Assembly (NCBI GenBank): GCA_036172245.1
Contig: JAYWIR010000012.1
Span: 744,001-808,000, forward strand
Reading direction: 5' to 3'
Source: Raillietiella orientalis
Lineage: Eukaryota
Length of the DNA stretch: 64,000 bases
In this document: piece after piece, positions 1 through 64,000 of the stretch
Layout of the letters: the number at the start of each line of letters is the position of its first letter
Position numbering within the stretch: position 1 is the first letter of the stretch
The notes under the pieces: generated by a model
Told to the model about the DNA's origin: nothing
The model's input: only the letters and a program-made list of their open reading frames with translations
Database searches by the model: none
Made by a program: the position numbers and the translations under genes

Positions 1-244
1 AGCCAAGCGCAATTTTGTACAACCAGAGTCGTACACATTACCAGCAGGAACGATGGATGAGTGGAACAAGAGAGATGTTGCATTAGAGCGAAGGCAAGAA
101 GTTGAGCTGACAGTGAGGGATTGAGCTCTTCAGGCGCAGCATCCAGGCGGAAGCGACAAGCACTCGTACAACATGTGAATACACTCGCTTTACCAAAATT
201 TACAACTCGCTTCGTATCGAAAGATACACGAACCGGTTCGTGTT

Positions 245-1052
245 CAGTGTAATTCTTCAGGATAGGGGGCACCCCGGGATGAGGGGGTTCGCCCTATGAA
301 TCCAGGAAAGGCTCGGAGTCCGTTCCTCTCACGCTTGGGGAGCGATCTCCCCTGGACGAAGGGGATCGCACCTCCCACCCTGGTTGTCTCCGAAGGGGAA
401 CCCCGATGGGAACCTCCTTCCTCATTCTCTCCGGAGGGACGTTCCCTGGGAGGGGGGTGGTCCTCTCCATTTCAACTTCTCCGAAGGGAACCCGGAAAGG
501 ATCCGCTTGTAGGAATTTCTTCTCCGGAGGGAACCTGCAAGGAAACCGCTCCTGTTCACTCCTCTGAAGAGAACCCCGAAAGGACGCTTCCGAAACTCAG
601 AAGGGGTTCTGCAGCTTCCCGCAGGGAATCGCTCCCGCTTGCTCCCTTGCACTCTGTGAAGAGGCAACGACTCGGAGGGTCCCCCGAAACAGGGGGGTCC
701 TCTCCTTTGAATAACTGGAGAGGTTCCCGTGAGGGCCCTTGCTCCATCTTGAAACCGGAAGGGTCTCCCGGTGAGGGGGGTCCTCTCTCCGTTGTACGAC
801 CGGAGGGGGAACTCCCCACTCCTTTATTCGTGGGAAGACCCGGAGGTCAATTTCCCATTGTTCCGTCCTTCATCGGGGACCTCCGGCTTAATCCACCGCC
901 GGTGCCACGCCCGAATGTCTCGGCCAGCCAGCGCCATTGCAGGAGAAACTCGGAACTCGACGACGCAGTGGCGTCAGAGTTTCTGCCGGAGTATTCGAAC
1001 CTGCGACGCATGGTGTCACGCGCGGAAGCCTTAACCACAAGGCCTCCGGTTC
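245..1052 (-). mobile_element. ~0.8 kb GC-rich SINE-like insertion with a tRNA-derived head and an internal degenerate repeat array
   Basis: Absent from the paralogous block at ~20350-20450. Flanked by the 12-bp direct repeat CCGGTTCGTGTT (233-244, 1046-1057). The minus-strand 5' end has an A-box-like AGGCCTTGTGG (1045-1035), a D-stem GCCT/AGGC and a B-box-like GGTTCGAATAC (1001-991). Confidence 0.55.
986..1050 (-). ncRNA. tRNA-like (Pol III A/B box) sequence; not a canonical tRNA
   Basis: ccggagGCCTtgtggttaAGGCttccgcgcgtgacaccatgcgtcgcaGGTTCGAATactccgg. D-arm and T-loop are recognisable and the A-B spacing is ~33 nt, but the T-stem and anticodon arm are degenerate. Confidence 0.5.
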
Positions 1053-2959
1053 GTGTTTTGGGAGAAGGGGATGTCAACCACCTCAGTTACCTTCAGATAC
1101 CCATTCTCCTCATAAAGATTGTGGCCTCGACACGCCAGCCGTTCTGAGGAGCCGACTATAAGCGGAGATGGGTGATAAAAGGAGCACACGCCACAAACTT
1201 TCCACGAAAACATCCCTTGAACGATGCGCAACTAAAAATGGAATTCAATGCTGTGTCTTGCGGCTTCTTCAAAGAAAAAGTCAGTGTGGATCACGAAGAT
1301 TTCCCCTTAAAAACTTAATCTCGACTCTGCCGCTGCTCCTTGAGCTCTTTCTGGAAAGAGAACCGGATGAGTACTTTGGACATGAACATTCGAATTGTAG
1401 GCTCCAGCGGCAGCTCTTTCCAGACTGAATGGGCTACGAACGGAAAGTCTTCCCACAGATTCAACTTCGACTTGGAATGGTTCGCAGGACAATGGACTTC
1501 GGTTACAAGGAAGGGTCGAATTTCTTGCGCTTGAACTCGGTCCTCAAATTGTTCGTGGATGCTCGAGGAAACGCGTGTTGAGGAATGAAATCGTTAGAAC
1601 GGCTACCCAGCAAAGTGCACTGTTCAGACGCGCTAAGGAGGAGATCATGCTGATCAGCTGTCGCAGGGAGGGGGAGAAGGGGAACACGACATTTAGGTAT
1701 GGCGTTTCCCATCTCATTCCCTGTGGGGATGTCATGACTTCACCAGCAACAAGAAAAGCTCTTCATGAACGGCAGTCGAGCTCATCAGCAATAGAATGAC
1801 GATGAAAAGTATTCCTGCTCTATCTGCGGAAAAGAATCAAGAGGGAGCTGCAACCAACATGAAGATTTTCTAATGATGAGATGGTGTTTCGAGATCGTAT
1901 CGATGAATGCAGCTAGCGGTTGCCCAGCATCTCACTGGTATCCCAGCACCGCACAGAAGGTATCAGCTTTCTCAACACTAGAGATCCGTTCATGGAGCAA
2001 TGCATGCTATTTTGGACGCAGTAGACGCTGTGATTATCCACCGAGTTCGATTACAGAGCTATTCGAAGGACGGTTTCGATGTGCGTCCACTTTCTCAAGC
2101 ATAGTATCTGTAAGAGTCAGCTGCTAAGATTTACAGACGGAAATGCTCGTTTTGCCATTCTGATTGAGAGTCCTGGAAACGGGGTGCAGTCCTCTGGTTA
2201 GCTTGAGACCTGTGTGAAGCTTGGACTTAGTCTTGATCAGCCCATGAGTGGGTGAAAGATGGAACGCTTATTGTAATCATCATTTGTTGTTCTTCAAGAA
2301 CTTCCCGCTGATCGCATCCATCTTTAAGCGCAATGAAGTCGGTACGTTGCAACCGTGCTGAAGTGTATTGAGTTCTCCAATTACTCACTGCATTTCATCG
2401 CCATCAACTGTTTGCCATCTCACTTCGCTTTCCTTTCGAGGCTCTCTGGCTCCTCCGTCGCTTGCTGAGAGCAGAGAGAAGAAGCCTTGCATCCATATTT
2501 ACCTGAGACGAATCCACAACTTGGAGGTTGGACGATAAGAGTCCCCGGAGGCGGTGATCGTCTTGGATCTGCTAAGCGGATGGTCGAGCAGTCTTCACAG
2601 GATGCGGAATGTTTTCAAGGTGATCACAGATGAACGTGCAAGGTTGCCACGAGATGGCGGACCGGATGTGAACTGAAGTCGAGAACGTTCGCCGTTTTCT
2701 CATCTTTTTTGCAGGTGGTGATGGCAATGAGAACTCACGACTCGAAAGCCACGTGCTTCAGGTGCTTTCATGTCATTTAGGCAATTCCGTATTCTGATGA
2801 TGGATTGATCTCCAGCGTTGTTATGAACAACTTTGAATTACATTCTTGTGCAAGTGTGAAACTATGTGCGTAGTATAAATACATAGCCCTTCAAAATTGA
2901 GCGTGCAGTTGTGTTTTCTTTCTGGTTGGAATTAAGAACTACTTGCTCAAATGGATAGA

Positions 2960-4600
2960 AAAGACCTGCGCAGGGAAGAAAGAGTCAAAGGGTACACACA
3001 AAAAATAAAGAAATATTAAACAAAAAATACTTACATGTTAGGGAAAGAAAATAAGGAAGGAAACTCTAGCACTTTCCCCGCCTGTCTTTATCCCGCCTGA
3101 GGTCGCACTTTTCCTGGTCCAGATCTAGAGACTTGCAGTGAATGGGACGGTCCAGTGAACCAGTCGCTATGCCGAGTGTTGCCGGAGCGCCTTCTGATGC
3201 CTCAAGGCGGTGCTTGAAAACGATCCGTGGGCTGCTAACCAGCCGCGGCTCGAAAGGCCGAGGAGAAACCTCTTCGCAACGGTCTGAGTGCAACGCAACG
3301 CACCAGCAGTTGCTGAGATGCTACGGCAGGTCGTCACCAGGCACGCTTCAGCGGAACCTTTGCCTTCGTTTCGTAATACGACGAGCACGCGCTTTTTGTT
3401 CTCTTGTTCGGCGTTGAACTGGTCACGTTGGCTCGTTGCCGTGCTCGCTGGCTGTGTTTCTCCTTCAGCGCTGCTGTAAAGGAAAGGTGTATCTGCGGTT
3501 CGGAAAATCAAAGAATTCCCAGAAAAGTAGCACTCTCAAGAGGAAATGTGAGGGAAGAGTTCTTTACCATGGCCGTCTTCACACGTGGAGACGTGAGCAG
3601 GAGCCGGAGAAATATCGACTCACCAAAGAGCGAATGATACGCAGGAAGGTGGAGGCAGCATGAGCACCCGCTGCCCAGGTGCACGCCGGATCCCGGGCCA
3701 TGTAGGTGCCACTTAGATGGCCCAGGGACTCCTGGAGATGCTACAGCACAATGTTTGGCCGACATGGACTTTTGCCAGTGGTGCGTTTTACAGCAGGAGA
3801 GCCGCGCGAAGGGAACGTTCGTAAGGGTGAGCATGAGGAACTTTTGGTGTTCTTCGTGAGATGAGCCCTGGAGAACTCAAGACGTTTCCGGAGGCTGCCC
3901 AAACCATCCATATGCTTCGAGGGAAGACGGTCTTTTTGCTCTAAGAGGGACATCGAGTTGCAAAGTTCAGCGTATTTCATAGTTGCACTATGAAATACGC
4001 TGAAAAGCCGCATTCGCTCTGGAGATTCGAGAGACGATACTGCAAGATACCGGACGTTTTCTTAGAGTATCAGGGATAGGAAGTCGATCTTCCGGGATCT
4101 ATCCAAGAATCAAAGAGGCGGTTCCTTTTTGGTTTCGTTTCAGGTTATGAGAAACCAAAATGGGGGGAGCCGTTCGCTTACGGAGTGTTTGTGGGCACAC
4201 GGTGCGACGATGTCTCGTTTGCTGAAAAGTCCAAGGTTTGAGATCATCCGCGGGACGTTGGAAACGAAATTCCAGGATGGTGACGTTCAGTGCGTGTTCC
4301 CGAAATGGATGAGCCCAGTTCTTTTCCCGCTCGGGGAATGCAAGTGACACGCATGCGAAAGCCGTCTCGAGTCGACCACCTGGAGAATGAAGGCCATGAG
4401 CGTGAGGATGCGAAAGTGGCCTGTTTAGCCACCGGAACGGCCGTTCAGGAGGGGGAGGCAGGCATTGGAGACGCGATGCGACAGCAGGTGCTCAGCAGGG
4501 AAACAGTTTGAAGAGAGGGAAGTCCGGCGCACTGGTGGGTGACGAAGGGGCGCGGATGCGTGGGATGAGGATGGAGGGATGAGATGCGAGCCGTGCCGTG
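2960..4600 (-). mobile_element. Highly decayed L1/Tx1-like ORF2 3' half (diverged subfamily)
   Basis: RMRVTCIPRAGKELG resembles RLKDLCAPRRDGGLG, and CCKTHHWQK resembles CNARRHHWT. T-rich 3'UTR-like tract at ~2990-3060 on the minus strand. Confidence 0.5.
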
Positions 4601-4642
4601 TAGCTCTCGATCGCGCTCACGTGCTGGAAGGGCGCCTTCTGG

Positions 4643-6247
4643 TTTTATACCCGGGTGCGCCGGGGCGTTTATTTTTTTTTATAAAAACAAACAAGCAAGT
4701 GTAGATCTATTGCCCCTACAGCGTCCTAGAAAATGTTCTAGTAAAGAGTTTGAAATTGCCGAGTAGCAAGCACGCAGGCTGGCGAGTTCGACTCGGCAGC
4801 GGGGGGGAAAAGGACAAATAAAAACAAAAAGAAAACACTATTTACAAAAGCAGGGAGGAGTTGGGGAAGGGATCACGTTCCGCTGGGGTGGTCCTCTACA
4901 TCCTTTCCAGGATGCCGGCAAGTTCGGTCCGCATATGCCCCAAATGGGACCATCTGGCTGCCGTCCTTAGGAAAGCAGGGCGGAGCAGATGATGTCCCTG
5001 TCGCTCAGTCCACCAGTGGCGGTGCTACAGGCCGCCACAATCTCTCGTAGGCAGCAGAGGGCTGCAAGGGCTGCGGCAGGCCGAAGGGCGTCACGCACAA
5101 AGAGGCGCGTCAGAACGTCTCTAGGGTTGATCGTGGGTGCTCCTAGGGCCGTTGCGAAACGCAACCACAGAGGCCGGAGGGCAACACAGTCAGGAAGCAG
5201 GTGCGGGAGGGTTTCCCGTTCCCCGCACCTGACACAATTTGGGTCCACAACCCCCCTCGTCCAGTGCGAACGGCGGGCGTTGCTGGGGAGTCCCCAGTGC
5301 AACACCAGGAACGCCGACTCCTGCCACTTCAGGAAGAGGGCCCGGGTAGTCTTCAGCACCGAGGGCCACTCGAGTACATTCATGGGGATGCTTAGCAGCT
5401 CGCCCCGGCGCAATAGTCCCTTTGGTGGGCACTTGGGGTCGCAGCGTCTGTCAACTGGCCCGTGGTCCAACCACCTTGCTCTCTCTCTCTTCCAGAGATA
5501 CTGCACCGGACTTCCCATTTCGCCGGCTGGCTACTGCCCAGGTGCTCCCTGAGGTGGAACAGAGCCGTGGCAAGGGAGGTCCGCCCAGTGTCAGCCCATG
5601 CGCTCAAGGTGGGCTGCACGATGATGTCCTGCAGCGAGCGGCTCTTGTGATAGGAGCGCAGCATTCGCTGCCGCAACTCCGGGCTCGCTTCCTCGATCTG
5701 GGCCCACGTGCGAAGGCTTTCCTGCAACTAGGAAGTACCGTTCGCGGGCCGTCAGGAGATCCAGGTGTTCGTTCTGGTCAGCTTCGCCACTCGCCGAAGT
5801 GCCAGTTCGCAGTGGAACAGGTACCGGCGTTTGCGGCGCGCTAGGAAGGTAGACAGTCCCGCGCAGCCGCTAGCTCGCTGAACCAGGCGTCGTGCATGCT
5901 CGCACCAGCTGGTGCTCCATAGCTTCGCTACTAGAGCTAGAGTCCTGAACTGCAGCTGCAGTTCCAGCCGCTCCAGCGTGAGGAGGCCGAGGCCTCCATC
6001 GCGACGAGGGGCACATAAGTCCTTCAAACGGACTCGGGGCCACCCTCTGCCCCAAAGGGCGATTCTCAGGAGGTCCTTCGTCCGTTTTCTGACACCGCAG
6101 GGTGGAGGGCAAACAAAAAGCAAGGGGCGAAAAAGGGGGACCACAAACGTGTTCCACATCACGGCCCGTTCCGGCAAGAAAAACTTGCCATCCAGGAACG
6201 GGCCGATTGCTCTCTCGGCCTTTTGGAGGCAGCTAGACCACGCTTCC
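4643..6247 (-). mobile_element. L1/Tx1-like non-LTR retrotransposon, 3' half (RT thumb to CCHC and 3'UTR), disrupted
   Basis: ORFs 5752-6351, 5392-5727 and 4967-5518 give EAWSSCLQK...DLCAPRRDGGLGLLTL...CVRCGERETLPHLLPDC. Contains an internal stop and a frameshift. 3' terminal AATAAA-hairpin at 4643-4673. Confidence 0.9.
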
Positions 6248-6249
6248 GT

Positions 6250-8523
6250 CACGCACGGAGCTCTTCGTCGACGCATGGAGGCTTTTCGCGAAGCATGGAG
6301 GCGAACCTGTTCCACGCTAGAGCTCCAACACGAAAGGGGCTTGATGCTCACCGGGAATTCCGGTGAGTCCGTTAGCCATGCGACGGATGGTCGGATGGGG
6401 AAGGGAGCACTTGCGGTCGCTGTCGACTTGCGTAAAGCATTCGACAGCGTCGACCAAAATCTCCTGCTGGAGCTTTTGGAACGCTTAGGCTTCCCGGCCT
6501 CATTATTGGCCTATCTGCGCTCCAGCTGGCGCGATTCGCTAATCAATCTTACTTTCAGCGGGCAGACTGTTCACGGCGTGCCGGTGCGACGTGGGATACG
6601 GCAGGGAGACAGCCTGAGCCCCTTGCTGTTCAGTACCTACTTCGACAGGGAAACTCTGGCGCACCTGCCGCACGAATGCGCCGGAACGCCTGCGGTTTCA
6701 GCATATGCGGACGACCTTCTGCTACTGCTCCCTATGTCCACCCCGGCTTCGGCGGTCGAGAAGTTCTTCGACCTGCTGAATCGAGGAACCGGACTTACGG
6801 TGAACAGGGCGAAGTCGTCCGTGATGCCAGTTGGTGCAGCGTGGGCAGGGCAGCAGGGCTGGGTCCGTTTGGGGATCCCCAAGGTGAGGTACTTCAAGTA
6901 CCTTGGTGTGCCGTTGGGGGACTACTTCCCTGCAGAAGCTTGGTCCGGCTGCCTCCAAAAAGTAGAGACGGCTATCGGCCCGTTCCGAGGCGGCAGGTTT
7001 TTCCTGCCTGAACGGGCCGCGGTTTGGAACATGATCGCGGCTCCTCTCCTCCGTTCCCTGCTTTTTGTTTGCCCCCCCACAGAGAGAATTAAAAAGCGGA
7101 CAAAGGACCTCCTCCGTATCGCCCTTTGGGGCAACGGGAGGGCCCGAGTCCGCTTGAAGGACTTGTGCGCTCCGCGTCGGGACGGTGGTCTCGGCCTCCT
7201 GACATTGGAGCGGCTGGAGCTGCAGCTCCAGTTCCGGATTTTGGCACTTGTGCCGGAGTTGTGGTGCACCTGTTGGTGCGTCCCTGCACGTCTACTCCTT
7301 CAGCAAGCCACCGGCAAGACGGGACTTACGTCGTTTCTTGCACTCCATCGAAGCCGCATCAACCGATGTGGGCTTCAGCTACGGAGGGTGGCTGCGCTGG
7401 CAAGGAAAAATCAAGGATGGATCACCTGTCTCCCCGCGAACGGTAGTGCCTGGTTGCAGGAAACCGTTCGCACGTGGGGACAGTTCGGCATGCAACCCTC
7501 CCATCAGGAACGAAGGTTCCTGTTTGGGTGTTACAGAAGTTGCACGCTCCGTGAGATCCTGGAGGATCCTAAGAAGAGAGCGTGGTCAGGAAGAACCCCC
7601 CTCGCTGCTGCGCTGGACTCCCTAGTAGAACATCAGGACAGCGATGTTGCGGCGAAGTGGGAGGTTACAATAAAAATCTCCGGGAAGGAGAAGAAGCAGA
7701 GAGAGTGGAAGACGGGCCAGCTAACTGATGCTGCGACCCCGAGTACGCCTCCTAATGGACTTCTGCGCTGGGGCGCGCTGCTGGATGTTCCGATTGAACA
7801 TCTGAAGTGGCCCCCGATTCTTATGAACACTTCCATCCTCCCCCTAAAATGGCAAGGGTCGGCATTCCTGTTGCAGCACTGGGGACTCCCCTGCAACGCC
7901 CGTCGACACCACTGGACCTGGGGAGCGGTGGATCCCAATTGTGTAAGGTGCGGGGAACGGGAGTCCCTCCCCCACCTCCTAGTGGATTGTGTTGCCCTTC
8001 GGCCACTTTGGTTCCGCTTTGCCGCGGCCATCGGTATCCCTTGCAGCAACCCCAGGGACGCACTAAAAGCCTTCTTCGTTGCCGACGCCCTTCGGCCAGC
8101 GTCCTCGATAGCAGCCTTGTGCTGCCTTCGTGGGATCGTCGCCGCCTGGAGCACGGCGACGGGAGGACCTAGCGATCAGGAAGCCATCCAGTGCGCCTCC
8201 GAATTCCTGAGGAGGGCGTCGCGATGGCCCCACCTGGATGTTCACAACAAACAAGAGCTTGCCAGCATCCTGAGAGAGATGATGCGGCCCCAGCAGCAAC
8301 AGTGATCCCTTCCCGTTCCCTCCCACCCTTTGTTTTTTTTTGTTAAGTTTTTTTGTTTTTCCCCTTTCCCCTGCTGCCTTGGTGGACCGTACCGGTCTAG
8401 AAACCGGTGAATTGGCAGGCGCCGCGGTTCTTAGCTTCTGGCTGGAGCATTGCCACAGCCATTAATAATTTGCTTACAAAGTTTATTTTTTTAATAAACG
8501 ACTCGGAGAATTCCGGGTGGAAA
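6250..8523 (+). mobile_element. 5'-truncated L1/Tx1-like retrotransposon lying antisense inside the minus-strand element
   Basis: Open RT and C-terminus: AVDLRKAFDSVD, GIRQGDSLSPLLF, AYADDL, YFKYLGVPL, CVRCGERESLPHLLVDC. Stop at 8305, T-rich 3'UTR, AATAAA-hairpin end at 8493-8523. Confidence 0.92.
6398..8305 (+). CDS. ORF2 fragment (reverse transcriptase core, thumb and C-terminal CCHC zinc finger), open frame
   Basis: Sense portion of ORF 5912-8305, with canonical non-LTR RT motifs DxxKAFD, QGDxLSP, YADD and KYLG. Confidence 0.85.
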   Translation, partial: GKGALAVAVDLRKAFDSVDQNLLLELLERLGFPASLLAYLRSSWRDSLINLTFSGQTVHGVPVRRGIRQGDSLSPLLFSTYFDRETLAHLPHECAGTPAVSAYADDLLLLLPMSTPASAVEKFFDLLNRGTGLTVNRAKSSVMPVGAAWAGQQGWVRLGIPKVRYFKYLGVPLGDYFPAEAWSGCLQKVETAIGPFRGGRFFLPERAAVWNMIAAPLLRSLLFVCPPTERIKKRTKDLLRIALWGNGRARVRLKDLCAPRRDGGLGLLTLERLELQLQFRILALVPELWCTCWCVPARLLLQQATGKTGLTSFLALHRSRINRCGLQLRRVAALARKNQGWITCLPANGSAWLQETVRTWGQFGMQPSHQERRFLFGCYRSCTLREILEDPKKRAWSGRTPLAAALDSLVEHQDSDVAAKWEVTIKISGKEKKQREWKTGQLTDAATPSTPPNGLLRWGALLDVPIEHLKWPPILMNTSILPLKWQGSAFLLQHWGLPCNARRHHWTWGAVDPNCVRCGERESLPHLLVDCVALRPLWFRFAAAIGIPCSNPRDALKAFFVADALRPASSIAALCCLRGIVAAWSTATGGPSDQEAIQCASEFLRRASRWPHLDVHNKQELASILREMMRPQQQQ

Positions 8524-10234
8524 TCGAATGCTTTTCGCAGATCGACTGCGACCGCGAGGGCCCCCTCGCGCTCCCGACCATCTCGCGAACCACCAGCGGA
8601 CGTCCCGCAACTCGGGGTGCCGACCGTATTCTTTTCATCTACTCTATACCGCTGGAACTCGAACCAGGTGTTCGCGAAGAGCAGGTTGGCGTCCATGCTT
8701 CGCCCGGGAACAGCGTATGTCTGTTCCGGGCTGATGAAGCTTTCCGCCATCCGCCCCATTCGTTCCGACCATAGCTTCGCAAACAGCTTGGCGTCCGCGT
8801 TTGAAACGGTGATCGGACGCCAATTGCTGAGGTTCCGTAAGTCTCCTTCCTTCGGGAGAAGACGCATCCGTGCCGATCGGAAGGAGGCGGGAACGTCGCC
8901 TGCCTCCCGGATCAGCAGCGTTAACCGCTGCACCAGGGGGGCAAGCTCCGCCGCGAAGCATTGAAAAAACTCCGCGGGCAGGCCGCCCTCCCCCGGTGAC
9001 TTCCGCCTTTTGAGCTTCCCGATTGCGGTGATGATTTCACCCATCGTGAAAGGCTCATCCAGGCGTGCTCTCTCTTCCTCCCCGATCGCCGGGGCGCCAT
9101 CCGGAAGCAAAAGCCGGGAAAAATCCCGGTCCGGAGGCACCCTGGTGTACAGGGAGAAATAATAACCGCGCACTAGGCTGCTCACCTCTGCCGGGGCCGA
9201 GTGCTCCTGGCCTTCGTCGTCCAGCAGGTTGGGCGACCCGGATTGCCAGGCCTGCCTCTTGGCCCCAGCTTTAAATTGCGCCAGTCTTCGGGCGTCGGGT
9301 GTTCGGGTGTAACGACGGGCCTGCAGGTAAGCCCTCTCGTTCCGAATACCTCCACCAAATCCTTTCGGGAGACGGTCCATGGGGAACTGCTGGCAGAACT
9401 CTCGGACCGAGACTTTCAAATCGTCCCAGTCGTCGAGCGTCTGCAGGCTGAAACCTCGCAAGAACTCTCGGAGGTGTTCCGCTGCGCCTGGCTTCGTCAG
9501 CCCGTCCCCCGGTAGACGCCACGCCTGCGAGGGGGCCCCCTGTCGCGCGAGCGAGTGACGAATTCCACACGGGAGTGATCGGAGACGGCGGACTGTATCT
9601 TACCTCTCCTGCCCACGCGACAGCGCAGGTGATCGTCGAGGAAGACGTGGTCCACGCTCCGCTCCATCCCGGCGTCCCCGGCCAACAAGTTGGATGCGTG
9701 CACCGTGGCGCACATCTCGTTAACCGGGGTGGCCTCTGTCCTCGCCGCACCTGATAGCAGGCGAATATTAAAATCGCCGGCTATCAGGTGCGCCGCGCGC
9801 GCGCCTGCCTCCGACAGCCAGTCGCGCTGGAACGCACGGAAGAATGCCGTCCGTGCCACGCGCGCGTGACCGCCGCTCGGCACGTACACGTTCGTGACGA
9901 CGAGATCGATCGAGCCGGACCACCTGAAGGTGATTTGCCCGACCCGACCTGTCTCATTGAAACGAACTTTCCTCACCGAACGTTGTAAGGCAGGCTTCAG
10001 AAGGAAAGCGACCCCGCTCGTACGGCGGTGGCCGCATCGCCACATTAGCTGACCACCTGCTATCCTCTCGATCTCCCGCGCATGTTCTGCGGAGATCTCG
10101 TGGATCTCCTGCAGCAGCACAAGGTCGAAGGCTTGTAAGGTGGCAGCTATGTCTCGTCTCCTGCCGTCATCGCAAAGCCCGTTGACGTTCCAACTGGCGA
10201 TGCGGATTTGACGGCAGGTGGCGAGTCCCGGCAT
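8524..10234 (-). pseudogene. ORF2 5' half: APE endonuclease and RT N-terminal domains; one frameshift (~9535); truncated at DLRKAFD
   Basis: APE motifs IASWNVNGL, LVLLQEIH, VTNVYVP, IAGDFN, VDHVF and SDH. RT motifs KSPGEGGLPAEFF, LLPKEGD...NWRPIT and EQTYAVPGRS. Confidence 0.92.
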
Positions 10235-11795
10235 TACTGCTGGGAACGTGATGCAGCGTCTCCCGCCTCCCCATCGGGCGGGATGCTTTCTTGCTCGTCT
10301 GCAGTGGGGGGCGCCTCGACGACCCCCTCCGCTTGCATCGGCTGTGTCTCGACCGGGCGTGGGAGTTCAGGACTCGTGTCCATTCCTCCCACGCTCGCCG
10401 CACCCTCGTTTTCGGAAGATTCCCCCTCCTCGGAGGAAACGATCCTCCTCAGGTTACGGATTTTCCGTCCGGTCTTCCATGGGGTTGCAGACCCGAATGT
10501 TGCGTGTCCGGCCTCCGGGTCCGAGTCCGAGGTCCCGGTCCCCCTCCTTTCGGCCGGACGTCGAGCCGCCTTCTTCTCGCCCTTTGCGGGTGATTGCGGA
10601 ACGGCGGCGGCGAGCTCGACGGCGGCTTTCGCAAAGTCCGCGCCAACGCGGCTTTCCCCCTCGTCGCAGCCCTCGGCTGCTGTTCGCACAGCGACGGGGC
10701 TGTCGGCGTTGTTGCACACGGCAACGGCCTGTTCGCATGTCACTTCGGCGTCTGTAAGGCGCTCCAGTGCGATCGTGCGTTTTTTCAGTCCCTGCTTTTT
10801 CGCGGGTGTCGCGAGTTTTGCAGGGACTTTATTCTTCTTTTTTAAGTTCCCTTTTTTGTAGCTGACCTTTTGCCAGTCCGGCTCTTCTCCTTCCGCCCCG
10901 GTTGCCTGCGTTTCCGCAGACGGGTGTTCGGCACGGCCTTTTCGGCTGGCTCCGGGTCAACCTGTTTTTCGGACGTTGGCCAGGGCTTGCCAGGCTTCTT
11001 TTTATTCGCGTTCGTGCCACTCGTGGCAGCAGCCAGCGCGCGCGGAGTCTTTTTCGGGCACATTTCTTCCGTGTGCCCGGTTGCCTCGCACTTGCGGCAG
11101 GTGATGTTGGGGCAACGTTTCTTCACGTGTCCCGTAGCATCACAGAACGCGCAGTATTTGGGTTTACCCAGATACCAGACGTCGACAGTATCTCCGTCGA
11201 CAACCAGTTTGTGGGGAATCCCCACGTCCTTGGCAACCGTGATGCGCGCAGCAGCGAGCCCGCTTAGAAGTCCGTCATAAGTACGGAGTCTGTTGGGTTT
11301 CGCCCACAGTGCGTGCACGGTGCCGAATTTGCTCAATTCAGCCCTGACGGCACTCGGGGGCATCCGTAGGGTGATTCCGCAGAGGTGAACAACTATTGAG
11401 TTGTCCACCGGGACAGGAAAGATCTGGCGGCCTTCGATCCTAGCGGGGGTTCGCAGCAGTCTTTGCGCCAACCCTGCTTCTTTGCAGGTCATCTCGAAAT
11501 GCTGCCCCCCGCTGCGGATGGAGAGACCCAACAGATCCTCCTTGTTGACGTTCAAACGGTGCAGCTCCTACTCAAAGGAGCGCGCCACACGATCATCGAA
11601 TACCCGGCCTACCTTAAACAGCAGGCTGGGATTGTAATTATAGGCCTTGTAGGCCTGGGCCTCGGCCATGGCCGCTGCAGATGGCTCTGCGACCACGGCG
11701 CTGTAGTCCCTCGCTGGCGCGGGGGATGAAGCTTTAGGGGCTAGTGCCCTCACCTCCATGGGGACGGGTGACGTTCGACCGTCGCCCCCCCACAT
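10234..11795 (-). pseudogene. ORF1 (gag-like, two CCHC zinc knuckles) of the L1/Tx1-like element; in-frame TAG at 11568-11570 and a frameshift at ~10935-10965
   Basis: CAFCDATGHVKKRC and CRKCEATGHTEEMC follow an RRM-like region (VVHLCGITLRMPPSAVRAELSKFGTV). ORFs 11568-11795 and 10842-11555 are in the same frame, and a -1 frame continues PDWQKVSYKK to the stop at 10234. Confidence 0.88.
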
Positions 11796-12019
11796 TCCCT
11801 AGTGGCGGGATCAGGCATTTCTGCCATCCTCCAACCACTGAATCACCGCACTACACCAATGAAAACGAAGCGAGTCAGGAGCGCACACAGAACACGTCCG
11901 ACCGACAGCACTAAGTCGGCATTGTACAACGTGACCTATACCGCAAAACGGGGCGATGGTCGTGCGTCTTCTAAAGTGAGCCATCATTGGACAATACTGG
12001 AGAAGTCTTCCTGAGAAAT

Positions 12020-13500
12020 GAGGAGGGCGAGGGGAGAGAAGAAAAGATGTCTTGGATGTCGCTCCCAACTTAAAGCTGGAAAATACTGTCTGTCGTCTCT
12101 ACGATGCAGGAATGCGTCAGGTCGAAGTCTGGTGGTAAATCGTGTCCCCATGAGAGTGATCAGTGCTTCCGTCCAGTAGCCAGGTGATGCCTACTGGATC
12201 AGAAAATACCTTCGTGAAGACAGTTAGCAATCATCGAAGGGTGGCGTGGGGGTATTGCAAGGTGCTTGTCTCTGCCGGAGGGACATTATTCCGCACAAAA
12301 CCGGGATAGTGTGTGCCAAATTCAATGCAGCGGCGACGGGAGGAACCACCCCTCTGGATGAGTTACTCGTGTAAAACGGCAGCGGAATCAAGGGCGACTC
12401 AAAGATGAGAAACGCGATCGAAATGCTGCGCTCCTTCTACCTCGCTGTCCGCCGAGAAGTGCGAAAACCTATCGTGAAGGCTCCGATCGAGCGTTACGTA
12501 TTTTGCTGCTGCTCCGTCATGGTAACGCTGCTGGTTGGAGGTTTAGCTGCACATGGAACAGCGATTACGGGAAGCATTCACAAAGAAAGCCATGGAGAAG
12601 CAGCTTCTACCTTTCTCCAATCGAAGGGAGTAGGACAGCCATCCCCTCCCCGTCAAGGAATCGACCTTCACGACTGTAAAATGATGAAGAACAGTGGCTG
12701 CTGCACCAAGAGCCTTTCGTGGACTGATGAAGGAGATGGAACCGTTCTTTTAGAGTCCAGTAAGCGTAGGTTGCGCCTCCAGAGGAAACACGAGGAACTC
12801 CGCCACTTCAACGGTCAGTGTCCGATGACGTTAATAAACTCTAATTTGCTCTCTGGGCTGTGGGACGCGCTGAGAATGAACTAGAATGAACTAGAAGGTC
12901 CTTGGAGAACACAAGGTCTACTGATGCTGTTTCGGGGAGGTCCATGGATGCAAACTTCTTTTCCTTGCGCGCATGGCTTCAGTTGCAAGGACTTGCTGCG
13001 CTGGACCGCCGATAAGCGGAGACGGCCACTACGGACTGCAAGAGTACGATGGAGAAGCGGAGATTAACGCCGAGAGTCATGGACGTTGCATTCGACCCGC
13101 TACACCAGGGACTTTTTCTCGAACTTCCGAAACGCCACGGGCTCCCAACGCACCACGTTGTCTACTTATCTTCTTGCTGGCGCAGCTCATTAGTAAACTT
13201 TCATTTTATTTACCGTCATGTATACGGCGTCGCTGTACGCAGAAGCACCAGCCAGGGCAACGGCTTAATCCCTCAGCTCCATAGCATTGTATTCGAGATG
13301 GTGCTGAGGACGTACGGCTGACGCTTGCCAGTTTTCCGAACTCCTGCCCGTGCACATCGTCCGTGGCAGCCTACGCAGAGGAGCGACCTCTCCTACTGCT
13401 TATGTACACATCGGCAGCAAGACTGGAGGGCATTTTCGAGCCGCTCCATTGGTGTGCGAGATTGAGCGTCAAAAGGGCAAAGTGCATGGTCATACAGGTG
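12020..13500 (+). mobile_element. Decayed L1-like ORF2 (APE to RT), head-to-head with the main element
   Basis: DVAFDPLHQGLFLELPKRHGLP...YLSSCWRSSLVNF...GVAVRRSTSQGNGL aligns to DLRKAFDSVDQNLLLELLERLGFP...YLRSSWRDSLINL...GVPVRRGIRQGDSL. Confidence 0.7.
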
Positions 13501-13559
13501 GGTGCGTCTTGAGACGGGCAGGCAGACTAGATTTGCTTAAGGATCTCTACGAACAGGAT

Positions 13560-14330
13560 TAGTTTTCAACTAGCACTAGATCACTACGAAGAGGTACTTC
13601 ATGTACCATGGCGTAACAGAGGGCGACTTGTGAGCAGCAGGAGTGTGATCGGCCTGCCTTCAGGAGGTAGACACGGGCCTTGGCTCGGGCCTCTGCAACA
13701 GGTTTGCCTTGCCAAAACGAGCCTCCATCTGAAACAGCTTCGTTGCCCTCCTCCTCCTCCCTTATTTTTGGTTTGCCCGCCTCCTCATTCGGTGGGGATC
13801 TAAACGCAGCTCCTCCTACGAAAAGCCTTATGTGGTTCAACTATGTCCCGGATCCGCCCGAAAAAATTCGATGCTGGCTCAGACACCATGAACACCCACA
13901 AATTTGCACTGCAGTACGCACCATCAACCTAAAAGGGTACATTAACAAACATCGCTATAGGACTACGAGATCTTGCACGATTTGTGGGTTATTTTCAATT
14001 ATCATAGACACCACAGCGTGTCCGGGTCAGAAGGAGAAGGCTACTCTTGTTTGAAAGCAGGTGGACGTGGAAGTTCCTTTCGATCAGATGTGCTACTCTT
14101 AAGCTGGAGATTGCGAGCCATCGGCAACGAAAAACGACGATGAATTCCATTCTTTTGAAACGCCTTTCAAAGCGTCTTGAAGCTCCTGTCGACGGACACA
14201 AGCTCACAATCTTCGATCCACTTCGTTATTACTTTTTGCATAACCACGGAGAGCAGGAAGGTCCCAGACTGCTGGGAATCAGTTCGAGGAAGAGTTCCTG
14301 GCTTGCGATGGCGGCCTTAAGACTGCGGTC
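13560..14330 (-). mobile_element. Decayed APE-like retroelement fragment, direct paralog of ~25190-25700
   Basis: 'aagcaggtggacgtggaag...gatgtgctactctt' (~14055) vs 'aagcaggtggacgttgaag...gatgtgctgctctt' (~25363). Weak similarity to an APE N-terminus on the minus strand. Confidence 0.45.
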
Positions 14331-15064
14331 TCTGCATGTGGAACCAAAAGATCCGGGTTGACATCCCGCTCTGGAAAAAATGGAAGCAGAGAATGGGGGT
14401 GCGTCGTGAGTTTCAAGTTCCTCACGCTCGATACTTCTGGTTGGCTTCTGGCAATGGCGAAAGTTGGAAACCGTATGCCCCCGCTAACTGGTCGAAATAG
14501 GAACTAGACCCTCGATGGTTCCTCCAGGTATCAAGTAGCCTTGGATTTTTCCCCTTTGTCCTTGTAAAAATAAGGAAAATTTCCTTTCTCAGAAAAGACT
14601 CTGCATTGGTGCCATGGGTCTGGTTCATATCCTGCTTGAGGATGGTGGCCTCTCTTTGGTGTAAGAAGCGCGCCGCTCCCTTTCAGGATCGCCCATGCGA
14701 GAAATCTGGAAGCGCCCATTCGGGATTAGGATGATGATAGTTTGGCCGTGAAGGAAATTTCGGCATCTCCATGCGCGTGGTAGATGTAGGTGGGTGCTGA
14801 GCGAGCGTCGGATGTCATGTGGAGCGCACATCTGTTGAAGGATGGGTTCTCCGCAGTAGGCATTGTGTACCCCCCTTGCATGCCGATGTCAGCTGCAGCG
14901 GCTGTGCGAAGGTGCGATGATCGCTGTGTTGAGTTCTATCTGTTGGAGTGTGACTGCTGCTTCCTGCTAGCTGAAGGAAGCCAGAAAGAACGTGAATCAT
15001 GGACATGCGTGATTTGCAACGAATTCAGTTTCATTTCATGGCAGTCGCGAACGACCTTCTGCCA

Positions 15065-18000
15065 TCAATTCAGGTTATGAATGATTATTTTCTCTTTCGT
15101 GGGAATGAAATGCACTAAATACTTCCTTAGAAAGAAGGTGCCGAAATACATATCTTCATCTAGCATCTGTGAACCTTCTTGGACCAGAAGTTCGCATTGA
15201 TCGTCTGAATCATCGTATGGATTCACCTGAAATCGACTCTCTCTCGTGTTCTTGAAGAAGGTGTGTTCCATTACCTTCCTCATGTAATCCTTGCCACTGA
15301 AGGTGAAATGATGTCCCTCTATGTCAAAGCTGAATATGGGAAGACGCTGCGCACGGGAACAAGGTACCTAACGGACTCGTTAAAACAAATCTACTGACAC
15401 CGGTTACCTACCTTTAAGAATTGACCAGCCTTGAGTGGTTTTTCCAACTGATCAGCAAATACCTTGAAGGCACCTTTAGTAAGCAAAATACCATCTCTTT
15501 CAAAAGAGAAAGTGGCAGAACATTGTTCCTTGCAGAGCTTCTTTGATCCTATTTTCACGCTGAATAAAGAGGTCAGTGTTTAGCAGGAAATAATTGGATA
15601 TCCTTTTGAAATCTCTTACTTTCTTAATGTGAAGGACCAAATCTCCTCGTCGACGCTGAGTAGCTCAACCCCATGGGGTTCCCCGTCGGAGAGTTCTATC
15701 GTGATCTTTCCAACTTCCTGGTTTTTACGTGATTCCCTGCAAAAAAGAGAAAATGGGTTAGAAAGTCGCTTCGTCGAGAGAGGCATCATCAGTTTTCTCA
15801 ATGACAAGAAATTCATACATTCATACATCTGTGAACGAAGAAAACCACGGGCATGAATTCAACCAACCACCACGAAAATCGGGTCCTTGAGAATAGCTTG
15901 AAGAAGCGCTGTCATTTGAGTTAGGGGGAAGAAAGATAATGGGGGACCTTGAAGGCCAGTCGTTCCTGGTTAGCCGTGTCAGCAGTTAAATCCATGCAGT
16001 TTACGAAAGTTCATTCTGTGTTAAAATCTATTTAAGTCGTCCTTCGCTCGGTTCCTCTGAGGTGCAATGAACTGCAGATTGGACCAAAAAATGAAGGATG
16101 CAACTAGTGCCATTAACATTTCCCATTCATGCAGGTCTGGTACATGGAAGCCCATGGAAAGTTCTCAACCCTTCATCGCCAGCGGAACCTGCTCATGGGA
16201 AATGTTGCTACACTTTGAGACTTCTTTCGTTGAAATCGGCAGTTCTTTCCTTTTTAGGAATTCATCAGCCAACAGGCTGCTGAATTCGTGGAAGGTCCTT
16301 CCTGAGTATCGAAAGCCTCAAACACATCCTCAATGCCACTCATGAATGCATTCCTAGTATCGAGAAGTTTCGAGAACACACGAACGGAAGTCGTCTCAAA
16401 GACAAAGAAGTGGAGAAATATGACCCCGGACCTCTTCAGGCATTTTGATTTCTTTTAATTGCTGGGGATCAAAGAGGTAAGTAGAAGGGAGCTCATCAGG
16501 CCGAACCAGGACGAATTGCGCACCCAGATGTGCACAAAGAGGAACAAAGAGAACAACCGGGTCGGCATCACACGAGTCTTCGGGTCCTTTCCGTTCGAGG
16601 ATGGAACAGGAAGGTGGAGCATGCGAAAGGGAATCCTGGAGTTCAGCTGCCCTTCCGTCGAAGCGAAGAGGTTCCTCCGTGGGTTCAGATTAAGCATGAA
16701 TACAGGAAAAGGAAAAAAAAAAATGCGGGGTGCGATTTCTTTGATTGCCTGCTGGTGGCAACCCTGTTTTGATGGACAGGAAACGACGCGAATTCATATC
16801 TCGAAGGATCGAAACACCGAAAGACCATAAAAGAAAACTACAAATGTGCATTACGTCTATTAGCATACGTATTTATATGTGCGAAAATATATTTTCTGCG
16901 GATCGTGAAAAATATATTAATATATGGATGAAGTCACAAAAATGTTTCAACATTCAAGTTTCTTGATATCCATCGGCAAACATATCCCTGGTATGATTAG
17001 TCATAAGCACATTATGAATGAAGTAAAGATAAGCACCAATTACTATACGTTGACATATCTATTCCATATGGGTTTATGTGAAAATCACTATATATTTAAA
17101 AAAGGAAGTTTGTTCTACGTTTGTATGTGGATTTATGTGGAAATTCATTCTAACATATCGTTAACACCACGTGTGAATATGTACGATTCGAAAACGCAAG
17201 CTTGTGTACTTCATACATATTAGCATACATTTCAACACGCAATACGTATTCATGAAATGAATATACGAATACCGAGTAAGAAAGATATCTATTTATGGAA
17301 TGATAGAAAGGCGGAGAATGGACTTGGTCATATCGAGCGGGGGTTTCGTTTGCTCAGAGTGGAAACTGACACGGAGATGAAGTACCAAATGGCTTGTTCT
17401 TGTTTATTCAAGTCATTTGCTTTCTCCTATTCTTTCCCCTTATTTTCAGCTGTCTTCACTGTTTCTGATTTTGGTGAATCGATATTTGTGTAAAAAATGA
17501 AAAATATCTTTTTAACATATTTTTATCGTGCGATATCTTTAGTGTGTGTACCGGAAAGTTATTAATGCATACGACTAATTGTAAAAAGGATATGTAAGCC
17601 AGGAAATATTAATAAATATGTGTGTGTAAATGAATTCGAATACTTATGTACATGCAAATGTAGGTCACGATGCATATACGGTTATTATTTAGTAAATATA
17701 CGAATCGACGCATTTGTATTGGTATATATCTAAAACATGAGCATTCTTTCGTAATTTTGATGTTTTGAAACCGTCCCGTTCCCATGGCATCCTGGGGCCG
17801 GCGGAAAAATAGGGGAGTGGAGGTAGGAATCGCGTGAGGAGAACCGAGGAAAGGAAGAGTGTTTGTGGTGCTCGGTTGAGGGGCCTTGCACACGTGGGGT
17901 GTGCCCTTTCCACCGCCAGATTACGGCGGTGCCTCCCTGTGCACCATGGAGCACCCCCTGCTTGTCGAAAGGGAGCTTCCGTTGTGGCTGCCGCGTGTTG

Positions 18001-19779
18001 GTGACGATCGGCCTGCGAACTCGCGAGCGCGTGCTCCTCGGGGAAACGACCGATTTCTCTCAAACGTCTTACCTGTGCCAGCTGAAAGTGTACTTCAAGG
18101 ATTGCGAGGGAGATAGCAGGCTGTTGAAGGCATTCAGAAACACTGCTGGTGCATGGTAGGCATCTTGGGAGGGCGGACTCAATCCTAGCAATCCATCAAA
18201 ATCTTGAGGAATGTCGGGAAAATATTTCTGTGAATGCCTTCCTGAGATGGTGATACCGACCGCTTTAAGAGATAGGTTTCCAGCCTGGAAGGATACAAGA
18301 ACTGCATTTTGCAACCGAAGGAATCGAAATTATTGGTATTTCCGGGTGAAGTATTTCGAATCTCCAGAATGAATTTCCAGGAAATAAGCAGAAGCACGAA
18401 GAGATTGCTCAAAACGCGCTTCAACCACCAGTTTCTTGCATGGGAGTACTTGCGAATGTTAAGCCAATAACCTCAGAAAATGCACAATTGCTCCGTTTTC
18501 AACTTTGTATGTTTCGTCCGTCCTCGATGTCTAATCTCTAGGTGGTTCATTGAATTCCGCGAATTAACCAAAGAGGTTGAGACCCAAGAGACAGAGAGGA
18601 AGTGAACAACTCTACCGAAGGAGGAGCTGAGAGCTCTGAATGGGCATTGGACTGCAGGAGAACGCACCTGAATGTCTTCCTTTCCCACAGAGTCCACGAA
18701 TAAGGAAGCGGCGACTCCTCCGTCATTGTGCGGATGAAACGTCTTTGAGTCGGTTGGTTTGTATCCATGAATTTCACCTAAAATCCAAGCTCTGTTATCA
18801 CATGTCTTAGAAGACATATGTGTTAGCACCATTATTGTTTTTATATTTATTGTTCACTTCCGTAATAATCGAAAGTTCGTACATCTCTGCACTTGGCAAA
18901 ACATACACAGTCCTTCGGGGCTGCCCTATTTGTAACTTCACGTAGTTGTTCTGCAAGAGAGAAAAGGATGCTCAGAAATAAATATTTGCGGATTTCACAC
19001 GCAAATTCATTCATCTGTAACGCTCGCTTTTGCTCCTTTCGCACCCTTGCAGACAGCAGACATCGCAGAAGACATTTCCATCACCTTGCCAACATGATTT
19101 TCATCCCAAACTCAATCCGACCTACGAAACGGTCCCTAATGGCTGCTCCCCCAAGCCGAGCTGGATGGATGATCTGTGATTATAAAGAGCAGCGTCTCGA
19201 CATCTTTCCGCGGGTGGCGCGAAGTGGTCGTATGAAGCGAAAGTGGACTGCATGTACGGAAACATCCGCTATGCCACGTCGTTTTCTACTCAATGGACCA
19301 TCTTTACTTCTCAGATTACCCTGCAGCATGAAGTGCGTTTCGCGCAATCTCGAAACACCCCTTAGAGCATTGCGTAACTTTGGAGCGTTTCCAAGGAGTC
19401 GACGCACAACCACCAAAAGCCATGTGATCCTACGGCGCAATGACGGAATCTCCTAGAAGATAAAACGCGAATCCCTCAATCCTTTGAAAGAAGATCCCTT
19501 ATATCTGACGCCTTTCTGCGCTGCTATCCACGGCTACGAGGCTTCGAGCTAGATGCGTTCAACAGCTTGGAAGCCAAGACTGCTGTTGGGATGATGTGCT
19601 CACCAAGAGCTCCATCACACCCTGGGTTCTATGCAATAATCTTTGAATCGAGTGCGCTGATTCATCTACTCACCGTGCCATCACTGAAGATGGGTATTTC
19701 GTATATCTTGGATGGACTGCGCTGATGGAGAGACTCCAGTAAGGATGACTCTTTGAAGGGCATTCGAAGATGAGGTAAC
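15065..19779 (-). CDS. Spliced pepsin-like (peptidase A1 fold) protein lacking both catalytic DTG/DSG motifs; first exon unresolved
   Basis: Exons 19779-19674, 18950-18830, 18777-18668, 18284-18073, 15736-15620, 15559-15412, 15367-15275 and 15226-15065. All GT-AG, phase-consistent, no internal stops (~355 codons). Motifs YVKLQIGQP, YKPTDSKTF, FDGLLGLS, GKITI, VKIGSKKLCKEQCSA, VPCS...LPIFSFDIEGHHF...DY and FGTFFLRKY. Confidence 0.85.
16800..17770. mobile_element. AT-rich ~1 kb insertion in the long intron of the left protease-like gene, possibly an old MITE/foldback
   Basis: Sharp drop in GC. The left intron is 2336 nt vs 1563 nt in the right paralog. Weak inverted similarity between the ends (tcgaaacaccgaaag...tacaaatg vs the reverse complement of the 17700-17770 end). 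Confidence 0.4.
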
Positions 19780-22700
19780 CTGACAACGTCAGAGAATAAC
19801 AAATGCAATTAGTCTGGGAAATTGGTACTGTCTGCGGAAGACGACGTTTCATGCAAAGCACAGCGGAGCAAAAATTTTTTGCTTTAGCGTTTTCGGAAAT
19901 TATCGTTTACCGTGGAGGAGACGAAAGCACGTGCAGATCGCTTTCAAATCAGAAGGCAGTGCTAACGAGGAATCCAAGGAAAATTTCATTCCATTCCAAT
20001 AAAAATAGATACTAAAGAAAGTCAATTGATTCTTAAATGGACGCGAGAGCGCTTGAAAAGCCAGGTGGAAGATGACCGCGCCTACCTTTCTTTCGTGCAG
20101 GCGCGAGTGCTCAAAGGATCACGCGAGGTGGGCGCGGAAACCGCGAGCGCGGTTCCTCCAGCCCGAGTCGTGCACAAAAGCAGCGCCCACGATGGAAGAG
20201 AGAGGGACAGGCGAGTTCCCGCGTCAGTGAGAAGGGAGGAAAATATGGTGCGAATGCTGCATGCAACTCCTGGTGAGCGGCATCTCTGCGTAAGCGAGAA
20301 GCACCCGTGAAACATGTGGACAGACTCGTTTTACCACGAGGGATTGCGGATACACAGGAAGCGAGAACCCAGCTGCAAGTCCCTTGCAATGGACCAACCA
20401 ACTCGCTTGCACTCAAAAGTTACGGAAATTCCTCCATGTTTTGTAAACCAGGGAGGGCATTGTCCCCAGTTATCTCAAGGCACCCGATCCCTTCGTAAGG
20501 AGTGCGCTTTTCCTACGCGGATCAGCCAGTTATGGGAGGGAGATGCGTGATGGAAGGGGCAGATGGCACTTTCAAGCAAAGAATCTTTGAAAAAGTGCGC
20601 AGCAAGAAGTGGGATGCAGAGTTGTACCTTGAGGCTTCTCCGAAGAAATAGCCGGCGTGGACGAATAGAAATACCAGGAGAGAATTCATCTCAACTGTGC
20701 TGAGCTCTTCCTGTAAAGAGATACGTATGAGAACGCAGGTCAAAAGCATTGGATGTGTCCGCTCCAGCAATAGCGTTTTGCGAAACCCAATGGGCAACGA
20801 ACGGATACGGTCATCGCAGAGATGTCATTTCAACGTCGAAATGCTCAGAGTACGGTTGACTTGGCTGGCATCAGAGGTGGAATTTCTTGCATCTCAACTT
20901 GTTTGGCAATCCGCTGCTCTCTTCGCAGATGAGGAACCGCATCGTTAGCAAGGCTAACCAGAAGACTGCTCTGTTGGGACGCGCAAAAGGGGATGTCGTG
21001 CTGCTCATTTGCCGCACCACGGGCGGCAACACGGCTTCTAGGAGGGTACGGATTTCCCATCTCCTTTCCTGTGGCGGTGTGCTGATTTTTCCGGCGACTC
21101 CATAAGCGGTACTTCAAGTCGATCCTTGGAGAATCAAAAGTTTTCCTGAAGAGAGGAAACGTTGCTGCTTCTTCTGCGCAAAACAACGAGCAGAGAGCTG
21201 CGGTTGATGCGGAGATGCTTTCACGAGAAGATGCTTCCAGCTCGCTTCGATGAATGGAGCTGGCATTTGCTCTGCAGCCTTCCCTTCGTTCCATCAGAGA
21301 GGAGAAGGTACGAGCTGCCTGAGCACCAGAGGTCCGTTCGTGGATGGATGCAGGCTTGTTTTGACGCAGCAGGCGCTCTGGTTGTCCACCAGGCTCGAGC
21401 TGCGACGCTATTCGCGAGACGCTTTCCATGTGAGTCCAGTTTCTTTTGCATGGCATCTTCGGATTTGGTTTATCTGATTCAGAGACGTGAATGCCGCTTT
21501 TGTCATTCTGATTGAAAATGGAAAAGCGGTGCAGTCCTGAATTCAGCTTTGGGCAGATGCACAGCAGCGACTCCGCTTGGGTCTTGCAATGGATTGATGG
21601 CAGATGATCATATGGAAAGCTGACCACATTCAGCATTTCCATTTCTTTAAGAGCTTCTAGTTGATTCGATTTCTGGTTGAGGGCAATTCAGTCCAGGCCT
21701 TGTAATAGTGTCGAAGTGTAGCGAATTTCGCAATTATTCACTGTCATTCATCGTCATCAACTGCTTGCCGTAGCACTTGGCATTTTTTCCGAGATACTTT
21801 AGCTTTTACATCGTTTGCTTAGAACCAAAAGCTGATATCCATATTTACCTAAGAGGAGTTGTGCTGCCGGTTGGTTGCCGGAGAAGGGTTGTTGGCTTGT
21901 GGAAGTTGAATGGATGCCCGAGTGAGAGCTTCAGGTGACACAGATGTCCTGAGACGGAGCACCGATGAATGTGGATAATTGAAGCAAGGAAAGGGAGCAA
22001 ATCCGAGCTGGGATCGACGACGGGTGCCGTTTTGTCTTCTTTCTGCAGGTGGTAATACCTATGAGAACGCAGAGCTTGGATGCCACGTTCTTCAGGGGCA
22101 TTCATCTCGTGTAGGCGATTTTGTATTCTAATGAATTCATCTTCTTCCTTGTTATGCGCGACTGTGAATCGAATTCTCGTCCAAGTGCAAAACTTCGTTT
22201 TCTTGGAATCCAAGTGTGAAAGAGGAATAATTGTCATGATTATGTGTGGGTGTTTTCTTGGGAGTCAAAGCCACAAATTGGCACTCGAAAATTTCGTGTG
22301 GGTGATGAATTCGTTTTATGAATGGAGGTGGAGAATTGAGGAATGAAATATTTCCAGTCTCAGCAATGATGAGAGTGAAATTTGCTTCGGATGAATACAC
22401 GCTACCATGCGGGAACGCACATTCTGCATTGAAGTCGTTCCCGATATAAGGATGATGGCGATCTTTGACGGATTGTGCGCATGCTGCCTTCTGACGACTT
22501 CGATAGCAATTCCTATCAACAAGTCGGTCAAAGAGGTCAATCTCGAAGACCTGAAAAAGTTACGCACAGAAAAATAGCGCCTTCTTTTCTAATCAGTTTA
22601 ACTAAATTAGGGACATCCACAGCTTGAGGCGTCTGATAACTGAGGCAAAGTTATACAGCAGCACCGTGTCCTCAACGTGACTCTACTTGCTTCCTTTGAG

Positions 22701-24503
22701 AGGAGATTACTGCTACAACGTTGCAATCTGATAACTGAAACACTTTCTATAGTCCTTTCAATGAAGAACATTCTACAGAGTTCAGAAGCACTTTCTTGCC
22801 TTCATCTGGCTCCAAAGGATTTCATTCTTGGATGTGACTGTATTCCTTTAAATTGGTTGTTCCATATGAAGTTCTTTCACTCAGCGCATCCTCGTGTTGA
22901 TCACAACCGATTAACAAGAAATCGGTCCAGAAGAAATGCTATACGCTGAGAACCAGCTCAGTAAAATTTCCTCTTTCCTCATCTTCTATGTGGAAAGAGT
23001 AACACACACAAGCAGGGTAGCTGAGCTGAGAGTCTGTTCTCTCTACTAGCGGCTGACCACCGATGCCGCCTCGAAACAGATCTTATTGTAGTTTCCATGG
23101 CAAAAACGGAACTGAAGAACCATTTGCAAAAATAAGTAGAAAAGATCATCCAACTGCATTCTGGAGACAGCCGAATGCAGTTAGACAGGTTGCTTGCCCT
23201 CAGAATCGCGAAAGCAACCGAGTTTGTTTGCTGATCATCCTCTTTGATCATGGAAAGAAATGCCCACGTTGTTGCTTCCCTTCTCTAAACTGTTTTAATC
23301 AGATCAAACTTTGCTTTTAGGTTAGGATTGCTGCCAACTCCATGAATCAACCCTTTTAGAAGAAGCAACGCAGACTTGCTACTGTCGGCTGTTCCCTCTC
23401 CTTTAAGACTCTCTTCAAGACGAGAGGAAAATCCTTTTTTAGCACATATCTGATAACGGCCCCCACAGCCTACTTGTTTGCGTTTCTTCTCACTGCAGAG
23501 GAAGCGTAGAAGTATGAAACTGCAGGTCAGTAACGCCGAGAGCAAGGTTTCCGTTTCCTGACGCTTCCGACATCCAAAAAAAATGCGAAAACGGCTTCAG
23601 TGTCAACCCTACTTCCAGCGACTTCTGAATGAACCAGAACAGAAGAAGCTGCACCCCAGATTTTCATCCTTGTCTTTGTGTTCGGAATTTTGGATACCCT
23701 CTGGACCTCCCCCCTCTCATCATCGCGCAGATACGGAGCAATGCCAAAGACCTTTCAACAGTCTTTGAGCCATGATCAACTCTTCGATGTATGACAAAGA
23801 ACCATTAAGAAGACACGCAATCCGAGTTCCTGCTGTAGCTTCGGAGATTCTCACAATCTCAGAGGAGCGCTGGTCGGTTTCGTGGACCATGTCCTCGTTA
23901 CCATTCGGAAGAATTGCTCATTTGCAGAATGCATATGAGTTCAGAACTTTGCGTATTGGCGTAAAGAAGCTCACCATCAAATGCTCTTTAGTAATGTGTG
24001 CTCCATACGAGAGCCATCAGGGAGAGCGTGACTCAGACTCAGACTTCGTTTAGTGCACCGTGGCAATACTCTCGGGACGAATGGAACCGATGAAAACAAG
24101 AGGCCACCATCAGGAAAACGAAACTCTCCTTTCGGTGCGCGCATGTCATATCTCTTTCTACCGTTTCATAATGACTGCAGTGTGACCACCTGTATGAGAT
24201 GCTGCCCTTGTCCTACTGGAAAGCAGTCAAATTAAAGTTTCGACGGTGGCGAAAGTGAGTTTGCATGAAATATAAGCAGTATTTAAACGCGTACAGTGCT
24301 TGGCAATCCTGAGGAGCACCCAAAGTGCGCGATGAGTTCAAGAAGATTTAAGATGAACGCAAGCATGCCTTCCATCTGAGGGTCCGTAAGTAGAGACATC
24401 CGGTAATGTACATGTGAATGCATTGAAGACAAGCAATGCTTGGTCCATCCTGCCATCTCCTCTTATCACAATGCACGTGAAGCTTTCTTAGAGTTCAGGC
24501 ATC

Positions 24504-26175
24504 TATCAGCACTTTTCTCCAAAGCGTTTCCAACCCTCTTCCTTTGCGAGATGGCGGGAAGCAGGAAGATCACGAGTAGTTAAATCATGAGGCAGATAAC
24601 CAACGATGCAATCCCAAGTTCCCTTCTACAAGGACAACGGCGTTGTCAGAAGCTGCTCAGTATTCTCAATGAAGACCTGAAGTGTCCCCAAAGTTCGGGA
24701 GCAGAAGCACTCTCCTCCAGAGTGGAAAGGGTCCGCACTTCTGCTATTGCACTGGGATCTTTCTTGCTACTCCCGCCAATATCAGTGGACACTGGGGAGT
24801 GCGAACCCGGGCTGACACAGGTGCTGGGAGAGGGAAGCTCTTTCGCAAATGATTGTAGATTGTGCTGCTTTACGGCCCCCGTGGAAATGTTATGGGACGA
24901 CCGTGAGAATCCCGAATAACATCCTCAGAGATGCTGCGGAACTACTCTTCCCTCAGGGTGCCCTACCGCCAGTATCAGCGTTAGCAGTACTTTGGGATTG
25001 TACGCGCCTGGAGTGAGGTTAAAAGGGAACCATCAAGAGAATCCTCATGGCAGCATCTGGTTGGAATCGGGACAGACATCGACGAATACATGCAAAGGAC
25101 GCCCTGCGACAAGTGATCTCATCTCGGTCCCCCCAGATTTTATGGTTCGGATTTCATAAACTCCCTTTCTTTACTTTTACTTTACTTCTCTACTCCTCAG
25201 CCGTGGGGAACCTCTCCGCTCTATACACCGAAAACCTGTGAAAGGTCCGTGAACAAATAAGAGTTTGGTAGGATCACTTGTCCTATCACAATTAATGAGC
25301 TATTTTTAATTGCAATAGTCCCAGCGTGTCTTGGTGAAAAGTAGAAGGCGTCTGCTGTTCGCAAGCAGGTGGACGTTGAAGCACCTTGCGACCAGATGTG
25401 CTGCTCTTGAGCCGGAGATCACGAGCAATCAGCTTCAAAAAACATCGAAAAATTTCCCTCTTTCGGAGCGCCGCTCAAAGCATCTTGAAGAGTAAACCCT
25501 CCAGTCGACGGTCACGATCGAGTCTGACCAAGTTACGACAAGTTGACCGCTCTCGTCCTTCCCCATCCAAACAAACATTGCTCACGGGTAATGCCAACAT
25601 TTTACGCGACTGTACACCCTCCTATGGCGGCGCGAGTCCCGTTGTGAACCTCCTGTAGGAGCACCAAGCTGAAAACAGAGCACCGCTCCTCTTTTCATCG
25701 TCGTGCAGCCCGTCGACATTCCGTCGGGAAACTGAGACGACCCTGAGGACGGGATTGCCTACATCCGTGGCTGAGGAGATTGTGGCGTATTTCCCGCACC
25801 GTGGTGCAAGTGACCTTCCTGCAGCACGGATGACGTTGAAGCGCCTTCTCTGCTTTTTGTCTCCGTACTGCACATTGCCCATTTCTCGGGGGCGAGGATC
25901 ACCTCCGGATTTGTTGTAATGAGAGGCTTGAGAACCCGCACCTTTGAGAGCGGCGCACCCTTTTTAGTTCTTTGCTGACTGAGACCCCAGACCGGGCAAC
26001 AGCGGTGGGACGCAAGAAAGACTTTTCACCTGCCGGCGGATACGCCAAGGACCCACCCAACTGGACGGCGCATGCAAAACAGACAGAACAGCCTTCTGCC
26101 TTATGCAAGAAAGAGGAAAAAGAGGAAAATCCTTTTTTATCAGCACTTTTCTCCAAAGCGTTTCCAACCCTCTTC
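24504..26175. repeat. Identical 38-bp direct repeats (24504-24541, 26138-26175) flanking a decayed minus-strand L1-like ORF1/APE remnant
   Basis: TATCAGCACTTTTCTCCAAAGCGTTTCCAACCCTCTTC occurs at both positions. The enclosed segment has no counterpart in the right arm. The inner sequence has a decayed knuckle (CCRKVTCTTVREIRH). Confidence 0.8.
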
Positions 26176-28904
26176 TTTTCGCAGGCTTCGAGCGGTTGCT
26201 TTTGTTGATCGGTGTACCCATTAGTACCCATTTGTTGCCTTATTTATGCATTTTTCCGTAGTTCTTTCTTGTACGGTCCACGTGACCAATAAGACTTCAA
26301 ATTCCAGTGCTGTACGGCAGTCATTTTCCGTGTCACTTGCAACACCCTGCGGGAGACCTTCCTGTGCTTTCCATAACTTTCCACTTCTGGCAACATTCCC
26401 TCAACCCAGCACTTCTTTCGTCCGTGTCCTTCCACAGGGTACGAAGGACAGTCAACAGTAGCGCAGAATGACACAGTGAAATCCTCGATGTCATTTTGCG
26501 CCAATGCTGACAACGAGCAGTGGCTCACAGCACAGTGCTTCCGTTGCGTGTTGCATTTGCAACCTGCTATCGCGAAGACGCAGAAGCCATCATTTTTTCT
26601 GGATGCACTCGCAACCGAAGGAGCAACGCCTCCATATGCGTGTATTTCATGCTATCGACGAGAGTGAAGTCACGAAGGTTTTCCTTGCTTGTGAGTATCT
26701 TACAAAGATCTCGAGCATCCGATGCTCCTCATTAAAAAATTCAAATTATTGCTTGGCTGAGAGAAGAACAACTGAACAGATACTCACAAGTTGAACAGTT
26801 GTTGCATTGAAATTCATTGGAATGACTCTGCTCGCCCCAAAATCCAAAGCTTTGAATCTCCAATTCGTCCCTCGTTGCTGCATCGAAATTTTTCGAAGGA
26901 AGACATCCTCTACTTCTCGGAAAGATGTGCATATGAGTATTTTAATCCTGTTTTACACTTCCGTTAGGACAAGATCCATTGCATCTTCGCATGTTTTCAA
27001 TTCTCTAAGAGAGAATCACCAAATGAAATCACGAAATTCCTCGTCCATGCAGTTCATTCCCAAAATTCAATGCAAGTAGCAGTGTGCTATACTCGTCAAC
27101 ATATTTTGTACCGCAAGGAAGAGCAACATTTGCAACGAAGATCATTCACGTCAATCCATCGAGGCAGAAAAGATGTATTCACGATGAGCATCGGGCACAG
27201 GCTGCTGCGAAGGCATCTTTTTGTGGATCTGGCGAAGGGATTGAATGGATGAAAAGAAAATGTTTCACAGAAGTGCAGTGAACTTCTTCTTCGGAAAAAG
27301 AAAAGGAAAAGAATGATGGAGGCAATCCTAAGCTGCATGTGCCATGGCTCGAGCCAGCCGCAAAGTTCTCTAGAACTGGCTCCGAACGACATCCCTGAGT
27401 GCCAGTGGATCACATGACCTTGCATGCCGAAAACACCTCTTGTGATCTTGTTTCTAAGATAACATTTTCGCATCTGATGCAAAATGTGGTTGTTATTACC
27501 ATGAAGATCTTCATAGAGGAGATGGTGACAATGACAACAAGATTTCGTGAGAATGGTTGGAAACCATCCTGTCCGAGAACAAAAAATCGGATCGGATTTC
27601 TCTTCTTCCACCGAAAAGAACCGCACCTACTTTGATGTATTCCAATGAAGACAGGGAGCATAGATTTTCAAAGTGCAATTCCATTTCACCTTCGTCTTAA
27701 CGTCACACGGGCCAAACGGCTCGAGAGAGACAAGACGAGATTCGATTTCAAGATGTCCACTTGCGATGGACTGAAAGTCTGAAATTCACGAGAACGCTGG
27801 GTGTGAAGCTACTCAGCTGAGCGACGACTCTTGCTGCCACGAATAGAAAACGGTTCTCACATGAGTTTGAGAGGAGGAGCAGCAAATCTTCCATTCGTTT
27901 CGGCTTCTCAGAATTGATTCCCGCGTGGATACGATCGTTCCTTCCGTTGCTTAGACACAGGTGATGCTTCGCGAAGAGGTTCTTTTGCATACTGAAGAAA
28001 ACCACATCGCATCTACTATGAATTCATGATTCCGGCGCTTTGAAGTGTTCCGGCGTGCATTCCTAATTCACCGCTCTCTCCTCACTCGTTCCTCATTCTG
28101 ACAGCACCTGGTGGCAAAAACTTGAAGCACGAAGGATGTTTCGTGAGACGATTCCGAAAACTGCCGCATCTAAAAACTTCGAGTTCACTCAATGCCCCGT
28201 AGGTGCAAGAACAAAGAGCAAATCGGGGGAATCCCTACAGGCTGTTGAAAAATTCAGAGCCTCCTGGACACACCAATCGTGTAAAGGGTAGATCGTGGAC
28301 GTTCTCTAACCGAGACTCCTCTGCAACGAAGAAAAATCCAGGGTTGTTCGATGAGGATAAAGGTTTCTCATCATCGGATTACTGTTGCCGCAAAAATTCG
28401 GTCTCCACGGACATGTCGGCTCATTTCTTTTTGGTTTGATTCTTTTGAGGAAACTAGTAGCGTCCTCTGGAGTCGAGCATTTCAGTTGTCCTACGTTGAT
28501 AGAGACTTTGTGGGTTCTTCTCTTGGCCGCTTTCCTTCCTGCTTCGTTTCCACATTGTTTGGTTCTTTAAGTGCAATGATTCGATGTTAACCCTTCAGGA
28601 ACAACAGAGCGGCTCGACGATACAGAGGTTCAAAATACTCTTCCGACAGAGTCAGTCTACCCGTGGATATACTTAACTCAGGAACAAATTTCTAAGGGAC
28701 CAGGAAATTAATTGACTGATCCAGGATAGTTCCAAGGACACAGGCTGTTCTACCTACTCTTTAGAGGTAGCCCCTAAGGAAAGGTCTTCCTTATTTTGCC
28801 CGAAGGTAACCCTGAAGCAAACTGCTTCTTGTTTGCTCTCCTGAACGGCTTCCTGGAAGGCAGAACTCTCCCAACAACCTGAAGTGAAGCTTCCAGAAAG
28901 AGGT

Positions 28905-28988
28905 GTTCTTGAAAGAATCAGAGCACCCTTCCAATTTGTGTCGTGGAGTCGACACAAAGTGGAAGGGTGCTCTGATTCCTTCAAGAAC
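28905..28988. repeat. Near-perfect inverted repeat (39-bp stem, 2 mismatches, 6-nt loop)
   Basis: GTTCTTGAAAGAATCAGAGCACCCTTCCAATTTGTGTCG-tggagt-CGACACAAAGTGGAAGGGTGCTCTGATTCCTTCAAGAAC. Confidence 0.95.
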
Positions 28989-29899
28989 TCCAGAGGGTCT
29001 ACTATCATTTTCGGATAGTCAACAGGAATATTCGGACTCAATCGTCCAACCGTCATTTCAACGCCATCATCGAGGCCTCTGTAAGATGTGTAGCGTCCCG
29101 TTTCCTTGTGGATAGCATTCTGATATCCTGATATTGCCATGCGTATCTGATCCACATCCAATGCTACCATCGAGGACTGTGAGACAACCAGCGACCTGCG
29201 TGACAGAAATTTGTACAAAGAGTGCAGTGCACCAACATTGCAAAGTGCTGTGTCATCCATGTTTTGTAATTCATGTACGCCTTTTCGCTATATCGGAAGA
29301 CTGTTTGGACGATGGCAGAATTCCTTATCGAAGACACACTCTGAGATGCAGGAATTTTGTCCTCTTCATGTAGGGAGATCCGTTTCCTTCAGGACAGTGT
29401 CCTGATATCGTCATCCGCATCAGATCTTGTTCTTGAGGTTAAGGCAACAAAAGCAAAGACGGATTGGATTCAGAATTTGATTACCTGTCAGTTACAAGGA
29501 AGCGCAGTGATGCCGACGAGAGGAGCAGAAATTACTCCAGAAAGCAATGCCAACACCTGCGTGAGGTAATTTCGAATGCAAATTGTGGCATTTCGTGTGC
29601 CATCCTTATGCCAACATCTTTTACTTCGGAGGCTGTGCATTGTGGCTCAGGTAGGGAAGCAGGCGAAGGAGTAGATGGCGTTCCCATTTACAGTTTCGCG
29701 CCCTATTTGCTCCACAGGTAAATTAATCAAACCAAAAGTCCCTTTTCCCTCTCCACGAAGCATCCACGTTTCCAAATGATTCTATTGGAAAGTTATCAGG
29801 AGCGAAAAGGAAATGCCCTTAGAAATGGCTTGACGACAGGTGTTTTTCACTGTCCCAAGGATGCCAAGTTTGCGTCAGGACGAGTGTGGCAAGCTGTAG

Positions 29900-32800
29900 T
29901 GGGGAAAACACAAATAGGGATGAGCAATAAAGCGACGATTTGAGTGTTGCGAAAATTCCCTGCAACGAACGCACTTTCACGACACGAGAACGCAGTTGCG
30001 CTTTTTCCCGCATTCATGGATGCAGGAAAATGAATGGAAAGCAAAGCTGAGAACGATGAACAGTTCTCTTTTCCCTTGCACCAACTCCGAGCAACGATCT
30101 CTGCCTGCATTCGATCTCTCGATTGCACGCGCCCGTGCTTGCTTTTCCCTTTCCCACGCTGCTCGTGGAAGTTTTGCACTTCTCCAGCGCATGACGTGTA
30201 ATCTTCATAAGCATCACTAAGCCCTGCGACCAAGCAGCACTTGGGCAATGGCAGCGCCTGCAGCCGTGGCAAACTCATTCTCAGCCACTTCGACGTTGGC
30301 AGTGTCCATGGCAACACAGAGAGCAGGAGAAAGCTTGTTCCCTTGTGCTACCGATATCATTGGGAGGTTTGTTTTTCGTAATTATGCGCGTGAAAACATT
30401 TTTGTGCTTTTGCTCCCCAAAGCATTTTTCTCTTTGGTGCAGTCGGATACAGCAGAATATCTCCGTAAAGCATCTTTGGCTGGCGCGAACTCTCTGCAAA
30501 ATTTCAGACGCTAAGAGCTTTGAAGCGCCTCTAAAATAACGATAGAGCAGCTTTCGTACAGCAACCAGGTGAAAAGCACTCTACAAGAGATCAACACAAA
30601 GCAGCCCTTCCGGAATTCTATGCCGGACAAGAGAGGAGACAAGTGCACCTCGCTCATCAAAAACATCCATCAAATCTGCAGATGCCTCCTCAAAAGTAGA
30701 AGTAGGAACGTAATGGAGATTGAGCGGGCATTCAGCAATGTGTTCGCTTTTCCGGAGATTGGAACGGGGAAACCGCAGGTGTTCGTGCGGCAGAACTATC
30801 CGGGAAAACAGCACCTCATGGCGCTGCACCCCAAAAGAGGGCAGGACAGCCTCATTGATATGAGACGTGAATGCCCGCATTTCTACGTACTGAAAGAAGA
30901 AGCAGATGGCTCCTCTGAATCTGATGTTCCTTCGAAGGATTCAGGTGCACCACCCAAACGTTTCGGTTGATGGCTATCGTCACATCGGCCATCCATTAAG
31001 ATTTAATTTTCCTAGGCTGAAGGATGCCATTCCTGGAAATGGCAAGCGTACGTCGTTTCCAGGTCAAGGGGTATATACAAGCTGAATCAAATGGCATTTC
31101 TTTTGAACAGCCACGCGCTCGCAAGGATGAGGCAAACTCAGTTCAGGTGCAGTTCAGCTCTTGCTCGCAAGATTCAAAAACTTCTTTTGTACTTCAGAGT
31201 ACAAAAGAAAGGCAGCAATGGCAGAGTTAATGAAATATACATCAGTATTTAGGAGCGGCTTTCAGAAAAGTGATGAGGCGGAGAGAAGTGCTGGGAAACC
31301 TTCCTTCGATGTTCCACTTCCTTCAGATTTGTGAGCGGCGTCGAATTTGTAGGAGGAACGCAATTCCTTTGCGGAATTCCCACTATCAGCAATGCTCGGC
31401 GCTGTTCTTGTACAATGAGGAGTTGCTTTCTTCCATGAGAGTTCCAGTGCTGCATCGAGGGCAACGCCTGTTGGAACATGCACGAGAATCTGAAGCCAGC
31501 AGCGGAAACATGGTGCTTGACCCAAATTTCTACGCGATGGAGATTCTCATTTTCTTCCAGCATCCTTGAGAATAGTGTCCCGTCAATCGTCTCTCAGAGC
31601 AACATGGGATTGGCTCAGCCTGGTTGAAACCGTTCCTCAAAGAAGGCAAGGCGACCACTTGCAAACTTCCAATGCCGGAAAAGGTAAACTTGTTAGGACG
31701 ATGAGCTCCAAGAAGAGGAGAACACACAAATCATTACAGGGAAAATGATAAACCGCACATTCTCATGTGTCTCCATGGAGAGGAGATCGCGCATATCAGA
31801 AATTGGAGTTGGATTCTCGTTACGCTCACACGTGGTCTCTCCTCACTTCGAAATGCGTCAGCGAAACGATGCCAAGAGCTTTGTGGGCGATCGAAAGGTG
31901 CTGAAGAGCCAAGAGCGTTTATCATCAAACAGCAACTCGGCACCCACAACTCTCTTCCTACGGTGCGCTACAGACTGGCAATGTTAGGCAGCCATTCACT
32001 GGAATCGTTCCATCCTAACCTGGACATTAACTGAAGCCTCATCCCTTCTCCAGTTTGTAGTACTTCTCGGAACAGATGCTGCACTGTGGTGGGTAGGGAG
32101 TGAAGGAGAGAAATGGAAGATCACATGAGCCTTTGGAGGACACGCCTCTGTCCAGAAGAGGTAAAGCATACGCAAACAGGCGCGTTTCGTAAGCTGGTGG
32201 ATCGTGGTGACGCTCGAGAGACCTGACGTGTGCTCCCCTTTGTCACTCCACTGCTTCCTCTGAGCACGCCAATGGAGGCTCTTGAGATTTCACCAGTTTA
32301 ACCAGCGGCGAAGTGAATTAATCCACTTTTCCAATCTTAGGAACAAATTGTTGGACAAGGAAAAGGAAAGTCTGCTGGCAACTCCTTGAATTCCATCAGG
32401 CAAAGATGGATTTGGGACAAGCGGAGGGAGTGGGTAATAAAAAAAGACGCGAATCGGCGTGCCAATTCCCTGCTCCCTCCTTTTACGTTACTAGGTTACC
32501 AGGATCTTCGCAAGGTGCAGCTGACAGTGAAAAGAAGTGCTTTTTACTACAAGTTCTTTTAGTATTCCAATGGAGAAAGTCTGTCCACCCGTCTGCATTC
32601 TCGGCCTCTTGATGAGAACGCATCTTATGATGCGACGCGACGATGCCTCACTGATAGCAGCAACTGAACTCAGTTTCTCTGTGTGTAGTGAGACGTGATT
32701 TGGATAACCTTTCGGTTTCTTTTTAGGTGGTCTGGTGTGCAATCAACTTCACGGGTATTTCTCGTTTTCACTCGGCCCTCGATGGGTATTCTCACGATGC

Positions 32801-33300
32801 CACGACGTGGAGTATCTCCTTGTTGAGTCGATGTTCTCTTTTTCGGGAGAGGTAACGTTGTGTACGCTGTAAGTCGCCCATCCCATCAGTGGCCCTTCTT
32901 TTGCTGGAATAGGTGATCGTGGGCTCTATCGCCGCTGCGGACTTGGTCTCGGTCTCAAGACTTGGTCTAATTCTTGGATAACAACTTCCACATTTTCAAA
33001 ACTGTTTTCGTGAGATCACAAGAAACCATTCCGTTTGTCAACTTCTGTTTCTCTGAAGTTTTCGTAATCATAAATACGGAGGAATCCTTGGTGGTGTGCA
33101 AATTGAAGAATGCAGAGTTCGGCTGGCGGTTCCGCAAGGAAGTGAGGCACGCGCATGCGCTTTTCTAGTCTTTCCTTTGTCTCGCGTCTTTGGCTTCACG
33201 TAGCTGGAGGCCCTCCTGATAGATGATCGGCGTGCTTTGCACATTGCTGCTCTAGCACGCAAGCTAGTAGCACCGTTGGCACTCGCTTGCGCCCCGTGCA
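29900..33300 (-). mobile_element. Very decayed Ty3/Gypsy-like LTR retrotransposon pol remnant (RT-RNase H-integrase order)
   Basis: Degenerate motifs in the expected order on the minus strand. RT-like CLMINALGSSAPFDR...QFLICAIS (~31750-31950); thumb-like PLLGAHRPNKFTF (~31700); RNase H-like QEQRRALLIV...TNSTPL (~31330-31420); integrase-like PLNLHYVPTSTFEEASADL (~30700), IITKNKPPNDIGSTREQAFS (~30350) and AIERSNA (~30120). No LTRs identified. Confidence 0.5.
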
Positions 33301-33399
33301 ACCTTTCAGCTCACCATTTTCTTGAACATCTTAGTGGAGAGATTAGGGAATGAGGACATGAGGGATCTTGAGGGATCTTGCTCAGGAGGAACAACACTT

Positions 33400-36081
33400 G
33401 CGGCATTCAAAAGCGAAAATGCCACATGTCAGCTGCATCTGGTACAGAGTGACGGGAAGTAGCGACTTACAGGGTAGTCACTGCCTCCGCTCTTTAAAAA
33501 GGAGTAGAACACTTCAGCAAAATGTTTTCTATTGGCACGTCCTTAGGGGGTTCCGTGATCTCCACTGATTTGCGAGCGTAAGCGGAATACTACAGATTCT
33601 GGGTATTTTCCAATCATCCATTGGCGTCCTCGACCGAATTGTTTCTTCTTCCCAGGCACCCTTATTCGTGAGTTAGCAGGAGATCCATGCGTACTCCTGT
33701 GTCAAGGCAACCATCCACCGGAGATCATGACAGTTTGGGAGCAGTCCTAGGAGGCTATGAAGGAGGAACGATGTCGGTTCCCGGGAACAGGTGGTTCCAT
33801 TGGCATAGAATTTCTTTGAAAAACTTTAATAAGTGGTTTATTATTTTTCTACTTCTGCGATGGAACTGGCATTTCATGCCCATCATCCTCAGGAGGAAGG
33901 CCAAGATCACCATCCCAACGTGGAGCGCCCATGTTCTTCCAGAGAACGCGAACCGTTGCACTGACAAAAAGCTTTCCAGAGCAACCTCGGTGCGGCTTTT
34001 AAAGATTCTGGGCAAAGGACTAAGAATAATCAGGAGGGTACAGAGGTGACCACGAACGTGTTCCTTGTGACTGCGTGTTCCGGAAAGAGCAACTTGCCAT
34101 CCTAAAGCAGGCTGAGCACCACGCCTTCTCCGAAAAGAAACCTTCTGACCTTGCCTTGTGCTTGACCATGATCAACCACTCATTAAAGTTTTTGTCTCAT
34201 CTGACTTACTACTTATACGCAACGCACTCTGCACGAGTGCGAGTTCAGCAAGTAGACGATTTATGGCAGTCGATGAAGGATCTGTAGAAGACGCAGCGTT
34301 GCGGACTTACGTAGCCCAAAACTACAAATTTTCACTCCTCTTCAGCACCAATGGGGTGTTGTCCAGTTACGACAGGGATCTGCTCAGGAGGAGCTAAGCG
34401 TGTAGGCATGAGTGGACAACGGTGTGCAGAGCACTTCACCAAAAGTCAGCAACTACGAGGTAGTAAGCGACTTGGCAGAACATACCACGATTCATGCACT
34501 CCAGAGAGGTCCGAACCCTTTCAAGACGTTTCATTCTGTCTATAGGGGACTCGCCGCCGTTTGGCTCACCATGCCGAATCGCAGATCATTCCGAAAGCAG
34601 GTCGACTACGCGTCTGAATTGCAGAAGTTGTCTGCTCACACTTTGAAAGAAATTAAGTACCTGTCCACGGGTATCCCCAGTGATGGCGCTAAACAAGATG
34701 GGACTCAGACTGTCACCTTGCGTAATTCCTCGACTCATTGGCTCGTCGAACGCGTGACGAAAGCTGAAAATAGTGCTGATTTGCGCTCCGCGCCATTATG
34801 AGTGCAAGTACTGCGTCAACAAGGACATTTTTCCAAGGTGCTGCATGTCCGCCAGAAGACCTCCCTCCTCCGTTCTCTATTTTTTGTTTGTCTCACTCCA
34901 CCCCAAATTAAGACTAGAATGAAGGGTCTCCTGAGGAAAGCACTGTAGGGCTCTGTAGCTAACGACCGCAACCTGAACCATTGTGAGTTTCAGCTGCGAG
35001 ACTTGGCTGCCCTGGTGAGAGAAAATACCTGGATCTCCTGTCTCCCCGCAAACTAGACTACCTGGTTTCAGGAGTCAGTTTCCTCGTGGACAAAGATCAA
35101 TGGCTCCAGCTATGTGGACTTCTCCTGCCACCGTAGAGGCATGTACGCTGGCCAGCCCCTGCGGGAGATGGTTTCCAACTTGGTTCCAACAACTGCCTCA
35201 AAGGAGGCAGGAAAAAACAGTTGAAGGTGTGAACATCTCGGGAACTAGCGGACGCTGCGACCCCGAGTGTTCCGCCCAAGAAACTTGTGCGCTCGGGCGA
35301 ACTGCTGGGCATACCCCCAGTGGAGGTGAAGTGGCCCCCAACACATTGGGTCAATGGCACCCTTCCCTTGGCTTGGCAGGAGAAGGCGCTGCTTGTGTTG
35401 CATTGAAGACTCCTTTGCAGAGCACGCCTCTCTCACTGGACCCGTGGGACTGTAGATGCCAATTGTGCTGAGTGCGGAGAGCGGGAATCCTTCCCCCAGC
35501 TGATCATCGAGTGTGTAGTCTTCCACCCCATATGGAATCGACTGTCGTCGATTCTGAACATCTAGGTAGCCGACCCAAAGGCCATTTTCCTTCGCCTCCT
35601 GATGCAAGACGCTTCGCCAGGAGCCGCGTGTGTAGCAGTTGTCTGCTGCATACGCGGAATCCTGGACACATGAACTGCGTCGAGGAGAGGCCACAACAGC
35701 CGGGATGTCATTAACTGGGCAGCCGCCTCCATGGAGAAAGCTTCCCGATGGCACGGCTAAGGACTATTAGACCGACACTTGTCCGCATGCAAAATCGAAT
35801 GCTGAGGAGCAGCCGCGGCGAGCAGTGATCCTTTCCTTTCCCTCACCTACCCCTAAAACATTGCCCCTCCAAATTTTTTTGTTTTTTGTGTCTTTTTTAT
35901 CTGGTTTTCCCACCCTCTTTGCCTGAGAAGAGGACCTGACCGTCCAGCGGTCCGGTAGGCACAGGTGCTGCAAGACAGGCGGAGACACGTGTTCTGCCCG
36001 AATGAACATAAAGACTTTGTTATAAAATTTTACTCTGTTCAGATTTTAATAATAAATGCTCCGGCATATCCGGGTGAAAAA
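33400..36081 (+). mobile_element. Composite decayed L1-like ORF2 (old RT remnant plus better-preserved 3' end)
   Basis: KEIKYLSTGI resembles KYLG at ~34650. The 3' part has a WISCLPAN region, a C-terminal C(A/V)ECGE(R)ES motif at ~35465, TGATCCTTTCC at 35826 and an AATAAA-hairpin end at 36051-36081. Confidence 0.75.
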
Positions 36082-37329
36082 CCACCAGAAGAAGCTTGGG
36101 ACTCACGCAGTCGAATGCCCTGATCACGAAAACTGCGATCACGAGAGGACCAGGTTCCTCCGCCTGCCTGCAAGCACTTATTACCAGTTCTTCCGTGAGT
36201 TCTTTTCCTTGCAAACCTTCGCAGCGACCCGCTGCTGCAATCATATACAGGCTCATACAAGGAACAGATTCGACTTCACAATTATGCCTGAAAGAGCTTT
36301 GTTATACTCTGAAATGATAGAGGAATCCGCCAACTGCGCTGTCCACGTCCTGGAGAGCAGCTTAATGTCTCCATTCACCAGAGTAATCGGATGCCAACTG
36401 CCCAGGCTGCGCAGATCTTTTTCTTTCGGCAGGAGATGCACTCTGGCTAACCTGTAGAAGGTGGATACCTCGCTTCTGTCCCGGATCAGCATGGCCAGCT
36501 GAAGTACCAAGGCAGCTTGCTCTGCGAGGAAGGTCTGCTAGAACTCCTGGGACAAGCCGTCCTCCCATGGTACTTTTCTCTTCCTGAGCGATCCGATAGC
36601 AGCCATGATCCCCGCCACCGAGAACGGCTTTTCTAGGCACGCTCCTTTCTTCTCACCTATCACTATGGTGCACTCCTCCAAAAGTCGCTGAGGAAAGGCA
36701 TTCTCCACCGGTGTCCATGCGAACAGGTAGGAGTAAAAGTCGTGCACTGAACTGCAGACAACCGAAGGTGCCGAGCACTGCTGACCTTGGTCGTCCAGCA
36801 GGAAAGCTGCCCCGGACTGCCACATCTGGCGCCTGGGTCCGGCTTTGAAGTCGGCCAGTCTTCGGACATGGAGGTGTTTACAGAGGAAGCCTTTAGATGG
36901 AAAGGTTCTTCTGTAAGTGCACACGAGCTTTAAGAATCAAGATAGGAGGAGAGCTAATGTGAAGTGTTCGTAGATCTTTCGGACCAGAACCTCGAACAGG
37001 TCTCAATCCTCGAACTTTCGAATAGCAAAACCACGAAGGAAGCTGGAGGGAATTTTCACAGGTTCCGGGTGGCTCAGCTCATCCCCAGGCATCCTCTTTA
37101 TATTGATAAACGGCCTTTCCAATGGAAGCCGCAGCTCGAAATTGAGCCTATGATGTACCTGCACGCGATGTACCCTCATCCATTTGTCATCCGACAGCAG
37201 GCGGTCACTGACTCTGGTGTCACAGAGTTCGGGCATCGACTACCGAGGTCGCAGAAAAACTGTGTCATTCCGCTCTGACGCAGCCTATCACTTGGTGCGC
37301 AAATATTTGTGACGACAAATTGGATCGAG
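36082..37329 (-). mobile_element. L1-like ORF2 fragment (mid-APE to RT AFD motif), decayed
   Basis: FVVTNICAPS, RRQMWQSGAAFLLDDQGQ, LLPKEKDLRSLGSWHPIT and VIRAFDCVS. Confidence 0.85.
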
Positions 37330-38500
37330 TTTATCACCCAGATATGCCGGAGCGTTTATTATTAAAATTTTTACAGAAAAATTTTTTGATAAAATCTTTA
37401 AATTATGTTTAGGCGGAACTCGTGGTTCTTCCTGTCTTGGGACACTTGCAGTTACCGACCTGCTGGTCGGTGAGGTCCACTCTGAGGGCAATGGGGACGG
37501 GAAAACTACAAAAAAATGAAAAAAGAAATTAAACAAACATAAGAGGAGAGGGCAATGTTTTTTGGAAAGGGGAGAGCAGGGAAGGGATCACCGTTTGCCG
37601 CGAGTGGTCTTCTGAATCCGGTTGTGGATGCGGACGAGTGCTGATCGTAAACTGCTTAGCCGTGACCTTCGGGAGGCTTTCTCAATGTTGATTGCAGCCC
37701 AGTGAATGGTGCTCCGGCTGTTTTGACCTCTCATAGACGCAGACCATTTTGCCAGCATTGTGCGCATGCAACAGAGAACTGCTACAAACGCGGCTGCTGA
37801 CAGGGTGCCCTGTGTCAGGAGGCTACGAAAAATGTCCTTCGGGTCGCCAACCGGAATGTTCAGGATCGACGAACGTTAATTATTGGGTGCGGAAAGGTTT
37901 CTCTTTCTCTGCAACTGCACAAAGGACATCCGCACTTCCAGTGAAAGAGGCGTGCTCTGCACAGGATTCCCTAATGCAGGAACAGCAGCGCCGTCTCTTG
38001 CTGCTCCAGGAAAAGGGTGCCGTTATCCCTACGCGCTGGGGGCCACTTCACCTCCTCCGGAGGTTTTGCAAGCAGCTCACGCCAGCAGAAGTCCTTTAGG
38101 AAGAACGCTCGGAGATGGAGCGTCCGCCAGCTTCCGAGTTGTCCTTCCGAGCTGTCTACGCCTTTAACGATTTTTTCCTGCTTCTGATGAGGCAGGACAC
38201 TTCCCACATTGCCCGTCCGTCGCTGTCCCTAACATTCCTGAGGGAGGGCAGCACTGGGGCAAGGGGGGCGGAGGAAGCCCACAGCAGCTTGCAGTGGTTC
38301 ATAATTTCCTGCAGGAGCTGACGAGAGTATCTTCCCCGTCGGAGGCAGCTGTACTTGGCCTCGCTCGAGTAGTTCATCTTAACCCACGCGGAAACTGACT
38401 CCTGATGCCAGGCGGTACAGTTCGTGGGGAGGCAGGAGATCCACGTATTTTTCCTTACCAGGGCAACCATCTGACGCAGTTCATGGCCGCAGCTGGATCG
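37330..38500 (-). mobile_element. L1-like 3' end fragment
   Basis: KNTWISCLPTN, WRELLAKPPEEVKWPP and QETALLFLH; GGGAAGGGATCA at ~37579; terminal AATAAA-hairpin at 37330-37360. Confidence 0.85.
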
Positions 38501-38689
38501 ATTTGGAACACTTCAGAAGAAAATATCCCAATCGAGATTTCTGATCGCACGCACATTGCGCACGGCACTCTGCGCGGACGGCTTCGTAAAGGCAACCCCA
38601 CAGGAGTGCTGTGGAAATGCAGCTATGTAGAATTCATGGATTTATTTCATAATTCCTTCCTGCAATCCCGCCAGTGTATCCTTCCCTCA

Positions 38690-39560
38690 CGTCTTCATAT
38701 ATTCGACTTCCTTCTGGGTGATCTGTTGCGTCTGCTGAAGCAGAGCGAGTTCAAAAGAGTGCGAGTTTTCCGCCAAAGTGCGCCTCGTCGTCGTGCAGCC
38801 GGTTGATATTTGAACAGGAGATGCACAAGCGGCCAGAGGTGGTGAGGCTGCTCCCAAGACAGGGAGCATGACGGGGGATCCTCCTCGTGCTTTGGATATT
38901 GCAGGGTGTACAATTCGGACTCAGGCGTTTCACCCATAAACTTTAGTCTGTGGCCTCTGAGATGGTGCTATTGGTTGCATGCAGTCTTCCTTTCCCCTAA
39001 TGGCAGAAACACGCAACAACAAGTCGGCGATACGTGGCTAGGAAACTCTTGAAAATGCTTTCTTTTCACCAAAGATTCTGCAAAGTGGCATAATTTTAGA
39101 GCGCAGCCATGACTACGCAGGCAGACACACTGAACAGGAAGCATTTCAAATGGAAGACGATCCTCCGTGGAAGGGAAAAACATTGATCTTCCGATGCCCA
39201 GCAGCGTTCGACGAAGACGCTTAGTGTGCTCTGAGCTTTTGCAGGTCAATTCCCAGCCTTCGTTCCCCGCCAGCATTACGAGGGACTCCAGGTCACCTCA
39301 CAAACGCCAACCCTTATAACCTTGCTGTCCAGTTCGCGAATCGTCACCATTATAGGTTCACTTATCTTACAGCGGATTGAAGACTTTTAGCCTTGAGCTA
39401 CATTAGCCCTCATTTTCGCTCCCGCTGGTGGTTTTTGGTTGGCCGAAACCACCGCATCGACTTTGCCCCACAAACGTGAAGTGGGAGCGGAGACTTCCCC
39501 TTCCCTTCATAGCCTTGCTGGCTGTGAAGCGGCCTGCGGACTGGGGCGACCTTCCTCTCC
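38690..39560 (-). mobile_element. Decayed L1-like ORF1 remnant
   Basis: WELTCKSSEHTKRLRRTLLGIGRSMFFP resembles FEMTCKEAGLAQRLLRTPARIEGRQIFP of the ORF1 at ~11400-11500. Confidence 0.6.
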
Positions 39561-40593
39561 AGTGAGGTGACCGACCGAACCAGTGAAATTGGCCGACGTT
39601 GGCTTCTCGTTTATGTCGGAAAACCATACTAGCCATCACACAACCCCCCTCCACGGAGAAGAAATACATTCGACAATGCATCTGAAGGGTGCGACGCCCT
39701 TTCGAGTCAACGATCCAAGCGCAGCTCACCTGGTTCACCGACTCGAAGACAAAATCTCTAGCCCTTTCGCAGAGCATACAAAAAACACGTTCGACTCCTT
39801 GGAAGACAGAGAATGTTCTTTGCCCGTTTCTCGACGATCAGGTTCTTTTGCCGTAGAGGACTTCTACCCAAAACACTCTTGCCGCACTTCCTTTCCTTGA
39901 TTTTTTTTGCCCGCTCGCTTATTCGATGAAGATCAGAGCGCAGCGCCTCCTTTGGATAACCTTGTTTGACGCTGGAAAATTCCGTATTTGACTTAAGAAC
40001 TTGATGCCGGCTCAGGCATTATAAGCATTCATAAGATCGATCCGCAGATGCAGTTCCAGCTCATGATCCTGTGTAGACGCTTGTGGACTTGACACTGCTG
40101 TGCGCATGCAAGCTAATTTTTTGATGATGCGCTGGAAGCAAAGGACCACTGTTGCTTCTGCTATGCAACCCACGTAGGAAAACTGAAAATAGCTTCACCT
40201 TGATGCATTTGAACTCAGTAGCGGTAGGACATCCGTGGGTCTCCTGCCGCCCTAAAAACTGAAACGCCTGGCAAAAGGAGACTCTGGATTCCCCAGTTAC
40301 CACTAAGGAAGTGCTTTCAGAGAAACTGCTGCCACTGCGCAAACTCCATTGCAAGCTGCTGAGAAATCTTCTGAAGTACCGAACTGAGTGATCCCGGTTA
40401 GTCATCATATACCCTGTAGTAGCTTTGTCTACCCTCAGAGCAAACAGTGACAGAAGTCAACTGACGATGTGGTTGTCTTCCGGCAGAATTCCGGAAGACC
40501 AAAATCTTCTATACGGCTTCAGGACGAGCAAGCTGGACACCTCCATTCCTCACTTCAGGGTAAAGGACCTCTTCGATGGAGTAAAACGTTTGG

Positions 40594-42600
40594 TTTATCA
40601 CCCGGTCACTCCGGAACGTTTATTATAAAAACAAACATACATGTGTAGCGCCATCCCCCCTGCATCATCCGAAAACGCTCAGAGCATGCCAAGTAACCGG
40701 CACGCAGGCCAACAAGGTTCGCCTCGGCAGAGGAAGGAAAGAGAGCAAGCAAAAAATAAGAAAACAAAACGTATATACGTGCTTAGGGAAAGGATCACCG
40801 GGTGCTGGAGAGCGTCCTCTGGATGCTTTCCAGGACGCCGGCAAGATCCTTCTGAGTATGTCTTAGGTGCAGCCATCCAGCTGCCATCCTCATGGAGCTC
40901 AGAGCGAAGCACATGGCGTCCATATAGGGCCATCCTCTGTCGCGTAGCTCCAAACCACCACAATCACACGTAAGCAGCAACAAACTGCTGGGGATGCGGC
41001 AGGCTAAAGGGCATAGCTCACGAAGAGGCGTTTTATCAAGAACCTGGGATTGTCTGTCGGTGCACCAAGGGCTGTTGCGTAACCCAACCGCAGGGACCAG
41101 AGGGCAACATACCCAAAAAGCAGCTGCAAAGGGATTCCCGTTACTCACATCTGTAACAGCTGGGGTCCACAGCCAATCGGGTCCAGTGAGAGCAGCGCAC
41201 GTTGCACGGGAGAACCCAGTGCAACCGCAGGAGTGTCACTCCTACCGCTTCAAGGGGAGAGCTTGATTGCTCTGTAGCGCTGGAGCCACTCAAGGTTTTC
41301 CTGTGTGATTCCAAGCAGCTCATCCCAGCGCAATAGTCCTTTCTGTGGGACAATTGGAATTGCAGCCTACATCAAATCGTCTGTGGTTGAACTACCGAGT
41401 TCCTTTGTTTCCTTCGGGTTGAAAGACCTATTTCGAAACTGACCTTCCATTTGGCTGGCTAGTTACTGCTCAAAGTGCTCCCTTATGAGAGCAGTGTCGC
41501 AGCTAGGAAAGTTCTTTGCGCCCACACACACGTGGTGAACTGCACCATGACGTCCTCCAGCGAGCGATTGCTGAAGGAGTGCGGCAGTCGCTTCCGCATC
41601 TCCGTGTTCGCTTCGTTGTTCTTGACCCACGTGCTGTCGGCTTCCTGCAGCCGGTACCACCGTGCGCGAGCCGGCAAAAGATCCAGATGTTGTCCTGGTG
41701 AGCTTGGCTACTCATCGGAGCTCCAGTCCGCAACTGGAAACGTTGCGTCCCTCCAGAGATGAAGACGGTCACGTGTAGTCGATGGCTCGCTTGAGCAGGC
41801 ATCGTGCGGACTCGCACCAGTTTGTGTTCCGAAACTTCGCCACTAGGGCAAGCGTCCTCCACGAAAGCTGCTGCCCCAGGAGCTCCAGCATCACAAGGCC
41901 GAGGTCCCCGTCACGACAGGGAACACACAAGTCATTCAGGCGGACTCGGGGCCTCCCTGTACCCCAGAGAGCAATTCTCTGGGAATCTTCTGTCTTTTAG
42001 TGATACTCGGTGGAGGAAACTAGAAGCAAGGGGTGGGACGGGGAAGCCATAAACGCGTTCCACACCACGGCCCTTTCCGACAAGAGAAACTTGCTATCTC
42101 GAAACAAGCCGATCGCCAACTCTGCTCCTCCTTTTGAAGGCAGCTGGATCACGCTTCCGCCGGGGAATGGTTCCACAACGGCTTACCGAGCTGATTAAAG
42201 TACCAATCCGAGTGGATCGTCAAGCAAATCCCGTGCAGTCGCCCTGCAGACACCAATACGACTGCTGACACGGACGATTTCTCCCTGTTCACCTCCAATC
42301 CTGTCCCATATCTTGACAGCTCAAAAAAATCTTGGAGCTCTCACGCCGTAGTAGACATGGGGAGCGGCTGTAGAGGATCGTGCACATACACCGAAACTGC
42401 AGGCGTAAGGGGCCACTTCACCCCTTTCGGGGGTACTGTGAGCAGCTCGTTCCAGCATACAAGTCCTGTATGCGGAAGACTTGGAGTCGCATTGTCCGCT
42501 GGCTGCCGAGGTGTGCACGCTTTGACAAGTTTTTTCCTACCTCCAATTGGACGGGACACTTCCTAAGTTGCCGGATCTCTGCTGCTCATAGCGTTCCTTA
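40594..42600 (-). mobile_element. L1-like 3' half (decayed) plus an adjacent second fragment
   Basis: Homology to the RT thumb (LKDLC.P..DG.LGL region, ~41890-41960) and the C-terminus; GGGAAAGGATCA at ~40786; terminal AATAAA-hairpin at 40594-40624. Confidence 0.8.
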
Positions 42601-44199
42601 GAGTTCCTCAGCACTGGAGCAAACGACGGATGTGGGTTGCTGTTGCTCTTTTGTTTGTTTGCTCTTTTTTTCGTTGAGTGAGTGTAATGTGTGGATTCGA
42701 TGGCGGGAAGGGTAGTAATGTTGAGACCATCACCAGCGAAGGTTAGGAGCGCTGTTCTTATCGCCTCTGGAGACCATGCAAGTGGAAGCACCTGCCCTTA
42801 CAGAAATGACAAACTTATTGTTCGTTTGTTGGTGCTAAAGCTGTTTGAACACATAGAATGCTGGCCTGGTAGTCATAACACCCCACAGTCGATCCGGTAT
42901 ACCACTCAGGGTTAAGCTGTTTACCAAGTATGAGCATAATGAGTGCATCAACTAATACCTGTTTTTTATTAATCTTAGAAACCTAATGCTGTAAATTCTA
43001 GAGGAAATAGACAAAATTCGAAGAACATCATCGTCTTTGTCTACTTCAAATATGCCATCTTCATCTAGGTGTTTGCATTTTGCAGCAACGTTGGCTGCTG
43101 TGGTTGATCCACTTGGCTCGTTGAATTGCTCGACAGACTTAGGATGCAACAGTGAGCACGAAGGGGTTAAAGAAAGATTGGGAAACATTGGGTTAAAGAA
43201 ATCAACAGGTGGCATATCAGTGTCAGGCTGTAGGCCGTAATGCCCATAACTTTCTGCAAAGACGAGTCGCTTTTCTTAAGGTGTGCTGTAGTCTAAATTT
43301 TCAAAATACACAGCCATCCATGGAAATGCAGCTATGTAGAATTCATGGATTCATTTCATAATTCCTTCCTGGCATATTTTCAGCTCTTGCTGAGTATTTC
43401 CTTAGATTGCTTCGACGTAGAACTTCACACGGGCTAATTTCCCAATTTCAACTCTCGTTATCTATTAGATCTGTTCCATTACAATTATATTTAGCGAGCA
43501 TTTTATTAGTTTCGACTTATAAACCTTAATGTTGCTCTCTGATTCTATGAGAAGTTCTTTTCTTTTTGATTTTTTAATGATGATAACACATTTGGATTTC
43601 AAGTTCTCGTAGAAAACGACTTTATGGCTTAATAGCGTGCGAGAACTGAAGATGGCTGATCAGTTACGATATCAGAGTGACTCTCTAAGGAACTTTTCAT
43701 GCTACATAAATATCTCAACGAGTGACTTAATGTAAGCAACTTCAAATGTGTCCAGCATGTGCTAATTGAAGTTCCGATTTAGCAGTTTACGTAGACCTCT
43801 TATGAAGCGCCTTCGAGCTTCAAAGAACAACCCATTCGAGAGAAATGGGAATCTTTTTCTCACGACTGCGATCGCAATCGTGAGAAATCCTCGCATTTGC
43901 AGTTTTGTTACGAACGATATTTTTGATGAAGGAAGTTGCTGAAGTTATAGAAGAGCCTGTAACTTCATGTTCGAGTGTAAAAAAGAGGTCTCACTTTTCG
44001 TCCTAAGTGAGGAAACTATTATCGTGAACTTCATGTCTGCTGCCTTCCATAGCCAACGGTCATTAGTTCTTAATAGACAATGCTTAAACCGATTCTAAAA
44101 GCAATCCCTTATGTGGAATGATGGAGTTCATTGGTTGCGTGATGAACGTTGTACGAATCGTTCCCATTAAGACGAAGTTCTCTAGGCAATCTGCACTGA

Positions 44200-45735
44200 T
44201 TTTCACCCAAGTAAGCCGGGGCTTTTATTATTAAAAATTTTACAATTATGTTTTTTATAATAAAGTCCTGTCGTCTGTACTAGTGTTTCAGTCAGAACAC
44301 CTTGTTCGTATTGTCTTATGCACTTGTCCTTTCCGACCCGTATGCCGGTAAGGTCCTCTTCACTGGCAAAGGGGACGGGAAAAAGAGAAAAAACAAACGA
44401 ACAAACAAAAAAAGAAAAGCGCTTGGGGGACAATGTTTATGGGGAAGGGATCACGGTAGCCGTGGGGAGGCCTCTGCATCTGGTTCCGGATGCGAACAAG
44501 TGCTGGCAGGATTTTCCTCAGCCGGCGCCAACGGCTAGCCTTCTCCATGGAGATGACTGCCCAGTGGATGGCATTCCGACTGCTGGGGCCACTTATCGAC
44601 GCGTTCCACTTATCCAGTATTCCTCGTATGCAGCAGAGAACTGCTACACACTCGGCACCTGGCAGGGAGTTCCGCATCAGGAGGAGACGAAAAATGTCTT
44701 TAGGGTCGCCCACCGCTACGTTTATGGCCGACGAGAGTCGATCCCACGTTCGGCTGAGGACAACACATTCGATGAGTAAGTGGGGGAAGGTCTCCCTCTC
44801 CCCACACTCTGTACAATGGGCATCCAGTCTCCCCAATGTCCAGTGAGACAGGCGTGCTCTGCTCCAAAGTCCCCAATGGAGCACAAGCAGCGCCGTCTCC
44901 TGCCAATCCAAAGGGAGAGTGCCACTGTCCCAATACGCCGGGGGCCACTTCACCTCCTCCGGAGGCATGTCGAGCAGCTCGCCCCAGCGCACAATTCCAT
45001 TTGACGGGACGCTCGGGGTTGTAGCGTCCGCTAGTTCCCGGGACGTCCATGCCTTCATTAGCTTTTCCTGCCTCCGATGAGGCAGGTCACTTCATTCGAT
45101 GCCTCCTCTTGGCTGTCCTTGGCTACTCTGAGGGAGGGCAGAACGGGGGCAAGGGGGTGAATGAAGCCCACAAAAGCTTTTGTGGGTTGGAGACGATCTC
45201 CCTCAGGGGCTGGCCAGCGTTCCTGCCTCGACGGAGGCAGGGGAATTCCACCTCGCTGGAGCCGTTGATTTTTGCCCACGCGGAAACGGACTTTTGGAGC
45301 CAGGTAGTTTAGTTTGCGGGGCTTCAGGAGATCCACGGGCTGTTCCTCACCAGGGCCACCAAGTCCCGTAGCGGAAACCCATAATGGTTCAGTCTACCGT
45401 CGTTGGCTACTAGGATTGAGGTCAATCCGTTGCAGCCGGTTGCCCTGTGGGCGAGGAGTCGTGTGGGCGCACACCATGGTGCTGTCCAATATTTTGCCTC
45501 AAGGGCAAGTTTTCTAATTTGAAGCTGACGCTCCATGCGCTCCAACGTCAGGAGACCAAGTCCACCGTCCCTGCGTGGAGCACACAAGTGTTTCAGTCGG
45601 ACGCGGGATCTCCGGTTACCCCAAGGGGCTTTCCTGATGAGGCCCCTTGTCCGTGTCCCAATTTGGAGAGGGTCGGGGCACACAAAAAGTAGAAGGCGAA
45701 GGAGGGTGACCACAAAAGCGTTCCACTGCATTGAT
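44200..45735 (-). mobile_element. L1-like 3' half (RT thumb to CCHC and 3'UTR)
   Basis: RVRLKHLCAPRRDGGLGLLTLERME and CTECGERETFPHLLIEC; terminal AATAAA-hairpin at 44200-44229. Confidence 0.9.
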
Positions 45736-46269
45736 ATCTTTTGCGAAAAGTTGGATCAAGTCCTCCGATACAGATTCTTCTATGGCTGCTCTCCGAGAAC
45801 ATCGTTAAGAGAGAATGGAAACACTGGATGGTAAAGTGGTCCAGACTGCGATAAAGATTTGGAGTTTCCGGAAAGTCACCCGACTGTCGTGGACGGGAGA
45901 ATTCGTGCATCGATTTTCGTGAGCACACAAGCCTCGTCGTCTCTTGGGTGCCTTTTGGAGCTTCCACAGAACGAACTGAAAGCCCAGGAGGATTCTGTGA
46001 TCGAAACCCTGCTTTTGTTTGAAGTAGTACTTTTCTAGAAAATGAGAATATATCCCAGGTAAAGGCTGAGTTACATCAATAGCGGCTGAAAAGAGATGCA
46101 CTACCTGCATGACTATTCACAAAGTGGCCTCCTTGCTGGAGTCACACTGGTGCAGAGCTTTGCATAGAAGTGATCAGTCAAGTGAGTCAAGAAGTGGTAT
46201 AAGTAGTTCTCTATTGTTAAACACAGGACGCCGTCAGATTTCATCCTAAGGAAGGCTTGTTCGGATGAT

Positions 46270-46850
46270 CTTCAGAAAACCTGGTTCGCGTTCGGACCTT
46301 TCCGGGATGGCAAGTTCCTCTTGCAGGAACGTGCTGTCATATAGAACGCATTTGTGGCCCTCATTCTCCGCACCCTGCTTTCGGTGTCCTGCTCTCCCAG
46401 AAGGTGTAAAAATCATTTGCAGGTTCCTTTGAAAGTCTTTTGGGAATCCGTCTCCCTGAGGGAAGCAAGAAATAGCGACATCCCAGTTAGCTAGGAAGTG
46501 ACGTACTGCATCGAAGCAAAAAGAAAACTTCTGCGTGTCTAGACAACACGGGACCTAATTAACGCTGTAGCTCCGTCTGTTCTACCCAAAGGACTTCTGA
46601 GCTGGAGAGAGCTGCACGGAAATTCCCATGAAACCCTGAAATGGCTCTCACTATTACAGGAGAACTCTATCTACCCTCTCAAGTGACAGGAATCCGCGTC
46701 ACTGTGGTAGCTGTGGGGAATCGCATGCGAAGTACGTCTTCACCAATGGACTCTGGGCAGTGCAAGTTCAGAATGTGGTGGCTGCGAGGAAAAGGACATT
46801 CCTTTGCATTCGCTCCTTGATAATGTTGCCCTCTAGCACTGTGGGTTCAT
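46270..46850 (+). mobile_element. Decayed, internally deleted L1-like 3' fragment
   Basis: GPFRDGKFLLQERAVI*NAFV, PKGLLSWREL and HQWTLGSASSECGGC resemble the corresponding ORF2 segments. Confidence 0.7.
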
Positions 46851-47149
46851 TTCTTGAGGAATCTTCGGATCCCCAGAAGCAATAACAGAGACAGGATGAA
46901 ACGCCTCATCCAATGACAAATGAACTGAGAATGAAAAGAGAACACACCAGGTCAGAGAAAGTACCTCAAAGCTCGGGTTGCAAAAAATCACAAAAAATGC
47001 GATTGATTTGAGTTCGGTAAGCAAAAGGGTACCTGGAACCAAAGTAGGAAGGAAAGCAGCAAAGAAAAGAACTCACAGGACCTCTATTCTTATAGAACAA
47101 GGGAACGATCCCTACCAGAGCTCGCTACTAGTTTTCTGAAGAAAATAAA

Positions 47150-50100
47150 AATGAAAAGAAATAAGCCGACATGTCTGTCGAGACCGAATTTCAGCAGCAA
47201 CAGTGATCGGATGACAAGTGGAAGGAGGAAAACCCGAACAGCCATGGACTTGCCAGTGTTGCAGCGAGGTCTCGGCTAGAGAAGAGACATGAACTACCCT
47301 TCACACACGTTGATGAGCCCAGCAAGCTCTGAATTTTTCAACATCCTGTAGGGATTCACCCGATTTGCTCTTTGTTCTTGCACCTACGGGGCAATGAGTG
47401 AACTCGAAGTTTTTTGATACGACAGTTTTCAGAATCGTCTCACGAAAGATTCGTCGTGCTTCAAGTTTTTGCCACCAGGTGCTGTCAGAATGAGGAACGA
47501 GTGGAAAGCGAGCGGTGAACCAGAAAAACACGTCGAGGATCATGGAAACGACCTCAGAGCGTCGGAGTCATGAATTCACAGTAGATGCGATGCGGTTGTC
47601 TTCAGTATGCAGAAGCTGTTCTCAAAGCATCCCCTGTATTCAAGCAACGGAAGGAATCCTCCTATCAAAGCATTGCAACTCCATGTTTCACGGCTCTAGT
47701 AGAATGCACCAAATTGGGTACTGCTCATTTCTTTGGGAGAAGAGAAAAAGTGCTGATTTTTTCCTCCCTAGCACGATGATATGCAGCCTTTTTTACGAGA
47801 TCTTTTGTCATTGCCATGATCTCCTTCATAATTATCTTTATGGCTAAAGCAACCTTATTTTGAACATCATCTATGAAGCAGGATCACAAGTGATTCCTTC
47901 GACTTGCAAAGAATATCTGATCTATTGGCACTCAAAGGTGATGCCAGGTTGAAGCCAGGTTTAGAGAGCTTTGTCGCTGACTCGAGCTATGGCAAATGTA
48001 GTTTCATTTGCGTCTATCCATTTTTTTTTTACTTTTTCCGGAGAAAAAGTTTACCATTATTCTCTGGAAGAATTTCCACCCATCATCCTAATCCCCTCTT
48101 CCAATTCACAGAAGAATATCTTTGCAGTAACGTTTCCGCAATGCTTATCGTGACATCATCTCTTCCTAAATAAATACATGCTAATGATCTTCGTGAAAGA
48201 TCTTGCTGCCCTTCCTGTGGAACTTTCATAGCCGTGCAAAATACGTTCACAAGCATAGTAGATTGCCTATTAGAAAAAATGATGAGGAGTCCTACATCAA
48301 AGTGGCACATGCCTCGCTTAGGAAATTCTGACTTTCCTTGTAATCCTTCACAAGTTAAGAAGGCGAGAAGTTTTCGACAGATATGTAGCTTAGGATGGAG
48401 AGCTCCTACGCAGGTGCTTTTACGTCAAGGTAATAAGATATCTTCCTTGGAAAATGCTTTATGTCATTACGTGGAACATTCTGGGTATTCAGAGAAACTT
48501 CTTTAGCAAACAGGGACATTGAAATGAATTTCAAGGTAACAACTGCGCAAGTTGCGCATATCTGCTCAAATGCTCTTTTAGCAACCCAGCAATAAATTCA
48601 ATTTTCCAATAAGGAACATCGGATGATCGAAACTTTTCTGAAAAAGGTCCGTTAGCACGAAAAACCTCCGTGATGTCATCCTTGTGGGTAGCAGGAAGTA
48701 CATGCGGATGAAAATGCTGCTTCTTCGTTTGCGAGTGACATCCGGAAAGGATGATGGCCTCTACGTTTCTGCGACAGCAAGTTATAAAACTGCACATTGC
48801 AACATGCACCTGAAGCACTTGAATAGGAAGCTCTTCGACACACATCAACGCGATTCTGAAAGCGCCAGTGAATTTTGCAATGGCGTAGTTGATCTTTTTA
48901 AACCCCACTGGGGAAGGGTACCATGGTGTTATCCCGCGCCAGGGTTTACTCACCTTCCTCCCTATAGAAATACATGGTCAGAAGTTCTGGCTTGGAGGAA
49001 TAATGGGAGAACTGAGAAGTCACTCCAGGAGGAAGGCACGCTTGCATTCATTCTGAATCATGAGCTCAGCGCACGCTTTGGGTGCTCCTTAAGATTGCTA
49101 AGCCCTGCGCGCGCTAAAATGTTCCTTGTATTTTAAGGAAGTTGTACTTCCTTTACCTCCGAAAGTGATATACTTTGATTCGCCTGCTTTCCAGTAGGAC
49201 AAGGGCAGCATCTCATACAGGTGGTCACACTGCAGTCATTATGAAACGGTAGAAAGAGATATGACATGCGCGCACCGAAAGGAGAGTTTCGTTTTCCTGA
49301 TGGTGGCCTCTTGTTTTCATCGGTTCCATTCGTCCCGAGAGTATTGCCACGGTGCACTAAACGAAGTCTGAGCACATCACGCTCTCCCTGATGGCTCTCG
49401 TATGGAGCACACATTACTAAAGAGCATTTGATGGTGCGCTTCTTCATGCCAATACGCGAAGTTCTGAACTCATATGCATTCTGCAAATGAGCAATTTCTC
49501 CGAATGGTAACGACGACATGGTCCACGAAACCGACCAGCGCTCCTCTGAGATTGTGGGAGTCTCCGTAGCTACAGCAGGAGCTCGGATTACGTGTCTTCT
49601 TAATCGTTCTTTATCATACATCAAAGGGTTGATCATGGTGCAAAGGTCTTTGGCATTGCGCCGTATCTGTTTAATGATGAAGGAAGGAAGGTCCAGACTT
49701 CGAAGAGGGTCAAGTGGAATTTTCCAGGGCTCCGGTGAGTTTCGTTCCCTTTCTGCTTTCTTGCGCTCGACTGACGTTTCAGCAGGCCATCCGCGCCCGT
49801 CGAGAGCAAGTGGTTCTCAGCTTCACTTTCAGAACAAGAAGTTTGAATTGCGCCTCATCCACAGCGTGTCGCTCCCACGTCTATTCGGGAAACTACAGTG
49901 GACCATTTCTTGTCCTTTGGTTCTTCTGATCGGGTAAAAGATTGGACATAGGATCAAAGGCATTCCTGCCTTTTCGATCCTTGGACATAGGATCGCTTGT
50001 ACAGGTCGACTCCTTGCTTTGTTTTGGGCTCAATTGCTTTTTTGAAGCCCATCTGGAAGGGGCGACAATTTTTCTGCTCTTTGCAAACCCCCTGAAAAAA

Positions 50101-53100
50101 GCACACTGAAAAAAGAAGGGCTGTCAGTGTTTGTTTGTTTCCTCTTCGAGTTAAATTCTCTTCATGAATCAGTTTTGCAACCCAACCACACACTGTTAGA
50201 ACCGATTTCCAATAAGTCGACTTCGCTCAAAGATTCGTGGACTTCCATTAAGCAAATGAGTGACAGAGATAGGAAGTCATTTAAGAGTACTGTGCCCCTG
50301 AGCGTATGATCCTGCTTTCTGATCCTGCTTGATGTTTTCTCTTCCTTTATCACCTGAACTGAGAGAGCATTTCCCTCTCTCCATTCGAAATTCCATGGCT
50401 GCTTGATAGCCATCCTTTTCTGTGCCTTCGCAATGAAAGCTCACTCGTCACAAGATTAATGAGAGAAGGGAAGGCCAAAGCACAGTAATTGTATTTCTCG
50501 TCAGGAACCGTTGCGCTTCCGCAGCAGTCAAAGCTTGGAGCCTTTCCGTCTTCCTAAACAGAGACTGGCCAACGATTTCCACGTATTTCTGCGTCGCAGT
50601 TACGTCAAGTCTCGTGTGTCAGGACCGAGTCCATCTGGAACGTCTTCAATTTTAGGACGTTTCAGCAACACATTCCTGGACAATATAATGTTGCTCTTCT
50701 TAACGCAACTACGCGATGCTCTGCACAAGTGTTTTCTGCAAATGAGCAGTTCCGTCAGAAAAGATATTCTGGAAGTCTCAAAGATAGGTGATAACATGAC
50801 TGAAGAGAGAATTGTCCGGAAATAAGATTCCTCCAACCTTCGCAGAAAGAGGGCACGGCACAGAAGAACTGAGGAGGGTGCAAACTGCAAATAAAAAGAG
50901 AACAAAAGGTGTAAATAGGAAGCTCCAGTAGGAAGTCACAGTAGGTTTCCAAGCGAGCTGGAATCGGCAGAACTCATGGTTGTTTCAATGCAAGGAAATT
51001 CAAGGATCAACAAACTTGTGATTCCTAGGGCTCATGGAAGCAAAAAGAAATAAATCACTGATTCGGAAAGCATTTTAAAGTCAACATTCCTGCAGAAGTA
51101 ATCCTCCTATGTTGCTAGGATATTTCATCATCCTTGAACTCTCTCGTTCTTGCAGCCTCATACGATTCAGCGGAATCCATGTAATGCCAAGCTCATGTAA
51201 TAATTTTTAAAAGTTTCAGGAAATGCATTTCGAATGGTACGTATGGATTCAAATGAGTGATTCCAATCTGCCTTTCATGGTAGCACGCCAGTTTTCTTTC
51301 TTTTTCCTATGATGATGCTCCCAGGAAATCACATGCAATGTCAAGCACAATCCGTTTTCTTCTCTGTGCGTAGCGTGCTGTTGTACATTCTAGATAGGAG
51401 AAAGATATTCTGGAGAGCATAAGGATAATCCATGAGTGGATCAGTGATGGCAGTGTGAAACACCACATATCTTTCACCCGTCTACCAGCCGCAACTTCGC
51501 TGTGACCACAAACACATTACAAAAATTCGATTTCAGATCAAACATTAATGAGGATGAATGCTGGCAACAAACACCACTGACCAGATAAGGAAAATTGAGA
51601 AAAGCGACATTCACTCTGCCACGGATGACGTCCCTGATACTGAAAAACTTGTAGGTGGTATTAAGCAAGGGAACACTATGAAGTAATCACTGGACTTACG
51701 TAAACCATGCATGCATTCACAGACATTTTTCAATGCTAAGCTTGATTGCACGATACTGGCGCACCTGTTGAACACCAAGAACACGGAACCCATCAAACAG
51801 TGGTGAGAACACCGTAAAAAGAGAAATATAGCTCTTTAATGAGAACATCACAGAGACCAAGGGCCGTCTTCACCTGAAAAATGGTAAACCGCAAATCTAG
51901 ATAACTGTCAGGAAAACGTCACATTGCACCTTCCAGAAATAATGTCAATAGAAACAACCCTGGAACTGTACAATGACCAGTCGGGAATTTCTTATGCTCC
52001 AGACTCCAAAGAGCCTGGCAGATGCCGCGCTCACTTAACTCGGAAAGCCTTCGGATGGTTTCAGCTCATCTTCATGATGAAACTTCTTCAACTTTATGCG
52101 GATGGAGTGCTAGCCGATGATTAATCAGCTCCAGGAAACTGTGGAATCGAAACTGCCTCCTTCCCCATTGCCTATGTTGGAACCCATTTGATAGAATCTC
52201 TCGAAGAACGCGGCTGCATTTAATCGATAAGAAGAGCGAAAAGCTTCATTAATTATGAGAGTGGATCGGAGAGGACTCGTTCGACTGGACGAAACCTACC
52301 ACTGCCAACAGCATTTGGATTTAAAATTTGAAAGCCTACACGAACATATGAGCTCATCACATCCCAAGGTACCCTTCGAAAACTTCCTCTGAAATCCAAA
52401 AGATTTACTATAGCAGCCCAAGAATATAAAAACCAATAACTCACTGCCTCAAACGGAAGAAGGGCTGCTGAGGGAAACTGCTGAACTCAGAAGCTCGTCA
52501 TTAGCGTGCACAGCGATCATTTCCTTCATCAAAAAGAGCCATTGGCATTCTCTCCGTGCTTAAACTGTGGACATGATCCACACGAAATTCCTATGTACTG
52601 AATGGTTGGTACTGAAATCCATGCATCCAAAAGTTCCGAATTCATTCCCGAAACTTTGACTGCAAAATACTGCAGCTTGCTATTAAAACGAGAATTGGAA
52701 AAGACGAGATGGAAAGTCGGGCCAAGCAATGAGTAAGATGAACGAGCTGCAGGAGCAGCATGCACCTGAAAACCGTAACACCCAAGCACTACGTTAAATT
52801 TGGTATTATCACCTGCAGAAAGATGACAAAGCAACGCACGTCCTCGATTCTAGCTCAGATCCCGTCCGCCTCCTCAGAGCAACCTTTCACGTTCATCTGT
52901 GTGTGTTCTGAGGATCATTTGCGACCATTGAAGATCCTGCTAGGACATCCAGTCAACTGGTCCAAGGCGGTCGCTGCATCCCAACATCGTTCTAGAGCGC
53001 AGAGCATACAGCTGCTGGATTCGTTTCAGGTAAATATGAATCAAAGACTTCTACTTTTGTTTCCCATCAAATGACGTAAGGATAAAGTCTCAGAATAAAA

Positions 53101-56100
53101 GCAAAGCCGACAGCAAACAGTTGATGATGATCACATGCAGTGATTGATTGAAGAATTAGCTGCACCCCAACGCGGCTGCAAGGCTACGACTCGATTGCGA
53201 AAAGAAAATGCACAAAAATGACCGAAATCATTCAATAGTTTATAGAAATCAGAGAATGATAAATGCAGTGAGCCTTCCATGTGGTCACCTGACACTCCTT
53301 TATAGCAAGGCCGAGATGAAGTCGCAGTTTAGCATTGGTCTGAAGCACAATCGAGGACTGTACCACTTTCAGAAGATTTTCTGTCAGAATGAAGAAAAAC
53401 TTGTTGAAATTTTGAATCATGGAAACTGTGTCCAGAAGATGCCATGCAAAAGAAAGCAAGTGTGGATCAGAAGCAGCGTTGCAAATCAATCCTAATGGAT
53501 AACCAGCAAGTCTGTGCTTCTAAAATTGATCACATTGCCCGAAGAGGGGACCTCTGTTATTCTGGCAGCTCCTACCTTTTGTGCATTGCTGGAAGGTCAG
53601 TGAGGGTAGTGAGCAAATGCATTCACCGAAATGATTTCAATACATCATCTCTTCTCAAAGAGACCTCTGAACCAACTCCCGCTCTCGCTTCGTTGTTTTG
53701 GGTACGAAGAGCAGAAACATTTTCTACCTTCCGGAATAGTTCTGGTCCAGAAGCTTTGGGAGCGCCTTTCGCCTCCTGAACGTCGTGCTTCCTCCAGTGG
53801 TACAACAGCTGATCAGCATGGTTTCCTCTTTCGTGCATCTCAACTGTGCACTCTGATGGGTAGCCTTGCAAACGATGCGACTTCTCAAGATCCGTTCTCT
53901 TATCTGCGAAGAGTGTAGCAGATCCACAAACAGGTTGCACTGCAAATTCAATTGGAAGAACAGCGACCCCTGCGGGAGACGGACTGATTCATTCTGCAAA
54001 ACATTCTGAGTAGCATAGGAAAATAGCAACTCTGGAAAAATTGTCCGATTACTGTTCATCTTGCTAACTGCTCCTTGGACCCACAAAGCAAATGCTTTTG
54101 ATGGGCGTTCTCATTCGATCCTCCTTTCAGGAAGAGCTCAGCGAGCAGCAGCAGATTTGAGATGAAGTTTTTCCTGGGATTCCTCTTTGCTCACGTCGGC
54201 TGTCTCTTAGGAGAAGCCACCAGGTACAGCACTGCATCTCACATTATTTTGAGCACTCTTCGAGAGTTGCTTCTATGGAAGCTCTGCATATGCGTCTTCC
54301 AACGCGCATCTCCCTGTCTATAACTTGCTGATTCCAAGGGTTCGCGTCTCGAGACCACAATTCTCAAATAAGGGTTGGATGCTGATTTCAGTACACAAAA
54401 TGACGTACGAATTTCGCTGACCTCTCATTAGAGAAAGTTTGGTCAGTCAATTTCATATGATATAATCCCATGATTTGCAATTGGGTACTCTCTTCCTGTC
54501 TTGTCGGAATCGCTCGTGGTGCAACCCGGATGGAGTTGCATACCTCACCTTCACCACAACTTCCTGCCTTTGCGCTGATACAGGAGCCCACCTGTGCCTC
54601 TCTTCATCATATGTATTCTAAGACTCGGGCTGGAGGAAGTGCGCGGGTGGTTTCCGCGACCACCTTGCTTTCTCGCAGGCACGTGGGTGCAACGAGAAAG
54701 CAAGGTATGGGAGGTCGCCTTTTTCCTCGCTTTCTCTGGTATGGCGTTTTTTTCTGAGACGCTCTCTTCCCCATTCGAAGACTGAATAAACCTTTTCCTT
54801 TCTGATTTGCATTACAATGGAATGGTTCACTTGGATTTTGCATTAGCAGTGTCTTGCTCTGAGTTGAAATTAAATTGCACGTGTTCTCCTTTCTTCCATG
54901 GAAGCAGATTCCAAAAGCGACCAAATAGAAAATTTTCCCCATTGTCTGTGTGAAAGTCCACTTTCAATTTTCCAAACTGACTGCAATCTTATTCCATCAG
55001 GTTTTCTTATCTTGGAACGCCCTCGGAGAAATCAGAGGTACTGCGCGCTGTCCATGAGGAAGGGGAATTGAATTACATGTGCCCTTGCACGGGCAAGGAA
55101 GCAAGAAGTCGAGTCAAGACGTATGAAATACCCATCTTTAGCGATGACAGGGTGAGTGGATATACAAGTGTATTCGAGCACCAGTGGTTATGGCGCTTCC
55201 GATTAGCACACCATTCTAACAGCAGTCTTGACTTCCAAGCTGTTGAACGCATTCAACTGGAAGCTTCGTAACTATCGATACCGGCGCAGGAAAGCATCAG
55301 TTAGAAGGGGTTCAAGGATTGTGAAATTCGCGCTTCATCTACGAGATTTTATCATTGCACGGGAGGACCACGTCGCTTCTGGTGGTTGCGCGTCAACTGT
55401 CCACGGAAACGCTTTTAAGTTAAAAGGTGGCCTGGGCGGCGTCCCGTGATTTCGCAGTGGCTGCTTGATGCTGGTGGGTAATTTCAGAATCGCAGATGGT
55501 TCCTTGCGTCAACAACCACGAGACCAATGGGGTGCTTCGGTGCATTTCGTACACTCGCACTAGGATCTTGCACCACTCGAGAAAGAGTTTTCAGACAACT
55601 CTGTCTGATCACGGATTGTACGAAATTAAATAAGCTCCGTATAGGAGAGCACCTGTTCAAATATGGTGGTATCGTGGGTGGTCGGGAGTGAGGAGAACAA
55701 TGTGGTTACCGTGGGTGGAATCATGGAGCGATGTCTTGTATTTTGAGCGCGTGCGAAATCGAACGTTACAGAGGGTTGATTGAGCGTATGGAATCCGCAA
55801 GAATGCCCCGCTGAGCTTCTTTTTCTCTTTTGCAGAAGCACTACTTGAAGATGCAAATAGGACAGCCTCAGAAAACTGTCCTTCTTCTTCCAACTGCGGA
55901 AATATTTGACCTCATGGTTGTTTCGGATGATTCCTCTGATGATAAAGGTTATCACCGTAACTTTCTAAAAATGAAAACGAGCAAGTTTTGCTTTTCAGAT
56001 AAAACTTCGAAATATAGAACTTCCAGCTCAAAAACGTTTATACTGCAAGAAATGGAAGAGGCAGTTCATGATTTAGCAGTGGACGCCATTGGAAAGGAAG

Positions 56101-59100
56101 AGATTAAAGTGGGTTCTCGTGGAGATATTCTGTGCTTATTCATATGCCCTCAGTCCAGGAGCCGTTCTGATGGCTCCTTGACCGAGCAGTCCGGTTGTTC
56201 AACAGCGAGATTCTTTGCTTCCTTAACGGCTTTCAAATCTAAAAACTCTTACTGAAATTCCAATGCACCACCTAGTACTTGCATATCTTAAAAGGATGGA
56301 TTGTTTAAGCCTGAAAATGGGAAAAATTGCGCATTTTCTGTGGTCCCGTTCACAACATGGGAAACTTTTTCTGTGCTAGTACTGGTGGTTGGATAGTGCA
56401 AGTGCATACGCGCTTCTGAGCCTCGTTTAGAGAGACTCAATCCGCGCATTTCAAGCTTTGAGTTCGGAATACGAAATGCTTCTATTCTTCCCGTTGGAAA
56501 ATGCAACTGTTGTGTACTTTTAGGTTGCAGATCGTATTTTCAGAAATGTTACTTTCACCGTAGTGAAGAGAAGTGAAGCTGAGAACATAGGGATTCCTGA
56601 AACGTTCGATGGGTTCCTAGGACTCAGTCCACCTACCATGCACGCACATCTGTCGACGACAGTATTTCTTTACAAATTCTCACACCTGATACCTTTTCCG
56701 CTAGGCATGAGGTTCAGTTTTCACTGGTACAGGTAAGATGCTGAAGAAAAATGATTCATTCCTATGAAGAAACTCATGTTCTTAAAACGAGTCCGCTGAT
56801 TAGCCCCACTGAATTGCTCGAGATGAGATTGCCTTTTTTTCTTCTTTGTCGACAAAGCAAAGTTGATGCTGGCAACGTCTTTTATATGCTAGGAAGGAAA
56901 TTGCACACATAACATCCGGCAAGCTTCTGATCGAAGTACAAGGAGCCTTTTTTATTTTTGTACATTTCATTCTGGCCGAACTCGACTCACGTGTCGGAAC
57001 CACGTGAGTCCTCTGCTTGTACGAGCACAGTAGCCTTTCTTGAGACAGAATCCATGAAGTCAAAAACGGCTCCAGCAGCAATCAAAAGAACTCCTTTTCC
57101 TAGTTTCTGCTTTTTTTTCTTCTGTAGCCATGCGTAATCAGAACTCGTGAGGGAAACATTTTGCTTTCGAGAAAAGGCAGCTGAACTCCCTGATTCTCTT
57201 CCGCATGCTCTTCCTGCTTGTTTCATTTTCATAGACTTCTGTGATGGGAAAAGATTCCTGTTGCTTCATTTGTTCCCACTGTGCGCACCGTAGATGCGAG
57301 GTGCATCCTGATTCGTCCTGCTGATCTTCCACTCACTCTTGCCATTAATTTCAAGCAAGAAAGCCAAATCAACACTTTTGCGGAAACGCAAAACACGACG
57401 AGCAGGTTTTCCAATTTGTCTACTTTTGGATGATTTTTGATTGTGGTTTCTCCAAACTTCTTGATAAATTCATAAGCTTAATTGAGATTGTCGCAGAGGA
57501 CTTTGATCTCCATGAAGAAGCCCAAATACAATTGCAGTTTGCAAATGAATTCAAAAAAAAACTGCCGAGTTCAGCGGAAGAAGACTGTGATGTAGTAACA
57601 CATTGCATGCATCGGTGGTAGTTGACGACGGAGCAAGAAGCATTAGCAGGCCAAAAATCACAAATTCTTATACGTTGGCGTGAAAAGCCCTTTGTGCAGA
57701 GTTCGTGTCTCACGAGCTCCTGTTGGTTTGTAAGACTAATCGCGCCTTGGAGGAAGACAACGGTGAGCACATGGTGGCTGAAAAAAGCGCAAGTTTCTTC
57801 GTTGGTAAAGGGTTACAAACTCAACGTCAGTTTCGATACACTAGCCCTCCCGGAGGTTGCAAAGTCGTAAAGGAAGTTCACGCACCCTCGACCATTTGGG
57901 TCGATGTGCAGTTCGTTGCACGTTGGTAAGGCTGAGAAGACACGCCGAAGGAAGACAACAAGAGGGCAAAGGACGAGTTCTTGTTTGCTATCCAAAAAGC
58001 ATGCTTGCTTGTTGGCAACCGATGTTGATTAGAAACCAAGAACTTCATAAAGGGATCCAGTGAAGTAGCTGCGAAACCAAACTAGAAGCAACTTCCTTTA
58101 TCAGCTTCTTCTTCACTAACTCAAATGACAGTGCTTTCCTCAACCTACTTTGAAAGACCGGATTTTCGTCGAGGCTAGTTGACCCTATGGAAGCGATTTT
58201 TTCTCGTTAGAGATGGGTGAATTTTGATCATTAGAACAACTGATGACGCCACGCTTGACGTTTGCACTTTCCAACCGCTTCCTTCCTTTTTGCAGGCGGC
58301 CACACGGAAATCGCTCAGTTGGAAAGCTTACGATCACAGCGAAGAGGCAGAAAACCGATCCAACCGATCTGCAAATAACCAGCATAGACCAAACATCATG
58401 GATGCTCATGACTGAAAAGTAAGAGATTGTAGACAGATTTGTAGGGAAGTTGCTGACTATTGTCATTCCTTTTGCTAAGCGTGAAATTGGGATCAACGGA
58501 ACTCTGCAGAAGCCATTGTTCTTTCCGTATCTTTTTCGACGATCGTGGTCTTTTTTTTTCCAAGACTACTTACCAAAAATACTCTGAAGGCATAGAAACT
58601 GGAAATAAGAATGGTAAAATCATAGAAGTAAGCAACAAATGTCAGTAGATTTGCTACCACGAGACTGCTAGGTACCTTGTAACAGATCTGAGGATGTTCC
58701 CGAATTCAGTTTTGACATCGGAAATCATCACTTTAGCCTTCTTAGTTCAGATTACATGGAGAAGGTACTGTAGAAATTTCATTTTCGGAAAGAACACAGA
58801 AGTGAAACGATTTCAGGTGAAATCATCCCGTGGTACAGAAGATCTATGCGAAATACTGGTCCAAAGTGATCCTCACCTGAGAGTGGGAGAATTTGGAGTG
58901 GGAGACACTTTCCTGAAAAAGTATCAAACAGAATTTATTCCCATGGAAAGAAAGATGATCATTCGTGGCAACAATTCATAAAGGAATGTCGTTAACAACT
59001 GTCGTGAAATGAAAGTGAATTTTCTTTGAACCCCTGATGCCTGTCATTGGCCTGCATTTTCACTTTCTTCAGTTTACAGGAGCAGATAAACGTCAGCGGA

Positions 59101-59580
59101 GATCAACATTGCAATTGAGGCATTTTTTCAGCTTCACAACAGCTTAGCCCAGCATGCAAGAGGTGCACAGAGTGCATTCTTTAAACGATGCGTCCTTCAC
59201 ATGGCATCGCGATGCTCGCCTAACACCCACCTACATCTTTCACTCACACGGAGACATCAGAATTTGCTTCACAGCCAGCTATATTAGTGGATTCAAAGGG
59301 ACAGAAGAGAGCTCTCCGAAGGAAGCAGAGTGTTTCTTACATTCTAGATAAACGACCCCCCTGAGCAGGAAATCAACCAGATTTGTGGCACTGATGTGGG
59401 GCCCTTTCAAGGGGTTTCAAGTTTCATTCTTATGAGACTGGAGAGGAACACTTTAGAGATACCTCATTTCTCGAAGGACCTTTGAAGTTGGACCCCTAAT
59501 CCCAGTTTGCCAATGAAGGCATCCAGCTTTCACCAGTGCCGTCTCTAAACACAATCGAAGCCATCCAGAGTTATCCACGT
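47150..59580. repeat. Right arm of the large diverged inverted duplication
   Basis: See the left arm 14420-28450. Homology ends where an L1 fragment begins at ~59580. Confidence 0.85.
55001..58981 (+). CDS. Spliced pepsin-like (peptidase A1 fold) protein lacking both catalytic DTG/DSG motifs; paralog of 15065-19779; first exon unresolved
   Basis: Exons 55001-55151, 55836-55947, 55999-56108, 56524-56732, 58296-58418, 58480-58627, 58672-58764 and 58817-58981. Same intron positions and phases as the left paralog; open frame (~369 codons). Motifs YEIPIFSDDR|KHYLKMQIGQP, RNVTFTVV, FDGFLGLS, VKLGSTELCRSHC, VPCN...VPEFSFDIGNHHF...DY and GDTFLKKY. Confidence 0.85.
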
Positions 59581-60495
59581 TCTGCATGGAGCGGCAGTTG
59601 TAAAAGGAGTGCAGTAGTCGCTGCCGCAACTCCGAACACGCTTCCTTGTTCTTGACCCATGTGCGAAGGCTTTCCTGCAGCCAAGCAGAACCACTCGCGG
59701 GCCCGGCAGGAGATCCAGCTGTTCGTACGGATCAGCTTAGCGCCACGTGGAAGCTCCGCTCTTCAACAGAAGAGATGCTGACGTTTGCGGCGCGCTAGGA
59801 AGGTAGACGGTCCCGCGCAGCCGCCGGCTCGCTGAACCAAGTGTCGCGCCGTTTCGCACCAACAGGTACTCCACAGCTTCGCCACTAGGGCTAAAGTCCT
59901 CAACTGGAGCCGCAGCTTCAGCCGCTCCAGCGTCAGAAGGCCTAGGCCTTCGTCGTGACGCGGAGCGCACAAGTCCTTCAGGAGGACTCGGAACCTCCCT
60001 CTGCCAGAAAGGGCAATTCTCAATAGGTCCTTCGTCCGCTTGATTACACCTCTTGGTAGGGACAAACAAAAAGTATGGGCGAAAAAGGGGGGCCACGAAC
60101 GTGGTCTACACCAAGACCCGTTCCAGCAAGAAAAACTTGCCATCCAGGAACGGGCCGATCACCTTCTCAGCCGTTTGAAGACGGCTGGACCACGCCTCCG
60201 CAGGAGAATACTCCTCCAACAGCACACCGAGGTACTTGAAGTACCGCACCGTGGGGATCCCTAGGAGGAACCAGTCCTACTGCTCTGCCCACGCCGAACC
60301 AAATGCTACCAGGGACGACTTCGCTCTGTTCACCTCCAGCCCTGTCCCGCGACGCAGCAGCTCCAAACAGTAATCGACCACGGAAGCCGGGGAGGACATG
60401 GAGAGCAGCAGCAGATCGTCCGAATACGATGACACTGCCGGTGTGCCTAGGCACACGCGCGGCAGGCAACCTAGAGTCTCCCTGTACGCCCTCCG
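59580..60495 (-). mobile_element. L1-like RT/thumb internal fragment
   Basis: GTPAVSSYSDDLLLL, GLEVNRAKS, YFKYLG and LKDLCAPRHDEGLGLLTL. Confidence 0.9.
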
Positions 60496-60810
60496 CACAA
60501 ACTTAAAGAATTTATTTTATCAAACTTTTATTGCGACATTTTGGGTTACATTTTTGTCCTATATAAAGGTCAGTTTTTACTACAAATTTGCGAAGCACAA
60601 TTTTACAGGGGTTTGAAGTGTCTTTGAGTACACAGTTGTTGAGAGGGAACATTTTAATTAGTCTTTTGTATCTGAATCTCATTTAGAGAAACGTCAGTAC
60701 CTGCATAGCTCTTACTATACAAGATGTAGTGGAGCCGTTGAAAAAGTTGTCATCGGCTCGTGCATCTTAGAGAGGTGGCTTTTATGGTCGAAGCTGGATG
60801 CACAGGACGA

Positions 60811-61245
60811 TCACGGATATTTAAGCTTTTTCAGGGAACGTGGAAGCTCCACATTTCGAATTGAGTGGGTACATTTATGAGAGTCGGGGGAATAGTGGAA
60901 CCGTTTTGCAGTAAAATCACATTGGTCACAAAAGCAAGTGGGAGTTAAAGCATGCATACGTGTCATATGGTGCTTCAGGTGACGGGAACTATTGTGCCTT
61001 TCTTCGGCTGAGGAAGCGAATTTACAGTCAGGAATAGGGCATGGGCAAGGACATGCAAGCGAAATGCTAACGTATGAACCACGGTCGGCGTCTAAAAAAG
61101 CGGGTTCCAAAATTGGTTTTTGAACTTCCATGGTTTCATTAAGTGGTGCTCTCATGTTACCAGAGTAACGGGGAACTTTCCACAAACAAGCGCTAACGTA
61201 GGTACGTGAGTGCATGTGAGCACTGCGTTGGGGATACAGGCGCAA
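60811..61245 (-). CDS. Short ORF with a C2H2 zinc finger followed by a CxxC...H-x-C motif (host zinc-finger fragment, or N-terminus of an RLE-type non-LTR element)
   Basis: CPIPDC-x-HLKHHMTRMH then CDQC...SHKC. No RT follows in the window. Confidence 0.45.
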   Translation of the reverse strand: MRLYPQRSAHMHSRTYVSACLWKVPRYSGNMRAPLNETMEVQKPILEPAFLDADRGSYVSISLACPCPCPIPDCKFASSAEERHNSSRHLKHHMTRMHALTPTCFCDQCDFTAKRFHYSPDSHKCTHSIRNVELPRSLKKLKYP

Positions 61246-61839
61246 CTCCAGCTCTGTTGCGCGCGGTAAGAGTTTGGCTTATGCGCGCCACGCGGTCGCG
61301 TCGCCATCTTTAAAAATCAGTGTTGCAAATAAAAAGCAAAAATTCACTAATCGATCAAAACTTTCGGTTAACACAATATTCCAGAAAGCACAGAAAGTGC
61401 TAGTTGTTGCTTGTATTGAGAATTGAAGCTCGAAACTAAGAGTGGAGATCTTGCGATGCTATGCGACGTCCTATTGTGAATCCATTCACGCGTTGTACTG
61501 ATGATTTTGCTTCCGACACATTACGAAAAGGAAAACAAAAACATTTTGGAAGAGATTGAATAGTTCTTCCAAAATATTAAGGTCAAAAGCAACATGGGAA
61601 TAAGTCTTACCTTGGCCAACCAAGAGCTTTCTAGTTGGACCATAGCGGCTGCGGACGGCCAAAGGAGCGCTCTTTTGTTTACCACAATAATCTCTGTATC
61701 ATCATGATTCCTTGTGAACAAGTAAAATACCTAAGTAAAATACACTGAATACAATATAAATACGTAAATGCTTGAAGAAAATTTCATGAAATTTACAATT
61801 AAACTGTCACCTACGGTAACGACACCGAGACACGTCCGC

Positions 61840-63692
61840 ACGTACAGGCTGACGCTGGCCAACTTGCCGAGTTCTTGGCCGAGAACTCCGGCCGTGGCCG
61901 CCTATGCTGACGACTTCTCCTGTTGCCCGTGTCCACCTCGGCGTCCAGTCTCGAAGACTTCTTCGAGCTGGTTCGCCGTGGAGCGGGCATGAGCGTAAAC
62001 CGGAGCAACAGCGTGGTCGTTTCAGTTGGTGCGGGGTGGGAGGGGCAGTCCGACTGGATCCGTCTGGGGATCCGGACCGCTACGTCTTTGCAGTACTTGG
62101 GCGTCCCGCTGGGGGACATCAGCCCAGTGGAGCGTGATCGGACTGCCTTCGGAAGTTCACGAATGCTTTAAACCCGTTCCACCAAGGCAGGTTCCTGCAG
62201 CCAAAGCGGGCCACAGCGCGGAACACCTTCGTTGGCCCCCCTTACGCTCCCTGCTTTTTGTTTGCGCGCCCTCCTACGCCGCCAAGCTCCAGACGCAAAG
62301 CCTGTTCAGAAACGTTCTGTGGAGACCCACGAGGTCGACGATCCTCCTCAAAGACTTGGCGGCTCCGCGTCAGGATGCCGGCTTGGGCATCCTGACGCTC
62401 TAGAGAATCGAGCTGCAGGCGCAGTTACGAATGTTGGCCCTGTGCGCCAAACTCTGGTCCACTCCGTGTTGTGCAGCCGCGCGCCTGCTATTGCGGCGCT
62501 GCACCGGAAGCGAAGGACTTCTGTTGCTCCGGCCAAATACGGAGCGCTCCACGAGAAACTTCGGTTTCCGCTGGAAACCGCTTTGCCTGCTCCTGGTAGC
62601 CCACGCATGGAACCCCTGCCTTCCAACGAACTTTAGCGCCTCTCAGCAGAATTCGTTGCAGATCTGGGCAAAGCAACAGGATGTTACGCTCTTGGAACTC
62701 CGTTGAGCCAACCTCTCCCCGTACTGTACGATGGATGAAGTCCCGAACATCCAGGAGGAGTGGACTCGCCTGGCAATCACGCCCCTCCTCGACGCGCTGT
62801 CAGCCCTCAGCACAAGTGATCACGGCTGTTTACCAGCGAGGTGGGAGGTCGCATGCAGCATTGCAGGAGCAACCCGACCCTTGGGCGGCTGGAGGTCTTG
62901 CGAGCTGGCAGACGCCGCCACGCCTCCCAACATCCCGAAGGGTTTCCTTCGGTGGAGTGAACTTTTGAGTGTGCCCCCGAAGAACTTGTGGCCCCTCCCT
63001 CCTGCTTGAACACTTCTGTGTTCCCTTTGAGCTGGAAACAGTACGTCATTATGCTGGTGCATTGTGCTTTTCACTCCAACCAGCAGACGAACCGTGTTTC
63101 CGGGAGAATTGTCTCCCTGAACTGTAAACGGTCTGGGGAAGTGGAAACGCTCCCGCAACTGCTGTTGGACTGAGTTGTTCTGCAAGGACTGTGGTGGAGG
63201 CTAACCTCATCTCTGCAGCACCAGAGGGACACCGCAAGAGACTTGGTGGCCGCTTCTTCACGCTAGGCGGACTGTCGTTAGGTGCTGTCATCGCCACGGT
63301 CTGTTGCACTCGAGCCATCGACAACGTCCACCGACCGCTGAAGAAGCAGGCGATTCGTCGACAGACCTCCGGAATAGCCTGCGAGAACATGACGTAGGCT
63401 TCCGAGTGTGTCCATCTTCCAGAAGACGTTAGGAGCGAGATCACCGGCTTCCATAGCCGGTTGTGAAGGAAAGTAAAGGTCAAACCAGAGACCCGTGTCC
63501 CCTCCTCTCGCCATATTTTGATTTCTATTTTTTATATGTGTATTTGTGGTCCCCTCCCTCCCGTTCCGGACTATCGGTTTATCGAACTGCATGTTGGGGA
63601 TCCGCCCCCTTCGTGTTTTCTGTATCTTTTGTCCGGGAACTCTGTTGCTGGATAGTTTAGCAATAAACACCCCGTCTCATCCGGGTGAGAAA
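61840..63692 (+). mobile_element. 5'-truncated decayed L1-like element (RT YADD to 3' end)
   Basis: TPAVAAYADD, LQYLGVPLGD, LKDLAAPRQDAGLGIL and ELADAATPPNIPKGFLRW; terminal AATAAA-hairpin at 63662-63692. Confidence 0.88.
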
Positions 63693-64000
63693 CAGCCGAC
63701 CCCCCGCGATCGTCTCGATCTCCTGGACGTCTGCCACGGTGATCACGTGGATCTCCTGCAGCTGGGCCAGGTCGAACTCTTGCAGGGTGTCGGCTGTATC
63801 CCGTCTGTTGCCGTCGTTGCAGCCCACTGACATTCCAACAGGCCACGCGGATCCGACGTCGACAAGTGAGCCCAGGTGTTATTCCTGGGAAATCGACGGT
63901 GTGGCGTCCGCCACCTGTCAAGGCGGGAGGCTAGATGGGAGGGATTCGAGAACCTGATTCCTCTCCTCCATGGGTGCTGACGCGTTTGGCTCCTCGCCCG
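63693..64000 (-). mobile_element. L1-like ORF1 end and APE N-terminus, continuing beyond the window
   Basis: TCRRRIRVACWNVSGL resembles TCRQIRIASWNVNGL; an FDLAQLQEIH-like motif follows in a shifted frame. Confidence 0.85.

What the first reader, a model, noticed from the sequence alone, without database searches (positions are those of the whole stretch)
4643..63692. Seven L1/Tx1-like copies end in a conserved AATAAA + CCGG hairpin + TG(A)AAA motif instead of a long poly(A) tail
Seen, in element sense: AATAAAcgcCCCGGcgcacCCGGGtataaaa (4673-4643); AATAAAcgaCTCGGagaattCCGGGtggaaa (8493-8523); AATAAAtgcTCCGGcatatCCGGGtgaaaaa (36051-36081); AATAAAcgcTCCGGcatatCTGGGtgataaa (37360-37330); AATAAAcgtTCCGGagtgaCCGGGtgataaa (40624-40594); AATAAAagcCCCGGcttacTTGGGtgaaaa (44229-44200); AATAAAcacCCCGTctcatCCGGGtgagaaa (63662-63692). 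The loops vary, and the stem changes are mostly G-U compatible, while the rest of the 3'UTRs have diverged. Known: 'stringent' LINEs such as L2-clade UnaL2/ZfL2 use a 3' stem-loop for RT recognition, whereas mammalian L1 uses poly(A). Inference: this family uses a stringent hairpin placed downstream of the poly(A) signal, or the motif is a Tx1-type specific target site.
Basis: partly seen in the sequence, partly recalled or inferred. Interest (0 to 1): 0.7.

Follow-up and report, generated by a model that had tools for sequence, protein, structure and literature searches.

The report
Tail-less LINEs with fixed hairpin end
A lineage of LINE-1-like jumping genes in this animal genome ends, with no poly(A) tail, exactly six bases after a small shared GC hairpin, while several families insert at their own spot inside relatives' genes: a real but partly precedented variation on how such elements copy themselves.

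Summary
The seven motifs are real (7 found, 0.01 expected) and occur 1,492 times genome-wide. They are the elements' own 3' ends, not target sites: target-site duplications (mostly 13-15 bp) start right after stem-TGA-N-AA (44 of 50 boundary-checked duplications), and 1 of 242 ends has five or more A's. The end is shared by families only 39-76% identical in reverse transcriptase. The terminal stem is invariant rather than covarying; its 'G-U compatible' changes look like neutral decay. A second hairpin 71-117 nt upstream does covary. Families have their own targets, often conserved coding motifs of sister elements: 148 of 230 family-A ends abut the antisense KAFD codons, often in R1-like tandems. 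Best reading: structured 3' UTR docks the enzyme and fixes where copying starts; the protein picks the target. Function untested. Precedents: monocot stringent L1s, R1, Tx1. This scan already noted both the tail and the cross-targeting on other DNA of this genome. New variant; interest 0.5.

The parts
4644..4673 (-). 3' terminal module (AATAAA, 3-nt spacer, CCCGG/CCGGG stem, 6-nt end) of copy 1
   Evidence: end defined by duplication offsets
4764..4785 (-). upstream CUGCG(U/A)-loop hairpin in the 3' UTR of copy 1
4644..6248 (-). copy 1: ORF2 residues about 762-1213 plus 3' UTR; either the far half of the host split at 8524 (with a deletion) or a separate 5'-truncated copy
6276..6289 (+). decayed 5' copy of the target-site duplication of copy 2 (9 of its bases still match the 3' copy)
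   Evidence: read from sequence
6290..8523 (+). copy 2: young 5'-truncated family-A1 element (ORF2 residues 550-1217, 95.5% identical to reference copy L042)
   Evidence: Pfam RVT_1 and zf-RVT
8493..8523 (+). 3' terminal module of copy 2 (7-bp stem, 4-nt loop)
8524..8537 (+). 3' copy of the 14-bp target: antisense of the host's KAFD reverse-transcriptase codons (ORF2 residue 592)
8524..11585 (-). host element split by copy 2: ORF1 with zinc knuckle (11585-10276), endonuclease and first half of RT (10270-8524)
35193..36080 (+). copy 3 (5'-truncated) ending in terminal module 36051-36080, inserted antisense in a host ORF2 near residue 604
36082..37330 (-). host ORF2 fragment (residues 265-544 aligned at 37095-36262) between copies 3 and 4
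37331..38495 (-). copy 4 (5'-truncated) ending in terminal module 37360-37331
40595..42159 (-). copy 5 (5'-truncated) ending in terminal module 40624-40595
44200..45725 (-). copy 6 (5'-truncated) ending in terminal module 44229-44200
61841..63691 (+). copy 7, family B, ending in terminal module 63662-63691
63692..63915 (-). host endonuclease region (ORF2 residues 12-87) hit antisense by copy 7 at the family-B hotspot, residue 86

Best explanation
The motif is the exact 3' terminus of a single lineage of L1-group (Tx1-like) non-LTR retrotransposons. SHOWN: every measurable copy ends 6 nt after the stem (TGA-N-AA), directly against an 11-17 bp target duplication, with no copied tail; the module is kept by families whose proteins and UTRs have diverged; each family has its own target, often a conserved coding motif of sister elements. 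INFERRED: the element is transcribed by RNA polymerase II, AAUAAA (24-25 nt upstream of the end, behind a U-rich tract) directs 3' processing at or just beyond this end; ORF2p binds the structured 3' UTR (the covarying upstream hairpin plus the terminal stem) and the terminal stem acts as a ruler that sets the first copied base, so any poly(A) is left uncopied. This replaces the poly(A)-to-T-tract pairing of human L1, which cannot work at targets such as TCGA or CTTC. Target choice is made mainly by the protein, which reads bases on both sides of the nick; the 5' duplication of a full-length copy regenerates the target and gives head-to-tail tandems.
For: Fixed end: 44 of 50 boundary-checked duplications start at offsets 0-3, 30 at exactly 3 (179 sites testable of 242); 31 of 52 at offset 3 vs 1 of 13 in a shifted control; 1 of 242 ends with an A-run of 5 or more. 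Motif-blind test: of 30 zf-RVT-anchored loci 21 carry the full module 424-518 nt downstream, 4 carry the stem with a mutated hexamer, 3 are interrupted, 2 unresolved, none has 10 A's. RT identity between 8 clusters 39-76%; all 31 genome rows form one branch (SH-aLRT 98, quick tree). Intact stems fold in 113 of 141 ends. Upstream hairpin: 93 of 110 cells paired vs 81.7 shuffled, 0 of 5000, with U-A/C-G and G-C/A-U swaps (22 clusters). Protein-level targeting: family A off-hotspot sites have G at -4 in 13 of 13, family B has A/C at -1 in 11 of 11. Precedent: conserved 3' hairpin in a monocot L1 lineage (PMC3472496); endonuclease swaps move specificity (PMC7265360 passage).
Against: The terminal stem shows no covariation beyond shuffles (1 two-sided change; 179 of 500), so it could be read as sequence, not shape. 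Only 4 of 7 window ends fold it cleanly. The exact upstream loop was found in only 88 of 193 elements, and relatedness of families inflates that shuffle test. No partner SINE found. The endonuclease lacks about 20 residues covering the loop that contacts target DNA in human L1, which makes purely endonuclease-based targeting harder to picture. No RNA or functional data.
Confidence: 0.6

Rival explanations
1. R1-like read-through: the RNA runs past the element end into the donor's target duplication, pairs with the nicked strand, and so sets both the start point (hence no tail) and part of the target preference; the hairpin only docks the enzyme. Compatible in part with the best explanation.
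For: Drosophila R1 has 14-bp duplications, tandem arrays at the 5' duplication and is proposed to use flanking RNA for annealing (PMC2718515 passages and section 15). Subfamilies differ at a wobble base of the target: A at +6 in 10 of 22 A1 vs 0 of 49 A2 ends, p=1.4e-6. All 22 full-length family-A 5' ends sit behind a KAFD-like 14-mer whose variant tracks the subfamily (sample enriched for tandems). The endonuclease target loop is missing.
Against: Preferences upstream of the nick (G at -4, 13 of 13) cannot come from a 3' RNA extension. No carried-over target sequence in any of the 50 boundary-checked insertions. Thirteen young, near-identical A1 copies sit at seven or more different target variants, and most target classes do not cluster on the tree. 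Nine of the ten A1 '+6 A' ends share one 14-mer, and those I could read are tandem junctions, so they are not independent host choices.
Confidence: 0.2
2. The hairpin is a 3'-processing signal, not an RT handle: it fixes a precise cleavage (standing in for the downstream element that a LINE cannot carry, or making an untailed end), and the RT just starts at the RNA end.
For: Fixed spacing of 3 nt between AATAAA and stem and 6 nt between stem and end in nearly all copies; sequence invariance suits recognition by an unchanging host factor; hexamer conserved with it.
Against: A normally polyadenylated RNA copied from its end would leave variable A tails, seen in 1 of 242; no Rfam family matches the window; an AAUAAA-directed but untailed RNA has no precedent that I found.
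Confidence: 0.15
3. The two CCGG boxes act as a DNA or single-strand sequence motif (binding site, terminator) with no pairing role.
For: No covariation; both arms contain the same CCGG word.
Against: Arms are complementary in the outer pair as well (C-G in 74 of 86 rows), loop length is held at 5-6 nt while its sequence varies (46 loop types in 158 sites), and family A1 extends the stem to 7 pairs.
Confidence: 0.04
4. The motif is the genomic target site.
For: Tx1-clade elements are often target-specific (PMC4494074 passages).
Against: It lies inside the duplications, even in insertions of 60-130 bp; 123 of 158 sites have collinear ORF2 upstream and 27 of the other 35 cluster with ORF2-bearing families; what follows it differs by family.
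Confidence: 0.01

Closest known systems
Stringent L1-clade LINEs of monocots (LINE1-1_ZM group) and Chlamydomonas L1-1_CR (Ohshima 2012, PMC3472496; first third of the text read; review PMC3747384 passages)
   Same: L1-group element with a 3' end far more conserved than the rest; hairpin proposed as the RT handle; covarying stem with conserved loop (as the upstream hairpin here).
   Different: Those end in poly(A) (224 of 233 flowering-plant L1 families do) and have partner SINEs. Here: an animal, no tail, an invariant stem with variable loop placed after AATAAA, exact 6-nt register, no SINE found.
Target-specific Tx1-clade LINEs: Tx1L in Tx1D, Keno, Kibi/Koshi, Tx1-Mar, Tx1-8_Crp (Kojima 2015, PMC4494074; passages and section 16; supplements not available)
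   Same: L1-group ORF2, target preference for other transposons, fixed orientation, tandem copies around one duplication.
   Different: Listed targets are DNA transposons, LTR elements, snRNA/5S genes and microsatellites; the SINEUs they move have poly(A). Here the targets are conserved coding motifs of sister non-LTR elements.
R1 elements of Drosophila (PMC2718515; passages and section 15)
   Same: APE-type, site-specific, invariant 3' junction, 14-bp duplication, tandem arrays by insertion into the 5' duplication, off-site insertions resembling the target.
   Different: R1 is another clade and targets 28S rDNA; R1 sometimes carries target sequence to off-sites, not seen here.
Zepp / ZeppL L1 elements of green algae (bioRxiv 2022.06.16.496473 passages; insertion into own copies is recalled, not read)
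   Same: L1-group elements piled in clusters.
   Different: One family per genome in the passages read; here many families with separate exact sites; L1-1_CR and Zepp end in poly(A) (table).
L2-clade stringent LINEs UnaL2, ZfL2 (PMC4176376 search listing only; passage)
   Same: 3' stem-loop next to the end, proposed function.
   Different: Different clade; they end in short repeats, absent here.

Membership tests
L1 group of non-LTR retrotransposons | ORF2 with N-terminal APE endonuclease, RT and C-terminal cysteine domain | tested here: met
   Pfam Exo_endo_phos, RVT_1, zf-RVT; model Z 24.4, rmsd 2.5 A over 207 residues to human L1 endonuclease 1vyb
L1 group of non-LTR retrotransposons | RT closest to L1 among solved retrotransposon proteins | tested here: met
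   human ORF2p E 3e-45 vs R2 proteins 1e-13
L1 group of non-LTR retrotransposons | 5' truncation and target-site duplications | tested here: met
   full length 5.56 kb with two ORFs
Tx1 clade | RT groups with named Tx1 elements | tested here: inconclusive
   no named Tx1 reference available; database hits at most 33% identical; Atlas clusters auto-named TX1 score 0.94; tree has only unnamed outgroups
Tx1 clade | target-sequence preference (over 20% of flanks in one sequence, Kojima's criterion) | tested here: met
   family A 148 of 230; family B 11 of 29 at residue 86-87
Tx1 clade | ORF1 with zinc knuckles (feature recalled, not from a call) | tested here: met
   zf-CCHC E 1e-4 in window ORF1; two knuckle-like motifs seen in family A ORF1, though that copy scored no Pfam family
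Stringent-type LINEs | conserved specific 3'-end sequence | tested here: met
Stringent-type LINEs | 3' stem-loop supported by compensatory changes | tested here: inconclusive
   terminal stem: none beyond shuffles; upstream hairpin: present
Stringent-type LINEs | 3' tail required for retrotransposition and bound by ORF2p | not testable with these tools
   needs reporter and binding assays
Stringent-type LINEs | partner SINE sharing the tail | tested here: inconclusive
   no tRNA in 60 loci; 6 of 158 sites unlinked to ORF2 families remain unexplained; sample is about a tenth of the matches
Relaxed mammalian-type L1 | poly(A) tail on copies | tested here: not met
   1 of 242 with 5 or more A's
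Relaxed mammalian-type L1 | A-rich target start (T-tract nick) | tested here: not met
   targets begin TCGA, ACA(A/G)C, C-N-Y-C by family
R1-type read-through priming | target sequence carried to off-site insertions | tested here: inconclusive
   none in 50 boundary-checked insertions; described as occasional in R1
R1-type read-through priming | 14-bp duplication and tandem arrays at the 5' duplication | tested here: met
   mode 14 bp, 16 of 47; L198, L196, L200

The most novel reading that the evidence does not exclude
A natural modular platform: one RNA handle (hairpin ruler, no tail) shared by many L1-group families, each retargeted to its own conserved coding motif in sister elements, with an endonuclease that has lost the loop normally used on target DNA, so that specificity is built elsewhere, in part by pairing of read-through RNA with the nicked strand. 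Copies would then inherit a memory of the donor's site, and families could evade their own attack by synonymous change (subfamily A2 carries A at -1 of its own KAFD site and mostly hits other families).
Probability: 0.15. Interest if true: 0.8.

Novelty: new variant of a known kind. Interest (0 to 1): 0.5.

Why it matters
How L1-group enzymes choose their RNA and start point without poly(A) pairing, and whether stringent recognition is ancestral in the group, are open questions argued so far from plant and algal cases. A young, intact, animal lineage with a 30-nt end of exact geometry makes them testable with few mutants. Many related ORF2 proteins that share one RNA handle but aim at different 9-14 bp targets, leave no tail and lack the usual target loop are also a useful comparative set for target selection and for precise, tail-free gene insertion tools.

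Tried and rejected
Target-site reading: rejected. G-U 'covariation': rejected as neutral decay plus ascertainment. Composite duplication as the sole cause of hotspots: rejected, since KAFD insertions have different lengths (198, 457, 858, 3399, 5535) and hosts of at least five clusters; some loci are segmental duplicates (L194/L197, L170/L171) and about half of the KAFD matches are tandem junctions (counted by eye in the first 100 rows), so 148 overstates independent host insertions. 5' transduction as the cause of tandems: not favoured (L198, L200), though L196's truncated first copy shows no matching 5' duplication. Target memory on the tree: weak. Whether the 14-mer before full-length copies is element-carried: unresolved, both test loci were interrupted. 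RNA runs: none listed, so no reads laid. Metagenome scan: 15 matches, none near an ORF2, taken as chance; no related species could be examined. Protein searches found no close relative. First endonuclease model was poor; the second was good but coordinates were not inspected. Rfam: no match. The RT tree is the quick version; the careful search did not finish. Seven paper searches gave no description of this tail or of LINEs aimed at sister ORF2 motifs; Repbase Reports, Kojima and Fujiwara 2004 and Christensen 2000 were not read and the supplement of PMC4494074 was unavailable, so prior description cannot be excluded.
Full report
Observation. The seven motifs are at the stated places. They are 7 of 41 AATAAA hexamers in the window; simulations give 0.01. 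In the window's own genome (G000, 210 Mb; the host is an animal, judged from a cytoplasmic actin gene) a strict pattern matches 1,492 times, reversed control 0. Each window copy has ORF2 sequence upstream in the same sense.

What the elements are. Full-length family-A copies are 5.56 kb with a short 5' UTR, an ORF1 with knuckle-like motifs and an ORF2 of about 1,190 residues carrying APE endonuclease, RT and zf-RVT domains. The best solved relative is human L1 ORF2p (E 3e-45, R2 1e-13); Atlas clusters auto-named TX1 score 0.94. Database proteins are at most 33% identical in RT, and all 31 genome rows form one long branch (quick tree, SH-aLRT 98). The 158 first sites fell into 44 3'-UTR clusters; RT identity among 8 clusters is 39-76%. 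Placement in Tx1 proper was not testable.

Terminus, not target. Among 202 sites, 52 gave a duplication: 31 begin 3 nt after GGGTGA, 8 at 2, 4 at 1, 4 at 0, 5 later; a control shifted by 60 nt gave 13, one at offset 3; lengths peak at 14 bp. With the search confined to the 5' homology boundary, 50 of 179 testable sites (of 242) have a duplication, 44 at offsets 0-3; offsets below 3 are mostly shared bases or tandems. The element therefore ends stem-TGA-N-AA. Only 1 of 242 ends has five or more A's. N is inherited (16 of 28 nearest neighbours share it in family B, shuffled 8.2; also in two other clusters, not significant in two small ones). In a motif-blind sample of 30 zf-RVT loci (four pairs look duplicated), 21 carry the whole module 424-518 nt downstream, 4 the stem with a mutated hexamer, 3 are interrupted and 2 divergent ones are unresolved; none has 10 A's. 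123 of 158 sites have collinear ORF2 upstream; 27 of the other 35 cluster with ORF2-bearing families and 2 more have ORF2 hits.

Is it a hairpin? Intact stems fold in 113 of 141 ends (median pair probability 0.90), but only 4 of the 7 window ends fold cleanly. On 86 distinct ends the five pairs hold in 96.3% of cells, with a single two-sided change, matched by 179 of 500 shuffles. C>T (17) and pair-breaking G>A (12) changes are about equal outside my strict pattern, so the G-U argument fails. The pattern of fixed arms and 46 loop types fits a stem but does not prove one. Relatedness inflates this test. Family B also has a stem just before AATAAA (seen).

The targets. Of 202 sites, 74 lie in ORF2 of another copy, at a few exact places: antisense residue 591-592 (18, family A), antisense 86-87 (11, family B), sense 179 (6), antisense 78, 319 and 1092 (3 each) (family A is over-sampled by design). 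Genome-wide 148 of 230 family-A ends are followed by the antisense of the KAFD codons, which is 4.1% of the RTCGA sites available in ORF2. Insertions there differ in length and host cluster. About half of these matches are tandem junctions (by eye). All 22 full-length family-A 5' ends found follow a KAFD-like 14-mer, 17 behind another copy's end (11 loci were picked as tandems). L198 reads host, duplication, 227-nt copy, duplication, older copy, and in L200 an A1 copy precedes an A2 copy, which indicates serial insertion into the 5' duplication, as described for Drosophila R1. In the window, copy 2 splits a host at KAFD and copy 7 hits residue 86.

How targets are chosen. Off-hotspot family-A sites keep TCG (12 of 13) and G at -4 (13 of 13, two being the same site hit twice); family B keeps A/C at -1 (11 of 11). 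Preference on the far side of the nick points to the protein. Yet the endonuclease is about 20 residues shorter between the DFN and IDH motifs (37-39 in 25 of 27 sequences vs 55-68 in 62 of 65 relatives; lead from e1-7633163), and a confident model (pLDDT 90.5; Z 24.4 to 1vyb) shows no strand pair there; in human L1 this loop matters for activity and specificity (PMC1950540 passages). Subfamilies differ at target base +6 (A in 10 of 22 A1 vs 0 of 49 A2), which could reflect RNA pairing, tandem history or host supply. Against RNA pairing: no carried-over target in 50 checked insertions and diverse targets among young A1 copies.

Mechanism. Most likely (0.6): a structured 3' UTR docks ORF2p, the terminal stem fixes the first copied base 6 nt downstream, any poly(A) made from the AAUAAA is not copied, and the protein selects the site. 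The end geometry and targets are shown; processing, docking and ruler function are inferred. Rivals: read-through pairing (0.2), processing signal only (0.15), sequence motif without pairing (0.04), target site (0.01).

Comparison and novelty. It works like a stringent LINE in its RNA end and like R1 or Tx1 in its targeting. Stringent L1s are described in monocots and Chlamydomonas but end in poly(A); tail-less L1 families are listed in that table as a minority (9 of 233, 5 of 15). A 3' UTR stem-loop is also claimed for human L1 (PMC5135761 abstract only). Tx1 families target DNA and LTR transposons. I found no paper on this tail or on LINEs aimed at sister ORF2 motifs in seven searches, with the gaps listed under Tried and rejected. 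The scan has noted both features on other DNA of this genome; I had reached both readings before looking, and these notes are not independent support. Verdict: new variant of a known kind, interest 0.5.

Noticed in passing
window:8524-8537; L045, L046, L054; genome-wide: Families insert at exact conserved coding motifs of sister elements (KAFD, DFN, endonuclease residues 78 and 86, zinc-finger region 1092); ORF1 also has hotspots near element positions 1120-1195 and 1393.
   Followed up: yes
L042:4369-5070 (-); window:9530-10219 (-): Endonuclease of all families lacks about 20 residues spanning the target-contacting hairpin of human L1.
   Followed up: partly
L044-L054, L071 (subfamily A2 copies): A2's own KAFD site has A at -1 and a different wobble pattern; none of 13 host flanks of A2 insertions read was A2 itself, while an A1 copy sits in an A2 host (L043). 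Possible self-avoidance; 2 of 49 A2 ends do match the A2-type site.
   Followed up: partly
L196:1-8301 (-): Triple head-to-tail family-A array; the first, truncated copy has no matching 5' duplication.
   Followed up: partly
window:6247-6302: Short 20-nt tandem repeat at the 5' junction of copy 2, overlapping the decayed duplication; may be a junction rearrangement.
   Followed up: no
window:1164-2863, 20539-22194, 52747-54332; 26534-28552 with 47034-48819; 23700-24373 with 49031-49697: Other dispersed, decayed repeats without ORF2 similarity or Pfam match in the frames tested.
   Followed up: no
L167, L168: Divergent zf-RVT elements whose 3' ends could not be resolved; may be a sister lineage without the module.
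   Followed up: partly
window:63642-63661; family B 3' UTR: A further 10-bp stem directly before AATAAA in family B, with what look like compensatory variants.
   Followed up: no

Follow-up and report, generated by a model that had tools for sequence, protein, structure and literature searches.

Pepsin-related proteins that no longer act as enzymes are known from cockroaches, ticks, the ruminant placenta and plants, and their roles are mostly unsettled. In plants, the TAXI-type xylanase inhibitors, EDGP and basic 7S globulin are pepsin-fold inhibitors or binders rather than proteases; they belong to the A1B/TAXi lineage and have many extra cysteines. The ruminant pregnancy-associated glycoproteins are classified as MEROPS A01.971.

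Among cockroach proteins, the inactive aspartic proteases Bla g 2, Per a 2 and Lma-p54 are grouped as MEROPS A01.950 (cited in PMC3116508), and Bla g 2 carries phenylalanine at position 75 together with substitutions in both DT/SG motifs (PMC3116508). Of the tick proteins, RmPAP has a signal peptide, shows no proteolysis and binds haemoglobin with a KD of ~3e-8 M, a measured case of binding in place of cutting; BYC still degrades haemoglobin (PMC6345952). The pregnancy-associated glycoproteins make up a large A1 family, duplicated and specific to its lineage, many members of which have substitutions in the catalytic centre (PMC2682831, PMC3116508).

Here we describe a pair of genes from Raillietiella orientalis (contig JAYWIR010000012.1), located in a window of 64,000 nucleotides (positions 744,001 to 808,000). 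They are probably old inverted duplicates of one gene, encoding secreted-looking, catalytically dead pepsin-family proteins that are likely to be binders.

Two inverted nine-exon genes

The initial annotation placed two genes of eight exons each in the window. Both were recovered, with outer coordinates that match exons 1-8, GT..AG introns and in-phase splicing without stops; all eight exons stood, but each gene has a ninth, upstream exon, here numbered 0. Gene 1 (minus strand) and gene 2 (plus strand) have nine exons and eight introns each and encode 376 and 390 amino acids when spliced, with frames open throughout (376 and 390 codons). All 32 splice sites conform to GT-AG (16/16 GT, 16/16 AG), and the intron phases are identical between the two genes, which are inverted and head-to-head, their 5′ ends facing each other ~33 kb apart. 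The exons are as follows (window coordinates).

Gene 1 exon 0, 20628..20689, minus: 62 bases; start codon and signal-peptide-like segment MNSLLVFLFVHAG...; donor AAG/GTACAA (exon/intron)
Gene 1 exon 1, 19674..19779, minus: short N-terminal (pro-like) segment, last residues KIYEIPIFSDGT
Gene 1 exon 2, 18830..18950, minus: IGQP at 18929-18918; site-1 triplet SAE at 18893-18885, at the place of pepsin Asp32-Thr-Gly by spacing against pepsin
Gene 1 exon 3, 18668..18777, minus: SKTF; shortened flap segment at 18736-18698, 13 residues, without Tyr
Gene 1 exon 4, 18073..18284, minus: FDGLLG at 18200-18183; first hydrophobic-hydrophobic-Gly
Gene 1 exon 5, 15620..15736, minus: start of the C-lobe (..VGKITI.., ..IWSF..); alone not recognised as A1
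Gene 1 exon 6, 15412..15559, minus: CKEQC at 15534-15520; site-2 triplet SFE at 15507-15499, at the place of pepsin Asp215-Thr-Gly; alone not recognised
Gene 1 exon 7, 15275..15367, minus: VPC..FSFDI..HHF..DYMRK; Pfam Asp match below the cut-off
Gene 1 exon 8, 15065..15226, minus: Cys equivalent to pepsin 282; YFG..FLRKY; stop TGA
Gene 2 exon 0, 54162..54223, plus: start codon and signal-peptide-like segment MKFFLGFLFAHVG...
Gene 2 exon 1, 55001..55151, plus: N-terminal segment, 15 codons longer than in gene 1, last residues KTYEIPIFSDDR
Gene 2 exon 2, 55836..55947, plus: IGQP at 55857-55868; site-1 triplet TAE at 55893-55901
Gene 2 exon 3, 55999..56108, plus: SKTF; shortened flap segment at 56040-56078
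Gene 2 exon 4, 56524..56732, plus: FDGFLG at 56605-56622
Gene 2 exon 5, 58296..58418, plus
Gene 2 exon 6, 58480..58627, plus: CRSHC at 58505-58519; site-2 triplet FFD at 58532-58540
Gene 2 exon 7, 58672..58764, plus: VPC..FSFDI..HHF..DYMEK; followed by an intron of 52 bases
Gene 2 exon 8, 58817..58981, plus: GVG..FLKKY; stop TAA

Stops and frame-breaking indels are confined to small introns. Gene 2 seems broken when read as a plain ORF, because the 52 bases of its intron 7 contain a TAG and, compared with gene 1, a 4-base insertion; once spliced, it is intact. The exon number of both genes agrees with that of the usual mammalian aspartic peptidase gene, which has nine exons and eight introns (PMC2682831).

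Exon 0 was located by a script scanning for an ATG, a hydrophobic core and a donor in the right phase. It sits at homologous places in the two arms (20689-20628 and 54162-54223), its phase at the end fits exon 1 to give an in-frame join, and its product consists of Met and a hydrophobic core, and the two genes agree at 11 of 21 residues. At the base level this exon is the best conserved of all (76% identity). It is the candidate, present in both arms, for the signal-peptide exon that the initial annotation had anticipated, and by a hydropathy rule its product looks like a putative signal peptide. The segment ahead of the mature-like start is short (~25-40 residues) and poorly conserved between the genes; the pepsinogen propart has roughly 44 residues.

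Homology to family A1 and the former active sites

Recognition by sequence is uneven along the proteins. With a profile of exons 7-8, 48/48 A1 chains matched, 21 of them under E 0.01; the best was renin (E 5.2e-6), ahead of Bla g 2 (E 1.3e-3). A profile of exon 4, the FDGxLG exon, from both genes matched A1 chains only (17/17), weakly (best E 0.13), and aligned to pepsin 117-142, the correct place. The predicted match to Pfam Asp (PF00026) was obtained in part: exon 7 of gene 1 aligns to profile positions 237-272 (E 0.003 for the read-through ORF, 0.078 for the exon alone), but both matches lie beneath the family cut-off (17.5 bits against 19.9 for single exons). None of the profiles built from exon 2, exons 2-3, exon 5 or exon 6 matched an A1 chain; taken singly, the exons bearing the two former active sites go unrecognised. 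The homology first claimed for the whole of both proteins is supported by these comparisons for exon 4 and exons 7-8 only. Structure models of two protein fragments had mean pLDDT values of 38.9 and 39.1, and no relative was found in the protein collections searched.

The profiles that found no A1 chain would fit proteins that resemble A1 in their C-terminal third only, with an N-terminal half that is unrelated or re-modelled, so that the whole would not be a two-lobed pepsin fold. This is extremely unlikely, since the FDGxLG exon matches A1 chains only and does so at the correct place, the nine-exon architecture fits A1, and landmarks over the whole length of both genes are no more than 4 residues off pig pepsin. 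IGxP and FDG are 98 and 94 residues apart in genes 1 and 2 (97 in pepsin), FDG and VPC 131 and 133 (130 in pepsin), and the second Cys of CxxxC and the Cys of VPC 39 in either gene, as in pepsin. An N-lobe piece, the read-through of exons 2-3 of gene 2, also has PF00026 or TAXi_N as its nearest ESM Atlas clusters (score 0.94), a weak match with a recognition value of 2251 (below the 2300 mark) and 149-158 shared features (below 170).

Family A1 is characterised by a hydrophobic-hydrophobic-Gly motif after each active-site motif, in the psi loops (PMC3116508). Both are present here, as LLG/FLG after FDG and as YFG/GVG ahead of ..FLxKY, placed by HMM alignments with the exon 4 and exons 7-8 profiles and by eye. 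Cysteines occupy the equivalents of pepsin 206, 210, 249 and 282 in both genes, CxxxC corresponding to the C-lobe disulphide pair 206/210, and if they pair as in pepsin two C-lobe disulphides would be kept. The N-lobe pair (45/50) is absent from both proteins.

The motifs quoted in the initial annotation are all present: IGQP, LPSAE/LPTAE, FDGLLGL/FDGFLGL, CKEQC/CRSHC, ATFSFERDG/FRIFFDDRG, VPC, FSFDI..HHF..DY and FLRKY/FLKKY. The claimed absence of the flap Tyr and both Asp-Thr/Ser-Gly motifs is supported by landmark spacing against pig pepsin; D[TS]G occurs in neither protein. Landmark spacing puts SAE (gene 1) and TAE (gene 2) at site 1, pepsin Asp32-Thr-Gly, and SFE and FFD at site 2, Asp215-Thr-Gly; the residues assigned to 32 and 215 rest on spacing by eye because the site exons are unrecognised as A1 alone. 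By-eye alignment also gives Ser/Met in place of Trp39 and a flap segment of 13 residues against 21 in pepsin, without Tyr; because it is ~8 residues shorter, the equivalent of residue 75 cannot be placed.

That both motifs were lost entirely holds for D[TS]G as such, but an acidic residue lies two places past each lost Asp in four of four cases, at the Gly34 and Gly217 positions (N-lobe Glu78/Glu93, C-lobe Glu263/Asp276). A two-residue shift of the register is conceivable at site 2, which brings Glu263/Asp276 onto Asp215 and ..ILLT../..LFFS.. onto pepsin ..SLLT... The proteins might then still be hydrolases with a rebuilt site, with these acids serving in the cleft as a replacement carboxylate pair or as a metal site, and A1 relatives short of one Asp can still cut, as do tick BYC and a Plasmodium protein (cited in PMC6345952). 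We regard such a rebuilt site as very unlikely: the 39-residue Cys-Cys spacing, the same as pepsin in both genes, favours the unshifted register, Trp39 has likewise disappeared, the rate of evolution in the site-2 exon is about neutral, and Tyr75, conserved in every active pepsin-like enzyme (PMC3116508), has gone with part of the flap.

Divergence and maintenance of the two copies

The paralogs are strongly diverged around common intron positions, as first reported: ~37% of residues are identical, with ~60% base identity including introns and identical phases. Base identity is 59.3% in exons and 61.0% in alignable parts of introns. Exon lengths differ between the genes by multiples of three only (45, 9, 3, 6 and 3), whereas 17/61 intron gaps are divisible by three. 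In neutral simulations none of 3000 copies retained an open frame at either 20% or 41% substitution, and the mean number of stops was 9.4 and 15.9, respectively. Neutral decay is excluded.

The description of the proteins as selected needs qualification. The frame, splice sites and fold skeleton are kept, but dN/dS between the paralogs is 0.61 (bootstrap 0.47-0.82) and constraint on residues is slight, because dN (0.54) is near the intron distance; since selection on residues is weak, "selected" refers mainly to frame, splice sites and skeleton. Overall, the data support an intact product maintained by weak purifying selection. Alternatively, one or both copies could have died recently or never have been expressed, so that genes which worked through most of their history after the duplication would now be silent relics still without a stop. 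The dN/dS ratio, the similar exon and intron identities, exon 6, where site 2 lies (pN 0.43 and pS 0.40, about the neutral rate), and the lack of relatives in the protein collections searched are what such relics could show. Frames of 376 and 390 codons that are open, with 32 intact splice sites, argue against them, and because 20% neutral change left 0/3000 open frames (9.4 stops on average) any silent period must be short; we consider this reading unlikely.

The reading of the pair as maintained, dead binders can be put as follows. One gene would have been duplicated long ago into head-to-head inverted copies, each encoding ~380 residues in which a signal-peptide-like start precedes a short N-terminal segment and an A1-homologous domain. 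The domain appears to have retained its skeleton (IGxP, both hydrophobic-hydrophobic-Gly motifs, two C-lobe disulphides, C-terminal strands and landmark spacing) and to have lost its catalytic apparatus, namely both Asp-Thr-Gly triplets, Trp39, Tyr75 and ~8 residues of the flap. Judging from sequence, the proteins would be secreted and adopt a pepsin-like fold with a more open cleft, and peptide hydrolysis by the aspartic mechanism should be impossible. By analogy with Bla g 2 and the pregnancy-associated glycoproteins, for which such a role is proposed, and with RmPAP, for which it was measured, they may act by binding a ligand or peptide, and the fast divergence suggests a binding surface that is free to change or driven to change.

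A bolder idea, to which we give very little credence, is that the genes belong to a lineage-specific, rapidly diversifying family of secreted proteins with the pepsin fold. In both lobes a carboxylate two residues downstream would have replaced the Asp dyad (xAE, xFE/xFD), and the flap would have been trimmed. The open cleft would then hold a new acidic or metal-binding centre for ligand capture or unconventional hydrolysis, perhaps in conflicts over reproduction, immunity or symbionts.

Comparison with known pepsin-family proteins

The best matches of exons 4, 7 and 8 are active A1 peptidases (renin, cathepsin D, pepsin, chymosin, plasmepsins). These have in common with the pair the hydrophobic-hydrophobic-Gly motifs, the spacing of landmarks and the cysteines of both C-lobe disulphides; unlike them, the pair is without Asp32, Asp215, Tyr75, Trp39 and Cys45-Cys50. 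In contrast to the plant TAXI-type proteins, the matches here are animal-type A1A chains, TAXi_N appearing only in the weak ESM Atlas listing.

Bla g 2, Per a 2 and Lma-p54 resemble what is proposed for the pair: they are A1 homologues of arthropods that are secreted, lack peptidase activity and have been suggested to act by binding (PMC9541408, PMC3116508). Unlike in Bla g 2, whole triplets are replaced here, residue 75 is unplaceable and the N-lobe disulphide is gone, and Bla g 2 is not specially close in sequence, as renin outscores it with the exons 7-8 profile. RmPAP, BYC and THAP of the tick Rhipicephalus microplus are likewise arthropod A1 homologues with an incomplete dyad, but they miss only the second Asp (PMC6345952), whereas the pair here misses both. 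Pregnancy-associated glycoprotein genes also have nine exons and eight introns (PMC2682831, PMC3116508). Unlike the pair, their products are mammalian, placental and easily recognised as A1 over their whole length; the pair is far more diverged, with both aspartates lost.

Taken together, A1 homology, loss of the catalytic residues and an intact, maintained gene would place the pair among A1 pseudoproteases. It is an extreme case, having lost Trp39 and the flap tyrosine along with both aspartates, and the protein collections searched yielded no relative; the protein changes almost at intron speed, yet strict conservation holds for frame and splice sites. Taken by itself, the pair is one more instance of an established type of dead enzyme, and adds a member rather than a principle to the cockroach, tick, placental and plant cases.

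An inverted pair of nine-exon genes

Two paralogous stretches of the window, 20758-14450 (minus strand) and 54083-59540 (plus strand), are inverted relative to each other and agree at about 60% of bases, and the match extends across the exons and introns of both arms. Each arm carries one gene; the two point outward, with a 33-kb spacer between their 5′ ends, and a tblastn search of the window with both spliced proteins returned no third copy. The window is eukaryotic; fragmentary LINEs in it encode endonuclease, reverse-transcriptase and zf-RVT domains.

Genes and repeat remains
20689-15065, minus strand: gene 1, exons 0-8
54162-58981, plus strand: gene 2, exons 0-8
4970-11567 and 44363-45091: LINE-type retrotransposon remains
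5882-8302, plus strand: 807-residue ORF with RVT_1 and zf-RVT
8400-11567, minus strand: ORFs with a zinc knuckle, an endonuclease and the start of a reverse transcriptase
Spacer between the genes: lone zf-RVT piece

Besides LINE fragments, the spacer contains an ORF (37591-37875, minus strand) with a weak, sub-threshold match to the cysteine-rich N-terminal region of TMEM135 (E 1.3e-4; 23 bits, cut-off 27); no further exons were found near it on the minus strand. The Crisp domain is weakly matched by a 50-residue ORF at 38484-38633 (minus strand; E 0.0015; 19.5 bits, cut-off 27), probably by chance.

Gene models built from the comparison of the paralogues and the splice consensus yielded eight exons per gene, the outer limits of which are exactly those of the initial annotation. 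The latter had also proposed a search for a signal-peptide exon. A scripted scan of approximately 6-7 kb upstream of each gene, which required an ATG together with a hydrophobic core and a splice donor matching the phase of exon 1, recovered a candidate, exon 0, at homologous places in both arms (20689-20628 in gene 1, 54162-54223 in gene 2), with translations beginning MNSLLVFLFVHAG.. and MKFFLGFLFAHVG.., respectively. Of the five hits, three are exon 0, which could start at either of two ATGs in gene 1 and starts at one in gene 2; the remaining pair, upstream of gene 2, is without a counterpart in gene 1. Exon 0 brings the count to nine exons and eight introns per gene, and the spliced products comprise 376 (gene 1) and 390 (gene 2) residues. 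The in-phase splicing and common intron positions described initially are upheld: in the gene-by-gene count of splice sites GT is present at 16/16 and AG at 16/16, and the intron phases of the two genes are identical.

Five introns are very short, including those of 52/51, 60/61, 44/44 and 48/52 bases (gene 1/gene 2), and it is in short introns that stop codons and frame-breaking indels are located. Among animal introns, 44 bases is a very small size; we accept the short introns since the two copies agree at either boundary and the frame requires their removal. Gene 2 could be taken for a pseudogene on account of a TAG and a 4-base insertion, but both fall within intron 7, the conserved GT..AG intron of 48/52 bases. 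A further exon considered between exon 1 and exon 2 (approximately 19455-19325 in gene 1) was likewise rejected: its counterpart in gene 2 is interrupted by stop codons in every frame, and exon 1 splices to exon 2 in phase when it is left out.

Two intronic blocks stand out by their conservation. In intron 1, a 33-base block (19553-19585, minus strand; 55220-55252, plus strand) is identical at 32/33 positions against a background of about 65%; it meets a stop in all three frames within it or soon after, encloses a small CTTGG..CCAAG inverted repeat, and is possibly a conserved intronic regulatory element. Rfam recognised no family anywhere in the window, this block included. In intron 0, a core identical at 17/17 positions (20153-20169, minus strand; 54622-54638, plus strand) sits in a conserved, GC-rich block some 45 bases long, and a conserved AAG|GTA donor-like site follows about 70 bases on; this block may serve in regulation or as an alternative 5′ exon.

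Homology to pepsin and the former active sites

Homology to A1, the pepsin family of aspartic peptidases, was tested with single exons or with exon pairs reading through an in-frame intron. A profile of exons 7-8 from both genes matched 48 PDB chains, 48/48 of them A1, all aligning at the C-terminal 250-320 region, with renin best (E 5.2e-6), 21 chains at E < 0.01 and Bla g 2 at 1.3e-3. The exon 4 profile matched 17 chains, 17/17 A1, at pepsin 117-142 via the FDGxLGL motif, albeit weakly (best E 0.13). In a comparison with Pfam Asp (PF00026), as suggested in the initial annotation, exon 7 of both genes matches at profile positions 237-272, below the family cut-off, and among the 17 single-exon pieces searched only these two exon-7 pieces matched Asp. 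The read-through of exons 2-3 of gene 2 has as its nearest ESM Atlas clusters PF00026 or TAXi_N (0.94), a weak match (recognition value 2251, shared features 149-158).

Further searches were negative. PDB profiles of exon 2, exons 2-3, exon 5 and exon 6 gave one or two chance-level matches each and no A1 chain, and A1 was not recognised for exon 6 in the ESM Atlas, where the best match (0.86, lipase-like clusters) is one that we take as chance. Word-seeded protein searches, which covered longer proteins, found no homologue of the exon 7-8 ORF and none of its profile at E up to 10; an exhaustive phmmer search of 1.84 billion representatives, with a query that included 16 intron-coded residues, gave 0 matches at E 0.001. 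AlphaFold models of two contiguous read-through fragments were unusable (mean pLDDT 38.9 and 39.1).

Pig pepsin, numbered as in Additional file 1 of PMC3116508, was the reference to which both proteins were matched by eye rather than by program, and the HMM alignments of exon 4 and exons 7-8 provided the anchors. By this count, the landmark spacing of both agrees closely with that of pig pepsin.

Landmark spacing (residues) and equivalents of pepsin positions, the latter assigned from spacing by eye
IGxP to FDG: gene 1, 98; gene 2, 94; pig pepsin, 97
FDG to VPC: gene 1, 131; gene 2, 133; pig pepsin, 130
Second Cys of CxxxC to Cys of VPC: 39 in both genes; pig pepsin, 39 (Cys210 to Cys249)
Asp32-Thr-Gly (site 1, exon 2): gene 1, Ser76-Ala-Glu; gene 2, Thr91-Ala-Glu
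Asp215-Thr-Gly (site 2, exon 6): gene 1, Ser261-Phe-Glu; gene 2, Phe274-Phe-Asp
Trp39: gene 1, Ser; gene 2, Met
Cys45 and Cys50: absent in both genes

The reported loss of both Asp triplets and of the flap Tyr is borne out by spacing, with SAE/TAE and SFE/FFD at the two sites. The stretch from SKTF to VDxxG, which corresponds to the flap with the Tyr75 region, is 13 residues long against 21 in pepsin; it lacks a Tyr, and hardly any of it is shared by the two genes. Retained are both hydrophobic-hydrophobic-Gly motifs (LLG/FLG and YFG/GVG in gene 1/gene 2) and the cysteines equivalent to pepsin 206, 210, 249 and 282. Where pepsin has the Gly of each triplet, gene 1 and gene 2 both have an acidic residue, and a register shift of two residues at site 2 would place Glu263 (gene 1) or Asp276 (gene 2) onto Asp215; the Cys-Cys spacing of 39 residues, identical to that of pepsin, makes the shifted register less likely.

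Maintenance of the frame and divergence of the protein

The two proteins are, as initially described, strongly diverged, with identity at 139/372 aligned residues (37%). Exon lengths differ between the genes by 45, 9, 3, 6 and 3 bases and otherwise not at all; among the gaps in introns, only 17/61 are divisible by three. When the coding sequence of gene 1 was mutated at random in 3000 copies at 20% or 41% substitution, 0/3000 retained an open frame at either level (means of 9.4 and 15.9 stops, respectively); neither copy can have been under free drift for long. The initial claim that the proteins are under selection holds mainly for the frame, the splice sites and a fold skeleton, but constraint on the residues is weak: dN/dS between the paralogues, a comparison proposed at the outset, is 0.61 (bootstrap 0.47-0.82; pS 0.517, pN 0.383).

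Identity at codon positions 1, 2 and 3 is 0.56, 0.66 and 0.54, and with the same alignment method exons are 59.3% and alignable intron parts 61.0% identical, over a shuffled baseline of 42%. In the exon of the second former active site, exon 6, pN (0.43) and pS (0.40) are about equal. The picture that we draw from these comparisons is that of a protein that preserves its frame, splice sites and fold skeleton but whose surface is, for the most part, changing fast.

Divergence is uneven along the genes. The 5′ part (20689-19674 and 54162-55151; exons 0-1 with introns 0-1) is less diverged, with dS 0.44-0.45 and introns 64-67% identical; most of the 3′ part of both genes has dS 0.58-2.6 and long introns that are 57-59% identical. 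The lower 5′ divergence would fit a later partial gene conversion.

Relation to known A1 pseudoproteases

Since the catalytic residues are absent in both proteins, ordinary aspartic catalysis by either product is very unlikely. The initial annotation, the observations of which are confirmed here and extended by exon 0, went on to interpret the products as selected, non-catalytic proteins with a role as binder, decoy, inhibitor or secreted effector. Of this interpretation, the relation to A1, the missing motifs and the retention of an intact product are supported, and the role is a proposal. In the literature cited, Bla g 2, Per a 2 and Lma-p54 of cockroaches (PMC9541408), as well as many pregnancy-associated glycoproteins (PMC2682831, PMC3116508), are A1 scaffolds without activity that are probably secreted and are maintained, and the tick protein RmPAP is reported to leave haemoglobin uncut and to bind it (KD about 3e-8 M; PMC6345952). 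By analogy with these proteins, both products are probably secreted binders that work through an opened cleft. As judged from their sequences, gene 1 and gene 2 are further, very diverged entries in the known class of A1 pseudoproteases.
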